Translations under genes and position numbers: made by a program
Assembly: GCA_965263355.1 (NCBI GenBank)
Contig: CBDHHL010000032.1
Location: 3,871,140 to 3,935,139, forward strand
DNA length: 64,000 bases
Direction of reading: 5' to 3'
Source of the DNA: Leptolyngbyaceae cyanobacterium
GTDB taxonomy: Bacteria > Cyanobacteriota > Cyanobacteriia > Phormidesmidales > Phormidesmidaceae
Part shown: positions 1-64,000 of the stretch, in pieces
How the letters are laid out: every line of letters begins with the position of its first letter
Position numbering within the stretch: position 1 is the first letter of the stretch
The notes under the pieces: model-generated
What the model was told of the DNA's origin: nothing
Seen by the model: only the letters and a program-made list of their open reading frames with translations
The model's database searches: none

Positions 1-404
1 ATTACCTGCTCCAGCATGGTTCTTGGCACCTCAACGCCCTGGCCTTTGCCCTTTTCCTGCATGAAAATAATACTGTCCACCTGCTTGAGTGATAGAAGCT
101 GAAACAGTAAGTGGGTACTTGGATGAGGTAAAGCCATCATCTGAGGATTATCGGCTGCGCTAGCTGCTGCTGATTCTAACGATGGGTATGCATAAATAAC
201 CGTCTTAGTTGCGTTTGGATCTTGCCGACCGCGAAGGGTGGTCATCACCCATCCCTGGCCTAGCGACTGGATGACATAGTACAGCTGCTTTGGCAGTTGG
301 CCCGCAATTTCCTTTAGTAAGGGCGCAACTAATAAGATAGCTTCGCCCGTTATCTGATCCGGAGCTTCATCAATCAAAGTTTGAATTTGTTTTTCGATAT
401 CCAT
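1..404 (-). CDS. Conserved cyanobacterial hypothetical protein, runs off the window edge
   Basis: Own translation from ATG at 404: MDIEKQIQTLIDEAPDQ...YYVIQSLGQGWVMTTL...KTVIYAYPS; open to position 1; divergent from hetZ. Confidence 0.75.
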   Translation of the reverse strand, partial: MDIEKQIQTLIDEAPDQITGEAILLVAPLLKEIAGQLPKQLYYVIQSLGQGWVMTTLRGRQDPNATKTVIYAYPSLESAAASAADNPQMMALPHPSTHLLFQLLSLKQVDSIIFMQEKGKGQGVEVPRTMLEQV

Positions 405-494
405 CCGATTTTTTTGATAGTTTCGTGAAAATTACTGACTTTTGTTAGAACGTGCGGAAAACTGTCTATGCTCAGGTGAGGTAATGCCTGAGAC

Positions 495-1664
495 GTGCTA
501 GCTGTAATGACCACGCTGCTAATGCTTGAGGAAACGTCTACAACACTTGTAGAAGCACTGAATAAAGAAGTTTTGCTGCTGCTTAAGCAAGCGACCAAAA
601 CCTCTGAAAGAAGCTGCCAGGCCGTTGCTAATCGCATCTGTAGCGAATCGCTACGTATTTGTACAGAAAGCCAACGCATTCAAGACTCTGGAGATGTAAA
701 AAGTTGGGCATTTAACCTCGCTCATCATCGGGTTGACCAGTGCATTCGCTATTACAAACTTAGCTCTGAACGGGGGCGAATCGAGCTGCATAGTACCCTC
801 AGTGCCATTATTTATCGATATATTTCAGTTCCCTACGCTCAGACTAGTTATCAGGCACGTCTTTCCCTGATTGAAGATTTTCTACAAAATTTTTATAGCG
901 AAGCCATTAATGCTTTTCGGCGGGAAAATCAGATGGCAGCTAACTTTCAACCCCGCACTGTCCTGGAACTGGCCGAATATATGGCGTTTACTGAGCGCTA
1001 TGGTAAACGTCGTATTCCCCTAAGACGAGGTCGGAGTCAGCAGCTGATTATTTTGCGTGCTCAAACCTTTTCTAAACAGCAGCCTCCAGAAACTGCGGTG
1101 GACATTGAGCAAGCCACTGAGGCAGCCAATGAAAACGACCAAGCGTGGAAAAATGCCCCCGTCCAGCGTCTGCGGGAAGAAATTTTGCTTCAGTCAGATA
1201 CTCAACCGGAGGATAATCTGCGGGAGCGCGTGGTGGATGAGCTGATGGTCTATCTCAAAGAGAAAAAGCAGGAGGACTGTGCTGACTACTTTAGTTTGCG
1301 GTTAATGGATTTACCCGCCAGTGAAATTGAGGCGCTACTAGGTCTGACATCCAGGGAGCGAGATTACCTGCAACAGCGATTTAAGTATCATTTGCTGCGT
1401 TTTGCCTTGACCCACCATTGGGAATTGGTGCACGAATGGCTCGGTATCGAGTTAGAAAAAAACTTGGGATTAACGCCTCAACAGTGGGATCACTTACAAG
1501 AAAAAATGGATCAAAGCCAGACAAAGCTATTGCAGCTTAAGCAACAGGGACTTTCTGATACCGACATATCCCAGACATTGGGCTTAAGCTTGACTCAAAT
1601 TAGAAAGCATTGGTCTAAACTTCTGGAACAAGCTTGGGAATTGCGTAATTTATCAGTTGGTTGA
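495..1664 (+). CDS. hetZ: HetZ-family regulator
   Basis: Motifs LAHHRVDQCIRYY..GRIELHSTLSAIIYRY and RERDYLQQRFKY, C-terminal HTH-like region; followed by a patU-like gene. Confidence 0.85.
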   Translation: MLAVMTTLLMLEETSTTLVEALNKEVLLLLKQATKTSERSCQAVANRICSESLRICTESQRIQDSGDVKSWAFNLAHHRVDQCIRYYKLSSERGRIELHSTLSAIIYRYISVPYAQTSYQARLSLIEDFLQNFYSEAINAFRRENQMAANFQPRTVLELAEYMAFTERYGKRRIPLRRGRSQQLIILRAQTFSKQQPPETAVDIEQATEAANENDQAWKNAPVQRLREEILLQSDTQPEDNLRERVVDELMVYLKEKKQEDCADYFSLRLMDLPASEIEALLGLTSRERDYLQQRFKYHLLRFALTHHWELVHEWLGIELEKNLGLTPQQWDHLQEKMDQSQTKLLQLKQQGLSDTDISQTLGLSLTQIRKHWSKLLEQAWELRNLSVG

Positions 1665-1756
1665 TGATCAGCCAGTGAAGTCTTTTGTGTGTGTTGCCAG
1701 CCGAGCTAAATTTTTTACACTCTCGGCTTTATTATCCGGATCAGGGACATTTATTC

Positions 1757-2755
1757 ATGAATAGTGAGTCAGAAAATTTGAAGCGTGTATTGCTAGAGTT
1801 TTTAACTTTTGACCGCTCGGCATCCTCTATATCAGGGAGTGAGCCTACCCCACCGACAGGATCCAACCCATCAGCAGTTTGTGCATCTGAAGTCGGGTCT
1901 GATGCTGGTTCAATTGATTATTTATTTGAAACGGGTCAGTCGTTTAACTTCGGAGATAAAACCACTGTGCAAGATCGTTTCCACACACTTTTAAAGCACC
2001 GATTCCAAACAGAGTTCGAAAATCGGCCCCCTCTGTTTCCTTGGGAAGCAGAAGTGCGTGAGTATCCGACTGAGATACCCATGCCTGCCTATGCCCAACC
2101 CATAAGCCGCCTGTGGCTTGAAAATCCACTTCGGTTCAGTATTTCAAGCAAGCTGCCTGAAACTGTTCTTCATCAGTTATTAGACCGTTGCCAAAGTATG
2201 GCTCAGTCTACGCAGAAACAAGGTGTAAAGCTTGTCAAAATTGTGGAGTCTATGTTTCCAGATTCCCTGGATGCATTGGAACCCATTGCTAATATTGTTT
2301 TAACTCCCGCCTTTCGGGATCCCACCCTCAAAGAAGCCACGCTGCAGGAGGTTGAAAACCTAGCAGGTGGATATGACCAGGCGACTCCAGAGCAGCAGAT
2401 TGCCTTGGCTATGTTGGCATCGATGGAAATTATGTCGGCTCTGGCATTAACGGTATCGACTGCTGAGCCTACGATTGGTCGTGATTGGGTAACTCCTCAG
2501 GGTGTGGTTCATGTGGATGTGAACTATACAGGCGCGGTGCTGATTATTAATGCCACTATGCCGGTAGGCGGCATGATTCAACTGGTAGGCGCTGATGCTG
2601 ATAGCCGGTCATCTCGCCCTGAAGCAGGCTTGCTAACCTTGGCGCAAACGGCTCCAGTGATTGGTGCTTCATATTCTTTGGAAGTTTCTTTAGACGATGA
2701 TTGTCAACGACCTTTGCGCTTTTCAGTCATGGTCGTAGAGGCATCAGCGAGTTAA
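1757..2755 (+). CDS. patU: PatU-family protein, single ORF (ATG at 1757 preferred)
   Basis: VQDRFHTLLKHRFQ..RPPLFPWE motif; directly downstream of hetZ. Confidence 0.75.
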   Translation: MNSESENLKRVLLEFLTFDRSASSISGSEPTPPTGSNPSAVCASEVGSDAGSIDYLFETGQSFNFGDKTTVQDRFHTLLKHRFQTEFENRPPLFPWEAEVREYPTEIPMPAYAQPISRLWLENPLRFSISSKLPETVLHQLLDRCQSMAQSTQKQGVKLVKIVESMFPDSLDALEPIANIVLTPAFRDPTLKEATLQEVENLAGGYDQATPEQQIALAMLASMEIMSALALTVSTAEPTIGRDWVTPQGVVHVDVNYTGAVLIINATMPVGGMIQLVGADADSRSSRPEAGLLTLAQTAPVIGASYSLEVSLDDDCQRPLRFSVMVVEASAS

Positions 2756-2785
2756 GCCCGCTAGGATAAGAAAACGCTGGCTAAT

Positions 2786-5089
2786 GTGTTTGTGCGTTTA
2801 CCTAATATGGCTGTTCCAAGTTCTACCTCCCATAATTCGCCTAAAGGTTTGAGATCACCATGGCGGCAGTGGCTTTCAGCCTTGCCGCCATCTGTGTCTG
2901 AAGACTCAATTATGTTGCGGGTTTTGGTGCAGTGTTTGGTAACGGTGGGGATTGGTAGCCTGAATGTTGCTGCCGCTGGGGTGACTGATACATCCATGGG
3001 GAATTTACTGGCCATTCCCCTTAGTGCTGTAGGTGCCTATTGGAGCTGGCGTAGCCGTCGTCGTCGTAATATTGCTGCTAAATTTTTGATTGCCTTGGGT
3101 ATGTTGGTTGCCCTGGCATTTTTTTTAGGGCGAATGCTTCGGATACCAGGGGATACCAGGATTGTACTGGCAGAACTGTTGATCCATTTGCAGGTGCTCC
3201 ACAGTTTTGACCTGCCTCGTCGTAAAGATCTGGGCTATTCCATGATGATTGGTTTGATTTTGGTGGGTGTAGCAGCCACTATCAGTCAAACCTTGGTGTT
3301 TGGTCCATTTTTACTGCTGTTTCTATTGCTGGCACTACCAGTTCTGGTTTTAGATTATCGCTCTCGATTAGGGTTATTGCACTGGCGGGGATTGGCAGTG
3401 GCGCTACCGTTGCGTCAGCTGGGGGGGATCATTGCCGCTGTGCTGGGGCTGGGGTTGATGATTTTTGTGGCGATGCCGCGGCTACCTGGTTATCAGCTAC
3501 AAACGTTTCCGGTGAGTGGCAGCATTGACGTGACTGGGGAAGTGAGTGAGCGCAAGATTTTTAACCCAGGTTATGTAAATCGCGGTGATGATAACCCTAG
3601 GGCAACAGATAATAACCCAGGTGATGGAGTTAGCCCTGAACGGGGTCCCGGTCGCATTAGTCCTGATTTTTACTATGGCTTTAACCGCAGAATTAACCAA
3701 AACTTGCGGGGAGAGCTAGAACCCAAAATCGTCATGCGAGTGCGATCGCAACGCGCTGGTTTTTGGCGTGTCATGGCGTTTGACAAGTACACTGGTCAAG
3801 GTTGGGAGGTATCTCGAAATGATAGCCTTGTCGATCTTAGACGTGAACCTCTGTCCTATCGGTTTTTGCCACCGCGTCTGCATCCCTTGGGACAAACCCA
3901 AGAGGTGGTTCAAACCTATACTATGGTGCAGGATTTCCAGAACCTGATTCCTGTACTGTATGCTCCAGAATCAGTTTATTTTCCAGCCGATGAGCTGGCG
4001 ATGGATCCGGAAGGAGCCATGCGTCCCTCGGGTTTGTTGCCAGAAGGGCTTACCTATACGGTGGTTTCTAGAGTCCCCGTACGGGATCTGGCACAGCTTA
4101 ACCAAAGTACTACAGACTATAGCAAGTCGATTCGCCAGCACTATTTGCAGATACCCCCTGAGATTAGCGATCGCATTCGGATGGAGACCGAACGTTGGCT
4201 AGCCACAGCAGAGGAGCCCCTGACCACACCCTACGAAAAAGCCGACTTTTTAGCCCAAGTATTGCGGGATAATTACACCATTGATACAGACCTACCGTTC
4301 TTTGATGCAGACGAAGATCTAGTCAGTGCTTTTTTATTCAAATACAAAGGCGGCACCCGCGATCAGTTCTCTACAGTGTTAACGATGATGCTGCGGTCCA
4401 TTGGAATTCCGGCGCGTTTGTCAACAGGATTTGGTCCAGGGCAGTTTAACGCCTTTACTGGGTTTTATATTGTGCGTAATACCGATGCCTATGCCCTGAC
4501 CGAAGTATATTTTCCTGACCAGGGTTGGTTTTATTTCAATCCCATTCCCAATACCCTGCTGTTTTCACCTGACGATAGTGGTGCGCATCCCTTTGCCGTA
4601 CTACGACAGCTGTGGCGCATATTTGTCGGGGTTTTACCAGCCCCTGTTGCCCAATTTTTGCAACGCGGTTTTCAATGGTTGATGGTAGTGATTGGGATGG
4701 TACTGAGCTTGCTGACCCGCCTAAACGGTCAGGGGTGGCTAAGTCTTTTATGGTGGGCTGTAGGGTTGACAGGGTTAGGGTTCTTGGGTTGGTTAATTGT
4801 CCAGGGTTGGCGACGTTGGCAACGTCAACTGAGACTTAACCGTCTTGATCCAGTGGAACAAATTTACCAACAAATGTTGTGGGTGCTTGCCCAGCAAGGC
4901 TATGGCAAACGGGCCAGTCAAACCCCGTTGGAATATGCGGCAGAATTACAGCAGCACTCAGATTTTCGTCAGGGTAATTTGGTCCGCCAGATGGTTGATC
5001 GCTATGTGGGTTGGCGCTATGGCAACCAATCGTTAAACGTAGATGGATTGCAAGGAGATTTACAAACCTTGAAGCGCTCTGGGCGCTAG
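2786..5089 (+). CDS. DUF3488/transglutaminase-like/DUF4129 membrane protein (TgpA-like)
   Basis: Multi-TM N-terminus, FWRVMAFDKYTGQGW, MLRSIGIPARL core, C-terminal SQTPLEYA. Confidence 0.85.
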   Translation: MFVRLPNMAVPSSTSHNSPKGLRSPWRQWLSALPPSVSEDSIMLRVLVQCLVTVGIGSLNVAAAGVTDTSMGNLLAIPLSAVGAYWSWRSRRRRNIAAKFLIALGMLVALAFFLGRMLRIPGDTRIVLAELLIHLQVLHSFDLPRRKDLGYSMMIGLILVGVAATISQTLVFGPFLLLFLLLALPVLVLDYRSRLGLLHWRGLAVALPLRQLGGIIAAVLGLGLMIFVAMPRLPGYQLQTFPVSGSIDVTGEVSERKIFNPGYVNRGDDNPRATDNNPGDGVSPERGPGRISPDFYYGFNRRINQNLRGELEPKIVMRVRSQRAGFWRVMAFDKYTGQGWEVSRNDSLVDLRREPLSYRFLPPRLHPLGQTQEVVQTYTMVQDFQNLIPVLYAPESVYFPADELAMDPEGAMRPSGLLPEGLTYTVVSRVPVRDLAQLNQSTTDYSKSIRQHYLQIPPEISDRIRMETERWLATAEEPLTTPYEKADFLAQVLRDNYTIDTDLPFFDADEDLVSAFLFKYKGGTRDQFSTVLTMMLRSIGIPARLSTGFGPGQFNAFTGFYIVRNTDAYALTEVYFPDQGWFYFNPIPNTLLFSPDDSGAHPFAVLRQLWRIFVGVLPAPVAQFLQRGFQWLMVVIGMVLSLLTRLNGQGWLSLLWWAVGLTGLGFLGWLIVQGWRRWQRQLRLNRLDPVEQIYQQMLWVLAQQGYGKRASQTPLEYAAELQQHSDFRQGNLVRQMVDRYVGWRYGNQSLNVDGLQGDLQTLKRSGR

Positions 5090-5441
5090 CACTCTGGTGG
5101 TTGTTTCTACCCGCAATTTCATTAGCTTTTTGGACAGCCTTAATAATAGTCATCCGTTAGGGCGAGGTATCTGTCAATAAACGTAGCCAGCTAGGATGCT
5201 GAAAAAAACTGTTGACATCTATCAATGCTCCTAACGGTTAATACCATTATGATTGCCTACAATCACGTTAGTGATATCAACCTTGTCCACCTCCAGAACT
5301 GTAGTTTTGCCGTCAAGGAAACTCCAGGTTTCAAATTGGACTTGGTTCAACATCTGTCAGGTTAGTTAGGACGGTGGGTATTCCTAAAATCCTTGATGTA
5401 CCAAGCTAACCTGACCCGTAATCGGCGAATTTATCCGTTGA

Positions 5442-6758
5442 TTGCTACAAACGCGACATAAAAGAGGTCAGCTCGTGGTCAGTCTAAAACAGCTTGTTAA
5501 AAATCCCCTCAAAGTATTTGGCAATGGTTTGAAACCTTCCCAGGCATTTCAAACAGACGTTTTTGATAGTCATGTGATGACTACCTATGGGCGTTTTCCT
5601 TTGGCCCTGACCCGAGGAGTAGGCTGTCGTGTATGGGATGACAAGGGCAGTGAGTATCTGGATTTTGTCGCTGGCATTGCTACCTGTACATTAGGCCATG
5701 CCCATCCGGTCATGGTGGAGGCAGTGACCCAGCAGATTCAAACGCTGCACCATGTTTCCAATCTGTATTACATTCCAGAACAGGGAGCCCTGGCCCAATG
5801 GCTGACAAGCCATTCCTGTGCAGACCGAGTATTTTTCTGTAATTCGGGGGCGGAGGCGAACGAAGCAGCGATTAAACTTGCGCGCAAGTATGGTCACACT
5901 CAACTGGGTATCGAGGAACCTGTTATTATCACTGCTAATGAAAGTTTCCATGGGCGTACTCTAGCAACCATTACAGCCACTGGTCAGCCTAAGTACCAAA
6001 AGAACTTTGCGCCACTGGTGCCTGGGTTCCACTACGTACCATTTAACGATAGCGAGGCATTGGAAAGTGCGATCGCATCCTTGAATGCCAGTGGTCCCAA
6101 GGTTACGGCTATCCTGTTAGAAGCTCTGCAGGGAGAAGGTGGCGTAAACCCTGGCAATATTCAGTATTTCCATCGGGTGCGAGAGCTGTGTGACCAACAC
6201 AAGATTTTATTGATCCTGGACGAGGTACAAGTAGGCATAGGCCGTACGGGCAAACTCTGGGGTTATGAAAACCTCGAGATTGAACCTGATGTCATCACTG
6301 TCGCCAAAGGCTTGGGGGGTGGAGTTCCCATTGGCGCTATGCTCTGCAAATCCAGCTTTGATGTGTTTCAACCGGGTGATCATGCCAGCACCTATGGAGG
6401 GAATCCATTTGTATGTGGTGTGGCGCTTGCCGTTTGCCAGACCTTAGAGTCAGAGAATCTGATGGCCAATGCTAGTGCCAGGGGGCAGCAATTACGTCAG
6501 GGCCTCCTGCAATTAGTCGATACCTATCCCAATTTATTTGAGCAAGTGAGAGGCTGGGGATTGATCAATGGTCTTGTAATCAAGATAGAGGCACCGTTAA
6601 AATCCCTTGACATTGTTAAAGCAGCTATGGCTAAAGGATTACTATTGGTACCGGCAGGTCCCAATGTAGTTAGATTTGTCCCACCTTTAGTGGTAACCAC
6701 ATCGGATATTGACGAAGCCCTTGAGAAGCTCTCAGCTGCCATCAAAAATGTAATTTAG
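5442..6758 (+). CDS. argD: Acetylornithine aminotransferase (start may be GTG near 5475)
   Basis: FFCNSGAEANEAAIK, SFHGRT, DEVQVGIGRTG, AKGLGGG, HASTYGGNP. Confidence 0.93.
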   Translation: MLQTRHKRGQLVVSLKQLVKNPLKVFGNGLKPSQAFQTDVFDSHVMTTYGRFPLALTRGVGCRVWDDKGSEYLDFVAGIATCTLGHAHPVMVEAVTQQIQTLHHVSNLYYIPEQGALAQWLTSHSCADRVFFCNSGAEANEAAIKLARKYGHTQLGIEEPVIITANESFHGRTLATITATGQPKYQKNFAPLVPGFHYVPFNDSEALESAIASLNASGPKVTAILLEALQGEGGVNPGNIQYFHRVRELCDQHKILLILDEVQVGIGRTGKLWGYENLEIEPDVITVAKGLGGGVPIGAMLCKSSFDVFQPGDHASTYGGNPFVCGVALAVCQTLESENLMANASARGQQLRQGLLQLVDTYPNLFEQVRGWGLINGLVIKIEAPLKSLDIVKAAMAKGLLLVPAGPNVVRFVPPLVVTTSDIDEALEKLSAAIKNVI

Positions 6759-6782
6759 AACACAAATAATCATAACTAAAAG

Positions 6783-6818
6783 ATGGGTTTGTATTCTCTT
6801 TAAAGAATATGAGCCCAT
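6783..6818 (+). terminator. Stem-loop downstream of argD
   Basis: ATGGGTTTGTATTCT-loop-AGAATATGAGCCCAT, with G-U pairs. Confidence 0.55.
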
Positions 6819-6836
6819 TCTTACTATAATCAATGA

Positions 6837-6967
6837 TACGGAATCTTGATTACTAGTCCCCGATATCGTGTGATTACTAGCTCCTGATGTCGTGAGGGCA
6901 ATCACACGGGATTGTCTCTGTAGGCTGATGCCTCTTAATAGGGTTTAAGAAATCAGGATTGGGTATA
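6837..6967. repeat. REP-like dispersed repeat, copy 1
   Basis: GAGGGCAATC..GATTGTCTCT hairpin core, ends GGATTGGGTAT; similar to 8253-8356. Confidence 0.6.
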
Positions 6968-7122
6968 CTCATGGCATTGTTATTGTCCTATAAAACGAAT
7001 TTATTTGATTGGTAATCCCTAAAGGTTCCCTAAAAATACGACAAATTACGTATATTTACTATTTTATGTTGTGATTATTTGTCAATTCCCAGCATTCCTA
7101 ATGAGGACTATACTATTAGGCA

Positions 7123-8187
7123 GTGTATCGCCGAGCTTGTACGCAGGTAAGTTATTGGAATAGATCTTCAATGTCATCTCCCATTATTCTTGTTGGGCTC
7201 CCTCGTAGTGGTTCAACGCTAGTATCCCGGATATTAAACGAGAGTCTCAATTGTTTCGTTATTAACGATTTTTACTATCTTCAATATGTTGAAAGCGTTA
7301 ATGGTTATACCAAGTCTGATCAGCATACTAAAGCACTCTTAGTTGATTTCATTGTCAGTCAGGTTAGAAACCGCACAAAACCAGAGGATTTAGACGATGA
7401 AGTTTGGTTTGGGCTTCCTTTCTCAGAGATAGAATTACAAAAAATTAGTGCCTTCGCAGATGCTTATAAGGCAAATGGCGAGACTAAAACATGGGCGCAA
7501 ATTTTGCAAGATATTATGGAGTTTTTAGCTGAATTAGCTAATAAACCAATTTGGGGATACAATACACCGCAAGATTATTTGAACTTTAATGTTATTTCTG
7601 ATGCATTTTTAGATGCTAAATTTATTTTTCTTCTGCGCTCACCCCTAGCAACATTACTGTCATATAAGTATTACTGGACAACCGCTCCTAAGTTCCACAA
7701 TGATAGGGGCCGTTATCATCCTGTTGTTCAGTCCTTGGCCTGGAAGACTTGTGTTAATACCTACTTTGATCTTAGGCAAGAACATGGTCAATCCTGTTGT
7801 ATGCTGATTAAATTTGAGGAAGTACTTAATAATACTGATAAGGTTTTAGCTGATATTAATAATTTTGCAGGTATTGAGTTTCCTGAGATAGATCTTGCTG
7901 CCTTTGGTCATAATTCTTCGTTGAGTAAGAGTGGTAAAGAGAGTCAGCCAAAGAGAATTACGGGGCTTGAAGCCAAGATTTGCTACCTTTTGACTAGAAA
8001 AATGTTGCCTCAGCTAGGCTATGACGATTTCTCAAATCAAAAAGTGGGATTTGTAGATTTCTTCAATTTGTTAATGACTACGTTTAGAAACTCTGCTTAT
8101 TATTTTCGTCAGATTGTTTTTTCTCGAAATGTGCGCAAGAGAGTTTTTAAGTTTTTGAATCAGGTTACTTTCCAGACTGAACATTAG
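7123..8187 (+). CDS. Sulfotransferase family protein (likely start 7171)
   Basis: PAPS-binding GLPRSGST, LLRSP..SY, IKFEE. Confidence 0.85.
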   Translation: MYRRACTQVSYWNRSSMSSPIILVGLPRSGSTLVSRILNESLNCFVINDFYYLQYVESVNGYTKSDQHTKALLVDFIVSQVRNRTKPEDLDDEVWFGLPFSEIELQKISAFADAYKANGETKTWAQILQDIMEFLAELANKPIWGYNTPQDYLNFNVISDAFLDAKFIFLLRSPLATLLSYKYYWTTAPKFHNDRGRYHPVVQSLAWKTCVNTYFDLRQEHGQSCCMLIKFEEVLNNTDKVLADINNFAGIEFPEIDLAAFGHNSSLSKSGKESQPKRITGLEAKICYLLTRKMLPQLGYDDFSNQKVGFVDFFNLLMTTFRNSAYYFRQIVFSRNVRKRVFKFLNQVTFQTEH

Positions 8188-8214
8188 ATAATTGTTGACT
8201 TTGTATGGCTCTCA

Positions 8215-8253
8215 AAAAAGACCTGTAGAATTTTTTAATTCTATAGGTCTTTT
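8215..8253. terminator. Possible bidirectional terminator between convergent genes
   Basis: AAAAAGACCTGTAGAATT..AATTCTATAGGTCTTTT. Confidence 0.65.
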
Positions 8254-8356
8254 AGAAATCCTGGTTAGTAGCAGTCAATATCGCGGGGCATCCACAAGGG
8301 AGTGCCCCTGCAGGATTGCTCATTTTAATCGGGTTTAATGAATTCGGATTGGGTAT
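8253..8356. repeat. REP-like dispersed repeat, copy 2
   Basis: GGGGCATCC..GGAGTGCCCC core, ends GGATTGGGTAT. Confidence 0.6.
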
Positions 8357-8429
8357 TAGGCCGCAAAGGTTTTTGCTAATGTTATCCGAGTTAGGTTGAG
8401 GATCTTCAAATAGATTGACTGCTGGTAAA

Positions 8430-8456
8430 CTGCCTTAGTGAGGCTCACTAAGGCAG
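8430..8456 (-). terminator. Perfect inverted repeat downstream of the oxygenase gene
   Basis: CTGCCTTAGTGAG-G-CTCACTAAGGCAG. Confidence 0.55.
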
Positions 8457-8490
8457 CTTTGAGAGGCTTGTAGACTAAGTGATCTGATAG

Positions 8491-9393
8491 TTATCGCCAG
8501 CCAATCAATGCTTGTCTTTGTCGAGGGGACAGCATAGTTTGAATGGTTGACCAGGCATCATTTTCTTCGTAGGGGCACCATTTGCGGCATAGGGTGATGT
8601 TTTTTGGGGCCATGGATGTATAGGCCAGGGTCAGAGAATAGCGCTCTTTTTTAGGGACTGAAGCGTGGTGAAAAACGCTGACCGTATCTGCAATAACAAC
8701 CGTGCCTCGTGAGCCCAGGCATTGTTGCCATGCCTGGGGAGGAACTACTTGAGCCATGTCATGATCGCGGATAGTGTTTTTCACATGACGAAATTGCTTG
8801 TAAGAGGGTGTGTGCTTTTTAGGAATATACTCAAATGGTCCGCTATCTTCCCCAACATCGTTAAGGTAAATAATAACTTTAACGACTTTGTAGTCTTCAC
8901 CATCCTGATGCCATAGACGTACACCTACTTGTTTGTGGTTAGGGACTTCTCGACGTAACGCACATCCCAAGTAAGCCACAGGCTGCTGTAAATAGCTTTC
9001 GATCAAATTTAGCCATCGTGGCTGTAACCCCCATGTAAACAGATCGGGGTATGCCATAAGTTTAGGAGCATTGATACCTGTACTATGACTGGCTGCTGCA
9101 CGCTCTCCTTTGAATTCTACTGAGGAACCCTTGGGTAAACGCTTCAATGCAGAATCTGCTAGCGATAGCATTGTTGATGTGTCCAGTAATGCTAAATCGT
9201 TCAGTGTTGTTGTGCACACGCCTTCATGACGCAGCTGAGAGACTAGTAAACGATCCTGTGTGTTGAGTCTGTGACTTGGACGTAGCTGAAAACTTCGTAA
9301 GTGAAAATTAGCTTTTTTAGACGCTCTTGTCACAACATCGGGAACTTTTAAGAGCATATGTTGTCGCGGGTTAATGATATACAAACACACCAC
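8491..9393 (-). CDS. 2OG-Fe(II) oxygenase (PhyH-like)
   Basis: WHQD, IYLNDV..GPFEYI, distal His in FHHA and downstream Arg. Confidence 0.8.
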   Translation of the reverse strand: MVCLYIINPRQHMLLKVPDVVTRASKKANFHLRSFQLRPSHRLNTQDRLLVSQLRHEGVCTTTLNDLALLDTSTMLSLADSALKRLPKGSSVEFKGERAAASHSTGINAPKLMAYPDLFTWGLQPRWLNLIESYLQQPVAYLGCALRREVPNHKQVGVRLWHQDGEDYKVVKVIIYLNDVGEDSGPFEYIPKKHTPSYKQFRHVKNTIRDHDMAQVVPPQAWQQCLGSRGTVVIADTVSVFHHASVPKKERYSLTLAYTSMAPKNITLCRKWCPYEENDAWSTIQTMLSPRQRQALIGWR

Positions 9394-9501
9394 CCTCTGA
9401 TCGCCTGAGCAGGAGATGAAAGTCCGTTTATAACTGTCTCCGAATGGGGAATAATAGGTGCTATCTGTATGAGAGATAAAAAATCTAGCTAAACTTGAAA
9501 C

Positions 9502-9658
9502 TAAGTAGGTGGTCCTAATTAGCTATCAAATATTGAGGTCCCTTTGCCCAGTTCTGGGGGAGACTGATTCGAAGCCCCAAATCTAGAGGCTTGGGAGTAA
9601 AATCTCGAAAGTTAAACAAGTTGTTCGCATTTTATAAAGAATTGAACTGACCCACTTA
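9502..9658. mobile_element. MITE-like element with TAAGTAGGT..CCCACTTA imperfect terminal inverted repeats
   Basis: Same end motifs and CCCAG..GGGG core as 45732-45861. Confidence 0.55.
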
Positions 9659-9832
9659 TACACCGAGAAAATAACCTGACAGTTTGTTGAATAGATGATG
9701 GCCTTGGACGGAACCTAGGAAGGTTTAGGGTGTTAGGACAAAAATGACACAGACTAGATAGATTCTCCTAGACCACCTGTGTTTTATTAACCTGAAAAAT
9801 ACAAATTGAAAATCTTTTGTTAAGGAGGTGTC

Positions 9833-9855
9833 AAAGCGCTGCTCAGCAGCGCTTT
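9833..9855 (-). terminator. Hairpin downstream of recF
   Basis: AAAGCGCTGCT-C-AGCAGCGCTTT. Confidence 0.55.
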
Positions 9856-9912
9856 TTGTAACTCAAAACTTCGTGTCTCTACGCACAAGTGCGTATCTTA
9901 TTTCAGCCAGGT

Positions 9913-11040
9913 TTACGGTGCTAATAGATGGCCATTCTTGACGTGTAGTACTTGTGAAGATGTAAGCCACTTTGTATCGAATGAGCCTAGGTGGGTAGTG
10001 GTGATTAAGGTTTGAAATCGCTCTTGGATGGTATCGAGTAACTGGTTTTGGCGATTTAAGTCCAGTTCAGCTAGCACATCATCAAGTAACAATAATGGTG
10101 GTTCTCCTACCACGTCTTCAATTAACTGGAGTTCAGAGAGTTTAAGGGCCAATACCAGAGTTCGCTGCTGCCCCTGGGAACCGTATTGACGAGCTGGTGT
10201 AGTATTGATAAAGAAGCTGATGTCATCCCGGTGAGGACCTACCAATGTAGTGCGTTGGTAGTATTCAGCCATGGCGCGGGCTTGTAATTTTTCTAGAAAT
10301 GCCTGTTGAATGTGGCTAGCATCATCGCTATCGACATCCACATTAGGGCTGTAGTAAATCTCTAGTTGTTCACTGCTACCGCTAATGGCTTGATGCCAAG
10401 ATTGGGCAATGGGAATCAGCCGTTGTAGCATACGTGCCCGTCGTCGAATGACACGAGTGCCCAGGGTTACTAGTTGAGTATCCCATAGGGCTAGCTGAGT
10501 GGGGTCAAGCGGGGGGGGCTGATCAGAGTCGGCAGTGTGTTGTTTGATAAACGCGTTGCGCTGTTTGAGGACCTGATTGTACTGCTGCAGAATATGAACA
10601 TAGACTGGCTCTAGCTGCATCAGCAAGGTATCAGTCCAGGTGCGCCGGATGCCGGGACCGCCGCGTACCAGATCCAGGTCTAAGCAGGAAAATTGAACTG
10701 CATTGAGACACCCCAGGAAGTCTTGTTGTCGTCGAAGCGTTTCTCCATTAATTATCGCTGTGCGCCGACTGCCCCGGCGTAACGTCAGTTGGAGGGAGGA
10801 TAGGCCCAGTTCTCGTTTGAGATTGGCCCGAATTTGGGCGGTGGGCATATCGGTTTGGATCAGGTCGCGATCGCGACTACTCCGATGGGACTTTAGCGTA
10901 GCTAGTAATTCCACTGCCTCTAACAGGTTAGATTTGCCCTGGGCATTTTCCCCCAGCAGAATAGTCTTGGGTGCCGAAAATTCGACGGCCTGGTCACCGT
11001 AGTTGCGAAATTGTTTGAGGTGCAGAGATTGAAGAAACAT
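9913..11040 (-). CDS. recF: DNA replication/repair protein RecF
   Basis: GENAQGKSN Walker [26 protein letters not shown]. Confidence 0.97.
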
Positions 11041-11059
11041 AGATAGCCAGGACGCTAAC

Positions 11060-11193
11060 CTAGTGAAGTGTCAAAGCTAAAAGTTGGGATGCGGCATTGA
11101 TGAAGAGTAAAGGGTAAAGAGTGACTTTTCATCCCTTTAACTCGTTACTTTTTACTGACCTCGTCCTAAATCTTAGTTTTGATAGACCACTAG
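11060..11193. mobile_element. MITE-like element with CTAG ends, copy 1
   Basis: CTAGTG..TGTCAA / TTGATAGACCACTAG ends; diverged reverse complement of 63695-63829. Confidence 0.7.
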
Positions 11194-11200
11194 TCTAGGA

Positions 11201-12301
11201 TTAAACCTTATCTACAGCCAGTGAAACGGGCAGCATCTGGTTGAGATGAATCGTTTGTTCACCACACCAGTCTAAAACCCGGTTCCAGGCCCACCAGCGG
11301 TCGGGGTCCTTTAGTTTGTGTTGACAGGCATTGCTGCTGATATAGCCTACATGGCCCCCTTGGGCAGTCATGATTAAATCTATGGCCGAGTTAGCGGCAC
11401 ACTGGGTCTGGATATCGGGTACGAGGGTGGGGTCAAATAGCGGATCGTCAGCGGCGTAGATGATTAGCGTAGGCTTTTTGAGTTCTGGTAAAAGATACAA
11501 CCCGCTGGTGGCTCTGTAATAATCTTCTACGGATTTAAAGCCTAGACGTCCGATCACCATTTCATGGTCAAAGCTCCAAATGCTGTGCACACGTTCAGCA
11601 GCAGCTGGATCAAAGGCGTTGGGGTGGTCTTGTAATAGCGTTTGCAGTAGTCGCTTAAGTTTGCGAGTGATGGCTTTTTCCAGGTATTTGCCGAGGGGGG
11701 CGTTGGTTAGGTATTGGAGCGATCGCAACGATTCCAACGCCGGACAAATCACTGCACACCCACCAATATCCTCTGAGGATAGGTCTAGATCGGCTCCCCA
11801 CTGAGGTAAGTCCTGGGCTGCCTTGATACCCCACAACGCTAGCAGGCCCCCCAGGGAAAATGACGTAAACCAAATGGGTGTGGGACAGCCCATGGCCTTG
11901 GCGGCGGCTGCAATTCTGACAAAGTCCTCCCCTTCGTAAAGACCGTCGGAGGTTAGGGTGGGCGATAATTGGGCAGTTTTGCCATGGGCACGCCAATCGT
12001 AAATTACCACGGCATAGCCCTGGGCATAGGCTTTACGCCCCATAATGCGCAGAAACCATTGGTTGTCGAGGTCCCCTGTGATGCCATAGGTGCCGATAAT
12101 CGTGCCTTGCGGATTCGGCGGGATAGCCACCAGACCAAAAATGGGCACCCCTTGCGCACCTGTGAAAATGGTTTCCTGATAGGTGGGCTCTGGGTCAGAT
12201 AGGGTAGATTGCCAGTGTTTACCCGCTCGTACTCCCGCATGAATCGTCATCAGTAAGCCATTGGTCAGTGGCCAGGGTGCCTGATAGGGAATGGAGTTCA
12301 T
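11201..12301 (-). CDS. YheT-family alpha/beta hydrolase
   Basis: SFSLGG nucleophile elbow, AADDP, GGHVGY. Confidence 0.85.
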   Translation of the reverse strand: MNSIPYQAPWPLTNGLLMTIHAGVRAGKHWQSTLSDPEPTYQETIFTGAQGVPIFGLVAIPPNPQGTIIGTYGITGDLDNQWFLRIMGRKAYAQGYAVVIYDWRAHGKTAQLSPTLTSDGLYEGEDFVRIAAAAKAMGCPTPIWFTSFSLGGLLALWGIKAAQDLPQWGADLDLSSEDIGGCAVICPALESLRSLQYLTNAPLGKYLEKAITRKLKRLLQTLLQDHPNAFDPAAAERVHSIWSFDHEMVIGRLGFKSVEDYYRATSGLYLLPELKKPTLIIYAADDPLFDPTLVPDIQTQCAANSAIDLIMTAQGGHVGYISSNACQHKLKDPDRWWAWNRVLDWCGEQTIHLNQMLPVSLAVDKV

Positions 12302-12424
12302 TGGGAGATGCGGCTGATGTGTAAGATTTCACTATGCCATAAGTCTGCTGGGGAATCTGTATAGGTGATTCAAGCGGAATAGCAATCGGGCAATGTAAGC
12401 TTCCAAAAAAATTAGCGACAGTTA

Positions 12425-12455
12425 TTGACAGTGCAAGGCTAAAAGCTGCTAATAT
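12425..12455 (+). promoter_or_regulatory. Possible sigma70 promoter for tRNA-Gln
   Basis: TTGACA-N19-TAATAT; spacer is longer than optimal. Confidence 0.35.
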
Positions 12456-12516
12456 ACATTAGCTGGTGGCTACTACTAGCTAAGTACTGGTTAATCTAGT
12501 GCTTGCTTTTACACAA

Positions 12517-12588
12517 TGGGGTGTGGCCAAGCGGTAAGGCAGCGGGTTTTGGTCCCGTCATTCGTAGGTTCGAATCCTACCACCCCAG
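12517..12588 (+). tRNA. trnQ: tRNA-Gln (anticodon TTG), CCA not encoded
   Basis: Cloverleaf: TGGGGTG/CACCCCA acceptor, GCGGG-TTTTGGT-CCCGT anticodon arm, GTAGG-TTCGAAT-CCTAC T arm. Confidence 0.97.
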
Positions 12589-12614
12589 TTAGTTTCAGAG
12601 ATTAACTAAAAGGA

Positions 12615-12636
12615 TTTGCCGCAAGTTTGCCGCAAG
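12615..12636. repeat. 11-bp tandem repeat beside the att site (possible integrase arm sites)
   Basis: TTTGCCGCAAG x2. Confidence 0.5.
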
Positions 12637-12735
12637 TATTTTCAGGTTAAGGTACATGGTTCGACGCAATCTTGGCATTGACTACAATAGTCATGCTGAT
12701 CCTCAATAACCTGATTGAGAAGGGTGAAGTAAAAG

Positions 12736-13398
12736 ATGGTTCAAGCAATTGCGATTTCTGAGAAGACTAGTCTGTATGACCTGAAAAAAGAGTTTGGATT
12801 GCAGCCAGTTGCTGACGACTCTACCTTTTCTGAATTGAAGGATAACCTGCCTGAATTGACTGCTCAGGAAAAAGAACGGCTTGATCAGGTGCAAGGGCAT
12901 TTTCTAGCCTTAACGGAGCGATCGCTCATTTCCGAAAACCTGGTCAAAATGGCAGTCGTTTCTCCTTTGCTAGAGCTAGCAGGGTTTTACAGCAGGAATA
13001 CTCAGGTTCGTGATGAATTTCCGGTTGAGATTTCAGGACAGGACGAGGGGACTCTTTATCGTGGCCGTATTGATATCTTGGTCTTTCAAGAGAAACTGTG
13101 GGTGGTAATGATTGAATCCAAACACAGCGAGTTTTCCCTTAATAAAGCAATGCCTCAAGGGTTGGCGTACATGTTAGCAAGCCCAAATGTAAATAGTGAG
13201 CCACCTCAGGATACGTTTGGTTTGCTGACCAATGGCAGCGATTTTCGTTTTCTGAAAGTTATCCATAAACCGACTCCAAGCTATAGTGTATCGGCTATTT
13301 TTTCTTTGATAGATCCGGGAAATGACCTCTACACCGTACTACAAATCTTGAAACTGTTGGCCCAGAAGGTTTTGATGCACAAACAATTGCAACATTAA
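12736..13398 (+). CDS. HsdR-N-like PD-(D/E)XK nuclease-fold protein
   Basis: RGRIDILV...IESK..QGLAYM, FGLLTNGSDF. Confidence 0.75.
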   Translation: MVQAIAISEKTSLYDLKKEFGLQPVADDSTFSELKDNLPELTAQEKERLDQVQGHFLALTERSLISENLVKMAVVSPLLELAGFYSRNTQVRDEFPVEISGQDEGTLYRGRIDILVFQEKLWVVMIESKHSEFSLNKAMPQGLAYMLASPNVNSEPPQDTFGLLTNGSDFRFLKVIHKPTPSYSVSAIFSLIDPGNDLYTVLQILKLLAQKVLMHKQLQH

Positions 13399-13421
13399 AA
13401 ATAATTAGCGGTGTTGGTGAG

Positions 13422-13619
13422 TCAACATTTCATTACATGGAGTAAATCCTCTTGGAAGCGTGCTCGGTAGGCCTCGAATAGTTGAATGGGGTCAAGGTTA
13501 ATATCAGTGGAAAAGAGCAAGGCATAGCATAGTCGTTCGGGATGTTTACGATTGAGCAGATACACCACTCGAATCTTGCGCCTGAGGCAAACAGACCAGA
13601 CAACCGCTGTGTAGAGCAA
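13422..13619 (-). pseudogene. DDE transposase fragment (IS4-like)
   Basis: LLFSTDINL..YRARFQ motif; truncated at both ends. Confidence 0.7.
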
Positions 13620-13810
13620 GTCCAGAGGTTACTGAATGGACTTACAGGAGAAGAACTGCCTTCGCCTTCTTGTGTCCCAGAAGAAGATGCTCATACTGAA
13701 TGATCTTATTGAAGACTCATGAGTGTGATTTTGTTTAGCTAAGATAAATCTTGATGTTTTGGGTATCGTAATCAAAATGTGGAACCGAAACGATATCTAT
13801 AATGGCGTGT

Positions 13811-13942
13811 GCGATCGCACTAAAATAGAGATCCCCTTGCTGAGGAATACCTGATGCCTTCGCCGCTGCCTGGAATGGATCCTTATCTGGAACACCCACG
13901 TTCCTGGCCAAACTTCCATCATCGGTTAATTAGTGCGATCGC
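13811..13942 (+). repeat. 132-bp direct repeat copy 1 (upstream region plus 5' end of DUF4058 gene), HIP1 at both ends
   Basis: 4 mismatches versus 15160-15291, all upstream of the ATG. Confidence 0.93.
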
Positions 13943-13962
13943 TATGCTCATTGACAGAAGTC

Positions 13963-15042
13963 TTAACCATCTTTTTGGCTAGAAGATTGATCGCTTTTAG
14001 CCTCAATTTCCTGGAATGCAGTCTCTAATTCAATTTCCAATTGCTCAATAGTGGGTAGGCTACATTTAATTGTCTCTGGCAACTCATCACTCAGTTGATA
14101 GGTCGCAACGCCAATAGGTCTTTGAAGATCTTGAAGTGCAAATTCGACCGTTGTTTTACGTTTACTACGGCACAGAATAATCCCTATGGTTTGATTATCG
14201 CCATCTGCACGGAGATAATGATCAACTGCTGAGACATAGAAATTCATTTTGCCTGAAAATTCAGGTATAAATTCTTTCATTTTGAGGTCGATGACAATAT
14301 AGCAGTGTAATCGAGTGTGATAAAAGAGCAAGTCCAGACGGTACTCGATATCATCCACAACCACTGGATATTGACTACCCAAAAAAGCAAATCCCAGACC
14401 TAGCTCTAGTAAAAAATCACGAATATGTTCCAGCAATCCTCGTTCTAATTCACGTTCTAGAGCATCCTGACCAAGGGTTAAAAAGTCAAAATTGTAGGGG
14501 TCCTTAATCAATTCCTGTGCCAGCTCTGATTGCGGCTTGGGCAGGGTTTTCTCAAAATTAGTAACAGCGCTACCCTGACGATGGTACAAACGAGTATCAA
14601 TTTGAATCGCCAAAATATTTCGACTCCATCCATTTTCAATGGTTTTTTGGATGTACCAAAGGCGCTCGTTTGGGTCTTTGACCTTATCGAGAATGATGCA
14701 GTTATGCTTCCACGGAATTTGTCCACCAAGCTGGTGGACAAATTGCTCATCGGACCATGCTTCAGCAAATGCCCGCATATACATCAAATTTGTGCGGGAA
14801 AATCCTTTGATATCTGGAAAGGAACGTTTGAGATCTTTGGATAGACGATCAATGACCTTGCTACCCCAACCTTCCTGCTGCTGACGCTGTAGGATGTCTC
14901 GACCGATTTTCCAATAGAGCAAAATCAATTCAGAATTAACCGCAAGGGCAGCTTTGACCTGGGATGTTTTGATCAGGGTCTTGAGGTCGCTCAGAAAACG
15001 TGCGTAAGCATCAGGAGGAAGTAAAGGCGGTTGCGACGGCAT
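13963..15042 (-). CDS. YhcG/DUF1016 PDDEXK nuclease-domain protein
   Basis: LYWKIG, WGSKVID, KDPYNFDFL, GFAFLGSQ, DLLFYH..IDLK, GKMNFY. Confidence 0.92.
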   Translation of the reverse strand: MPSQPPLLPPDAYARFLSDLKTLIKTSQVKAALAVNSELILLYWKIGRDILQRQQQEGWGSKVIDRLSKDLKRSFPDIKGFSRTNLMYMRAFAEAWSDEQFVHQLGGQIPWKHNCIILDKVKDPNERLWYIQKTIENGWSRNILAIQIDTRLYHRQGSAVTNFEKTLPKPQSELAQELIKDPYNFDFLTLGQDALERELERGLLEHIRDFLLELGLGFAFLGSQYPVVVDDIEYRLDLLFYHTRLHCYIVIDLKMKEFIPEFSGKMNFYVSAVDHYLRADGDNQTIGIILCRSKRKTTVEFALQDLQRPIGVATYQLSDELPETIKCSLPTIEQLEIELETAFQEIEAKSDQSSSQKDG

Positions 15043-15159
15043 AGGGCGGCAGATAGTCAGTATTGATGCTCCACAGGCTGAAGCGTTCTTTGGGAGTAGA
15101 ACACTTGAACCATATCATAGCTGTCTTTTTTGCTGCTAATCTGCTTTACGTTGGAGATT

Positions 15160-15291
15160 GCGATCGCACTAAAATAAAGATCCCTTTGCTGAGAAATAGC
15201 TGATGCCTTCGCCGCTGCCTGGAATGGATCCTTATCTGGAACACCCACGTTCCTGGCCAAACTTCCATCATCGGTTAATTAGTGCGATCGC
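15160..15291 (+). repeat. 132-bp direct repeat copy 2, HIP1 at both ends
   Basis: GCGATCGC at 15160 and 15284. Confidence 0.93.
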
Positions 15292-15995
15292 CATCAGCCT
15301 AGGCCCACAACTACGTCCCAAATATCGCGTCGTAGTCGAAGAAGCCATTTATCAGACTGAGGGGCAGGATTCAGTTTTGGTGGGCGTCCCTGACGTCACT
15401 ATCCAAAAAGCAAAGGGCACTCAATCCGCTACTGAGGCAACTTTAGGTACAACAGTAGCTCAACCCATCCTGGTCGATTTGCCCATGCCGGAGGTCGTTC
15501 GACAGGGATACCTCGAAATTCGAGAAGTAGCTACCAGTGAAGTCATCACCGTCATTGAAGTTCTATCGCCCACCAATAAACGCCCTGGCGAAGGCAGACA
15601 GACGAACTTACGAAGCAAAACGTCAGGTCATTCTAGCCAGTGCCACTAACCTAGTAGAAATCGATTTGCTACGACAGTGGCCTCCCATAGTGCAGTTGCC
15701 AGAGCAGCTCCAAACTCATTACCGTATTTTGGTCAGTGCCAGTTCCCAACGCCCCCAAGCAAGCCTTTACGCATTTAATGTGCCAGCCCCCATTCCTGCA
15801 TTTCCATTACCGCTACAGGAAACAGAGTCAGAACCCATCGTTAACCTGCAAAATTTACTGGGTGATATTTATGACCAGTCAGGCTATGACTTAGTGATTG
15901 ACTACAGTGAGCCACCGGTCCCTCCACTGAAAGAAGCAGACTCCGTGTGGTTAGCAGAATGGCTTACCAAGATTCGCGATGAATCAGAACGCTAG
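15203..15995 (+). pseudogene. DUF4058-family protein, frameshifted
   Basis: MPSPLPGMDPYLE...IEVLSPTNK continues in a second frame as LVEIDLLR; AGAC duplicated at 15596-15603. Confidence 0.85.
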
Positions 15996-16146
15996 CAGCA
16001 GTCACACTAAGGCTGCACTTATATAGTTCATACGAACTAATGTAATAAAAATTTAGCTTCCTAATTCTAAGAATTTAGCGCTACATCAAAAATGCTCAAA
16101 TCATTTGCCTCAGAAGGGTTTGGAGTGAATTCTGACGTGAATAATA

Positions 16147-16193
16147 GGTTTTGGTCCCGTCATTCGTAGGTTCGAATCCTACCACCCCAGTTA
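16147..16193 (+). repeat. att-like duplicate of the tRNA-Gln 3' half
   Basis: GGTTTTGGTCCCGTCATTCGTAGGTTCGAATCCTACCACCCCAGTTA. Confidence 0.95.
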
Positions 16194-16281
16194 TTATCAA
16201 GAATTTACTAGAAAGGTTTGCTGAAAAGCTTGTTTTTTTGTGCAGCAGTTCTAGCAGTGGTTAGCTCACAGAAAAATGTAT

Positions 16282-16533
16282 CTACTGTTCAGATGGTGAA
16301 TCTTCTTTGAGGATGTCGCCCAGATAAAGCTGTACAAACTGTTCAGCCGCTTCAAACTTAATCTGTTTCAATGCTCGGGTAATTTCCACAACGGTTTCTG
16401 ACGTTGGTTCACGTTTCCCATGAAACCACTTATAAACAGTGGCACGGTCAATACCTAAAATGACAGCCAATTGATTTTGGCTGATGTTTTGACACTGTAA
16501 TGTTTGCTTAAGTGCTAATCCTGCCCTTCCCAT
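16282..16533 (-). CDS. XRE-family HTH regulator
   Basis: ISQNQLAVILGIDRATVYKWFHGKREP. Confidence 0.88.
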   Translation of the reverse strand: MGRAGLALKQTLQCQNISQNQLAVILGIDRATVYKWFHGKREPTSETVVEITRALKQIKFEAAEQFVQLYLGDILKEDSPSEQ

Positions 16534-16569
16534 ACTGCTAATCGTGTCAGAGCAGGATTAGTCAAGTAA

Positions 16570-16620
16570 ATGTAGTTCAAAAAGTCTACAGTATGTTAAT
16601 GTAGACCTACTGAACCACAT
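16570..16620. promoter_or_regulatory. Paired inverted operator-like sites between divergent genes
   Basis: ATGTAGTTCAAAAAGTCTACA and TGTAGACCTACTGAACCACAT are imperfect inverted copies. Confidence 0.55.
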
Positions 16621-16636
16621 CAAGGAGTGCATACTA

Positions 16637-16927
16637 ATGGCTGATGAAGCTGAGCGTAAGCCTATCGATCCATCTGCATCATCCGAGTTAGCTGCCACCT
16701 CAAGGTCAAATCAGGAACCTGTCCGTTTAATGATTAGTGGCTCCCATTAGGGGATTAAGGTCATGATTCATACACTCTTTCAATGTGGCATTGCACCAGT
16801 GGATGCTTGGAGTAAACTGCAGCAAGTTCCCCATAGCAATAGCTTGATGAGCATCATGACCAGATATATACAAAAGCCGGACAGGGGAGACGGGGCAAAT
16901 CAAGCAGTTCAATTACCAGAAGGATAG
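16637..16927 (+). pseudogene. Small cyanobacterial hypothetical protein divergent from the XRE gene, internal TAG
   Basis: AAGGAG RBS; EPVRLMISGSH*GIKVMIHTL..WSKLQ..LMSIMTRY; stop at 16748-16750. Confidence 0.6.
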
Positions 16928-16934
16928 TTATAGT

Positions 16935-17390
16935 TTGGAGCTTTTAGGGATTTCTCAAGCAGTTTATGCTCAGGATTTTTTTATCGAGCTGGGCTATGGC
17001 TTTTGCTTTATTGGCAATCAGTATCGACTGGCGTTAGGAGATAACGAGTATTTCCTGGATTTACTGTTTTATCACCGCTTTTTGAAGTGCTTGGTGGCGA
17101 TTGAGCTAAAGACAGGGCGATTTCGATCAGAGTACGCAGGAAAGATGGATTTTTACCTGGAGATTCTCAACGACTAGGAGCGGGCACCGGATGATAACCC
17201 AGCGATCGGCATTATTCTGTGCGCGGAGAAGGATCGGTTGGAGGTTGAGTTTAGTCTGAAATCGAAGGCGAATCCGATTGGCGTGGCTACATATCAGCTA
17301 TATCCCGAAGTGCCGGAGGAATATAAGGGTATGCTACCCACCGATGACGATTGGCAAAAGTTACTGGAATCGGCATTATCAGAAGAATAA
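16935..17390 (+). pseudogene. DUF1016/YhcG C-terminal remnant with internal TAG
   Basis: ELGYGFCFIGNQ..DLLFYHRFL..GKMDFY, stop at 17175-17177, then NPAIGIILC..PIGVATYQL. Confidence 0.85.
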
Positions 17391-17750
17391 TAAGCCAGTT
17401 AGAAAGTCTCTAGACAGGGCTTGAAAAGAGTGGTGAGAGATTTATGCTACGGCTCATAGAACTTTCATACTCATAGCTTAAGTAACTTAGTCAACAGAAG
17501 ACACAGACTAGCTTATGCTTAGAACTTAGCCTGTTGTGTTGATTAGTTGTGGCTTTATGCTTGCGACACAATGTCGTTCTAATGGGTGAAGAACTCTCTC
17601 CCTTCCAGTCTAGACTCAAGGTTGTCCCAACGCCATTTAATTTGTTACTGTACATCTAGTGACAACAGTTTCAGTGGGCAAGCCAGCCATAATTTCGTTG
17701 GATAAATTAGGTAACTAAAATATGTTTTCTTCTAGCTGCAGAGAACTTTA

Positions 17751-18448
17751 CTAAGACAACTCTGCCGTATCATAGTTGATGACATTGGGAACCAGTCTTT
17801 GTACAGAATGGGTAATTAATGAACGGTCAAACTGCATCCATGAACGTGGTCGATCAAGAATACCCACGCGTAAAATTCCCCATAGCTGATAGCCCTTAAT
17901 AATATGCCCTTGAGCTAGTGCATGCTCTTCTCGCATCAATGGACCAGTATCTCGCAAGCCATCTCGATATTCAGCGTTAATGTTGTCCATAAACACTGAA
18001 AGTTCTGCTGCTAAAGCAGATTTAAACAGCGGGCTACGTAACAGCTGTTTATCTTCAAGATGCCAGCTATTTTCTGGCATTTCTGAATGACTGTAGTTTT
18101 TTCCCAATAATGGGTCATCCTGCTGAAATGTTGCTGCGGATGACGTAGATAGAGAAAACAATAGTCACATTTGATCAGATAGCCCAGCATCGGTAGCACT
18201 TGATCTAAGATATCTTCGTCGCTCTCAGATCTGTGAAATACAGCCTCAAGCTCTCCCGGATAGGCTGGATTATATACCGAGCCTTGAAAGTCATGAAATA
18301 GGTTGGATTCATGTAAATAATAACTCTTATAGATAAGAATTCTTGGATGGCAACTTGAATTTTGAGCGTTGCTAAGCCCTGGATCACTTAAGTCGCCAGC
18401 AGAAATCTGTGTTAAGTAATCTCTTCTCAGGGGCAACATAACTAGCAC
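17751..18448 (-). pseudogene. GAF-domain protein split by a frameshift near 18100
   Basis: CDYCFLYLRHP in one frame; PLFKSAL..QLWGIL..PRSW in the other. Confidence 0.65.
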
Positions 18449-19293
18449 TCTAGCAGAGAATCACACTGATGACATTGCAAAACAACAATTAAACGAGCCG
18501 TTACCGGTACTTTGCGGACATCAGTAAAAGAATGCTCACAGTGAGCAAAAACACTTACTTTAGTATTCAATTACTACCTGCCAATAGTAACTCTGCAGCT
18601 TACTGAGTAGAGAAAGCCCCAACATTTCATAGTGGGCGTTAAAAACCATCAGAAAGCTATTATTCAAAATTCGTTCTCCACGATGGGCAGGTGTAAATTT
18701 CTCTACCATTGAGAAGCACATATGGACCCTTAATCAATCCAGCATTCTACTGAATCTTCTATCATGGATATTATGTCATCAACGTTGTAGTAGCCATCAG
18801 AACTGTGGATAGCCCTCCCCTGAAACCACTGGCATCTGGGAAAAACTGGATGTTCCACCAAAAGGTTTTTATCCAATGTGTATCGCCCAAAAATGTTGCC
18901 GTTAAATGGCAGCACTGTTGCTTTCTTAGGACAATAACGACAGGAATATCAGTATCTCCTTCGGTACCACATTTTCAAAAACGGTTGTGGACCTCTCCGT
19001 CACAGTCACCCTCTTTATCGGCTTTATTGTGCTAGCGCTTGTAGCTCACTAAGTCAAACAGGGTGAATTCCGTCATGAGCTGTAATAAAGTTCCCGCTAA
19101 CATGGAAACGACGACGACTGTAATCCTATAAGCCTATGGTTCCGACCTTGAAGAAATGGAAGCCAATAAGGAAAAGGAGTTTCTGATACTAGAGGATGAG
19201 CTAACTTTAGCGAAGGCGAAGGTAGTAGCGATGCCTCATTCTGAGGATGTGTCGGCTTAGGTTATTGCGATTTCTTCTGTCCGACACCTCAAA

Positions 19294-20391
19294 TCAGCTG
19301 CTAGCTTGACTGCGACGAAAAATTTCGATAGATACTAACTTATTAGTATCAGAATCCCACAAAATAAATTTGGCGCAATCGAGCATTTTGCTCATCTGAA
19401 TAGTTTTTGAGTCCAAGAGAAGGTGCTTATTTTTCTGATAGCATAACTTTAGATTATAGTTAGGAATTCTTTCAGAAAGATGATGAATATGATGATAGCT
19501 AATGTCAGCAGTAAACCACTTTAAGATAACGGGTAAATCCAAGTAACTGCTGCCTTCCACCGCTCCTGCCAAATAGTCCCAACCTTCCGTTTTGTGGGCA
19601 TAAGCTCCATCAAAATTATGTTGTACGAAAAAAACAGTAATAAAAATCGAAGCTGAAAGAGTTAGTACAGTAGAGTATATCCCTAAGAAAAAGTATGCTC
19701 CTAGCCAATGGCAAAGGAAAATCCATCCCCCAATTACAAAAATATTATTGAGCAGGATATCCCAAAATTCATCAGCTGTAGACCAATGCTTAGGTTTATG
19801 AGCCGAAAGTATTGCCGATAGGTTAGTTCTAGGATTAGCCTTTAAATAGCCAATGCTATGACGAATGAAATCATAAATACCCAGGATTAAAATAATTCTT
19901 GGTTTAAATGCTAGATAGAAAAAACCACCAGGAAAAGTCATCAATGGATGTCTCATCAATTCATATAAATTTTGCTCTGATAGAGCGAGTTGGGCATACT
20001 CTTCAGTCGATAAGAAGTCCCCAATACCTCGATATCGCTCCCAGTCACCATTGGTTTTGTGATGATAAGCATGGTCCCGAGACCACCAATATTGAGGCAT
20101 AGCATTGACTAGGCCAAACAAAAATCCAACTATTCGGTTGATTCTTTTTGACCTGAAAAGTGAGTAGTGGCCACAGTCATGCATTAAGGAGAAGCAGCGT
20201 AGTGAAAAGAGCACCAGGCAAATGATGACCAGAGGTAATAGGTAAATAGAAAACTGAACTGATTTCACTGCTAAAAACCACAGAAAAATATAAGGAACTA
20301 GTGTGTTTAAGACCTGATACGTGGCTCGCCAATTATTGCTCTGCATGTAAGGACTCAGAACAAAATCAGACTTTTCAATTGTTTGTTTCAT
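19294..20391 (-). CDS. Membrane fatty acid desaturase
   Basis: His boxes HDCGH, HAYHH, HHIHH; IPNYNL. Confidence 0.9.
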   Translation of the reverse strand: MKQTIEKSDFVLSPYMQSNNWRATYQVLNTLVPYIFLWFLAVKSVQFSIYLLPLVIICLVLFSLRCFSLMHDCGHYSLFRSKRINRIVGFLFGLVNAMPQYWWSRDHAYHHKTNGDWERYRGIGDFLSTEEYAQLALSEQNLYELMRHPLMTFPGGFFYLAFKPRIILILGIYDFIRHSIGYLKANPRTNLSAILSAHKPKHWSTADEFWDILLNNIFVIGGWIFLCHWLGAYFFLGIYSTVLTLSASIFITVFFVQHNFDGAYAHKTEGWDYLAGAVEGSSYLDLPVILKWFTADISYHHIHHLSERIPNYNLKLCYQKNKHLLLDSKTIQMSKMLDCAKFILWDSDTNKLVSIEIFRRSQASS

Positions 20392-20543
20392 TTAATGACA
20401 TATTCTCTCTTAAAAGTAGCTATTTACAGATAAATATTTTCTTAAGTAATTTTTTCGAATTGATAAAAAATCCACAGACTAGGCTAACATCCAGTGTTCC
20501 TTGAAAAGGTTAAGGTATTCTCCGATGTAGCAGTGCAAGGTTT

Positions 20544-20783
20544 TTACCAAGGCAACTCTGCAAAGCTATGGACTACTATATTGCACTTATTATTAGGTCT
20601 TGGTCGAAGAGAATGCTCCATGACAATTTCTTTTATTCCGTCTATAAAACCAGATTGTCCTGTAGCCCGAATTGCAGCAGTAGTCACTGTGATGTCGCGC
20701 CATATTGTTATGCGTCGCTCCGATGGATCAGTGTAGCTGTAAACAACGTGATAGCTTTTGGGAGGACTCATAATTGAGTTCAT
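20544..20783 (-). CDS. Hypothetical protein
   Basis: 79-aa ATG ORF, no recognised motif. Confidence 0.35.
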   Translation of the reverse strand: MNSIMSPPKSYHVVYSYTDPSERRITIWRDITVTTAAIRATGQSGFIDGIKEIVMEHSLRPRPNNKCNIVVHSFAELPW

Positions 20784-20905
20784 ATTGTTGGCCCAACAGT
20801 ATCGAAAGGCTCTCTCTTGGTTGACGAAGCTTTATTTTACATTGGGTGCGATCTCAGAATGACTTATCTTTGTACGTCTTGATGTTCTTCGCAAGGATTC
20901 TTGCG

Positions 20906-21250
20906 TTACGATTCTGTAAAAACAACTCCTTTTTGTTCTAGCTGATATTCAGCGGAAACCCAGGTATTACTCAGGACTACATTTAAGGTCTTGGCTTGGT
21001 GATCAATCCAGTAAAAGCCGTTGGGAAGCCGCCCATTATATTTTTTCAGCCACTCATCCCAGAACGACTTCTCTACAAAGCCTATTCGAGATTCCATCAT
21101 TTGTATGTTTTGGCTGTTTGTCAAGCTTTGCCTTTGACCCTCCAATACCTGCCACAGATGGATGCTACTGGGGACCGTCACATGCTGGAGGTCTTCAACT
21201 TTTACAAATTCAGGCATGTTTATGATTAGAAAACAACATTGATGCTCCAA
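20906..21250 (-). CDS. Hypothetical protein
   Basis: About 100-114 aa ORF with globular-looking composition. Confidence 0.45.
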   Translation of the reverse strand: MEHQCCFLIINMPEFVKVEDLQHVTVPSSIHLWQVLEGQRQSLTNSQNIQMMESRIGFVEKSFWDEWLKKYNGRLPNGFYWIDHQAKTLNVVLSNTWVSAEYQLEQKGVVFTES

Positions 21251-21442
21251 GGGGATTCTCTAGTGCGACATTACTCACTGGAGGTATTCAATCTCAGCGA
21301 AACATAGCTTAACGGAATATTAACGTCTTTAAAGATAAAATGGATTTATTCAGAAGAAGTTAATGTATAAACTGCATTTATTGATTTAATACGCTTATTA
21401 AACTCGGTGCTTTGCACTACCTCTATTTAGGAAAACTCAATA

Positions 21443-21625
21443 ATGATTCACACAGAAGTTTATAACCTTGAAGTCAAATCAGGTACTCGAAATCACAAGG
21501 GTTATTTTGTTCAAGATATGACTTATAGATTGGTTGGCATTGATCAAGCTGGTTGGGCTTTGATTTGTCAAGATAACACTACTTGCCACTACGTAGATCC
21601 TGATTGTTTGCAAGAAATCATCTAG
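21443..21625 (+). CDS. Small hypothetical protein
   Basis: 60-aa ORF with TAGGA upstream. Confidence 0.5.
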   Translation: MIHTEVYNLEVKSGTRNHKGYFVQDMTYRLVGIDQAGWALICQDNTTCHYVDPDCLQEII

Positions 21626-21859
21626 CGTGATTGGTAGCTGATCAGTTCCAGGAATGGTTGACTTGTCCGTTCCTACCCAGATTTATCCATTGAGAATACT
21701 TTTTTAAAGGCAGCAGATTAAATTAGCTGCTAGTCCAAAAATAGTATCTAAAGCTTCGTTCATTTAATAAACTCTTTAACAATTTATCCAATGAAATCTT
21801 TGATTCAGCATGCGCGTTTTGATTCAGAGACGCCAATGTCTAAGATGGAAGAAACTCTG

Positions 21860-21967
21860 ATGCACAGACATATTTGTCTTTGTTGCTCAAGTGTTTTACT
21901 TCGGCATGTTTCTTCAGGTAAGCTTTCTTGGCGTTGTAGTCACTGTTGCCAAAATATGCCAGTTTAG
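21860..21967 (+). CDS. Cys-rich zinc-ribbon-like microprotein A (35 aa; in-frame ATGs back to 21791)
   Basis: MHRHICLCCSSVLLRHVSSGKLSWRCSHCCQNMPV; paralogue at 27169. Confidence 0.7.
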   Translation: MHRHICLCCSSVLLRHVSSGKLSWRCSHCCQNMPV

Positions 21968-22101
21968 GAAACTCTTAAAGTAGACAGCTCTCAATTAACG
22001 TCGAGTTGACAATCCAATGTCGATTTGAGCCTCATAGCAGAACTTGGTGAAAGATCTGAGTTCTGTATTATCAATCTAATTATAATTCCTGGATAAATAG
22101 C

Positions 22102-22362
22102 ATGGAAGATAAATTTTTCGAACAAACATGTAACCTATTTCTTCGCTTTGATAATTGGCTTATGGATGGATGCACCGATGATAGCTTTACACAAGCAGAG
22201 CGCATGACCATTGCATCGAGTCTTGCTCAAACCGTAATGCTCAGTATGCGATTGGAGACGATTGATTCTGCAACGGATACTGTTGGCTCTAAATTATCGG
22301 GTCTTAGCAAAGATGTATCTGTGGGATTGGAAGCTGTCAAAAATAAGATGCCAAGGGAATAA
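22102..22362 (+). CDS. Hypothetical protein
   Basis: 86-aa ATG ORF. Confidence 0.45.
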   Translation: MEDKFFEQTCNLFLRFDNWLMDGCTDDSFTQAERMTIASSLAQTVMLSMRLETIDSATDTVGSKLSGLSKDVSVGLEAVKNKMPRE

Positions 22363-22442
22363 ATCCTGAGGGGCGACAATATCTTCTTGACAGAAATATG
22401 GAATATGAGACATGGAACTGCAGATATTGCCGGGCTAAACCC

Positions 22443-23537
22443 TTAACTAACAAGCGGTAGCATAGAGTCCGGACAACCAACAAAGTGTTTTTTTATAAAT
22501 GGAGATGTCATTGCTGCTAACAATCCTCCATAGGTAAGACCAAAGGTAACTTCACTACCAATGGGGAAATGAGTGCTCCTATCCTCTAAAATAATGTGGT
22601 CACTGCTAGCCCCCAATATCTCTAAATCGTCAAGGGGACTTAGGCCAGATACTAAGACATCCTGTATACCCAACGCAATAATCACACGTTGATGAATACC
22701 TCGATCTAAGTATTGGGGACTATTCCCAAAAGCATCCTGGCAGCTTTCACCGTTAGGGAGAGATGGTTTTTTCTTTGATTCGATCACTTCAGCAACCAGT
22801 TTAAAGGCACTGGTATCTAATTCAGGAATAGTCTTTCGATGCGCCGTTTCGTACCCTAAAAGAATCGATTCACCCAGGCGTAGATTGTTAATTCGTCCAA
22901 CATCTTGAGTAGACTCATACCAGTCGTAGTTGGCCGAATTGCCCCCTGAGATAAGAGCTAAATGAATCTGAAGTTCTTTTTCGATGGAATGCGCTATTTC
23001 AGACAATTGACGCATCTTTGCATTATTTGGCTTGATACCACCATAGCAAGCCAAATTGCATCCAATTCCAATAATTTGGATATTTGATAAGGCATCGGCA
23101 TCTTTAATGAATTTTGAAAGATCCTTGGGAAGAACCCCTTCACGCAAATCACCTAGTTCGACCATAACAATGATTTGATGAATTTTGTTATGCTGAATAG
23201 CGTAATGGGAGAGTTCTTTTATCGTTTGAAGTTCTGTGTTGAGGCTAATATCCGCATTTTGAATCACAGATTCTGCCTGACTTAACGGAGTCCGCAACAG
23301 TACAAATTGAGTTAATATGCCAGCCTTTCTCATCTTTTGAAGATTTTCAATGCGAGAATCGGCAATAAATTTTACTCCACCTAAAATCATGGCCTCAGCA
23401 ACCAAGGGATTGCCAAGCACAGCTTTAGAAACTCCCATCAGGTCAATCTTTTTACGCCCATAAAAGTTGCATAAAAATTGAGTGTTGTACCGTATCTTAG
23501 ATAAGCTGATTTCTATTCTTGGCATCAATAATGCCAT
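22443..23537 (-). CDS. Alanine/ornithine racemase-family PLP enzyme
   Basis: GVSK PLP lysine, ADSRIENL, ELGDLREG, SGGNS, NNLRLGE, GASSDH. Confidence 0.87.
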   Translation of the reverse strand: MALLMPRIEISLSKIRYNTQFLCNFYGRKKIDLMGVSKAVLGNPLVAEAMILGGVKFIADSRIENLQKMRKAGILTQFVLLRTPLSQAESVIQNADISLNTELQTIKELSHYAIQHNKIHQIIVMVELGDLREGVLPKDLSKFIKDADALSNIQIIGIGCNLACYGGIKPNNAKMRQLSEIAHSIEKELQIHLALISGGNSANYDWYESTQDVGRINNLRLGESILLGYETAHRKTIPELDTSAFKLVAEVIESKKKPSLPNGESCQDAFGNSPQYLDRGIHQRVIIALGIQDVLVSGLSPLDDLEILGASSDHIILEDRSTHFPIGSEVTFGLTYGGLLAAMTSPFIKKHFVGCPDSMLPLVS

Positions 23538-23649
23538 TTATTGACTCCAAATACGGTGATTCTCGGTTGAGATAAATACAGTCTGATTGTATAGAGGAGT
23601 GGGGAGTGGGGAGTTATTCAATGCGTTTGAAAAATCCATAACACAGTCT

Positions 23650-24771
23650 TTATCTCGTGGCTAGCTGCGGTATGTCGCCTAGAGACGTTGGCTTAGAACG
23701 CAAATTAAGCTGTGGGAAACAATCGTCTAACACATTCAATAGCTTCTGACACCCATAATTCAATACATCTGTTGTTGGCAATCGAAAAAAGCGCTCACAA
23801 TCCTTTATGGTTTCTACGGATTCTGCTGCTGTTAAATTTTTGTTGTTGAGTGTAATAGCCATCACCTTAGACTGAGAAATCGCCTCAATCAATCGAATCT
23901 CACTTTCAAGCGTCGGCATGGGTAAATCTGGAAAATCGCATCGAAACTTTCTAGCAGACGGATGCTGGAGAATGACTCCATCAGGCATACTTCCCTTCAA
24001 AATCCCCACGGAACTCATAAAAGCAGGATGGCTAACCGCACCCTGTCCTTCGACTAAAATAATGTCTGGATTTTCATTTTCAAAAGCTTGAACAACAGCA
24101 TGTTCTATCTCACCAACGACAAACTGCGAAACCAGGGCGTCGATGGATGCACCGTACTTTGCCCCCTGCATTAGGCCAGTTTGACCGGTTGCAATCATGA
24201 TTGACCTGACACCCAGACTATTCAAGGCTTTGTTAAGTTCCACGGCAGTTGTCATTTTGCCACAGGCGCAATCGGTACCTAATATGGCAATAACCGGAAT
24301 GTTAATCTTAGCAATCTGTCCTGTGAAAATATGCAGATCCTTGAGTTGTGGAGGTTTTCGGATATCTCTGATTTGCACATTACATTGTTCAGCCATATGA
24401 CTGAACTCTGCATCGTCAGAAAAAAATTCGTGCAGTCCATTGATAATATCCATACCCTCTTCCATGGCCTCCAAAATTAGGAACCTTTCTTCGGAAGATA
24501 TGCGGGCATCTAAAGGTGCCTTGCCATAGATATAGCAGTTTGGGATCTCTGGTAGGGCATCTAAAGCTGCTCTCAAATTAGCAAAAATGGGAATATTATT
24601 TTTTTTATCGCCTAAAACTTCCCCCGTATCCTGACCGGTTAACGAGCTATCAAGCACTCCAACAATCTGATATGTATCAGATTGTCGAATTAACCCTGAT
24701 GCTGTTTTGCCGTCAATTAATCCAAATTGTTCTTCACAATAGATTAGCGCTGTTTTCTGCATGGTCATCAT
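23650..24771 (-). CDS. DUF1611 P-loop protein (DgcN-like)
   Basis: GKTA.GL, NGLH.F, GTDCACGKMTT, ATGQTG, VEGQG...HPA. Confidence 0.87.
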   Translation of the reverse strand: MMTMQKTALIYCEEQFGLIDGKTASGLIRQSDTYQIVGVLDSSLTGQDTGEVLGDKKNNIPIFANLRAALDALPEIPNCYIYGKAPLDARISSEERFLILEAMEEGMDIINGLHEFFSDDAEFSHMAEQCNVQIRDIRKPPQLKDLHIFTGQIAKINIPVIAILGTDCACGKMTTAVELNKALNSLGVRSIMIATGQTGLMQGAKYGASIDALVSQFVVGEIEHAVVQAFENENPDIILVEGQGAVSHPAFMSSVGILKGSMPDGVILQHPSARKFRCDFPDLPMPTLESEIRLIEAISQSKVMAITLNNKNLTAAESVETIKDCERFFRLPTTDVLNYGCQKLLNVLDDCFPQLNLRSKPTSLGDIPQLATR

Positions 24772-24857
24772 TCAATCATTCTCCTTACTTTGATACTTTG
24801 AAATCTAGGATTGCCATATTAAAATGCCACAGCCTCCTAGTTTTGGTTGCTGACTGA

Positions 24858-26486
<1,629 letters not shown>

Positions 26487-26550
26487 TTACTGAGGCATTA
26501 ATCAGGAGGAAACCTTTCTGAAACCCGGCCTACAATAGCTGACATCTGTT

Positions 26551-26640
26551 CTATGAGGTGATATCTCTTAAATCTTTTTCAGCTATCAGAATATAGGTGT
26601 CATCGCTGAGGATAAGGGGCTTACTCGTTATGCATAACAT
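26551..26640 (-). pseudogene. Possible decayed groES 3' end
   Basis: ILSDDTYILIAEKDLRDITS resembles the GroES C-terminus; stop is 107 bp upstream of groEL. Confidence 0.35.
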
Positions 26641-27168
26641 CCCAGTGTTGGAACAACTGAACTTCAGCACCTCTTAGGCTGATTTAACCTAGGAAATAGA
26701 TTTTATGTTCATAGTCTCATTATTCCTTAAGACTGTGAACCAGCTATCAGCAGGCACATTTTCTGAAAGATGCCTTAAGATGCCCTAAACTTGTCAAATT
26801 AGTTGAATTGAAGAGGTATGATTGAAGCCTCTTGTAGCATGCCAACTCAATAAAAATAATATTGTTTTTGAACCCTGTTAAAAAATAGCTAAGCTCCAAA
26901 GCTATTTAGGTGAAAGGAAGGTTAATTGACAATAATTTTGGATGCTGTGTTGCTCATACGCCTATTATACACATAGACTTATCGAAAAAGACATACAGCG
27001 GCTAATCTTATCAAGTGCTACCTCTTTTGTTGAGATCATCTACAATTAAAACAATATCAACACGATCTTAAACAAAATGAGAAGTTCACCAATAACCGAT
27101 CCTATTAATCTGGTTAACCATGAGTAAGTCATGGCGTGCCGTCATCAGTAACCATGGAGAAATCCAGG

Positions 27169-27285
27169 ATGAATCGAAGTATATGTCCTTGTTGCTCGAA
27201 TGTTTTACTTCGTCACATTAGATCAGAAGGCATCTCTTGGCGTTGTAGCCATTGTCGCCAATCTATGCCTAGCATCCAAAATTAA
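27169..27285 (+). CDS. Cys-rich zinc-ribbon-like microprotein B (38 aa)
   Basis: MNRSICPCCSNVLLRHIRSEGISWRCSHCRQSMPSIQN; GGAG upstream. Confidence 0.75.
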   Translation: MNRSICPCCSNVLLRHIRSEGISWRCSHCRQSMPSIQN

Positions 27286-27299
27286 GCCTGTGCTATTCT

Positions 27300-27509
27300 A
27301 TGGGTGAGCCAGTGTTGCCTTTTATCCTTAGCCCGCATACCTTTAATGGGCTTTTCACACTCTGCCGCTCAACTCGCAGTTCGATCCTACAAAATCAAAC
27401 TAACCTCGGGTATGACATGTTTTTCTGTAAGGTTTGTCGGCGAATCTTCAGTGAGCACAAAGACACTCCTTTTCATTTTATTGAAGCCGATATTCTATTT
27501 CAGGTCTGA
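27300..27509 (+). pseudogene. IS6-like transposase N-terminal remnant
   Basis: TNLGYDMFFCKVCRRIFSEHKDTPF zinc-finger-type start. Confidence 0.55.
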
Positions 27510-28715
27510 CTATGTCGAAAGCTTTGTTTCTTCCAAGGTGGGAATTTCTTCTAAGAATCGTAGCATAGGCTTCATGGTCAGTCCTTGTACAAATACAGAA
27601 AAGGCAACAACTCCAAAGGTAACCGTGATAATTTCAAATCGACGTGGCATATCAAGTGGTAACCCCAAAGCTAAGGCAAGGGCTAGAGCACCGCGTAATC
27701 CGCCCCAAAATAAAGCATGTTGATGAGTAATTTTAACTCGCAATTCAGATAGAGTGAAGATTGCACATAGCGGATAAATTGCAAAAGCTCGTCCAACAAT
27801 AACAACGCTAATAGCAACTAAGATCGGCAATAGAAAGTAACCAAAATTTTCGTGGGATTCTTGAATTCCAATTAAGATAAAAATGAGCGAATTTGCTACG
27901 AACGCTGCATACTCCCAAAAAGCTTCGACTGATTTTCTTCCTTCATCTGAAATAGAGCCAAGGGAACCTAAATTACCAATCATTAGCCCCGCTGTGACCG
28001 TTGCCAGTACTCCTGACCAGTGAAAGTGTTCTGCTAAGAGAAACGAGCCATAGGCTACCACAGTTGTAAAGGTAATTTCGACTAATGGATCCTCTGTCTG
28101 CCCTGATAATAATAACAGAGTGCTTGCAACCACGATGCCGCATAAGATGCCGCCACCAATTGAAGCTATTAATGTGCTTACTGTACTAGAAAAACTAATA
28201 CTCTGACCCATTGCTAAGGTAACAGCTATTCCAAAACATACGGCAGCAGTACTGTCATTAAATAAACTTTCAGCTTCTACTAATAGCTTCAATCTTCCCT
28301 GAACCCCCGTCTCCTTAAAAGTAGCAATTACCGAAACCGGATCAGTTGCTGTAATGAGAATACCGAAGACCATAGCAACTTTCCATTCCCAGCCTGCTAA
28401 ATAGTGCATGCCTGCAGCAGTAATTCCAGATGATAGTAGTACTCCTATCGTTACCAAGGTGAGGACGACCCATAAATCTTTCTGTAATTCTTTCCAGCGG
28501 ATGTAAAGCGTGGCTTCAAATATTAAAGCAGGCAGAAAAATTAAAAAGACAAGTTCTCTGGATAACTCGAGGGGATTAGAAAAAGGTATAAACGAGATTC
28601 CAACTCCAGCAATAACTAAGCCGATTGTGTAGGGAATCTTGATCAACCTTGCCAGCATCGCCACGATTGCAGCCACAAAAAGAAAGAACTCTATTTGCTC
28701 AATGTTTAGAGTCAT
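27510..28715 (-). CDS. CPA1 Na+/H+ antiporter (NhaP-like)
   Basis: FLPALIFEA, ATDPVSV, ESLFND, WGGLRGAL. Confidence 0.93.
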   Translation of the reverse strand: MTLNIEQIEFFLFVAAIVAMLARLIKIPYTIGLVIAGVGISFIPFSNPLELSRELVFLIFLPALIFEATLYIRWKELQKDLWVVLTLVTIGVLLSSGITAAGMHYLAGWEWKVAMVFGILITATDPVSVIATFKETGVQGRLKLLVEAESLFNDSTAAVCFGIAVTLAMGQSISFSSTVSTLIASIGGGILCGIVVASTLLLLSGQTEDPLVEITFTTVVAYGSFLLAEHFHWSGVLATVTAGLMIGNLGSLGSISDEGRKSVEAFWEYAAFVANSLIFILIGIQESHENFGYFLLPILVAISVVIVGRAFAIYPLCAIFTLSELRVKITHQHALFWGGLRGALALALALGLPLDMPRRFEIITVTFGVVAFSVFVQGLTMKPMLRFLEEIPTLEETKLST

Positions 28716-28856
28716 GTTGTCAGATATCCGAGTAGAAACTATCTATTCGAGCGGGAAGCTTAAGTAAGCACTATTGTTTTCGTCTGTTATTACTCCGGCA
28801 GTATAAGTTTTAATCCAGTGTCTACAAGGATTTTCGACTGTAAAATACACACTCAA

Positions 28857-29693
28857 TTACTGCCGGGTTAATAGGTGCTTTTCCAACTGCTGCTCATAAC
28901 TAAGATCCTGAGTATTCAGTAATTTATCCCAGAACGTGAAATATAGCCCGTAATGTACAGTATATTTGCGATGATGAATAGCATGATGGGCAGGACCAAT
29001 AAACCACCTTCCCAGCCAATGGTGGGGAAACGAAGCGGGCAAACGGTCAATCCCAAGATGATTTACCACCGCCCATATCGTCATCGTTGTAAGGACTGCG
29101 ATTAGAGTGATAAAATGAAGTGGAATGACAAAGACAATCCCAACCAAGAACAGAGACTGAACAATCGCCTCTAGAGGGTCAAAGGCAAAGGAAGTCCATG
29201 GGGTAGGATGGTGCGATCGGTGGTGACCTCGGTGTAACCAGGGAAAGAGTAACGGGTGGTGAAATAACCGATGGGTGAAATAAAAATAAGTATCCTGCAG
29301 CACCAACACTACACCGTAGCTGACGCCTAAATACCAGAGCCCATATGCTTGAGGGTGACTATATAATCGAGTGATGCCCCAACCGTATCCAGACATAATA
29401 AACGCTGCTGCCAGTGCAAACACCCCTGCCGAAAGAATCGAGAGCGTAATATCTTGTTGAATTAATCGCCAGGACGGAGACCAATGCTGCAGGTTGTGAT
29501 TAGTAAAGGGCTGACTCAAGGGCGAATAGAAGAACAAATAGGTTCCCCCTGCTACCAAAAAATATCGCACTAGAATAATCCCAAAAAAAGCGATGCTGTA
29601 AAATCCAAATGAGTGGTCTATCAAGTTAACCTCCTTGCCATTCCCGACCTTCAAAGTCCTTTTAAGGTAAGGGCAATGTGCCTCAATAACCAT
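28857..29693 (-). CDS. Sterol desaturase/fatty acid hydroxylase family protein
   Basis: HRLFH, HRGHH, NH, HHAIHH, YGLYFTFWD. Confidence 0.88.
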   Translation of the reverse strand: MVIEAHCPYLKRTLKVGNGKEVNLIDHSFGFYSIAFFGIILVRYFLVAGGTYLFFYSPLSQPFTNHNLQHWSPSWRLIQQDITLSILSAGVFALAAAFIMSGYGWGITRLYSHPQAYGLWYLGVSYGVVLVLQDTYFYFTHRLFHHPLLFPWLHRGHHRSHHPTPWTSFAFDPLEAIVQSLFLVGIVFVIPLHFITLIAVLTTMTIWAVVNHLGIDRLPASFPHHWLGRWFIGPAHHAIHHRKYTVHYGLYFTFWDKLLNTQDLSYEQQLEKHLLTRQ

Positions 29694-29800
29694 TGTCAGA
29701 ATTTAGTAGCAAGCTTCAGACTCTAAGGCCACTGGACAGTTGCCTAAGCACAGCCATAGCCCAAAGGTATGGCTGATCTGAGTGGATTTTATTTAACGTT

Positions 29801-30760
29801 TTACTGGGCTAAACCAAGATTCAAAAGTTCTTGGGGAGATGCCAGGAGGTCAATGCCCACAAAGAAAATTTTACCTTCAGGATTCAGTAAGAACCGCCAG
29901 GCCACGCTGATATCAACACTGTCTCCAAACCAGGGAGTTTGCACTTTCCCCGTCACTTTAACCTGGGTGAATCCTTCTTCTGTTGGCTTAGAGACTCCTC
30001 GTTCAGGTTTCAGTTTCAGTCCATAGCAGTCTTCACGCATGTATGTGAGAATGTTCTCCTGCCCCACGATCGGTTCCTCGAAAGGGGGTTTCAAAGCACC
30101 GTCTTCAACAAATAATGCAACTGCCGCAGGGAAATCAAAGGCATTCATATTTTCCATATAACTCAGAACCGTCGCATTCTTGATGCCTTTAATGCGGACT
30201 TTGGTTCGAGGTGCAGCCTTTTTGGGGGGAATCATAGGTTCTTTGACTTTCGGAGTCATACCTGTTGGGGCATACCCCATATTGGCGACAATGTCTTGTA
30301 AGACGGTGAGCTGCTGTCCCCCTTCTAGTTGACGAATGGCTCCAAGCCATTCGGATGCCTTCGCGGACAGCTTATAGCCTTTAGGGATGGGAGCAACGAT
30401 ACCCTGTTGCATCCATTCGCTTAACTGATACCAGAATCCCAACTTGACATTCGTGCCAAAAGACGAATACGTCTGGCAGATGGGGGTATCTGTATGATTG
30501 ACCAGATCGCACATCACCTGGGTTTGCTCCAAAGCAGGCATCTGTTTGATTTGAGTCAGGGTCCGTTCTGCGAATACCATAGGGACAACCTGCATCGCAG
30601 CAGGAATAATTGTAATGCCCATCTCAGTGTAGGCAAACCAAAGTAAAGCCAACTGATCTTCAGCATTGAGCTGATTGAATGATTGAACAGTCTCCGGAAC
30701 TGCATCAGCAACTTGAGTGTCAGGAAAAATGGTGCGAGCTGAATCAATGGTAAACGGCAT
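29801..30760 (-). CDS. ocp: Orange carotenoid protein, OCP2-like
   Basis: MPFTIDSAR, LALLWFAY, KLGFWY, NTF2-like CTD (GKVQTPWFG, AWRF); OCP2-type segments FPDTQVA, PAAMQV, CYGLKL; no frp adjacent. Confidence 0.93.
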   Translation of the reverse strand: MPFTIDSARTIFPDTQVADAVPETVQSFNQLNAEDQLALLWFAYTEMGITIIPAAMQVVPMVFAERTLTQIKQMPALEQTQVMCDLVNHTDTPICQTYSSFGTNVKLGFWYQLSEWMQQGIVAPIPKGYKLSAKASEWLGAIRQLEGGQQLTVLQDIVANMGYAPTGMTPKVKEPMIPPKKAAPRTKVRIKGIKNATVLSYMENMNAFDFPAAVALFVEDGALKPPFEEPIVGQENILTYMREDCYGLKLKPERGVSKPTEEGFTQVKVTGKVQTPWFGDSVDISVAWRFLLNPEGKIFFVGIDLLASPQELLNLGLAQ

Positions 30761-30844
30761 AATTAAAGCCTCCAAATGAATTGAACTATTTAGTTAACCA
30801 AAACTTGTGTGGGAGATATACATTAGACACCTATAGACTTACGA

Positions 30845-31144
30845 TTAGCTGGCCATAAAAGCAATCCATGTGGTCAAGGCAACAAACAAGCTAGCGGCTA
30901 CCCCCAGGAAAACATAACGCCGCTGTTGTTTTTGAGAGGGATATTTTGCGTCATACATCTCAGGCTCAATTGCATAGTTATTGACAATTCCCTCATCGTC
31001 TACTCTGTAGCCAGTCCCTAATGGCTCGTTAAGCGATTCGCTAGATTTCTTGCGAATATTCACTTGGACCTCGGCAGGGATGAGCTCACTACCATCACTG
31101 GGAGGTGTTGCTGCTATTTTTCTCTCTTTATCGGTGTAATTCAT
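30845..31144 (-). CDS. psb34: Psb34/Ssl1498-family PSII assembly protein
   Basis: DEGIVNNYAIEPEMY.A.YPS..QQRRY plus C-terminal TM helix. Confidence 0.8.
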   Translation of the reverse strand: MNYTDKERKIAATPPSDGSELIPAEVQVNIRKKSSESLNEPLGTGYRVDDEGIVNNYAIEPEMYDAKYPSQKQQRRYVFLGVAASLFVALTTWIAFMAS

Positions 31145-31258
31145 GGTTATATAGCCTCATTAAAAGGTTAAGTAAGTGAACAGAATGAATGCTCCAAGAC
31201 TTTTTTGAAATTTAGCCTCTATCGGTAATTTAGACAGCTAAAGAATCCATTACCTGCG

Positions 31259-32134
31259 TTACTGCTGAACATCGCCAAGATTAAATAGAAAGGGCATCCC
31301 TGCTTGCTCTTTGCCTCCCATCACTAAGACTTTGGGCATTTGAGCCCCACCGTCTTTCCAGGCTTGGATGGCCTCTTTTTGCAACACGAGTTGCCCTCCT
31401 TGAGCTTTCAACGTTTCGGCTAGTAATCTTTGTGCCTCTGCTTTACCCTTGGCACGGTTGACATCCGCCTGGGCCTCTTGTTCGGCTTCTTGGGCTACAT
31501 AAATCGCTCTTTTGGCTCGCTGTTCAGCAATTTGTTTTTCTTCTACGGCCTTAGCAAATTCCGGGGAAAAGTCTAAATCGACGACGCTCGTATCCAGGAC
31601 AATAATTCCATATTTTTCGAGTCTCTCGCTTAAGGCGTCATCAAAATCTCGCTTGAGTTCATTTCTTTTGGTAATCGCTTCTTCTACCGTTCTTCTGGCA
31701 GCGGCAATCTTAAACGATTCCTGGGTTTGGGGCGCAATAATTTTAGAAACAATATTGGCTAAGGTCCCTTGGGTTCTACGAATTTCGACCACTAGTAGTG
31801 GATCCAGGCGAAAATTAATGGCAAAACGAGCCGATAGATCCTGCAGGTCTTTGGTAGAACTTTCTGCGGGCACTTCAAACTTTTGCACGGTCAGATCGTA
31901 TATATCCACGACCGAAATCAATGGTGGTTTGAAGTGAATGCCTTCTAATAAAACACCATCTCTGGCTTTTCCTAAAACGCTAATAACCCCAGCTTGGCCA
32001 GGGTTAAGAACAGTAAAGCTGTTAAACCCTAGAAAAAGGATCAAGCTTACTAAGATGACGGGCGTTAATAGTTTATTGCTCAAGGAAAATTGATTGTTCA
32101 AGTTGTTCTCCAAAATAGATTGCTTTGTCCCCAT
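31259..32134 (-). CDS. Prohibitin (SPFH/band 7) protein
   Basis: SSTKDLQ, FSPEFAKAVEEKQIAEQ, AEAQRLL. Confidence 0.9.
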   Translation of the reverse strand: MGTKQSILENNLNNQFSLSNKLLTPVILVSLILFLGFNSFTVLNPGQAGVISVLGKARDGVLLEGIHFKPPLISVVDIYDLTVQKFEVPAESSTKDLQDLSARFAINFRLDPLLVVEIRRTQGTLANIVSKIIAPQTQESFKIAAARRTVEEAITKRNELKRDFDDALSERLEKYGIIVLDTSVVDLDFSPEFAKAVEEKQIAEQRAKRAIYVAQEAEQEAQADVNRAKGKAEAQRLLAETLKAQGGQLVLQKEAIQAWKDGGAQMPKVLVMGGKEQAGMPFLFNLGDVQQ

Positions 32135-32212
32135 TCCTTAAGAAATCAAGGATGATCGCACCTAGGAGTAACGCTCTGATAGAAAGTCTAGTCCAAGCCA
32201 TGGCTTGCAACC

Positions 32213-32392
32213 CTAGGCACTTTTGAGTAAATGCTTAACCAAATTATCCTTGACCATCATTTGGCGCGTTATTTCAACTACATACTCCTGCGCCTGCTTC
32301 AAACTCAATTTTCTCACTTGTAATGTGATCATTCGGAGTTGAAACTGCTGTTCTAATGTTAAATCGCCGGGTAGATCTTTTATCTGTTCCAC
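32213..32392 (-). CDS. nblA: Phycobilisome degradation adaptor NblA (59 aa, GTG start; absent from the ORF track)
   Basis: Own translation: EQIKDLPGDLTLEQQFQLRMITLQVRKLSLKQAQEYVVEITRQMMVKDNLVKHLLKSA. Confidence 0.85.
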   Translation of the reverse strand: MEQIKDLPGDLTLEQQFQLRMITLQVRKLSLKQAQEYVVEITRQMMVKDNLVKHLLKSA

Positions 32393-32516
32393 AATTGTTC
32401 TACATAAGGTATGGGCATAGATTGATCACAGTTCAATCCGTTTTAAGCCCTGGAGTATTTTTGCCCCTGTAGGTGCTTTCCCAAGAGTAGCGATAGAGCC
32501 ACTCTCGGGAAATGGC

Positions 32517-32918
32517 TTATGCAGGCATTAGCACAGTATCAATGATGTGAATAACCCCATTGTCAGCGCCAACATCGGGTGTTGTTACTGTGGCATTATT
32601 AATCTTGACGCCATGGGAAGCATCAATTTTCACATCTTCACCTTCAACCGTTTTAGCGGACTTCAGCTTCGTAACATCAGCCGCCATCACCTTACCTGAA
32701 ACCACATGATAAGTCAGGATTTTCTTGAGTTGAGGAATATTCTTGAGGAGCCCATCCACTGTGCCTTTAGGTAATTTGGCAAAGGCATCATCCGTGGGCG
32801 CAAAAACTGTAAAGGGTCCCTTTCCTTTAAGGGTATCGACTAATCCAGCTGCTTTAACAGCAGCAACCAGCGTGCTGAAAGAGCCAGCATTAACGGCAGT
32901 ATCAACAATGTCAGCCAT
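32517..32918 (-). CDS. Fasciclin (FAS1) domain protein 1
   Basis: [29 protein letters not shown]. Confidence 0.93.
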
Positions 32919-33203
32919 GTATTTACCTAATGTTACTAATGTTGTTATCTGCTAACGGCATCATCTGTGATGGATGATCGGCTAACTAATGACTAGTATA
33001 ACAACTCGACGTTTAAGATCACGGAGTATTTGTTGCTTGAGGTCTATATTGGTAGTTGTTAGCAGTTGCAAGTTGACCAAAAACAACTGAATTGCCTGTA
33101 GTCATTGGTTAACCGTAAATATTTTCTTTAGAACACCTAAAGTAGCGCTAAACACAACGACGACAAAAATCACTTTGGCAGTAGTGTGTTTAACGCGGTG
33201 CAT

Positions 33204-33515
33204 TTAATCAAATACTCCCTCTACGGTTTGCCGAAAAGCAATCAGGGCATGGGTTGATTGCAACGGCTTCAGATCTTCGAACAATTGATCAGACAGATCT
33301 GATGTGACAATGGTTTTGATTTCAACGTTGGTGTTGTATCCTGCTATATCGCCCATCCGTCTACCATGACTGCCTGCCCCCTGGGCTGGAATGATCGTAT
33401 AACCTGATATCCCAAGCTTAGCTAGTAGCTTTATCAAGCGATCCTGCAAGACAGCTTCACCAATCATCGTAACAAGTGTACCTTTCGCTAAAGAATATGA
33501 CATATAAACCTCCAA
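33204..33515 (-). CDS. PII-like (SbtB-related) protein
   Basis: GYTIIPAQGAGSHG, NVEIKTIV. Confidence 0.75.
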   Translation of the reverse strand: MEVYMSYSLAKGTLVTMIGEAVLQDRLIKLLAKLGISGYTIIPAQGAGSHGRRMGDIAGYNTNVEIKTIVTSDLSDQLFEDLKPLQSTHALIAFRQTVEGVFD

Positions 33516-33546
33516 GAATATCTGATGTGTGTAAGAAACTAATCTT

Positions 33547-35427
33547 TTAAATAGCTGGCGCAGCCTGAACCTGCTCGAGCAATTGGTGTAAGGGTTTACC
33601 TTCGATCGCTTCTGTTTCTAAGAGCTGCATAGTGATAGTTTCTAATATGTCGCGGTTATGGTTGAGGGTATCCAAGGCTTGTTGATGGGCCGTTTCGACA
33701 ATACCTTTTACCTCGCGATCAATTGCCTCTGCCGTTGCTTCGCTCATCATGCGGCGAGGATTGGGCACGCCCTCATTCAGAAACATCGATCGACTACCTT
33801 GCTCATAGGCTAACGGTCCTAAAATTTTGCTCATACCAAAGGTGGTCACCATTTGCTCTGCCAGGTCTGTCGCCCGTTGCAAATCGTTAGATGCACCGGT
33901 GGTGATACTATTAAACACAACCTCTTCTGCGGACCGCCCCCCTAGTAAGGTAGCAATCTGACTCCGCAATTCCGTTTCGTCACTCAAGAACCGATCTTCT
34001 GTTGGTAGTTGCAGGGTATACCCTAGAGCAGACATACCTCGGGAGACGATGGAGATTTTTTCAACTCGTCCACTGCCTGGCATGAGTGAACCCACTATGG
34101 CATGGCCTACTTCATGGTATGCAACAATTTTTTTCTCCTTATCATTAAGGACACGGCTTTTCTTCTCCAGCCCTGCCACCAGACGTTCAATGGCTTCGGA
34201 AAAGTCAGCTTGAGCCACTGATTCACGTTGATTGCGAGCGGCCAATAGCGCTGCTTCATTCACCAGGTTTGCCAAGTCGGCTCCGGCAAAACCAGGGGTA
34301 CGAGTTGCGATCGCATTTAAATCCACATCTTCTCCCAACTTTATTGTCTGGGCATGGATCTTGAGAATCGCTTCTCGGCCAGATAAAGCTGGACGATCAA
34401 CCAATACTTGCCGGTCAAAGCGTCCTGGACGCAAGAGCGCTGGGTCGAGAATTTCTGGACGATTAGTGGCAGCCAACACAATCACTGTGGCATCTTCTGC
34501 GGCAAATCCATCCATCTCAGACAGCAATTGGTTCAGCGTCTGCTCTCGCTCATCATTGCCGCCATAGAATCCACTACTGCTACGAGACTTGCCAATCGCA
34601 TCCAGCTCATCAATAAACACAATACAGGGAGCCTGTTTCTTAGCCTGCTCAAATAAATCTCGCACACGGGAAGAGCCCACACCCACAAACATTTCCACAA
34701 ACTCAGAGCCCGAAATACTGAAAAATGGGACGCCTGCTTCTCCCGCAACAGCTTTTGCCAGTAGTGTTTTACCTGTCCCTGGTGGTCCCACCAACAGCAC
34801 CCCTTTAGGAATGCGCGCCCCAATCTGGGTATAGCGTCCCGGTGTTTTTAGGAAGTCCACAACCTCAACTAACTCAGCCTTGGCTTCATCAACCCCGGCC
34901 ACATCGGCAAAGGTCGTCTTAGCGGCTTCTCCCTCGACGTATACTTTGGCTTTGCTTTTGCCAATCGATAGCATCCCTTGAGCGCCACCACCACCACCGC
35001 CACGACGGACAAAGAACTGAAAGATACCTACAAAGATTAGTGGCGGAATGATCCAGCCCAAGGCATTACTTACCCAACCATTTTTAGGCGGTGGCGTAGC
35101 CGCAAACTCAACGCCTTTTTCTTCAAGCAAGTTGGGCAAGCTTAAATCAAAAATGGGCGTTGTTGAGAACACTTGCCCAACTTGTTCACCACCCATTTCT
35201 TCGTCCGCTTTTAACTGGAATCGAATTTGATTCTGTCCTACTTGTACCCGTGCCACATCTCCTTCTTGCACCTGATGGATGAACAGGCTATAGGGTACTC
35301 CAGGAACTTGAGGTCTTGAGAAAACAGGAAGGATAAAACTTACAAATAGGAATACCCCTGCCAATATCAGTAAAATATTGTTGAAGAGACTAAAACGCGG
35401 AGGCCTAGGTTTATCTTTAATAGGCAT
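33547..35427 (-). CDS. ftsH: ATP-dependent zinc metalloprotease FtsH (FtsH4-like); ATG at 35427 preferred
   Basis: Two TM helices, [36 protein letters not shown]. Confidence 0.95.
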
Positions 35428-35607
35428 GGGTATTGCTATAAGTAGGGGAATAAGTATCAGTATGGATAAACATTGTTTGAATTCTGGAGTGATTTGGTGA
35501 ACTACGACATCAAAATTCATGCATCTAAAGACAAGTTCTAATTAATTAGAACACTCGTAGCAGCTTGGGTTTGCTAAGATGAGAGAGAGTTATACGGCTT
35601 CTAAGTG

Positions 35608-35772
35608 TCAAAAGTGAAGAACTCCTTGGCTAGACAATACTTCAATTGTGAGAGCACATACAAAACCGATCATGGCCAGTCGGCCATTCCAAAGCTCTGA
35701 CTGAGGCGTAAATCCCCACAGCCAACCATTTCGAAATCGAGAAAAAGAGATTTTCTTTTTAGAATTTGTCAT
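35608..35772 (-). CDS. hli: High-light-inducible protein (Hlip/SCP)
   Basis: [19 protein letters not shown] chlorophyll-binding motif. Confidence 0.9.
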
Positions 35773-35840
35773 ATTCTCATTACTCCAGATTTGATAATCA
35801 CAAAATAGACCAATCAAACAATGAAGCCGACGCTCCTGTA

Positions 35841-36038
35841 TTAGAGGGAAGCGAGATCTACATTTAAATTCCATTCATGCTTCATAAGTTCTTGAAACAC
35901 TGTTTTCTGAACCAGCATGAGCTGATACAGTTTAACTAAATACTCTTGAGCTTGTTCAAGGTTCATCTGCTGTACTTGGTCTTCAAAATTTCTGAGATTG
36001 AATGCCTGCTCTAGTGTGAGTTCGGTTGCGTTATCCAT
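35841..36038 (-). CDS. nblA: NblA/Ycf18-family protein, second copy
   Basis: [39 protein letters not shown]. Confidence 0.9.
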
Positions 36039-36296
36039 AGCTATCTCCCATAACCCAAGATTGAATAAAAATCGTAAGATGAGTAGTCAGTAAATCGACT
36101 CGAAATTTCGTTCTGAAGTGGATCAATTCATTACTGACGAATTACACTTACAATCAGTATGGTAAAGTGATGTTTCATTTCTAGGGTTATTTGATTGAAA
36201 ACCTTACCTACTTATGCCAACAGCAGGTGAGGTTTTAATGTGGCTAATCAACATTAGTTTTAAGAGACAGAAAAACCAAGCAATATTAGAAACGAT

Positions 36297-36428
36297 TTAC
36301 TTTGAACTGTCTAATAGCTCTGACATAGGGCTATCATAGTTTTTATGATTTTTCTTTTGTTTCTTTTTTCCATCAACAGCTGCTTTCGGTTTTTTGACTT
36401 CTCTATTGCCTTTGCGTCGTTTTGACAT
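36297..36428 (-). CDS. Lys-rich basic microprotein A (43 aa)
   Basis: MSKRRKGNREVKKPKAAVDGKKKQKKNHKNYDSPMSELLDSSK; GGAGG RBS; paralogue at 43825. Confidence 0.7.
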   Translation of the reverse strand: MSKRRKGNREVKKPKAAVDGKKKQKKNHKNYDSPMSELLDSSK

Positions 36429-36468
36429 AACGATCCTCCAACTAAACTCTCTTTAATTCAATCGTGTC

Positions 36469-36756
36469 CTAGATACCAAAATAATTGGCAGATTCTAGAT
36501 AGTCATTATGCATATAACCATCTGACATTTTAGCCCCTCTTAGGTTAGCTCCACTTAGGTCCGCTCCCCTCAAAGTGGTCCAATTAAGATTGGTATTACT
36601 CAAGTCTGCATGATTCAAGTTAGATCCACTTAAATTTGAGCCCGTAAAATCAACTCCACTCAAATTTGCTCGACTCAGATCCAGATTTTTCAACTCTTCT
36701 AATCTAAAACTTCTCTTTCCAGTTGCATATTGTTTTAGAACTTGATTGGCATCCAT
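36469..36756 (-). CDS. Pentapeptide-repeat protein
   Basis: LKQYATGKRSF then A(D/N)Lxx repeats. Confidence 0.88.
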   Translation of the reverse strand: MDANQVLKQYATGKRSFRLEELKNLDLSRANLSGVDFTGSNLSGSNLNHADLSNTNLNWTTLRGADLSGANLRGAKMSDGYMHNDYLESANYFGI

Positions 36757-36878
36757 ACTGGTGCCCCGTAGTGTATAGCGTAATCGCTGTTACTACCTTC
36801 ATTATAGTTCGCAATTATCTACTTTAACCACGCGCAGGTTAAGTTGTATGAACCCACACCCTCATTGAGCCGGTTAGA

Positions 36879-37343
36879 CTAAGCCTGTCGCAGCACTTCT
36901 GTTTCAATTTGAGCTTGAAAGCGGTTTAAACTCTCTACTAGATTTTCTTCTAGCCAGCGTTCTAAACCGATGTTTTCCAGCCGTGCACCGACAATTCCTC
37001 CTGGTAAATCGAAGGCAAGTGTCAGGCGCAAACGGCACCCTTGATCCGTGGCAAAAAATTCAGCAGAGCCATTGTTTGCTAGTCCAGACACTGACTCCCA
37101 GGTGATTAACTGCAGAGGAATACGTTGAGTAATGCGAGAAGTCCATTTGGTCAATAGTGGAAATCCCGGTCCAAACGTCCAGTGATAGAGTCCTTGCTCG
37201 CCTGGTAAACGTCTGACACATTTTACCATTGGCATCCACCGGGGTACATTCTCTAAATTTTCCCAGAGGTTATAAACCTGTGTTACGGAACAGGCTACTT
37301 CTACCTCCACACTACGTTCAAGGGTTAATTTTTTCACAGTCAT
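36879..37343 (-). CDS. SRPBCC/polyketide cyclase-like protein
   Basis: VYNLWENLENVPRWM, ITWESVSGL.N.G. Confidence 0.85.
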   Translation of the reverse strand: MTVKKLTLERSVEVEVACSVTQVYNLWENLENVPRWMPMVKCVRRLPGEQGLYHWTFGPGFPLLTKWTSRITQRIPLQLITWESVSGLANNGSAEFFATDQGCRLRLTLAFDLPGGIVGARLENIGLERWLEENLVESLNRFQAQIETEVLRQA

Positions 37344-37549
37344 CCATCGTTAATTTTCTGACTTATTCCCCTAAATCTGTCACTGTAATTGATAATTGCG
37401 GCAAATTTCTCTAATCATCAGATTAGAAGAAGGATTTTGGGGAATCGTGAGGGGTTTGCAATCAATAGAAACAATCACATAGCAAACGCGACAGAAATTG
37501 GAAGAACAACAGTACAAACAGTTGAGACAGGTCGGAGGTAGCTCAATCG

Positions 37550-38119
37550 CTAATAATGGATGGTTCCATCGGGCATCTTAGTTCTACTTAATCCGGCTCT
37601 GTTTATATTTGCGCCTAAAATAGTTGCTCCAGTCAAATCTGCTTCACCTAAATAGGCCCCATCCAGGTTTGCATCACTGAGATCTGTCTCCTGTAGATTT
37701 GCTCCGGTTAAATCTGCACAGCGTAAATCACTATCGCTTAGATCTGCTTTATGCAAGTCAGCTTTGCGCAAATCTGCTCCTCCTAAATTCGCTCCACTGA
37801 GATTTGCGCCACTTAAATCTGCATGGGTTAAATCCGCTCCACTAAGGTCTGCGCCGCTCAAATCTGCATGGGTTAAGCAAGCTTGAATCATTGCTACCCC
37901 CGCTAAATTGGCCTGGTTTAGCTTCGCTTGTTTGAGATGAGCCTCTGTCAGATCGGCTTCTCGTAAATCAGCACTAATCAACTCAGCACCAATTAACTTG
38001 ACACCAATTAGCTTGGCATTTGTCAGACAGACTTGAACCAGACTGACATGACTAAAATCCCGTTGTCCTGACGCATAGCGTTTCAAAATCTCTTGAGCAT
38101 CCATACCTTGATCCCTCAA
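37550..38119 (-). CDS. Pentapeptide-repeat protein
   Basis: RYASGQRDF, many ADLSG repeats, MPDG end. Confidence 0.92.
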   Translation of the reverse strand: MRDQGMDAQEILKRYASGQRDFSHVSLVQVCLTNAKLIGVKLIGAELISADLREADLTEAHLKQAKLNQANLAGVAMIQACLTHADLSGADLSGADLTHADLSGANLSGANLGGADLRKADLHKADLSDSDLRCADLTGANLQETDLSDANLDGAYLGEADLTGATILGANINRAGLSRTKMPDGTIHY

Positions 38120-38403
38120 CTGTGTGTTTTTTAATTGGGTAAATTATTGAGACAAAATATATCCTCTCTTTAAGCATCAGATAAGAAACATATCTTAGAG
38201 GTATAGTTTTCACCAACCAATACCACTTCTCAATATTAGAAAAAAAACGTGAGGAAATTGTGAGTCACTGTAGATGTTTAGCGTATAGCTAAGCAGCTCT
38301 GATTTTGAGCATTATGGCGTGAGCGACTTTTCAGTGTACGAATTGCCTTGCTGTTTGCTGCTGGTGACCGTCAGCGAAGCAGGGATGGCCCAGGTGGATG
38401 ATT

Positions 38404-39978
38404 TTAATCCCACGACATTACCCTAAAGTCTGCATTGCGTGCGAGTGGATCGTAGCCCAGCTGTTGGGTAATTCGTTCCTTGGCCAAAGCACGATACTCC
38501 CAAAAATGTTCACCTGCAGCACATAACCCTAGGTATACATTTAGAGCCTGTGGTTTGTTCAATAAAATAATCCAGAGTTGATGCCAAAACTGTCCTCGAA
38601 TATCGGTTCGGTGAATCCCTTGACTCCAAACAAGCTGGACAAATAAGCGTAGGCCTTTGTGCAATGGGAACTGCATTGTTTGTCTTCGACGTTGTCGGCA
38701 ACGAATTTTGAGACATTGTTGTAAACAACGTCTGAGATATCTTTCAGGCTCATACATCTGCCAAAATCCATCGACGTATTCCCTAGCAATTTCTGTAATT
38801 GGGCGTGTGGGGATAAAATTCATTAAGGTATTCTGATCACCGCTTAGATGACTAGAGGTTTCTAGCAGACGCTGTTCTTTCTTGAGTCGTTCCCACAAGG
38901 CGGTATTGGGCAATGCTTGCAAAAGGCCTAACATGGGTTGGGGAATACTGGTTTGTTCTACAAAGGCTTGAATACGATCGCCTGCACCTACTCGTTCTCC
39001 ATCAAAACCAAGGATAAATCCCGCATAGATCAGCAGTCCTGCCTCATTGATTTTTTGACAGGCTTCTACCAAAGGATTACGGGTATTTTGAAGTTTGCGG
39101 GTGACCTGCAAGCTATCTTTGTCAGGGGTTTCAATCCCGAGAAAAACAGCGTAAAATCTTGCTTCACCCATAAGCTGGAGTAATTCATCATCCTCTGCTA
39201 GATTGACCGAGGCTTCTGTCATAAAAGTAAATGGATAGTGGTGCTGCTGCATCCATGGGATCAGTTCTCTCAAGAAGCACTTTACATTGCGCTGATTACC
39301 AATAAAGTTGTCATCTACGATAAAGAGTGATCCACGCCAACCTAAGTCGTAGATGGTTTGTAGCTCTTCCAGGGCTTGGGCTGGTGTTTTGGTATGGGGT
39401 TTTCGACCATATAGGGAAATAATGTCGCAAAAATCACAGTTAAAGGGACACCCGCGAGAAAACTGTATAGCCATCATCAAGTAGGCGTCTCGCTGTAGCA
39501 GGTCAAAGCGCGGTATAGGGCTCTGAGTGACATCGGGTTTTTCAGGGGAACGAAAAATGCCATGGGTTTCTCCCTGACCCAGAGCTTTGAGAAATTGGGG
39601 AACTGTCATTTCCCCTTCATCCAGAATTAAAAACTGGGCTCCTGCATCTAACGCATCTTGAGGTACAGAAGTGGGATAAGGGCCTCCCACGGCGACCTTT
39701 TTACCTAGCTGGATGGCTTTTCGAATCAGAGCTTGAAAGTCTGTTTTTTGCACTAGCATGGCGGAAAGAATGATTATGTCGCACCATTCCCAGTCTGTGT
39801 CTGTTTCATGGGCAACATTGCGATCGCAAAAACGAATTTCCCAGTCTGACGGTAGGAGCGTAGCAACTGTAATAATCCCCAACGGAGGAATCACCGCCTT
39901 GAGTCCGGCAATTTCCATAAAGCGATCGTAGGACCAGAAAGACTGAGAGAAGTGAGGATAGAGTAGCAAGGCTTTCAC
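38404..39978 (-). CDS. B12-binding radical SAM protein (DUF4070-type)
   Basis: PPLGI, VGGPY, RGCPFNCDFC, VDDNFIG, GFILGFD. Confidence 0.9.
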   Translation of the reverse strand: MKALLLYPHFSQSFWSYDRFMEIAGLKAVIPPLGIITVATLLPSDWEIRFCDRNVAHETDTDWEWCDIIILSAMLVQKTDFQALIRKAIQLGKKVAVGGPYPTSVPQDALDAGAQFLILDEGEMTVPQFLKALGQGETHGIFRSPEKPDVTQSPIPRFDLLQRDAYLMMAIQFSRGCPFNCDFCDIISLYGRKPHTKTPAQALEELQTIYDLGWRGSLFIVDDNFIGNQRNVKCFLRELIPWMQQHHYPFTFMTEASVNLAEDDELLQLMGEARFYAVFLGIETPDKDSLQVTRKLQNTRNPLVEACQKINEAGLLIYAGFILGFDGERVGAGDRIQAFVEQTSIPQPMLGLLQALPNTALWERLKKEQRLLETSSHLSGDQNTLMNFIPTRPITEIAREYVDGFWQMYEPERYLRRCLQQCLKIRCRQRRRQTMQFPLHKGLRLFVQLVWSQGIHRTDIRGQFWHQLWIILLNKPQALNVYLGLCAAGEHFWEYRALAKERITQQLGYDPLARNADFRVMSWD

Positions 39979-40257
39979 AGTATTCCTCCAAGAGTTATGA
40001 TGGCGCTGCTAATCCGAACTATGAGCCAATCTATCAAATAAACAGCGAATACTACAGACAGGTCCATACCCTCAATCAGCAACGATGTTATCGTTGATCT
40101 TGATGCGGATGGGTGTATCGTGGGCCATGCTCCAAGGTTAGCCACCTTAGCGTGAATCAGATCTTTTTCTGCTATGGCACTGAAAGCTCTTAATCTTTCT
40201 AATGGTGAACTACTTAACCCTAGACGTTTTTGTTTTTACTCCTAGCGATGATAACGA

Positions 40258-40686
40258 CTACCCTTGGAGAAGGATGGATGCAGGCGTTAGGATCGTATCA
40301 ATGATATGAATAACACCATTGTCAGCAGCTACGTCAAAGATTTTCACAATAGAATCATTCACCTTAATGTTACTAACATCTATGGGGACATTAATCTTAA
40401 TCTTTGATCCTTCAACGGTTTTCACAGTTTTCATCTTCGTAATAGCAGCGGCCATGACCTTACCTGTTAAGACATGGTAGGCTAAGATTTTCTTCAGCTT
40501 AGGAATGTCCTTGAGGAGTTCATCCATCACACCTTTGGATAATTTCTCAAAGGCATCGTCCGTTGGTGCAAAGAGTGTAAACGGACCCGTTCCCTTAAGA
40601 ATATTGACCAGTCTAGCTGTTTCAATAGCCGTCACTAGGGTAGTCAAAGAACCTGCCTGAATGGCGGCATCAATAATATCAGTCAT
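40258..40686 (-). CDS. Fasciclin (FAS1) domain protein 2
   Basis: [29 protein letters not shown]; paralogue of 32517. Confidence 0.9.
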   Translation of the reverse strand: MTDIIDAAIQAGSLTTLVTAIETARLVNILKGTGPFTLFAPTDDAFEKLSKGVMDELLKDIPKLKKILAYHVLTGKVMAAAITKMKTVKTVEGSKIKINVPIDVSNIKVNDSIVKIFDVAADNGVIHIIDTILTPASILLQG

Positions 40687-40717
40687 TTATTTACCGAATA
40701 AACCTTTATCTTGCTCG

Positions 40718-43168
40718 TTATGAGACAACATTAGTTGTTAACTCCTCTCGTAGAATTTGAACTTCATTGTTGTCATCGATATCCACAACCACCGTATCTC
40801 CCGATTGAACTTTGCTAGAAAGAATGGCCTCTGCAAAACTATCTTCTAACAGACGGGTGATTGCTCTCCGTAACGGGCGTGCACCTTGTTCAGGGTTGTA
40901 GCCTGATTCAATTAAGTGCTCGATAAATTGATCAGTTACTACCAGGCTAATGTCTTGTTCAAATAGGCGTTTCCGGAATTCACCTAGCAGGATATCAGCA
41001 ATTTCTCTAATCTCATCTTTGATGAGTTGTTGAAAAACAATGACGTCATCTAGACGATTGAGAAACTCTGGACGGAAGTACTCCTTGAGTTCTTCGTTAA
41101 CTAACGTCACCAGGTTTCTATAATTCGCACTTACTTGATTGTCAGAGACATTAAAGCCTAACCCTCCTGCACCCTTCTGAATCAATTTTGAACCTGCATT
41201 CGAGGTCATTACCAATAGCGTATTCTTAAAGTTGACAGTACGCCCTTTGGCATCGGTTAAACGACCTTCGTCTAAAATTTGCAGCAGCAAGTTAACGACA
41301 TCAGGGTGTGCTTTCTCGATTTCGTCAAATAGTACCACTGTGTAAGGCTTACGACGGACAGCTTCGGTTAACTGTCCCCCTTCTCCATATCCGACATAGC
41401 CTGGTGGGGAACCAATTAGTTTGGCAATTGCGTGACGCTCCATATATTCAGACATATCCAAACGAATCATGGCTGCCTCAGACCCAAAGAAATTTGCAGC
41501 CAGCGCCTTAACCAGCTCTGTTTTACCTACCCCTGTAGGCCCAGCAAAGATAAAACTAGCGATTGGACGATTGGGATTTTGTAACCCAACACGAGCACGA
41601 CGAATTGCCTTTGCAATTGCCTTAACCGCTTCTTCTTGACCAATCAAACGCTGATGCAAAATTTCTTCCATATGGAGCAACTGATCAGATTCAGATTCTG
41701 TCAATTTGCTGACTGGAATGCCAGTCCAGGATGACACAACATGGGCAATATCGGCTTCGTCTACAACAGGATAGGAACCAAGAACAGAAACGTTTTGAGT
41801 AACTGACTGAATCTTTTGCATAAGCTCGTTTTCATGAATCTGCAATGCACTTGCCTGGGCAAACTCTTGCTGCTGAATCGCTTTATCTTTCTTTTTTAGA
41901 ATCTGTTGCAATGCTTTGCCTAAATCCTTGGAAATGGAGGATTGTTGCTGAGAGGAGAGAATATGTGTACGAGAACCGGCTTCATCTATTAAATCAATCG
42001 CTTTGTCAGGCAAAAACCGATCTGAAATGTAGCGATGTGAGAATTTAGCGGCGGCGGTTAAAGCCAGATCTGAGATGGTCAACTGGTGGTGTCGTTCATA
42101 GCAACTCCGTAATCCTTGTAAAATTAAAATCGTTTCGTCAACACTTGGCTCGTCTATCATCACTGTTTGAAACCGACGTACTAAAGCAGCGTCCCGCTCA
42201 AAATGTTTTCGATATTCATCAAGTGTGGTCGCGCCAATACACTGAAGTTCACCCCGTGCCAAAGCTGGTTTGAGGATATTCGCAGCGTCCAAAGTTCCTT
42301 CTGGCGAGCCTGCACCAATTAATGTGTGGACCTCATCAATCACCAGAATCACGTTTCCAGCTGAACGAAGTTCAGCCATAACGGTCTTTAGACGCTCCTC
42401 AAATTCGCCTCGATACTTTGTCCCTGCAAGTAAGGAACCCAAATTTAACGTCACAACCTGCTTGTTGTGAAAACTTTCAGGCAAATCATGGTCGACGATA
42501 CGTTGAGCTAACCCTTCTGCCAAAGCTGTTTTACCCACACCAGACTCACCGATAAGAATAGGGTTGTTTTTCGTTCGGCGACTTAAAATTTGAATCACTC
42601 GTTCAATTTCCTGCTGGCGACCAATTACTGGGTCCAGTCTGCCGAAGGTGGCCAATTTCGTTAGATTAACACCACAGCTATCCAGGGTTGGAGTTTTTTC
42701 AATCTTAAGCTGATTGTCAGCAGGAGTAGGTTTTGCGTTTGCGATCGCTTGCACTAAGTCAGCACGCAGTTTGTTGCTATCAACACCCAGCTTAGCTAGC
42801 ACCCTCATGGCTGAACCGTCTTCATCCCATATCATTGCCAGTAACAAATGCTCGGCATCTACAGCATTTTTACCGAGCTGTTGAGCTTCTTTCAGCGATT
42901 GTGCTAGTACCTGCCGACAGCGAGGGGTGAATTGAATCTCATTGCTAATCCCGGCAGGACCTGTTCCAATAATATCTTCAACGATAGTTCGTGCCGTAGT
43001 GAGTGTAATTCCCAGATTTTTAAAGATATTCGCTGTTATATTAGGTTCTGCTGCTATTAGCCCTAAAAGAAGGTGATCTGAGCCCATAAAAGGATGATTA
43101 AGGCGATGAGCTTCATCCTGAGCACACATTACAACTTTAATCGCCATTTCTACAAAAAAATCAAACAT
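40718..43168 (-). CDS. clpC: ClpC-type Hsp100 ATPase paralogue
   Basis: Clp N repeats, [11 protein letters not shown]-like coil, [20 protein letters not shown] ClpP-docking loop. Confidence 0.93.
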
Positions 43169-43824
43169 CGTGAAATCCGTTACTGGAGTTTTTTCGCTGC
43201 TCAGTTCAGAATCGTTATATGACAGCGTGACTCCTGATTAACAGACGTCGACTACGTTATGACGATTGGCGATTCTTTACTTACTTATTGTATCTCGACA
43301 TATTTGACTTGAGAGGAGACTGCAGTAAATTATCTACTGTAATTTCAGATGTGCTATTATTCATCTATAAACAAAGAAAATAGGCTATAAATTTTCATCA
43401 TTTCAGATGTAATCGCTTCAAAGAATTGAGTAGCAATACATTGTCGAAATAATAGAGTTAGTTTCAATAAGATATGTATTGATTAGGGAAATATCTTATA
43501 TAACCAGTTGATCACAGTTATATTTACTTTGGAGCAATTAATATTCTATTCGTTGCAGCAATGAATGTTCTAAGCTATTGAGCAGATAAGCGATGGCTTA
43601 GAATATTTACTTTTTCCCAAGCTGTGTCTAATAAGATAGGTGTTCAGTTGGTATTTTCTAGTAGATAGAATTATCACAGCTGCTTTTAAAGCTCTTTAGT
43701 ATCAATAAATTCATAATTAGCAGTAACTAGAAGATTTCAAATTTGAATTTCTAATCATGGAGTCTAAAAGATATTAAAAGTCAGGTTGCCTGGGGCTTTT
43801 CACGAAATTAATTTAGGAGTCAAT

Positions 43825-43923
43825 ATGACTAAGCGAACGAAAGGAAATAGAGAACCCAAAAAGGCAAAAAAAATATCCAAAAAGCTTAAGAAACAGAAAA
43901 AAGAGCGAAAAATATATGAGTAG
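43825..43923 (+). CDS. Lys-rich basic microprotein B (32 aa)
   Basis: MTKRTKGNREPKKAKKISKKLKKQKKERKIYE; AGGAG RBS. Confidence 0.7.
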   Translation: MTKRTKGNREPKKAKKISKKLKKQKKERKIYE

Positions 43924-44194
43924 TTATATCGTTAGTCACTATACGCACGATATAAATAAACCTTGTTGATAGTTGCTTTGGAATTCAAGATTTGGAAACG
44001 TATGTCTCTTCAAACTTTCATTTTTCAGTGCCTTCTATTATAGGAGTTTTTATCTTCGCAATAGTATTGCCACTATTGATTCGAACTGCTGAAAGGTAAT
44101 CTCAGTATTATGGAAAATTAGAAGAGAAAATTCTGATACAGAGAAATCGTGTCTTTTGGGACAAGTAGTTGCAGAGGTTACAGTAACTTGATTC

Positions 44195-44386
44195 ATGATG
44201 AATAATATGACTATACGCTACAATCCTTCTATTAGCGAAGAGCCTCGATATCAGGTTGCACAGCCTATTGTTCGAGCGGAAACACAAGAATCTATTTTAG
44301 ATTGGTTAGACCGTATTGGTCGGTTGTTACCACGTGTAGACGACTCTCAAACCGTTGCTATATCTAGAAATGATGAAGGCAAATAA
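44195..44386 (+). CDS. DUF3134-like small protein
   Basis: NPSISEEPR..ESILDWL..GRL. Confidence 0.7.
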   Translation: MMNNMTIRYNPSISEEPRYQVAQPIVRAETQESILDWLDRIGRLLPRVDDSQTVAISRNDEGK

Positions 44387-44463
44387 GTAGTTTAAAACAA
44401 ACTTGGGCATAGAGTCTTGTTGTAATAAATAAAGTGCTAAAATAAGAAAAGAGAATAGGTATA

Positions 44464-44572
44464 GGTTGCAGCATTTGTTTTTAGCATTAACGAGTTCCCA
44501 CGTTTTTTCTTGTTGACATATCTCTTTCCGAACGTTCACTCTTTACTTTTTTGATTTTGGAGTCAGTCTGTT
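44464..44572 (+). promoter_or_regulatory. Conserved rbp leader, copy 1
   Basis: Aligns with 45163-45264; TCCGAA can pair with the TTTGGAG RBS. Confidence 0.6.
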
Positions 44573-44827
44573 ATGTCAATTTATTTAGGAAACCTATCTT
44601 ATGAGGTTACAGAAGAGGAATTAACGGTTGTATGTGCAAAATATGGAATCGTTAAAAGTGTTTATCTTCCGACTGATCGTGAGACAGGCCGTCTTCGAGG
44701 CTTTGGTTTTGTATCAATGGGGGCCGAGACGGAAGAAGCTGCTGTTATTGAAGCGCTGGATGGGGCAGAGTGGATGGGACGTGAGTTAAAAGTCAATAAA
44801 GCTAAGCCTCGGGCGTTGAATAATTAA
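44573..44827 (+). CDS. rbp: RRM RNA-binding protein (RbpA family), no Gly-rich tail
   Basis: IYLGNL RNP2, RGFGFV RNP1, WMGRELKVNKAKP. Confidence 0.92.
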   Translation: MSIYLGNLSYEVTEEELTVVCAKYGIVKSVYLPTDRETGRLRGFGFVSMGAETEEAAVIEALDGAEWMGRELKVNKAKPRALNN

Positions 44828-44828
44828 G

Positions 44829-45103
44829 GGATGGTTTCAAAATGCACACGATGGACTGCCGTCATTGCTAATTCGAGCAGACTCGCAAGCATGGTCACAC
44901 ACGCAGGAAGTAAAACTGTCGGTGTCTCGTCTGTGATTGTCAGTTTGTTGAAACGCTCGCTCTTTGACGGTGGGTATTCAAATGACATCAGACAGCTGTG
45001 CCTGCACATGTATGTTAATGGGATGGGGTTTCGAGGCATTGAACGAGTGGCGGCCGGGGTGCATCACACCACAGTTATCTATTGGGTTAAATCAGATTGT
45101 TAG
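44829..45103 (+). pseudogene. IS1-family InsA-like transposase remnant
   Basis: Broken CxxC start; CLHMYVNGMGFRGIERV..VHHTTVIYWVK. Confidence 0.8.
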
Positions 45104-45162
45104 CAAGACGTAGATGATGCAAATAGAGGGAGAGAATAATTGCTTACGTCATTATCTGACTC

Positions 45163-45264
45163 GGTTACAGCATTTGCTTTTAGCATTAACGACTTTTCAC
45201 GTTTTTCTTGTTGCGCTCTCCGGACGTTCACTCTTCACTTTTTTGATTTTGGAGCCAATCTATT
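45163..45264 (+). promoter_or_regulatory. Conserved rbp leader, copy 2
   Basis: TCTCCGGA..TTTTGGAG; aligns with copy 1. Confidence 0.6.
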
Positions 45265-45534
45265 ATGTCGATTTACATAGGTAACCTGCCTTATGAGGTT
45301 ACTCAAGAAGAACTGACGGCTGTCTTTACACTATATGGAATGGTTAGAAGTGTTCATCTTCCACCTGATCGCGAAACAGGCCGTCTTCGAGGCTTTGGCT
45401 TTGTATCAATGGGTGCCGAGGCTGAAGAATCTGCTGCTATTGAAGCGCTGGATGGGGCAAAGTGGATGGAGCGTGAGTTGAAAGTTAATAAAGCTAAGCC
45501 TTGTCAAGAACTTGGCGGACGACTTTTCTCATAA
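45265..45534 (+). CDS. rbp: RRM RNA-binding protein (RbpA family), second copy
   Basis: IYIGNL, RGFGFV, ELKVNKAKP. Confidence 0.92.
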   Translation: MSIYIGNLPYEVTQEELTAVFTLYGMVRSVHLPPDRETGRLRGFGFVSMGAEAEESAAIEALDGAKWMERELKVNKAKPCQELGGRLFS

Positions 45535-45731
45535 CAAATTTATCATTAAAACTACGATGCCGCTCACTTACGTAACGGTACCATAGGTAAGTGGTATCTA
45601 GTGAATATTGTTGCAACGTGTGTCATGCAACAATCAGTATAATCACCCTAAAATATTTTCTTCTTCATTAGGCATTAGAGGGAAAAGTAGGCTCTTCGGA
45701 AAATTAGTTAGAATATCCTTGATCGATCGGT

Positions 45732-45861
45732 TAAGTAGATGAGCACAATTAATTTCAAAATCCTGGAAGCCCCCTAAGCCCCCAGAATTCGGGGTTGGGA
45801 GCCTTTTTAAAAGTGTTATCCTTGAAAAGTTCTTGTGTAAGTTATTTTGCCTACCTACTTA
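45732..45861. mobile_element. MITE-like element TAAGTAGAT..ACCTACTTA
   Basis: Terminal inverted repeats, CCCCCAGAATTCGGGG core; same family as 9502-9658. Confidence 0.6.
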
Positions 45862-46096
45862 ATGAAGGTTGTCGAGAAGTTTTTTGATCGATTGTCTAAG
45901 GATTTGATGCAAGTATTCTCTAGAGACGAAAGACAGCTTGTTCTGAATGAAGCAATAACTTACTCTTGAGCTTAAAGCCAATTCGATAAGTGTTTTCTGG
46001 ATTTAGATTGTTTATCTATACTTCACCTGAAATAAGCATTCGGCAAAAAACAACACATAATCAATTGCGGCTAAACGAAAATTATTAGCAGGTACC

Positions 46097-46650
46097 ATGC
46101 CACATCGCATCCATTATTATGACAGCAAACATTTAGAATCTCTTCCTCAATTACAAAAAATTTCTAATGCTGAACGACTAGCCATGAAGGCTGTCGCTCA
46201 AGTTCTTCCATTTCGCAGTAACAACTATGTTGTTGAGCAGTTGATTGATTGGCAAACTGTATCGGATGATCCCATTTTTCGATTGACATTCCCCCATCCT
46301 AATATGTTGCCTTGCTCTGATCTACAGAGGGTTACGCAGCTACTTGAGAGAAATGCTTCTAAGGAAGCACTGCAATCAGTTGCTAACGAAATACGACATC
46401 GTCTTATACCTCACCTAGCAGGTCAGAAAACACACAACATTCCCTACCTTGATTTAGATCCAGTACCTGGCCTGCAACATAAATACCGTTAGACAGTATT
46501 ACTCTTTCCAACGGCTGGTCAAAGTTGTCATGCCTATTGCACATTTTGCTTTCGCTGGTCTCAATTTGTTGGTGTTCCAGATTGGAAATTTGCTACACGA
46601 GAATATGGTCAATTCTGGGAGTATTTGCGAAGACATCCAGAAATCACTGA
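46097..46650 (+). pseudogene. KamA-family (lysine 2,3-aminomutase-like) radical SAM, internal stop and 3' truncation
   Basis: PFRSNNYV, DDPIF, GLQHKYR*TVLLFP..CHAYCTFCFRW. Confidence 0.85.
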
Positions 46651-46740
46651 GCCAAACTCTGCCAGTAACTCATCGGTGGGCACAGTGAGTTTACCAAGCT
46701 GACTAAAGGTATAGGACTGTTCAGGCTTGAGAATAGCCAT
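46650..46740 (-). pseudogene. 5' fragment of a cyanobacterial hypothetical protein
   Basis: MAILKPEQSYTFSQLGKLTVPTDELLAEFG, abutting the KamA fragment. Confidence 0.5.
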
Positions 46741-47048
46741 AGCAACGATTTAAGGAATAATGCAGCAGACCCGACCTAATTTTAACCTTGTTGAATCCGC
46801 CATCTACTGGAGCAATTTTGACAAAGGGCGAGAAAGCCTGACGCTAGTGCGGCGGTAGTTAGGCATACTGGTAGCGTGGCAGGTATGACCTGTTTAGGGT
46901 ATACGATGTAAATGCAAAGCTCCGTAGGAACGGTTATAGCGAAAGTAGAGGGGGAGTGAATTGCTAAAGTGGTTGATAATCAAACGGTTTGGAAACTTCA
47001 AAAGTGCCTGTAGGTAAACTTGACCGAAGTAAGATCAACTTACTGTAT

Positions 47049-48107
47049 TTAAGGACAGTTCCTGCTGGCCCAACCTGGAATAATATCAGCATAATCAGGC
47101 TTTTCTAGCCCCATCCAATCAATATCAGTGATTGTCGCTGCTGAATATTTGAAGTATTTTCTACCATGGGTTGTCACAGTTATCTGTTCACCCGGCGATA
47201 AAGGTTGTTTCAGCTCAATCAGGTCGACCCCTGTTAAACATTCAAAGTTCAGTCGCTCACCTTGCTCATCAAATAAGTCAACGGCCAGTACTACATATTG
47301 CTGAGCAATAGATGTTGAGTTTTGAAGTACGACTTCCAGGTGTGATTCACAAATTTCATTACCTGGTAGGCTTTCAACACAACCGGCTTCTACAGCTACT
47401 ATCTCTGTCCCAGAAGAACGGGGTTGGCCACTCTCTGAACTATTGGACGAGGCCAGCTCAGTAGCTACAAACTGTGCTCGCATCCAACCTTCTGTACCGG
47501 ATTTGTTCAGTTGCACATAGTACCAGACATAGTTGTCGTCTTCTGAACGCGATGACCGTAGCACTGAGATTGTGTCTCCTGCTATGCCATAGCCTAAGGA
47601 TTCTGAATAGGTGGTCGGTTGTGCCCTCAAATTAATATGGGCATTTCTCTCTTGGGCAACAATTTGGGCTGGTTGAGGGGCTGCTAAGGCGACTCCAAAC
47701 TCCGATGGTTTCTGACTAGTCGCATCCGTTATCTGTGGTGATGCTGGGCTAACCTCTACAGCAGGAGTATCTAGATTATCCTCAGTAATTGAAGTTTCAG
47801 TAGTTATAGGGAATGAAGCCGAGACATTAGTAGTACTTGGGGCCTCTGTATGAGAAGTTATTGGCTGTTGATGTTGACAACCAACGCTAACAGCCAGCAC
47901 ACCTGTAATTAGAGAATATTGAGCTATTTTCAAGAACATAGATCGACAAGGTAAAGGAGGTATTCTAGAATCTGGCCAGACAATTTTGCAGTTGTTCAAG
48001 CAGCCCTGAGATATCATATTGTGCTGTTTGCAGTTGTCTTTATTAGAAAAATACATTTGAGAACCGTAATTTTCCAGATGGATTTTGAATAAAACTGTAA
48101 ATTTCAA
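47049..48107 (-). CDS. SH3-domain putative lipoprotein (start likely ~47939)
   Basis: Lipobox-like AVSVGC, S/T/P linker, INLRAQP..WYYV..GWMR bacterial SH3. Confidence 0.7.
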   Translation of the reverse strand: MKFTVLFKIHLENYGSQMYFSNKDNCKQHNMISQGCLNNCKIVWPDSRIPPLPCRSMFLKIAQYSLITGVLAVSVGCQHQQPITSHTEAPSTTNVSASFPITTETSITEDNLDTPAVEVSPASPQITDATSQKPSEFGVALAAPQPAQIVAQERNAHINLRAQPTTYSESLGYGIAGDTISVLRSSRSEDDNYVWYYVQLNKSGTEGWMRAQFVATELASSNSSESGQPRSSGTEIVAVEAGCVESLPGNEICESHLEVVLQNSTSIAQQYVVLAVDLFDEQGERLNFECLTGVDLIELKQPLSPGEQITVTTHGRKYFKYSAATITDIDWMGLEKPDYADIIPGWASRNCP

Positions 48108-48134
48108 TGAAATCGAGACTGAGCTAGGAAAGGA

Positions 48135-48770
48135 TTGGCCTTAGTACAGAGCTTTATTGAGGCGAGATCGCTACAGTCATGGGCCGAGTCTGGCCATACG
48201 TTTAGTGAAGCGGAAGTGAAAGCGATCGCAACCCAACTACTTACTGTACTAACCTATCTGCACAGTCGGCAGCCACCAGTGATTCATCGGGATATTAAAC
48301 CGAGCAATATTTTGCTAAGCGATCGCAGCGGTAATCATCCTGGCCAGATTTATCTGGTTGATTTTGGCTCTGTTCAAACCATTAGCCATCCAGGCACTAT
48401 CACGGTTGTAGGCACCTACGGCTATATGCCACCGGAACAATTTGGGGGTAGAACAACGTCCGATTTGTATAGCTTGGGGGCAACTCTAATTTATCTGCTA
48501 GACGGATGCAAAGTGCACGCTTGAAAAGACATCTGAATCCTTAGAGATTTCTGCACCGGCTGGCCCCAAAAGCGGGTTAGTTCCAGTCGGATGTATTGCC
48601 TGCTTCTTTTTGGTGCCAATTTATTTATCAGTAGTAGTTTCCTCATTTTAGTTGGGCATCGACAGTTTTGGCTATCGCAGCAGGAGGCTTATTGGCTCGC
48701 TCACGAGTTAAGTACCCGGTGGAAGTTACCAGTGGCTGAGTTAGAGGTTATTGAAACTCAGTCTGCATAG
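48135..48770 (+). pseudogene. Ser/Thr protein kinase remnant with deletions
   Basis: HRDIKPSN, DFG, GTYGYMPPEQ, SDLYSLG; no N-lobe; separate C-terminal piece QEAYWLAHELS near 48680. Confidence 0.8.
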
Positions 48771-48997
48771 CTTATCGAGCTATTATTTGACTTATCATGG
48801 AGTTTGTCGTGTTTCCCGTTATGCCTGTAATCTCCTACCTGTCTATCATTAGGATGTGTCAAGCAAATGCTAATGATAAAATTGGCCCTCAGGTTGTGTG
48901 AGGTCAGTAATGTGCTTGCTCTAAGTATAAAAAGAGCATTATTGATTTAGGGGGTTAATCGATCTATCCTAGCAATCTGCTCAGGTGGTGTTGCGAT

Positions 48998-51900
48998 ATG
49001 TTGATGCGCTGGTTGTCTCAAGGGACGTTGTTGAGCTGTTTGCTATGGTTGCTGAGTCATGGGGGTGCCATGGCGCAACTGCGGCCTGATACTACGCTGG
49101 GTGCAGAAAGTTCAACGGTGACGCCTTTAGAGGCTCAAACTGTCCAGATTGATGGGGGTGCAGCACGAGATAGTACTCTATTTCATAGCTTTAGCGAATT
49201 CAATATTGATGAGAAACAAGGCGCATACTTTACTAGCCCTACGAATATTGAAAACATTTTTAGTCGGGTCACAGGGGAAAACGGCTCAAACATTTTTGGC
49301 ACGTTGGGGGTACTAGGCAATGCCAACCTATTTTTGCTTAATCCCAATGGAATTGTGTTTGGCCCCGATGCCAGGCTGGATATTCAGGGAAGCTTTTTAG
49401 CAACCACCGCTGACAGCTTTATATTTTCTGGTGGTGAAACATTTAGTGCCAGTAGCCCGGAAGCTCCTCCATTACTCGTGCTAAATGTGATGCCAGGGGT
49501 ACAGTTTGGAGGAACATCTCAGGGGGCTATTACCAGCACGAGTTATCTGGAAGTTGGACAAGACCTGACGCTATTGGCTAATCAGCTCTATCTGGAAGGG
49601 CAGTTAAGGGCAGAGAATGACTTAACCTTGCAAGGCCAAGATACAGTAACGATTCGAGATACACCGACGGATGCCTTTTTGGCTCACTCAGGCGGTGACT
49701 TGACCATTCAGGGTAATCAAGGGATTGATATTTGGACGCTACAGCATTTGGAACAAAGCCCGTTTATTAGTGGTGGTGCCCTCACTCTGATAAGTGATGG
49801 AGAGATTTCTGGTGATGCCCACTTTCAAAGTGGTGCAGGGGTAAGCTTTGTCACCTTGACAGGTGACCCTGGCACGTTTGTTAGCGAGCATGATCCGATT
49901 ATTTTGGCAGACGGTGATGTGGTTTTTGGCGACTATACAGGAGCCTCACTCAAGGTAGAAGCCACTGGCAGCATTCGCGGGGGAAATATTAGAATTACTG
50001 GCCCAGATACAGCCCTGATTGCTGATGGCTCTGGGTCTGATGAAGACTTGTTAGCCAGTGGTCGAACAGCCATTTTGCGAGCAGGGGTAAATTCGATCAG
50101 TAGTCCGGCTAATACGCCTCAGTCAGCTGGTGGGACTACGTTTGTTTTAGCGCCAGAAACTACTCCAGCTAGTATTCAACTCAGCAGTGTTGATACATTT
50201 AGCAGCATTGGAGAAGACGGTGGGCCAATAATTTTAGCTGCCGATGGCGATCTAACAATTACCGGTGATGTAAGCTCGTCCTCATATTCAGAAATTGGTG
50301 ATGCAGCTAATGGCGGCGATATTATCATCACTTCAATTTCTGGCAACATTACCCTTGAGGGAGAAGTTAATGCGTCCTCAGAAGCATTTATTGTTGGAAG
50401 TTCTAGTGATTCTGGCAACATCCTGATTTCATCCATATCGGGTGATATTACTACTGAGGAAAAGGTCAAAGCTCTTGCTTTTTCCCGTACAGAAAATGCA
50501 GGTAATGCTGGTGAGATAGCTGTGCAATCAGCATCTGGCAATGTCACTATCAATAACGTCCTTGAAACTTTTTCTTCAGCCAAAATGGGAGATAGTGGCA
50601 ATGGTGGCAATATTTCAATATCTGGAGACGCAATTGCCATCAACGAAAGGTTAAACTCGTTCACCATTACAGATATAGGCGTAGCCGGTGATGCAGGAGA
50701 CATATCGCTTACCTCCAGGACTGGCGATATTTTAGTTTTGGCAAGTGCAGTGCCAATGGAGGAGTTAGAAAGTGCAGGGCTAAAGTCCTGGTCGATTTCT
50801 GATTCTGGTATAGCTGGTAATGGTGGCAATATCTCTCTTTTGTCAATCTCTGGAAATATTGTCATAGATATTGATTTAGAGTCTTTTTCTAAATCGGAAA
50901 CAGGTATTGCTGGCAATGGAGGCGACATTAGAATCTCCTCAAGATTAGGAGACATTTCTACTGACCAAATTCTGTTGGCGAATTCATTTTCTGAAGCAAC
51001 AGGTACCGCTGGTGATGGAGGTAACATATCTATCTCTTCACTATCAGGGGATATCTCTACTCAACAACGATTAACTACACAATCATTTACCTTAGCGGGG
51101 GATGCTGGCAATGGAGGCGATATTTCAATTTCCTCACTATCAGGAGATATATCGACCAATGAAATAGACGCTTCATCATTCACGTTCCCTTGGAAGGATG
51201 ATCCCAACGTTGATGAGTCACAGTCTATTGAACCCACTGGCGATGGGGGGGATATCTCTATCACGTCAGTATCGGGTGATATAACGGCCACTGGTTTTAT
51301 CGGCTCATCGTCCTTTTCTCGCTATGGTGACGTTGGCCGTGGTGGAAATATATCTTTGACTACGCAGGAAGGGTCACTCGATCTTGAGGGTAATACCATC
51401 ACTGCCATAGCTGTTTCAGAAGTAGATGGCAATACTGGCTCAGGTGGAAACGTGTCTTTGCAAGCCCCAATAATTTCGAATACAGCCGTGTTAACGGCTT
51501 CCAGTGGCGGAGTTTCCGGTGATGTTGATATTAGAGATTTTGGTGGGGGCTTACAACTCAACAATTTGCAATTGACTACCAGTGGCCAAATTCAATTGTC
51601 TAACCCTAATAATACTCAGACTCTCTCTTTAGACTTTAGTCGTTTTGAACAGTCTGGGAATACCATTATTGCCAGTTCTGGAGATTTAACAATCAATAAT
51701 GTTAGGCTGTTAAGTGATGCAAATGGTGCAGCTGATGCTGGTAATGTTAAAATCTCTAGCTCAGATAACCTTCAAGTCAACAACAGTGAGATACTGAGCA
51801 ATACCAACATAGGAAGCTCTGGGGATGGAGGTAGTATCGAGATCAACAGCATAGAGAATATTGTTATTAATAACAGTATAGTTAGTACTGATACTGCTGG

Positions 51901-52594
51901 TAATGGTCGAGCAGGCAATATCATGATTAATACCCTGGGAGACTTTTTGCTGTTGCGAAACGGCAGTAATATTTCCACTAATGCTGGGACTGACGGAGTG
52001 GGGGGCGACGGAGGAAACATTGAGATTATCATTCCTAATGGGGTTATCGTAGCTGTTCCTCAGGAAAACAGTGACATTAGTGCCAATGCCGTTACTGGAG
52101 ATGGTGGTCGGGTGGAAATTGATGCGATTCAGTTGCTTGGGATTGCCATGCGATCGCAGCTCACCCCACTAAGCGACATCACAGCCAGTTCTGAGCTAGG
52201 TACCCCTGGCACCGTCACTAGTAATCTCTCAGAACCGACGCCGTCAGCAGAGGTAACCAGCCTGCCGGATATTCCAGAGGCTGAGGCCATTACCCAAGGA
52301 TGTCTGGCGAGTTCCGGCCAAACTGGTGAATTTTTTAAAACGGGGCGGGGCGGTATTGCTACCAGTCCGGGAGAACCGCTAGAGGCTGAGGACCTCTGGC
52401 GAGATTTGCGGCTACCTGCTGAGCACTCCTCTAGGGGCACAAGTCCCTCTCCTAATTCTTTAGTGGAAGCCACTGGTTGGATGGTGAATGAAACAGGACT
52501 GGTCGACCTCGCAAACCGGGCCTCCGCTGAACGCACGACAGGTTATTGCGCCTTGAATCAAGCGTTGGAAACCCCCCAGAGCCCATATGAATAA
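48998..52594 (+). CDS. Filamentous haemagglutinin-family exoprotein (TpsA-like)
   Basis: Signal peptide, LFHSFSEF, NPNGI TPS domain, repeated GNGGDISI units, TGRGG C-terminal motif. Confidence 0.92.
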   Translation: MLMRWLSQGTLLSCLLWLLSHGGAMAQLRPDTTLGAESSTVTPLEAQTVQIDGGAARDSTLFHSFSEFNIDEKQGAYFTSPTNIENIFSRVTGENGSNIFGTLGVLGNANLFLLNPNGIVFGPDARLDIQGSFLATTADSFIFSGGETFSASSPEAPPLLVLNVMPGVQFGGTSQGAITSTSYLEVGQDLTLLANQLYLEGQLRAENDLTLQGQDTVTIRDTPTDAFLAHSGGDLTIQGNQGIDIWTLQHLEQSPFISGGALTLISDGEISGDAHFQSGAGVSFVTLTGDPGTFVSEHDPIILADGDVVFGDYTGASLKVEATGSIRGGNIRITGPDTALIADGSGSDEDLLASGRTAILRAGVNSISSPANTPQSAGGTTFVLAPETTPASIQLSSVDTFSSIGEDGGPIILAADGDLTITGDVSSSSYSEIGDAANGGDIIITSISGNITLEGEVNASSEAFIVGSSSDSGNILISSISGDITTEEKVKALAFSRTENAGNAGEIAVQSASGNVTINNVLETFSSAKMGDSGNGGNISISGDAIAINERLNSFTITDIGVAGDAGDISLTSRTGDILVLASAVPMEELESAGLKSWSISDSGIAGNGGNISLLSISGNIVIDIDLESFSKSETGIAGNGGDIRISSRLGDISTDQILLANSFSEATGTAGDGGNISISSLSGDISTQQRLTTQSFTLAGDAGNGGDISISSLSGDISTNEIDASSFTFPWKDDPNVDESQSIEPTGDGGDISITSVSGDITATGFIGSSSFSRYGDVGRGGNISLTTQEGSLDLEGNTITAIAVSEVDGNTGSGGNVSLQAPIISNTAVLTASSGGVSGDVDIRDFGGGLQLNNLQLTTSGQIQLSNPNNTQTLSLDFSRFEQSGNTIIASSGDLTINNVRLLSDANGAADAGNVKISSSDNLQVNNSEILSNTNIGSSGDGGSIEINSIENIVINNSIVSTDTAGNGRAGNIMINTLGDFLLLRNGSNISTNAGTDGVGGDGGNIEIIIPNGVIVAVPQENSDISANAVTGDGGRVEIDAIQLLGIAMRSQLTPLSDITASSELGTPGTVTSNLSEPTPSAEVTSLPDIPEAEAITQGCLASSGQTGEFFKTGRGGIATSPGEPLEAEDLWRDLRLPAEHSSRGTSPSPNSLVEATGWMVNETGLVDLANRASAERTTGYCALNQALETPQSPYE

Positions 52595-55316
52595 GGTCAT
52601 GATCGGCATTCCTCGCAAAACACTTCAGTTTTTGATGGGTTTGCTTTTAGGCCTGACAATCGCTCTAGGCTCTCCCCTGATATCTGCACAATCGGCTGAA
52701 ACGGTATCCCCAGCGCCCCAGGTGAATGCTACCTCAACCCTTCTACAGCAAGGGACCGATCTGTATGAGGCTGGACGCTTTACCGAAGCTGTTGCGGTGT
52801 GGCAGCAGGCCGCTGCCACCTTGGAAACATTAGGGCAGTCATTAGATCGGGCCCTGGTATTGGGCAATCTCTCGGCGGCGTATCAAGATCTAGGGCAATG
52901 GAGCGAGGCGGAAATAGCGATGAATCGCAGTCTAGCGGTACTGGAAACAGTCGCACCAGAGTCTGACCCAGGGCGATATGACGCGATTTTAGCTAGAGTG
53001 CTTAACCATCAAGGACATCTGCTCTGGTTGCAGGGGCAATTAGAGGCCGCTGTGGACGTCTGGCAGCAATCGGCCCTGGCCTATGCCAACGCCGATGATG
53101 AAACCGGCGTTCTTGGTAGTCTCATCAATCAGTCGAAAGTGCTTCAGGTCCTGGGGTTGAGTATTCAAAGTGAGGTGTTGCTCCAGCAGGTGAGTGAACG
53201 GCTAGAGCAAACAGCGGAACCTGGTTTAAAAGCCACAGGACTGCGACAGTTGGGAAATGCCCTGCGGCGTGTGGGGAAACTAGAGGCAGCTCGCGAAACC
53301 CTGGAGCAAAGCTTACCGCTTACCACCACATCTAATGTCCAAAGTTCTGTGTTTTTAGAACTGGGCAATACAGAACGTGCCCTCAGGAACCGTGCCCTGG
53401 CTTTGGGTAAAACGGATGACGCTCAAACGTTTACCCAAGAGGCCCTGAGTAATTATGCACAGGCAGCAGCCGTCGATGACCCACCACGCAAGATCCGTGC
53501 TCAGCTCAATCAGTTTAGTCTGCTGGTGGAAATGGGGGAACAGACAACAGCACTCAAACTTCTCCCAGATATTCAAATCTCACTGCAGCTGCTTTCTCCG
53601 GGACGGGCAGCTGTTTATGCTCGCTTAAATTTGGCCCAACGTTTGATATGTTTTCAGCCTGGGGCGACAGCAGTATCCTGTCGGTCCTCTCGTCCAGAGG
53701 CCCAGGTATCGACTGCTCGCCCTGCATTTCCTGCATCTATGGATGGCCCTTCCCTACAATCAATTGGAGAACTCTTGGCCACTGCATTTCAGCAGGCGCA
53801 ACAGCTGTCTGACCCGCGAGCCCAAGCCCATGCCCTGGGTCAACTGGGAGAACTCTATGAGTTAACCCAACAGTGGTCAGAGGCGCGATCGCTAACGGAG
53901 CAGGCATTGACAATGGCCGAAACCATTCGTGCCCCTGAAATTCGCTACCGATGGGAATGGCAGCTGGGGCGACTGTTAGAAAAGGAAGGGGATCAGGTGG
54001 GTGCGATCGCAGCCTATAACCGCTCTATTAAAGAACTTAAGGCTGCCCGCAACGACTTACTCCTGGTAGATCCAGAGGTGCAATTCTCATTTCGCGACAA
54101 TGTTGAACCCGTTTACCGCCGACTGATTAGTTTATTGGTTAACCCAACACAGAATCCATCTCCCAGTCAGGCAAGTTTGAAGCAAGCTATCCAAACCATT
54201 GATGGCTTACAACTGGCTGAAATCGAAAACTACCTGGGATGTAACCTGGGTCAACGAGTACAACTGATTGAAAAAAACTTGGACCCTACAGCCGCTATTT
54301 TTTACATCATCACATTGCCAGAGCAGTTGGTAGTGATCTTAAAGCTACCTGACTCCGAGGATGTGCTGCTGCACACAACCCCAGTAACCAAACAACAGGT
54401 AGATACCACGCTTAAAACCTTGAGACAGAAGCTGGGCAAGCCTTTTCCGGACCCGGACGGTAAGGTAAAAGCACAGCAAGTGTATGACTGGGTGATTCGT
54501 CCTGTGGAATCCTTGCTGACCCAACATCAAATCGAAACCCTGGTGTTTGTTCTAGATGGGTCACTGCGGAGTGTCCCCATGGCAGCGCTCTACGATGGTC
54601 AGCAATATTTGATTGAAAAATTTGCCATTGCGCTTACCCCCAACTCCCAGCTCTTCACTCCCAAACCCCTCAGCCACAATAAGCTACAGGTGCAGGCCTT
54701 TGGCATCTCTGATTTTCAATCTGATAACCCTAATGCGTTTCCCCATCACGAGAACTTTGGAGATTTGCCATATGTTGCAGAAGAACTAGACCAGCTTCAG
54801 CAGTATGCCTCGGGGGATGAATTTTTAAACGAGCAATTTACCCGTTCAGTATTACAGGCCCAAACCCTTGAATCGTCACCCATTATCCACATTGCTACCC
54901 ATGGACAGTTTAGCTCTGACCCCAGGGAAACATTTATTGTTGCCTGGGATGAGAAAATTGACGTATTTAGCTTGAGTAGCATTTTGCGAAATCGTCAGGA
55001 AAGCGGCTCTAATCCCATCGAGTTGCTCGTGTTGAGTGCCTGCCAAACAGCCGTAGGGGATGATCGTGCCATTCTCGGTCTGGCGGGCATTGCCATTCAG
55101 TCCGGCGCGCGCAGTACCCTCTCCTCACTATGGGTGATTCAAGACCAATCCACCGCCATACTGATGAGCTTGTTTTATCAAGCATTAAACGACCCCAGCA
55201 CTTCGGTAACAAGAGCTGAGGCTCTCCGTCAAGCGCAGTTGCAGCTGATGAAAATTCCTGGATATCCAGCCCCCTATTATTGGGCCCCCTATGTGATCGT
55301 CGGAGGCTGGCTGTAG
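52587..55316 (+). CDS. Secreted TPR-CHAT (caspase-like) domain protein
   Basis: TPRs, HIATHGQF, LVLSACQTA, SLW, PYYWAPY. Confidence 0.93.
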   Translation: MNKVMIGIPRKTLQFLMGLLLGLTIALGSPLISAQSAETVSPAPQVNATSTLLQQGTDLYEAGRFTEAVAVWQQAAATLETLGQSLDRALVLGNLSAAYQDLGQWSEAEIAMNRSLAVLETVAPESDPGRYDAILARVLNHQGHLLWLQGQLEAAVDVWQQSALAYANADDETGVLGSLINQSKVLQVLGLSIQSEVLLQQVSERLEQTAEPGLKATGLRQLGNALRRVGKLEAARETLEQSLPLTTTSNVQSSVFLELGNTERALRNRALALGKTDDAQTFTQEALSNYAQAAAVDDPPRKIRAQLNQFSLLVEMGEQTTALKLLPDIQISLQLLSPGRAAVYARLNLAQRLICFQPGATAVSCRSSRPEAQVSTARPAFPASMDGPSLQSIGELLATAFQQAQQLSDPRAQAHALGQLGELYELTQQWSEARSLTEQALTMAETIRAPEIRYRWEWQLGRLLEKEGDQVGAIAAYNRSIKELKAARNDLLLVDPEVQFSFRDNVEPVYRRLISLLVNPTQNPSPSQASLKQAIQTIDGLQLAEIENYLGCNLGQRVQLIEKNLDPTAAIFYIITLPEQLVVILKLPDSEDVLLHTTPVTKQQVDTTLKTLRQKLGKPFPDPDGKVKAQQVYDWVIRPVESLLTQHQIETLVFVLDGSLRSVPMAALYDGQQYLIEKFAIALTPNSQLFTPKPLSHNKLQVQAFGISDFQSDNPNAFPHHENFGDLPYVAEELDQLQQYASGDEFLNEQFTRSVLQAQTLESSPIIHIATHGQFSSDPRETFIVAWDEKIDVFSLSSILRNRQESGSNPIELLVLSACQTAVGDDRAILGLAGIAIQSGARSTLSSLWVIQDQSTAILMSLFYQALNDPSTSVTRAEALRQAQLQLMKIPGYPAPYYWAPYVIVGGWL

Positions 55317-55344
55317 GGAGAGATGGGAAACTTCGACTAGGGCA

Positions 55345-55384
55345 GAATTCGGAGTTGGGAATTCGGAGTTCGGAGTTCCGAACT
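55345..55384. repeat. Heptamer tandem repeat (TTCGGAG-type, STRR-like)
   Basis: GAATTCGGAGTTGGGAATTCGGAGTTCGGAG. Confidence 0.7.
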
Positions 55385-55428
55385 TTAGAGCCCTGAGAAA
55401 ATCGTTCCGCTTTGCGTTGATCCCAAAA

Positions 55429-56211
55429 CTAGTTCACCCCTAAGTGGCAACAATCTATGATCGGAACATTGGCAAGCTCTACCAGACCCACTGACGCTAG
55501 GAGATTGCTCCAGGTTGCTTGCAGCTCTTCATTGTTGGGATCTTGCATGAGATACTCGCCTGACAGTGTGAGGGCATCATGCCAGATTTTGTGCTGGGTA
55601 TAAATCTCATCAATCTGCATAGGCTGAGATTGTGCACTCTCTAACTGTCTGGCCATTTCCGTAGTGGGTGCGATGGTCTCGATGAGCCCTCCAACCGTAT
55701 GGTTTTCGCGAGGGGTGTCTGGATCCATGGTCACTATGAACTGCCAACGGTATATATTTCCTTGTTCGAGAGGATAGTCAATGGGGAAACGAATAATCGT
55801 TGCCTGGTCCTGATTTGTGTCAGAAAGTTTTGTCTCAGTAATCTGAAGGGGGGTTGCCCCAGTCTCATCCAATAACACGAGTTCTACAGAAGATGCCGAC
55901 TGGTACGCTTGAGGCATATATATCCAGACTGTCAGGGACTCAGATACTGTCTGTACCAGGTAAGATTCAGATGGGGTAGCCTCTGATAAAGGTGACCCTG
56001 GCACTAAAGCAATCACTGGCTGTTCAGAAAGTGTTCCTCGACCACCACCAGACTCTCGGTTTGGGGGAATTCCAAGTCTTCCCAACTTTGTAGACGTTTC
56101 ACTATCTCTAGCATACAGAGCACCTGAATTCTGAAGTTCCCCAACGGTAATCTGAACTGGGGAGAGTACTAAGCTGATAGATAGTCCTGTTAATAGCAAT
56201 GTACTCTTCAC
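55429..56211 (-). CDS. DUF928 protein
   Basis: Signal peptide, ESGGGRG, WIYMP, YRWQF, WHDAL, W..LL.SVGL. Confidence 0.85.
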   Translation of the reverse strand: MKSTLLLTGLSISLVLSPVQITVGELQNSGALYARDSETSTKLGRLGIPPNRESGGGRGTLSEQPVIALVPGSPLSEATPSESYLVQTVSESLTVWIYMPQAYQSASSVELVLLDETGATPLQITETKLSDTNQDQATIIRFPIDYPLEQGNIYRWQFIVTMDPDTPRENHTVGGLIETIAPTTEMARQLESAQSQPMQIDEIYTQHKIWHDALTLSGEYLMQDPNNEELQATWSNLLASVGLVELANVPIIDCCHLGVN

Positions 56212-56478
56212 AATAATTTCCCTATCGACATTTATTGAATCAGTCAGGTGAATGAATATTCCTGCAAACCTAGGCTACAGGACTGATTACATTCGATTGC
56301 TGCATAAATCAACTTTTTTCTTTAATTAGCAATTAACAGATTAGCAACTTAGGGCGATGAGTTATTCCTATGGTATAAGACTTTACAAGGAATTAAAATT
56401 TGGGTGCCATTTTCTGAAGAATTCTGCCGATACAAATATTTCTATAGTTCTTGACTTGGGTGAAATATCATCAATAGC

Positions 56479-58821
56479 CTATGCTGAGAATTTTAAATAT
56501 GCCGCAAGTCCACTACTGGTGATAATAGATACTAGAATACAGGGTGCCAAGGGGACCCATCCTCCGGATAACAAAACGATAAAGCAGATTCCTGGCAGGC
56601 TAATAACTGTTACTCCGATGGCGAGACTGCGCCCGAGAACTGTGTGAAATCGCCACAGCGTCAGCCCCCCTAACAGGGACCAACTATAGATCCACAACCA
56701 CTCCAACCAGTCTGGATACCACCAAAGAAACGATCGCTGATCTAACACTGCGCTCAAAATTTGACTGGCCATTTGAGCATGGAGTTCCACCCCTAACATT
56801 TGTTCCGGATACGGACCGTGACTGTAGGGGGTAAGGTGCGAATCTTCGCGCTTACTCAGTCCAATGAGAACGATGCGATCGCTGACCCAGTTGCCCAACT
56901 GATCCTCCACGTCGCCACTCAAAATTGCTTCTAGGGAAACTTGACGAGGGCTCTGAGAACGATAATTAACCAGAATTTGGTATCCATTCGCATCTGCGGG
57001 TGCTAGCTGATATCCCCCAGCCGTATGGGTCAACCTGGGCATTAGGGTTTCTTCTAATTTGAGGGTGTCACTGGCTTGGGCATCAAAGACATATTCTGTG
57101 CCTAAATATGCCATGACTACCTGGGAACTTAACCCATAGGGCGTTGAACAGCCGACGCGGTCAGATGTCATGCCAATTAACTGGCGACGGATAGTCGCAT
57201 TTGGATCGCTTGGAAAATCGGTAAATCCCAGGCGTTCGGGAGGAACTCCAGGGGGACCCGCAATGCCAGTGGGGGCTGCATTCGAGCCACTGACCCGACA
57301 AGGAGCAATAAATTGTGGCATCTCAGTCAACTGCTCAGCCAGTGTCGGCTCGTAGTCAAAATCATGGTAGATATCTAGCGCAATCACCCGAGGCTGATGG
57401 GGCTCTAGTTTCTGCAATAGCTTTGCGAGGGCTGCATCCGATAAAGAGCCTTGTCCGTCCTGGCCGTTTTCTCGTTGATATTGAATATCCGACTCCCCGA
57501 CTGTAATAATTAAAATCCGGTCGTCAGGTGACTCTGTCGGACGCCATCGCAGTAGCTGATCAAACCACCACAGTTCCCAGCTTTGCAACAGCCCCAGGGA
57601 CCTGACACCGACCACTAAACTCGTCACTAAGAAACCGGTAACTGTAATCTGCCACCAACCCAGCTGTCGAGATGGCCTAGAGGCTGATTTGGTTACAGAC
57701 TCTAAGGTTGGTTCCGACAGTCCTATGACCCTTGGCGTGTTGGGATGCTGAAAAATAACTGGCAACCAGCCACAGCCTGGGTATTTATAATTCCAGGCAT
57801 CTTCCAACTGTTGTCTGGCCTTATGTACCGAGGTTGGCAGTGCAGTCTCTGGTTGGAAGGTGGTCAAAAAAAAACGCAAAAAATCCTGAGCTACTTCGTC
57901 CGGCACGGGCTCACGCATGACAATACTACGGGGGAGGCTGAGCTGAGCTAACTGATTGGCCAGTTTTAGGCCATCGCAGGAGTTAAAAATGGCCAGCTGC
58001 AGTCCCTGGGAAATCGCTTGCTGAATACCATGCTTAAAGTCTCGACTGGGTTCTAGTTGGGTCTCCTGATTGATACCAATCAAGCCTGCACCACTATGTC
58101 CCCCAAAATAAAGAATATCCCAGCCCTGCTTATTCCAAAGGGTATCCAAAAAGGTTTGCCGATCAGGTTGCTCAAGCCATTGAATATCAGCTCTTGACCT
58201 ATTTAATTCGGTCAGTCTCTGGCGATCTACCTGGAGATCAATCTGATCACTGTCACCTAATATGACTAATATTCTCAACCGCTGTCGCTTTCGTGCCTTA
58301 GGGGTAGGCTGGCGAATGTTGAGCGGGCTGAAGATGACTTCAGTGGTGGCCAAAGAGCGATCCAGCACATCCCAGGCAGACCAGGGGAGCTGCTGAAGTA
58401 ACCGGTCATCTGTTTGGACAAAAAATTGGTTCTCTTTGTCCTGACCCAGGGTTTGTAGAATGCGATCGCGAATTTTTTGCCAACCGGGAGACCCAAAATT
58501 GAGCCATGTATTCAATTCCTCAACCAGCACCTGGGCTTTTTCTGGCCAGGAAAATCGTGTTTCAGACTTAAAAAGTATCCGATGGGCTCTAGACTCTGAC
58601 AGTTTCTGATAGGGCAACTGCCAGCTTTGGAGAGCAGTCTGTAGCGTCGAAGGCATTAATGGAAGTAATCCAACCGTCTGGCTAACTTCGTCGGAGATTT
58701 GTCCGCTAGCTTTATTTATGCGGACATTCAAACTAACCGGGTAGCCTTTCTCACTTTTTTCCAAAAGTGTCAGAACAATGGACCTTGCCATATCATTGCT
58801 GTTCTGCCGGGTGGAAGCCAC
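56479..58821 (-). CDS. CHAT plus CHASE2 domain membrane sensor
   Basis: YFGGHS and FNSCDG dyad, MREPVPD, TM, DDRILII, GVELHAQ..SQI, three C-terminal TMs. Confidence 0.9.
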   Translation of the reverse strand: MASTRQNSNDMARSIVLTLLEKSEKGYPVSLNVRINKASGQISDEVSQTVGLLPLMPSTLQTALQSWQLPYQKLSESRAHRILFKSETRFSWPEKAQVLVEELNTWLNFGSPGWQKIRDRILQTLGQDKENQFFVQTDDRLLQQLPWSAWDVLDRSLATTEVIFSPLNIRQPTPKARKRQRLRILVILGDSDQIDLQVDRQRLTELNRSRADIQWLEQPDRQTFLDTLWNKQGWDILYFGGHSGAGLIGINQETQLEPSRDFKHGIQQAISQGLQLAIFNSCDGLKLANQLAQLSLPRSIVMREPVPDEVAQDFLRFFLTTFQPETALPTSVHKARQQLEDAWNYKYPGCGWLPVIFQHPNTPRVIGLSEPTLESVTKSASRPSRQLGWWQITVTGFLVTSLVVGVRSLGLLQSWELWWFDQLLRWRPTESPDDRILIITVGESDIQYQRENGQDGQGSLSDAALAKLLQKLEPHQPRVIALDIYHDFDYEPTLAEQLTEMPQFIAPCRVSGSNAAPTGIAGPPGVPPERLGFTDFPSDPNATIRRQLIGMTSDRVGCSTPYGLSSQVVMAYLGTEYVFDAQASDTLKLEETLMPRLTHTAGGYQLAPADANGYQILVNYRSQSPRQVSLEAILSGDVEDQLGNWVSDRIVLIGLSKREDSHLTPYSHGPYPEQMLGVELHAQMASQILSAVLDQRSFLWWYPDWLEWLWIYSWSLLGGLTLWRFHTVLGRSLAIGVTVISLPGICFIVLLSGGWVPLAPCILVSIITSSGLAAYLKFSA

Positions 58822-59717
58822 TAAACGATAAAATCTTCTGTGATGATAACATCATCAATCTGAAGCTTAACCTTAAATTCCTCTTCTGGCTCGCTAATAA
58901 TCTCTAGCTGTATCCAGTTATCTTGCTTCATTGCTTCAACCGCTTTATGTAGACCGCTGACAGGATCCATTACAGCTAGTTGCAATCCAGTAGGTAGATA
59001 AACGTCATCCTGAGCAGGATGAACCTGAATGGTAATTCCAGTTGCTGCTTGTTTCTGAGGGGTGAGCCGTACAATAAGCTGTACGGTGGGCACAGCGGGT
59101 TGAGTTCCCAGCCTGATGCTTTTTGCTCGGCTAATGGTATGGCTCGCCTCATCTGTTGACAGCGTTCTGGCAAAGGCTAATGCTGGTGGTTGCCATAGAT
59201 TGCTAAAATTACCCTGCAGCCATTCTCTCAAACGCACTGGCTCCTTTGTCTGCAAAGACAAGATTGGAGCCCCTGCCAGCTCTGTGAGTAGCCCCTCACG
59301 GTACAAGTATTCCATCCGTTCAAAACCTTCTAGAGACCCTTCTAGAACGAATATCAGACTTCCCTTATCAATTCTTCGTATACTCAAGTTCGCATCCCCC
59401 GTATGGTTTTTTAGCAGTTCGAATATAGCTTCCTTAAGAGCATCGTCTGCTTCTACCGTCAGCTCCCATTGAGTAGATACAGCGGGAGTTGCTGTTCCTC
59501 GATCAACAACTTCCTCCCAATTTGCACCTACGGCCTGGCAGATCTTGATAAAGGTGTCTTGCTGAATAGGCGTTCCCCGTCTAAATCGTGTCAGTGTTTT
59601 TGGAGACGTATACGCCGCTTCACACCATCTAGGATCAGTCGCTCTCCACCCCTTCTCGCACCTTAGTTGTTCAACTTTTTCCAGTCCTTCCCGCGAAGCT
59701 TTCAGAGAAACTGCCAT
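58821..59717 (-). CDS. N-terminal HTH plus DUF1822-type C-terminal domain protein
   Basis: TLTRF..FIKICQAVGANWEEV HTH; RAKSIRL, QVHP..YLP.GL, DNWIQL, TEDF. Confidence 0.75.
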   Translation of the reverse strand: MAVSLKASREGLEKVEQLRCEKGWRATDPRWCEAAYTSPKTLTRFRRGTPIQQDTFIKICQAVGANWEEVVDRGTATPAVSTQWELTVEADDALKEAIFELLKNHTGDANLSIRRIDKGSLIFVLEGSLEGFERMEYLYREGLLTELAGAPILSLQTKEPVRLREWLQGNFSNLWQPPALAFARTLSTDEASHTISRAKSIRLGTQPAVPTVQLIVRLTPQKQAATGITIQVHPAQDDVYLPTGLQLAVMDPVSGLHKAVEAMKQDNWIQLEIISEPEEEFKVKLQIDDVIITEDFIV

Positions 59718-59770
59718 AAGCCTATTTTTAATAAAATTTTACTATTTACATGGTGTCAAAACACTACCAG

Positions 59771-59845
59771 TTATGAGTCACTTTCTTAAAACAGTTAATA
59801 ATCACTTAAATTAATAGTCACCTAAAAAGTGGTCTAAAAAGTGGT
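59771..59845. repeat. Tandem direct repeats upstream of the HTH-DUF1822 gene
   Basis: TTAATAnTCACnTAAA x2 (59795-59826) and CTAAAAAGTGGT x2 (59822-59845). Confidence 0.6.
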
Positions 59846-60136
59846 TTCCTTATCTAGAGCTTTTTTCGGTAGATTTTAGTTGTTGGGATCAGATTGAGTT
59901 GTTTTTCACATCTGAGGGAATCCATAGGGTGATTGACTATCAAAGCATTTGAATTGTCTTGCGCCTAACTCTGAGTCGGCTCAGGAGTAATGGCAACAAT
60001 ACTTGAGATTGATAACGAGTTTCCTCAGATTGGTGGAAAATTGACCTTGCTTTTTAAGCAACTAGCATGATTAGAAGAAGGACTGATAACACTCGTATCT
60101 TCCACGCTATTAGATCAGTATATTAAGTCAGTAAAT

Positions 60137-61075
60137 ATGTCACTTAGATATAAGTTCAAAATTGTTTGTGGGCTACACCGAAGCGGAACAACATATACAG
60201 GCAATATTTTGTCGAAAAATGGCTCTGTTCAAATCATTCATGAACCTTGTAGCCCTCATTGGGGTATGAAAGATGTGCAAAAAACCTATTCCTACTTAGA
60301 TCTATCAGAGCAGAATGAGCAAGAGATGAAAGCGTTGATGGACGATATCTTACACTTTCGTTCTCAGTGGGGTAGGAAGCCGCCTTGGAAGATTAAACCA
60401 GTTTCTGAATTTAGCTACAGAATGTGGGGAGGTCCCTTAGGTATAACCTGGTCAAAGTTAAGGATGAGACATCTACTGAATGCATTGCCATCTAATGTTT
60501 GTTGGAAAGACCCTTTTGTAACATTTGCATTGGATTACCTATTGCCAGAATATAATGCTCAGGCTATCTGTATGATTCGCCATCCTGGTTCTCTTTGGTA
60601 TAGCAATCGTAAATTAGATTGGTCTTTTGATATCAATATATTGCTGAATCAAAAACGGTTGATTGAGCAGTATGGAATGGATATTCCAGATAAGCATTGG
60701 CAAGCAGCGGCCTCTAATCCTTTGGTAAGCCTTGCTCTTTTGTGGAAAGTTATGGCTAGGCTAATTTCCGCTCAAGAGAAGACACAATCTGCATTGCTTA
60801 CTGTTAGGCATGAAGATCTCTGCGTTCAACCTCTAGACGTGACTGAGAAAATTTGCAAGCATCTCAATCTTGATTTTGAACATGGAATGAGGCAGTACAT
60901 CAAGCAAACCAGTTCTGGTACTCAAATAGAACCGTCAAAGGGGGTAATGCATTCGTTTACCCGAGATAGCAAAAGTATTATTAACGCTTGGAGAGATAAA
61001 GTAACGGCAGAAGAGGAAAAAGCTATTCGAGATGTGATTGGTGATGATCTCAAAAGATTTTATGATACCTGGTAA
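60137..61075 (+). CDS. Sulfotransferase family protein
   Basis: GLHRSGTT, HEP, KDP, IRHP, VRHEDL. Confidence 0.85.
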   Translation: MSLRYKFKIVCGLHRSGTTYTGNILSKNGSVQIIHEPCSPHWGMKDVQKTYSYLDLSEQNEQEMKALMDDILHFRSQWGRKPPWKIKPVSEFSYRMWGGPLGITWSKLRMRHLLNALPSNVCWKDPFVTFALDYLLPEYNAQAICMIRHPGSLWYSNRKLDWSFDINILLNQKRLIEQYGMDIPDKHWQAAASNPLVSLALLWKVMARLISAQEKTQSALLTVRHEDLCVQPLDVTEKICKHLNLDFEHGMRQYIKQTSSGTQIEPSKGVMHSFTRDSKSIINAWRDKVTAEEEKAIRDVIGDDLKRFYDTW

Positions 61076-61111
61076 AGAAATCTTTATCTGATCCTCAGAT
61101 TTGTCCTCAGC

Positions 61112-61658
61112 TTTTCCCCAGCTTGAGATAAGTTTTCCACAGATCACTACCAACCCTGGGGATATTATTTCGATACATTGGGATTTAACAACAAAAAGCG
61201 TATACTGCTTATCTCGCAGGCTCCTGGCAATCTTGTCAGGTTTTTTGTCATAGCAGATCGGTAAATTGGTATCCGTACAGTTTGTTTGGAACGGTATCAA
61301 TTTTACAAGAATATTTTTATATATTTTAAGCGTTGACTTTTATCTATAGTTTAACAACTTCAGCAAAAAGCTGTCGTTGGAGAAATGGGGCATTACACAG
61401 ATACATATGACGTTTTTACGTACATCAACCCCTCAAAATTCTTGAGTGTATTTAAAGATACTTGAAAGTATACAGAGCTTATTCTGCAAGGGTTAGCGGC
61501 TTTAAAGTCCGGTCCCCAGTCGCGGCAGGATGGAAAAATATATTTCTTAATAGAAAATAACGTTTTCCACAGAACTTTCCACAGGTTTTCCACAGCTTGG
61601 GTTAAGTTCTCCCCAGGTGGTAACCACAGCTGTATAACTTCAAAAGTTCTGTGGAAAA
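61112..61658. promoter_or_regulatory. DnaA-box cluster (oriC-like or DnaA-titrating locus)
   Basis: TTTTCCACA at 61133, 61563, 61586; TGTGGAAAA at 61650; variants at 61112, 61575, 61607, 61620; AT-rich stretch near 61310-61330. Confidence 0.7.
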
Positions 61659-61997
61659 CGTTCTAGTTAATGAGATCCATTCTGTTGAGTAACTGCATGT
61701 AACGAAAATTACGGCTCAACCCTGATCGTTTCGTAGGTCGAAAATCGTTGTTAGAAAAACATAAAGAGTTGGGACCATTGCGAATTTCTGAAAGCTCTTG
61801 CACAATTTAGGTCCACTGGCTTTCGTGCCTTTGTAATTCTTCTCCTTGCCATGGCGTTAAGGGTGCAACTGACGTGTTTGTTAGTAATCAACAGGTAAGG
61901 AGCAAAACCACATCTAAGTTGAAACCTATAGGTTGCTGCTTTTTAGGGAAAAGTCCAATTCTAGACGTGGCCAAGATTTAATTATTAGGCACCAGTT

Positions 61998-62249
61998 TTG
62001 TCATGCTTATGTGTAGAAGGAGCTTTAAAAGCGATGACTCCAGTTACAGTCCCCGTCACTGTTAGCCTCATGGTAGAGATTCCTGAAGACCTACATCTTT
62101 CCATCAAAGACTATTTAGATACCCATGAAATGTGGAGTCAGGAACGGATGATGCAAGCTGCTTTATCGTTGTTTCTGTTACAGAATGGCGTTAACCACCC
62201 CCATGTGAATAGTCTCTATCTGGATAGCTTATTTGGCTGTGCTGTATAG
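61998..62249 (+). CDS. DUF2811-family protein (start likely 62034)
   Basis: EIPEDLH....YLD.H..W.Q.R...AALSLFLLQNG. Confidence 0.8.
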   Translation: MSCLCVEGALKAMTPVTVPVTVSLMVEIPEDLHLSIKDYLDTHEMWSQERMMQAALSLFLLQNGVNHPHVNSLYLDSLFGCAV

Positions 62250-62317
62250 GAAACAATTGCAAGCTTTCACATGCCTCAAATGGTCTAGGTAAACCCTTGA
62301 TTGATCACAAGTAAGTG

Positions 62318-62360
62318 AATGGCCGTACTGTCAAGCATGATGGTATGGCCATTTATTTTG
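62318..62360 (+). terminator. Intrinsic terminator
   Basis: AATGGCCGTACTGTCA..TGATGGTATGGCCATT followed by T-rich tail. Confidence 0.65.
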
Positions 62361-62497
62361 TAGCATTGGTCACATTGGTTAAACAATTCATATCCCTGGC
62401 AAGCGTTAAACTACAAAGCCAATGCGACGCACAAACGCCTTAATGCATCAGGACGTTAGCTATGTGTGTGCTGTGATGAACATCTTGAAGGGAGCCG

Positions 62498-63682
62498 ATG
62501 GAAACATTTGACTGGATTGTGATTGGCAATGGCTTAGCTGGTGCCACACTTAGCTATGAGCTGGCAAAACTAGGGGTATCGGTCCTATTAGTAGATAATG
62601 ACAACCCAGATAGTGCTACCCGCTGCAGCTACGGGGGAATTGCCTATTGGTCTGGGACCAACACTATTACTAAAGCCCTATGTGCACAGGGTATTGAACG
62701 TCATCGTCAGCTATCGGATGAACTGGGTGCAACGACTGAGTTTAGGGAGTTAGATTTATTACTTACCTTTGCACCAGATGTGGATGGGGCTGATTTGATG
62801 GAGCCGTTTAGGCGGTTTGCGATCGCACCCCAACTTATCTCTCCTAAAACCGCCCATGACCTCGAGCCCCAGCTTCAGGTTGACGCCATTGGGGGCGCGT
62901 TTACGATTAAACATGGCCATGTCAACCCGATGAAAACGTTAGCAGCCTTTAACCAGGCGTTTCAGCGATTGGGAGGACAACAGATACTGGCATCTGTCAC
63001 TGGTTTAGTCCGTATTAACAATCGAGTCACTGGCATTACCACCCCCACCCAAGCCTATGCCGCAGGCAATGTTGTTGTCGCCGCAGGTGGCTATAGCCGT
63101 AGGCTGCTAAAAAATGCTTATCTTTCTGTACCGCTTTACCATACCCACGCTGAAATTGTTACCTTACCCAAGGTTGAACAACCCTTACGGACACTGATTA
63201 TGCCAGCGATGGCCAATCGCTTTGAGGCAGAAGCTACGGCCAGTGATCCAGCTACCGATAGCCTTTGGGATGGACCGCCCCAGGAGATCGCACCGCCAAT
63301 TTTAGATACAGGCGTGATTCAGTTTTTAGACGGGACAACCTACATTGGTCAAGTTAGCCGGTTTCGCACCGACCTGGATGCCACCTCTATTGACGCTATC
63401 CAAAGTGAAGCCAGTATACGTCAAGGAATTACGGCTCAGCTGCCCTGTTTACAGGATCTTCCGGGCCACTGGCGACATTGTTTAGTCACGTTTAGCCGCG
63501 ACGGACTGCCGCTGATTGGCCCTCTACCTGAGGTGGATGGACTATACCTGTTTTCTGGCTTTACGAGCCCGTTTGCAATGCTCCTGCCAGTTGCTCAACA
63601 GTTTGTTCAATGGCTCGGTGCAGAAAAGCCATCAGATAGCCTGATCGAACCAATGTTAATCACACGTTTCAATCAAGCCTAA
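62498..63682 (+). CDS. FAD-dependent oxidoreductase (DAO family)
   Basis: IVIGNGLAG Rossmann motif, VVAAGG, DGLPLIG. Confidence 0.88.
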   Translation: METFDWIVIGNGLAGATLSYELAKLGVSVLLVDNDNPDSATRCSYGGIAYWSGTNTITKALCAQGIERHRQLSDELGATTEFRELDLLLTFAPDVDGADLMEPFRRFAIAPQLISPKTAHDLEPQLQVDAIGGAFTIKHGHVNPMKTLAAFNQAFQRLGGQQILASVTGLVRINNRVTGITTPTQAYAAGNVVVAAGGYSRRLLKNAYLSVPLYHTHAEIVTLPKVEQPLRTLIMPAMANRFEAEATASDPATDSLWDGPPQEIAPPILDTGVIQFLDGTTYIGQVSRFRTDLDATSIDAIQSEASIRQGITAQLPCLQDLPGHWRHCLVTFSRDGLPLIGPLPEVDGLYLFSGFTSPFAMLLPVAQQFVQWLGAEKPSDSLIEPMLITRFNQA

Positions 63683-63694
63683 TAGAGATATCAA

Positions 63695-63829
63695 CTAGTA
63701 GTCTGTCAAGCCTAAGATTTCCAGTAAGACGGGTAAAGAGTAAAGAGTTTAAAGGGATGAAGAGCCACTCTTTACCCGTTACCCTTTATCAGTAACCAAC
63801 CCAAATTTTTAGCTTTGACGATGCACTAG
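63695..63829. mobile_element. MITE-like element with CTAG ends, copy 2 (inverted)
   Basis: Reverse complement aligns with 11060-11193. Confidence 0.7.
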
Positions 63830-63833
63830 GTCA

Positions 63834-63881
63834 GAATTCCAAACTCCGAACTCCAAACTCCGAACCCCGAATTCCGAACTC
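63834..63881. repeat. Heptamer tandem repeat (AACTCCG-type)
   Basis: About six imperfect units; reverse complement of the 55345 repeat. Confidence 0.75.
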
Positions 63882-64000
63882 AGTCCACTTTACGTTAATA
63901 CCCCTGACTGTATTAATTGCTGCTTTTGTCTATGGTCGATACGCTTACTATAGAAAATAGGCTATGATCTTGAAGACAGCAGGGCTGTAACTCCCACTGC

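Follow-up and report, generated by a model that had tools for sequence, protein, structure and literature searches.

A composite, putatively mobile stress island in a Leptolyngbyaceae cyanobacterium with a likely XssQ-paralog regulon for OCP2, FtsH4, NblA, Hlip, and Psb34

How did a compact block of photoprotection, proteolysis, and chaperone genes assemble in a Leptolyngbyaceae genome, and what controls its expression? The stretch of DNA analyzed here (64,000 nucleotides, hereafter the window) contains 21 genes of the same orientation on the minus strand at 22443–43168, with one short plus-strand ORF lying among them; about 20 such genes had been counted at 22.4–43.2 kb in the initial annotation, which proposed a transferable stress-tolerance island of extra, divergent paralogs. 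Comparative analysis suggests that the block is a composite mobile stress island, and that its half at 28.9–36.2 kb, encoding OCP2, FtsH4, NblA, Hlip, and Psb34, is rather likely the regulon of an XssQ paralog that has been orphaned in this genome.

Gene content of the two halves

Every protein named in the initial annotation (GroEL, FtsH, ClpC, prohibitin, two NblA, Hlip, Psb34, OCP2, two fasciclins, a PII-like protein, an antiporter, and a sterol-desaturase-like protein) is present, and its inventory is extended by an alanine-racemase-domain protein, DUF1611, B12 radical-SAM/DUF4070, two pentapeptide-repeat proteins, an SRPBCC protein, and a small Lys-rich ORF. In the direction of transcription, the half at 28.9–36.2 kb contains nblA (35841–36038) and hli (35608–35772; weak Pfam match, E 4e-4), followed by a second FtsH4-type protease (33547–35424) with intact Walker A/B, SRH, and HExxH motifs and a PII-like protein (33204–33500), and then by a fasciclin-domain protein (32517–32918), the other nblA (32213–32392), a band-7/prohibitin protein (31259–32134), psb34 (30845–31144; score above the NCBIfam cut-off), an orange carotenoid protein gene (29801–30760), and a fatty-acid-hydroxylase/sterol-desaturase family gene (28857–29624; profile match), whose true start is a TTG immediately behind the regulator scar described below. 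The NblA, PII-like, fasciclin, and prohibitin assignments come from a Pfam scan. Downstream lies a Na+/H+ antiporter (27510–28715; profile match), for which the top-scoring profile models are CPA1. Upstream are a Lys-rich ORF of 43 aa (36297–36428), which recurs in cluster copies and belongs to no Pfam or NCBIfam family, and, by Pfam scan, a pentapeptide-repeat protein (36469–36756), an SRPBCC/polyketide-cyclase-fold protein (36879–37343), and a second pentapeptide-repeat protein (37550–38104), all on the minus strand.

By profile, structure comparison, and residues, the two-domain orange carotenoid protein is assigned to the OCP2 family. It scores 558 and 540 bits against the solved structures 8PZK and 8PYH, respectively, and at most 451 bits against all others; its S27, S114, E137, Q155, and M205 match the hallmark residues Ala/Ser27, Ser114, Asp/Glu137, Gln155, and Met205 given for OCP2 (10.1101/2023.08.20.554024; PMC8739951), and Y201 and W288 are present as well.

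A second set of genes forms an unboxed module (RRM, DUF3134, ClpC, fasciclin, radical SAM, GroEL, DUF1611, and racemase), which accompanies the boxed half but also occurs alone. Its minus-strand members are an alanine-racemase N-domain protein (22443–23537; Orr-like, score below cut-off), a DUF1611 protein (23650–24771), an extra GroEL (24858–26444; 70% to the GroEL1 of relatives, without the Gly-Met tail and without adjoining groES), a B12-binding radical-SAM/DUF4070 protein (38404–39978), a second fasciclin-domain protein (40258–40686), and an extra ClpC (40718–43168; 64% to the housekeeping ClpC of relatives) with both Walker pairs and the ClpP-binding loop; DUF1611, radical-SAM, and fasciclin were assigned by Pfam scan. 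The relatives carry separate housekeeping ftsH, groEL, and clpC genes, in agreement with the proposed status of the island copies as extra paralogs. On the plus strand follow a second small Lys-rich ORF of 32 aa (43825–43923), a DUF3134 protein (44195–44386; Pfam scan), and two RRM RNA-binding proteins (44573–44827, profile match, and 45265–45534), the second being an 86% DNA copy of the first, with an IS1-like remnant (44831–45284, plus strand; profile match at 44831–45103, E 7.5e-8, below cut-off) between them. The RRM genes do flank the cluster as annotated, as does a fatty-acid desaturase at 19294–20391 (minus strand; Pfam scan), which is probably island-borne because a 93-bp piece of it survives at the island edge in two relatives, PCC 7375 (G002) and G003. 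Of the IS remnants and pseudogenes that were said to mark both edges, the right edge has the IS1-like remnant and the left edge only HTH and YhcG fragments.

A shared promoter box and the HTH-NACHT regulator

Three promoters in the window share a box composed of 9-bp repeats with a 12-bp period ahead of the -10 element. The boxes precede nblA-hli (36152–36205, 40 bits), ftsH4-PII-like (35455–35508, 38.5 bits), and fasciclin-nblA-prohibitin-psb34-ocp2 (32991–33044, 30 bits). They are the only three matches (30–40 bits, all on the minus strand ahead of cluster genes) in a scan of the 64 kb with a matrix whose training set excluded the window along with its four nearest loci, the next best site scoring 11.8; in left-out-family tests they rank 3, 3, and 2 of 127,894 positions. 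Across 40 independent sites the repeat unit is AAATCAAAC with the same 12-bp period. In other loci, boxes also precede genes for a receiver, an apcA-like protein, CsbD, a ferritin/Dps-like protein, and hemerythrin, in addition to nblA, ftsH4, fasciclin, PII-like, and OCP2 genes; a box on the same strand lies at most 4.4 kb upstream of 15 of 19 OCP2 copies, and two of the seven OCP2 genomes in the phylum sample have neither regulator nor box. The shared box is new here. The passages on OCP2 in the published sources deal with biochemistry and expression and give no common island context or activator box.

The box is linked to an HTH-NACHT-NCH2 protein, found in 15 of the 82 loci. Its N-terminus, modelled at pLDDT 70–85, resembles Cro/C1-type HTH folds (Z about 7), and the protein is 35.5% identical to Synechocystis XssQ over 749 aa, with 41 of 70 HTH positions identical, forming a fully supported clade separate from XssQ. 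All 20 loci chosen by the regulator gene have the box (one match in the reversed control), and none of the seven loci around other HTH-NACHT paralogs (141.6 kb) does. Among 150 genomes of the family, at least two pattern matches are found in 13 of the 31 that carry the regulator and in 3 of the 119 that do not (raw counts that ignore kinship), one match occurs in 19 of the 119 regulator-negative genomes, and nine of the 31 regulator-positive genomes have none.

In the window the regulator gene has been deleted, leaving a decayed 65-nt scar (29623–29687, minus strand) with the last ~20 codons and the stop of the XssQ-type gene, together with the ribosome-binding site that serves the next gene. 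The window aligns to the intact regulator-hydroxylase junction of another locus (L248), and contigs of two runs (X1 and X3) join over the gap. Because of this deletion, regulator and box could not be recognized in the initial annotation. Regulator, receiver gene, and kinase are all lacking in the window; the boxes and reading frames are kept intact.

This copy may possibly, although doubtfully, be a decaying remnant, with activator, ketolase, and receiver lost, the boxed operons silent, and no benefit to the host. Such a reading accommodates the shrinkage of the regulator to a scar, the fragments at both cluster edges, and the absence of the ketolase-like (crtW-like), glycosyltransferase, glucosidase, and YflT genes that G002 and G003 carry in their copies. 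However, none of the 21 reading frames is interrupted, the catalytic motifs are preserved, and in the long genes dN falls far below dS (window versus G002), a pattern still compatible with recent loss. A rather unlikely alternative is that a global regulator or sigma factor of the host (OrrA/Rre1 or RpaB, for example) recognizes the box, the HTH-NACHT gene being a passenger or one more target: the window holds three intact boxes without that gene, boxes often stand directly beside it elsewhere, and several of the families preceded by a box (CsbD, Dps-like, fasciclin) count as general stress genes. Against this, the box tracks one regulator clade with a nearly invariant putative recognition helix, the repeat unit and its period mirror those of the XssQ site proven by EMSA, and the box is rare elsewhere (one match in 262 kb of core-gene loci and none at 14 housekeeping ftsH4 loci); RpaB, SphR, and RcaC sites have periods of 10–11 bp.

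Under control by the XssQ paralog, the activator would oligomerize on the 9-bp repeats just upstream of the -10 element and turn on three units, nblA-hli, ftsH4-PII-like, and fasciclin-nblA-prohibitin-psb34-ocp2-hydroxylase. As expected from the established functions of these families, NblA with ClpC would shrink the antenna, OCP2 would quench it, Hlip and Psb34 would shield PSII assembly, and FtsH4 would afterwards clear the shielding proteins. In this genome, the boxed operons would be either uninducible or served by a paralog encoded elsewhere.

Lateral movement and the insertion site

Window DNA at 20529–45501 shares homology, mostly at 88–95%, with the islands in G002 and G003, and the cluster core is present in four of 21 genomes of the genus. 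Between the window and G002, dS is 0.03–0.50 for 17 of 20 cluster genes and from 0.75 to saturated for all five flanking core genes. With paralogs matched among G001–G004, island ftsH genes have dS of 0.14–0.36 versus 0.76 to saturated for housekeeping ftsH4 (groEL1, 0.83–1.05; clpC, 1.02–1.23). Chromosomal sites of the cluster differ among the window, G002, and G003, and shuffled copies are plasmid-borne in Kovacikia, Chroococcidiopsis, Aulosira, and Nostoc. Patchy presence, placement at differing sites and on plasmids, and divergence far below that of core genes make recent lateral movement among Leptothoe-like genomes likely, and the island probably spreads in this way among filamentous cyanobacteria more generally. 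This supports the proposed transferability of the island but not the tRNA-Gln route.

Entry as one element at tRNA-Gln via a site-specific integrase, as the initial annotation proposed, is improbable. The 3' end of tRNA-Gln(TTG) upstream of the cluster is duplicated as an exact 47-bp repeat (12545–12591 and 16147–16193, plus strand), everything between 12.6 and about 61.5 kb is accessory when compared with G001 and G002, and the G002 copy adjoins a tRNA-Thr and an Arm-DNA-bind/phage-integrase gene. However, the repeats bracket only 3.6 kb (HsdR_N, YhcG, and a split DUF4058) and end more than 3 kb before the cluster start, with no third copy and no further repeat pieces of at least 12 nt elsewhere in the 64-kb window. 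No integrase family was found among ORFs of 12.7–48.5 kb by Pfam scan, nor any match in the window to the G002 integrase. In G002, 5.3 Mb separate the copy from tRNA-Gln, and no second tRNA-Thr end occurs in the 80 kb examined; the DNA behind tRNA-Gln showed no cluster in G001, G002, or four more genus members (two examined over short stretches). Among the hallmarks of tRNA-integrated islands, the cluster presents patchy distribution, atypical composition, and low between-host divergence, and its copy in the window lacks bracketing direct repeats and an edge integrase.

Island ftsH forms an old clade, with deeper branches that agree in part with host groups; island and housekeeping ftsH have similar dS in G059/G068/G080/G122 (0.30–0.73 and 0.29–0.73), and the regulator clade is 82–95% conserved across many Nostocales, which reads as vertical descent in those lineages. 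Although these data, and a window that has neither an integrase nor a repeat pair around the cluster, would suit an old, vertically inherited, non-mobile chromosomal neighborhood lost in most lineages, that explanation is very improbable overall and is contradicted for Leptothoe-like genomes by island dS several-fold below matched housekeeping paralogs (G001–G004, as also in G151–G156). The differing sites and plasmid copies, a mosaic segment with dS of 0.8–1.8 inside the block, and the lower GC (0.423 versus 0.462) and HIP1 density (0.11 versus 0.40 sites per kb) of the cluster relative to its left flank also speak against it.

Comparison with known systems

The transmissible locus of stress tolerance (tLST/LHR) of proteobacteria likewise is a mobile bundle of Clp ATPase, FtsH, chaperone, and cation/H+ antiporter. 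Its hallmarks include small heat-shock proteins, YfdX, thioredoxin, KefB, PsiE, HtpX, and DegP, none of which was found in 40 ORFs by Pfam scan; the window ClpC reaches 762 and 752 bits in the ClpG/ClpK comparison (cut-off 1900). Lacking ClpG/ClpK and this set, the island falls outside the tLST family; it carries photosynthesis genes instead, in an order shuffled among hosts, and the earlier likeness holds only as an analogy, for the bundling of functions. For FtsH, a match of about 65% to enterobacterial plasmid ftsH is confined to the AAA part. The extra monocistronic groEL of PCC 7375, reported to fit none of three groups (PMC5381637) in passages that give no island setting for it, may be the same gene as the island groEL of PCC 7375, which lacks groES and whose product is 97% identical to that of the window.

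The window FtsH is 83% identical to a protein annotated as FtsH4 and, in a quick tree without bootstrap, nests with housekeeping copies (72–79%) apart from other paralogs (47–52%). Compared with Synechocystis FtsH4 (PMC11287208), its motifs are intact, and it is encoded beside an Hlip, a known FtsH4 substrate class. Unlike housekeeping FtsH4, the island protein represents a second lineage (SH-aLRT 99, 21 rows), kept in addition and preceded by a boxed promoter that the housekeeping copy lacks.

As the inducing signal, low temperature or water/osmotic stress, combined with excess excitation, is most likely. In Fremyella, ocp2 rises about 260-fold at 8°C, ocp1 also rises about 160-fold, and ocp2 is unchanged at 15°C (PMC8739951); one OCP2 host inhabits hot springs, a habitat that does not fit cold alone. 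By our own estimates, cold is the leading candidate at roughly one chance in three, closely followed by desiccation, salt, or sessile growth, with high light at about one in five and stationary phase somewhat lower.

The closest parallel is the synechan cluster on pSYSM of Synechocystis sp. PCC 6803, regulated by XssS/XssR/XssQ (PMC8205485, PMC13125312), in which xss genes rise at low temperature and XssQ binds AAGTTnnAC in EMSA (PMC8205485). The xssE promoter has two copies of this site 12 bp apart. Both systems share tandem 9-bp sites with a 12-bp period close to the promoter, plasmid-borne copies, often a receiver without DNA-binding domain nearby, and a STAND protein that joins an N-terminal HTH to a NACHT domain, this protein being present in other island copies and reduced to a scar in the window. 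Other island copies often have a lone receiver gene; no XssS-like kinase recurs among the families of the 82 loci, where kinases turn up in scattered cases, and the window has neither kinase nor XssR. The island unit agrees with AAGTTnnAC in period and in five of seven specified bases; the real xss promoters reach at best 5.1 bits with the island matrix, which leaves them unrecognized, so the link to XssQ is drawn from protein homology and repeat geometry. The two regulons differ in content: XssQ targets genes for the sulfotransferases and glycosyltransferases that make a sulfated polysaccharide, whereas the boxed island genes encode photoprotection, protease, and general-stress functions.

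Gene content and limits of the cluster

The stress-gene cluster comprises 21 genes on the minus strand (22443-43168). ORF and family scans of the window recovered, in a single orientation, all the genes named in the initial annotation, among them those for GroEL, FtsH, ClpC, prohibitin, NblA, Hlip, Psb34, OCP2, fasciclins and a PII-like protein, and added genes for an alanine-racemase-domain protein, a DUF1611 protein, a B12 radical-SAM protein, two pentapeptide proteins, an SRPBCC protein and a 43-aa Lys-rich ORF. The OCP is an OCP2 (best structures 8PZK and 8PYH; hallmark residues agree), and the catalytic motifs of FtsH, ClpC and GroEL are kept. The proposal that these genes are extra paralogues was assessed from housekeeping copies in relatives' genomes; it is borne out in Leptolyngbya sp. 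PCC 7375 (G002), which encodes seven ftsH, four groEL and several clpC/clpB genes, and the island genes are therefore extras in that genome. The tRNA-Gln att copy suggested as the cluster boundary does not delimit it: the 47-bp exact repeat pair (12545-12591 and 16147-16193) encloses only 3.6 kb with HsdR_N, YhcG/DUF1016 and DUF4058 genes, no further piece of the repeat occurs elsewhere in the window, and no integrase was found there by family scan of ORFs (12.7-48.5 kb) or by match to the G002 integrase. Inside this element (12592-16146), the DUF4058 gene is split into two frames, and this part is 98% identical to the same-site gene in G002.

Several smaller features accompany the cluster. 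Neither of two small Lys-rich ORFs of 43 and 32 aa (36297-36428, minus strand, and 43825-43923, plus strand) falls into a Pfam or NCBIfam family; ORFs related to them were located by pattern search in 36 of 109 loci, in most cases directly upstream of nblA, ftsH4 or the PII-like gene, and the small Lys-rich ORF is probably an unannotated cluster member. Two short Cys-rich zinc-ribbon-like ORFs (21791-21967 and 27154-27285; DNA 72% alike) represent a family that recurs in cluster loci, at times behind the promoter box described below. The RRM gene is duplicated together with its leader (44464-45501; 86% over 286 nt), and an IS1-like remnant separates the copies. Behind the island, positions 48998-59717 hold ORFs that we take to be haemagglutinin-like, CHAT and CHASE2-type; the island of G003, another relative, also abuts a haemagglutinin/CHAT/CHASE2-like gene set, which is distant (33-41%). 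The ORFs at 7123-8187 and 60137-61075 are presumably sulfotransferase-like, and the matrix scan detected no box at either. An Rfam search of the window returned tRNA only.

A promoter box and its linkage to an XssQ-type regulator

A word count over 317 de-duplicated upstream regions of cluster families vs 390 others revealed linked spaced words. The resulting matrix, trained without the window and loci L001-L004, converged on 40 of 287 regions (the training set) from 10 gene families, and on 2 of the 390 background regions. Across 40 sites outside training, the box contains 9-bp units, three at most, repeated every 12 bp; the final unit is AAATCAAAC and is followed by 10 bp and the -10 hexamer CATACT. 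Three boxes lie on the minus strand of the window (32991-33044, 35455-35508 and 36152-36205). In this held-out sequence the matrix gave matches of 30, 38.5 and 40 bits, ahead of the fasciclin, ftsH4 and nblA genes, respectively, the next match scoring 11.8; with the test gene's own family left out, they rank 3, 3 and 2 of 127,894 positions. A matrix rebuilt from 90 sites detected no further boxes in the window, and core loci gave one match in 262 kb. The box is present at 16 of 18 island ftsH loci (many of which overlap the training set) vs none of 14 housekeeping ftsH4 loci. For OCP2, 15 of 19 copies have a same-strand box at most 4.4 kb upstream, the proportion being 5 of 7 for loci collected once training was complete; within 1.5 kb, the weak comparison is 0 of 23 OCP1 loci vs 2 of 7 OCP2 loci. 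Operon limits rest on gene spacing, since sigma-70 and terminator scans of the window were at chance level (35 vs 38 and 13 vs 17, respectively). Outside known island copies, a near-identical 41-nt stretch fitting the strict box pattern was also observed in five genomes (G001:C137:2901-2941, G037:C55, G061:C127, G066:C217 and G089:C103).

Matrix scans of the window detected no box ahead of the clpC, groEL, radical-SAM or RRM genes. Parts of this unboxed set occur without a box or regulator match in three genomes (G055, G071 and G087), and G002 has a second partial copy of it at 885-892 kb. Thus, two modules, one with boxes and one without, make up the island; the word count yielded no motif for the latter.

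A 770-aa HTH-NACHT-NCH2 protein is encoded in 15 of the first 82 cluster loci. Aligned over 749 aa, it shares 35.5% identity with XssQ, the NACHT protein of the xss cluster on Synechocystis pSYSM, and 41 of 70 residues are identical in the HTH. Because the full-length model was poor (mean pLDDT 38, four-row alignment), residues 1-70 alone were used; they form a confident model that matches a Cro/C1-type DNA-binding domain with a middling Z of about 7. XssQ is reported to activate the xss genes and to bind single or tandem AAGTTnnAC in EMSA (PMC8205485); pairs of this site are 12 bp apart in the xssE promoter and 23 bp apart in that of xssL. The island regulators constitute a clade of 22 rows (FastTree support 100), in which the putative recognition helix is nearly invariant and differs from that of XssQ.

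The box and the regulator gene are linked. At all 20 loci picked by the regulator gene in a phylum sample, a box lies within about 10 kb (the reversed control gave one match), and no box was found around other HTH-NACHT paralogues, XssQ included (0 of 7 loci). Among 150 family genomes, with counts that ignore kinship, the strict box pattern matches 22 of 31 genomes with the regulator vs 19 of 119 without it, at least two matches occur in 13 of 31 vs 3 of 119, and the PII-like marker is found in 25 of 31 vs 21 of 119; the reversed pattern matches 6 of the 150. In the phylum set, 31 of 301 genomes encode the regulator and 7 of 301 encode OCP2 (at least 75%); in 5 of these 7, the OCP2 and regulator genes share a contig and are no more than 20 kb apart. 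Plasmids of Nostoc and Pseudanabaena (L215-L217) carry the regulator and boxes amid genes for pyruvate kinase, lactate dehydrogenase, phosphoglycerate mutase, DUF1269, CsbD and hemerythrin, a context that may point to a branch of the regulon for fermentation or dormancy.

The window itself retains a scar of the regulator gene. Positions 29623-29687 align to its final codons, with stops and a frameshift, and match the intact junction in a distant locus (L248), where the stop codon of the regulator gene directly adjoins the TTG at which the hydroxylase gene begins. Contigs of two sequencing runs (X1 and X3), from which the window itself may derive, bridge the missing part; at 80% likeness the G003 regulator gene had no deep cover in these runs, a threshold that an orthologue of about 70% DNA identity would escape. 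Also missing from the window are ketolase-like, glycosyltransferase, glucosidase and YflT genes present in G002 and G003. The window copy represents a natural regulator-less mutant.

Distribution and history of the cluster

Relatives of the cluster were collected by scanning the PII-like protein against species genomes, with 79 loci kept of 124 confirmed stretches, many of them short contigs. The closest loci (96-97%) come from Leptothoe sp. PORK10 BA2, Leptolyngbya sp. PCC 7375, Leptothoe spongobia and a cyanobacterial MAG (G001-G004). The cluster families are found again within 10 kb of the PII-like gene, their order shuffled: psb34 in 24 of the 79 loci, ftsH in 23, fasciclin in 18, OCP in 14, hli and nblA in 13 each, and prohibitin in 12, with clpC in only 4 and groEL in 1. 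Shuffled copies are carried by plasmids of Kovacikia, Chroococcidiopsis, Aulosira and Nostoc. The PII-like marker occurs in 46 of 150 family genomes. When 14 candidates were scored per genome, 4 of 21 genus genomes had the cluster core at 81-92% DNA identity, 3 more had prohibitin alone (82-83%), and 14 gave only matches of at most 75%. Absent from the window, a gene for an additional allophycocyanin alpha subunit, which scores above the ApcA cut-off, recurs in 12 of 82 cluster loci (for example, L081:6998-7486 and L080:25594-26079), often behind a box or receiver gene.

In G002 the cluster occupies positions 35-71 kb of its scaffold and neighbours tRNA-Thr and an integrase. The left flank of the window matches G002 at 5.31-5.33 Mb, with no cluster behind tRNA-Gln there. 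The G002 island copies of clpC and the second fasciclin are broken (L084, G002:C5:36465-38361), while clpC is intact, at 82%, in the second partial copy (L096, G002:C5:885446-892578). No recF region was detected in G003, G024 or G055. In G002, G037 and G071, the right-flank core gene (62498-63682) lies 60-80 kb from the recF/tRNA-Gln block (window 1-12600) in the opposite relative orientation, placing the accessory zone at an inversion breakpoint.

Between the window and G002, dS is 0.03-0.50 for 17 of 20 cluster genes vs 0.75 to saturated for 5 of 5 core genes. The exceptions, hydroxylase (1.77), ocp2 (0.78) and psb34 (1.03), are mutually adjacent, and the block is therefore a mosaic; the window hydroxylase is closer (84%) to L248. 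The island ftsH genes, which constitute their own clade in a quick tree (21 rows, SH-aLRT 99), show dS of 0.14-0.36 in 10 pairs vs 0.76 to saturated for housekeeping ftsH4 in 6 pairs; the corresponding values for groEL1 and clpC are 0.83-1.05 and 1.02-1.23. Island and housekeeping ftsH are equally diverged in G059, G068, G080 and G122, which counts against a purely mobile history. The cluster is old, has been inherited vertically in some lineages and has likely been exchanged recently in the lineage of the window.

Proposed regulon and comparison with known systems

We regard the finding as real. Our fuller proposal, to which we give an even chance, is that a clade of XssQ-like STAND proteins runs an undescribed plasmid- and island-borne general-stress regulon in filamentous cyanobacteria, binding AAATCAAAC repeats at a 12-bp period and serving as the usual switch for OCP2 and a second FtsH4, and that changes at two bases of the box have divided XssQ paralogues among separate regulons. 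The XssQ paralogue would activate the boxed operons. A lone receiver gene often follows a box, and its product probably assists the regulator, by analogy with XssR, which is reported to help XssQ (PMC13125312).

The finding also points to a portable photoprotection cassette of quencher, antenna-degradation adaptor, assembly shields and protease. NblA is a ClpC adaptor for phycobilisome breakdown. OCP2 is reported to quench without FRP (10.1101/2023.08.20.554024), and FtsH4 to remove Hlips and to be dispensable for PSII repair (PMC11287208). If the proposal is true, photoprotection would be under the transcriptional control of an NLR-like ATPase, and an entire cassette could be gained in one step.

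Cold is one candidate signal, because the xss genes are reported to be induced at low temperature and their product to rise 3.1-fold at 20 C (PMC8205485), Fremyella ocp2 is reported to rise about 260-fold at 8 C with no rise at 15 C, ocp1 also rising 160-fold (PMC8739951), and desaturase, RRM and DEAD-box genes neighbour the cluster. Water stress or sessile growth is another, because boxes precede genes for CsbD, a Dps-like protein and hemerythrin, and because a rhodanese gene of Anabaena, whose number is next to that of a listed XssQ homologue, reportedly rises in biofilm, desiccation and salt (PMC12267927, PMC13156569). The listed XssQ homologues include Anabaena 7120 alr3789 and all4929, neither of which is named among the 120 regulator matches listed; their expression data serve as leads only.

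Membership of the transmissible locus of stress tolerance, to which the cluster had been likened, fails on profile scores, set against the features of that locus. No account of the cluster, box or regulon was found in the open-access literature, figures and most supplements aside (including the XssQ-homologue table of PMC8205485). XssQ, OCP2 and FtsH4 are already known; OCP2 is the least understood OCP family, and XssQ homologues are widespread, with a function given in the open-access papers found only for sulfated polysaccharide synthesis. For both questions, our finding provides a candidate regulator, a predicted binding site and targets. Moreover, since XssQ together with XssR is reported to be functional in Synechococcus 7942 (PMC13125312), the island regulator and its box may provide an orthogonal activator-promoter pair for cyanobacterial engineering.
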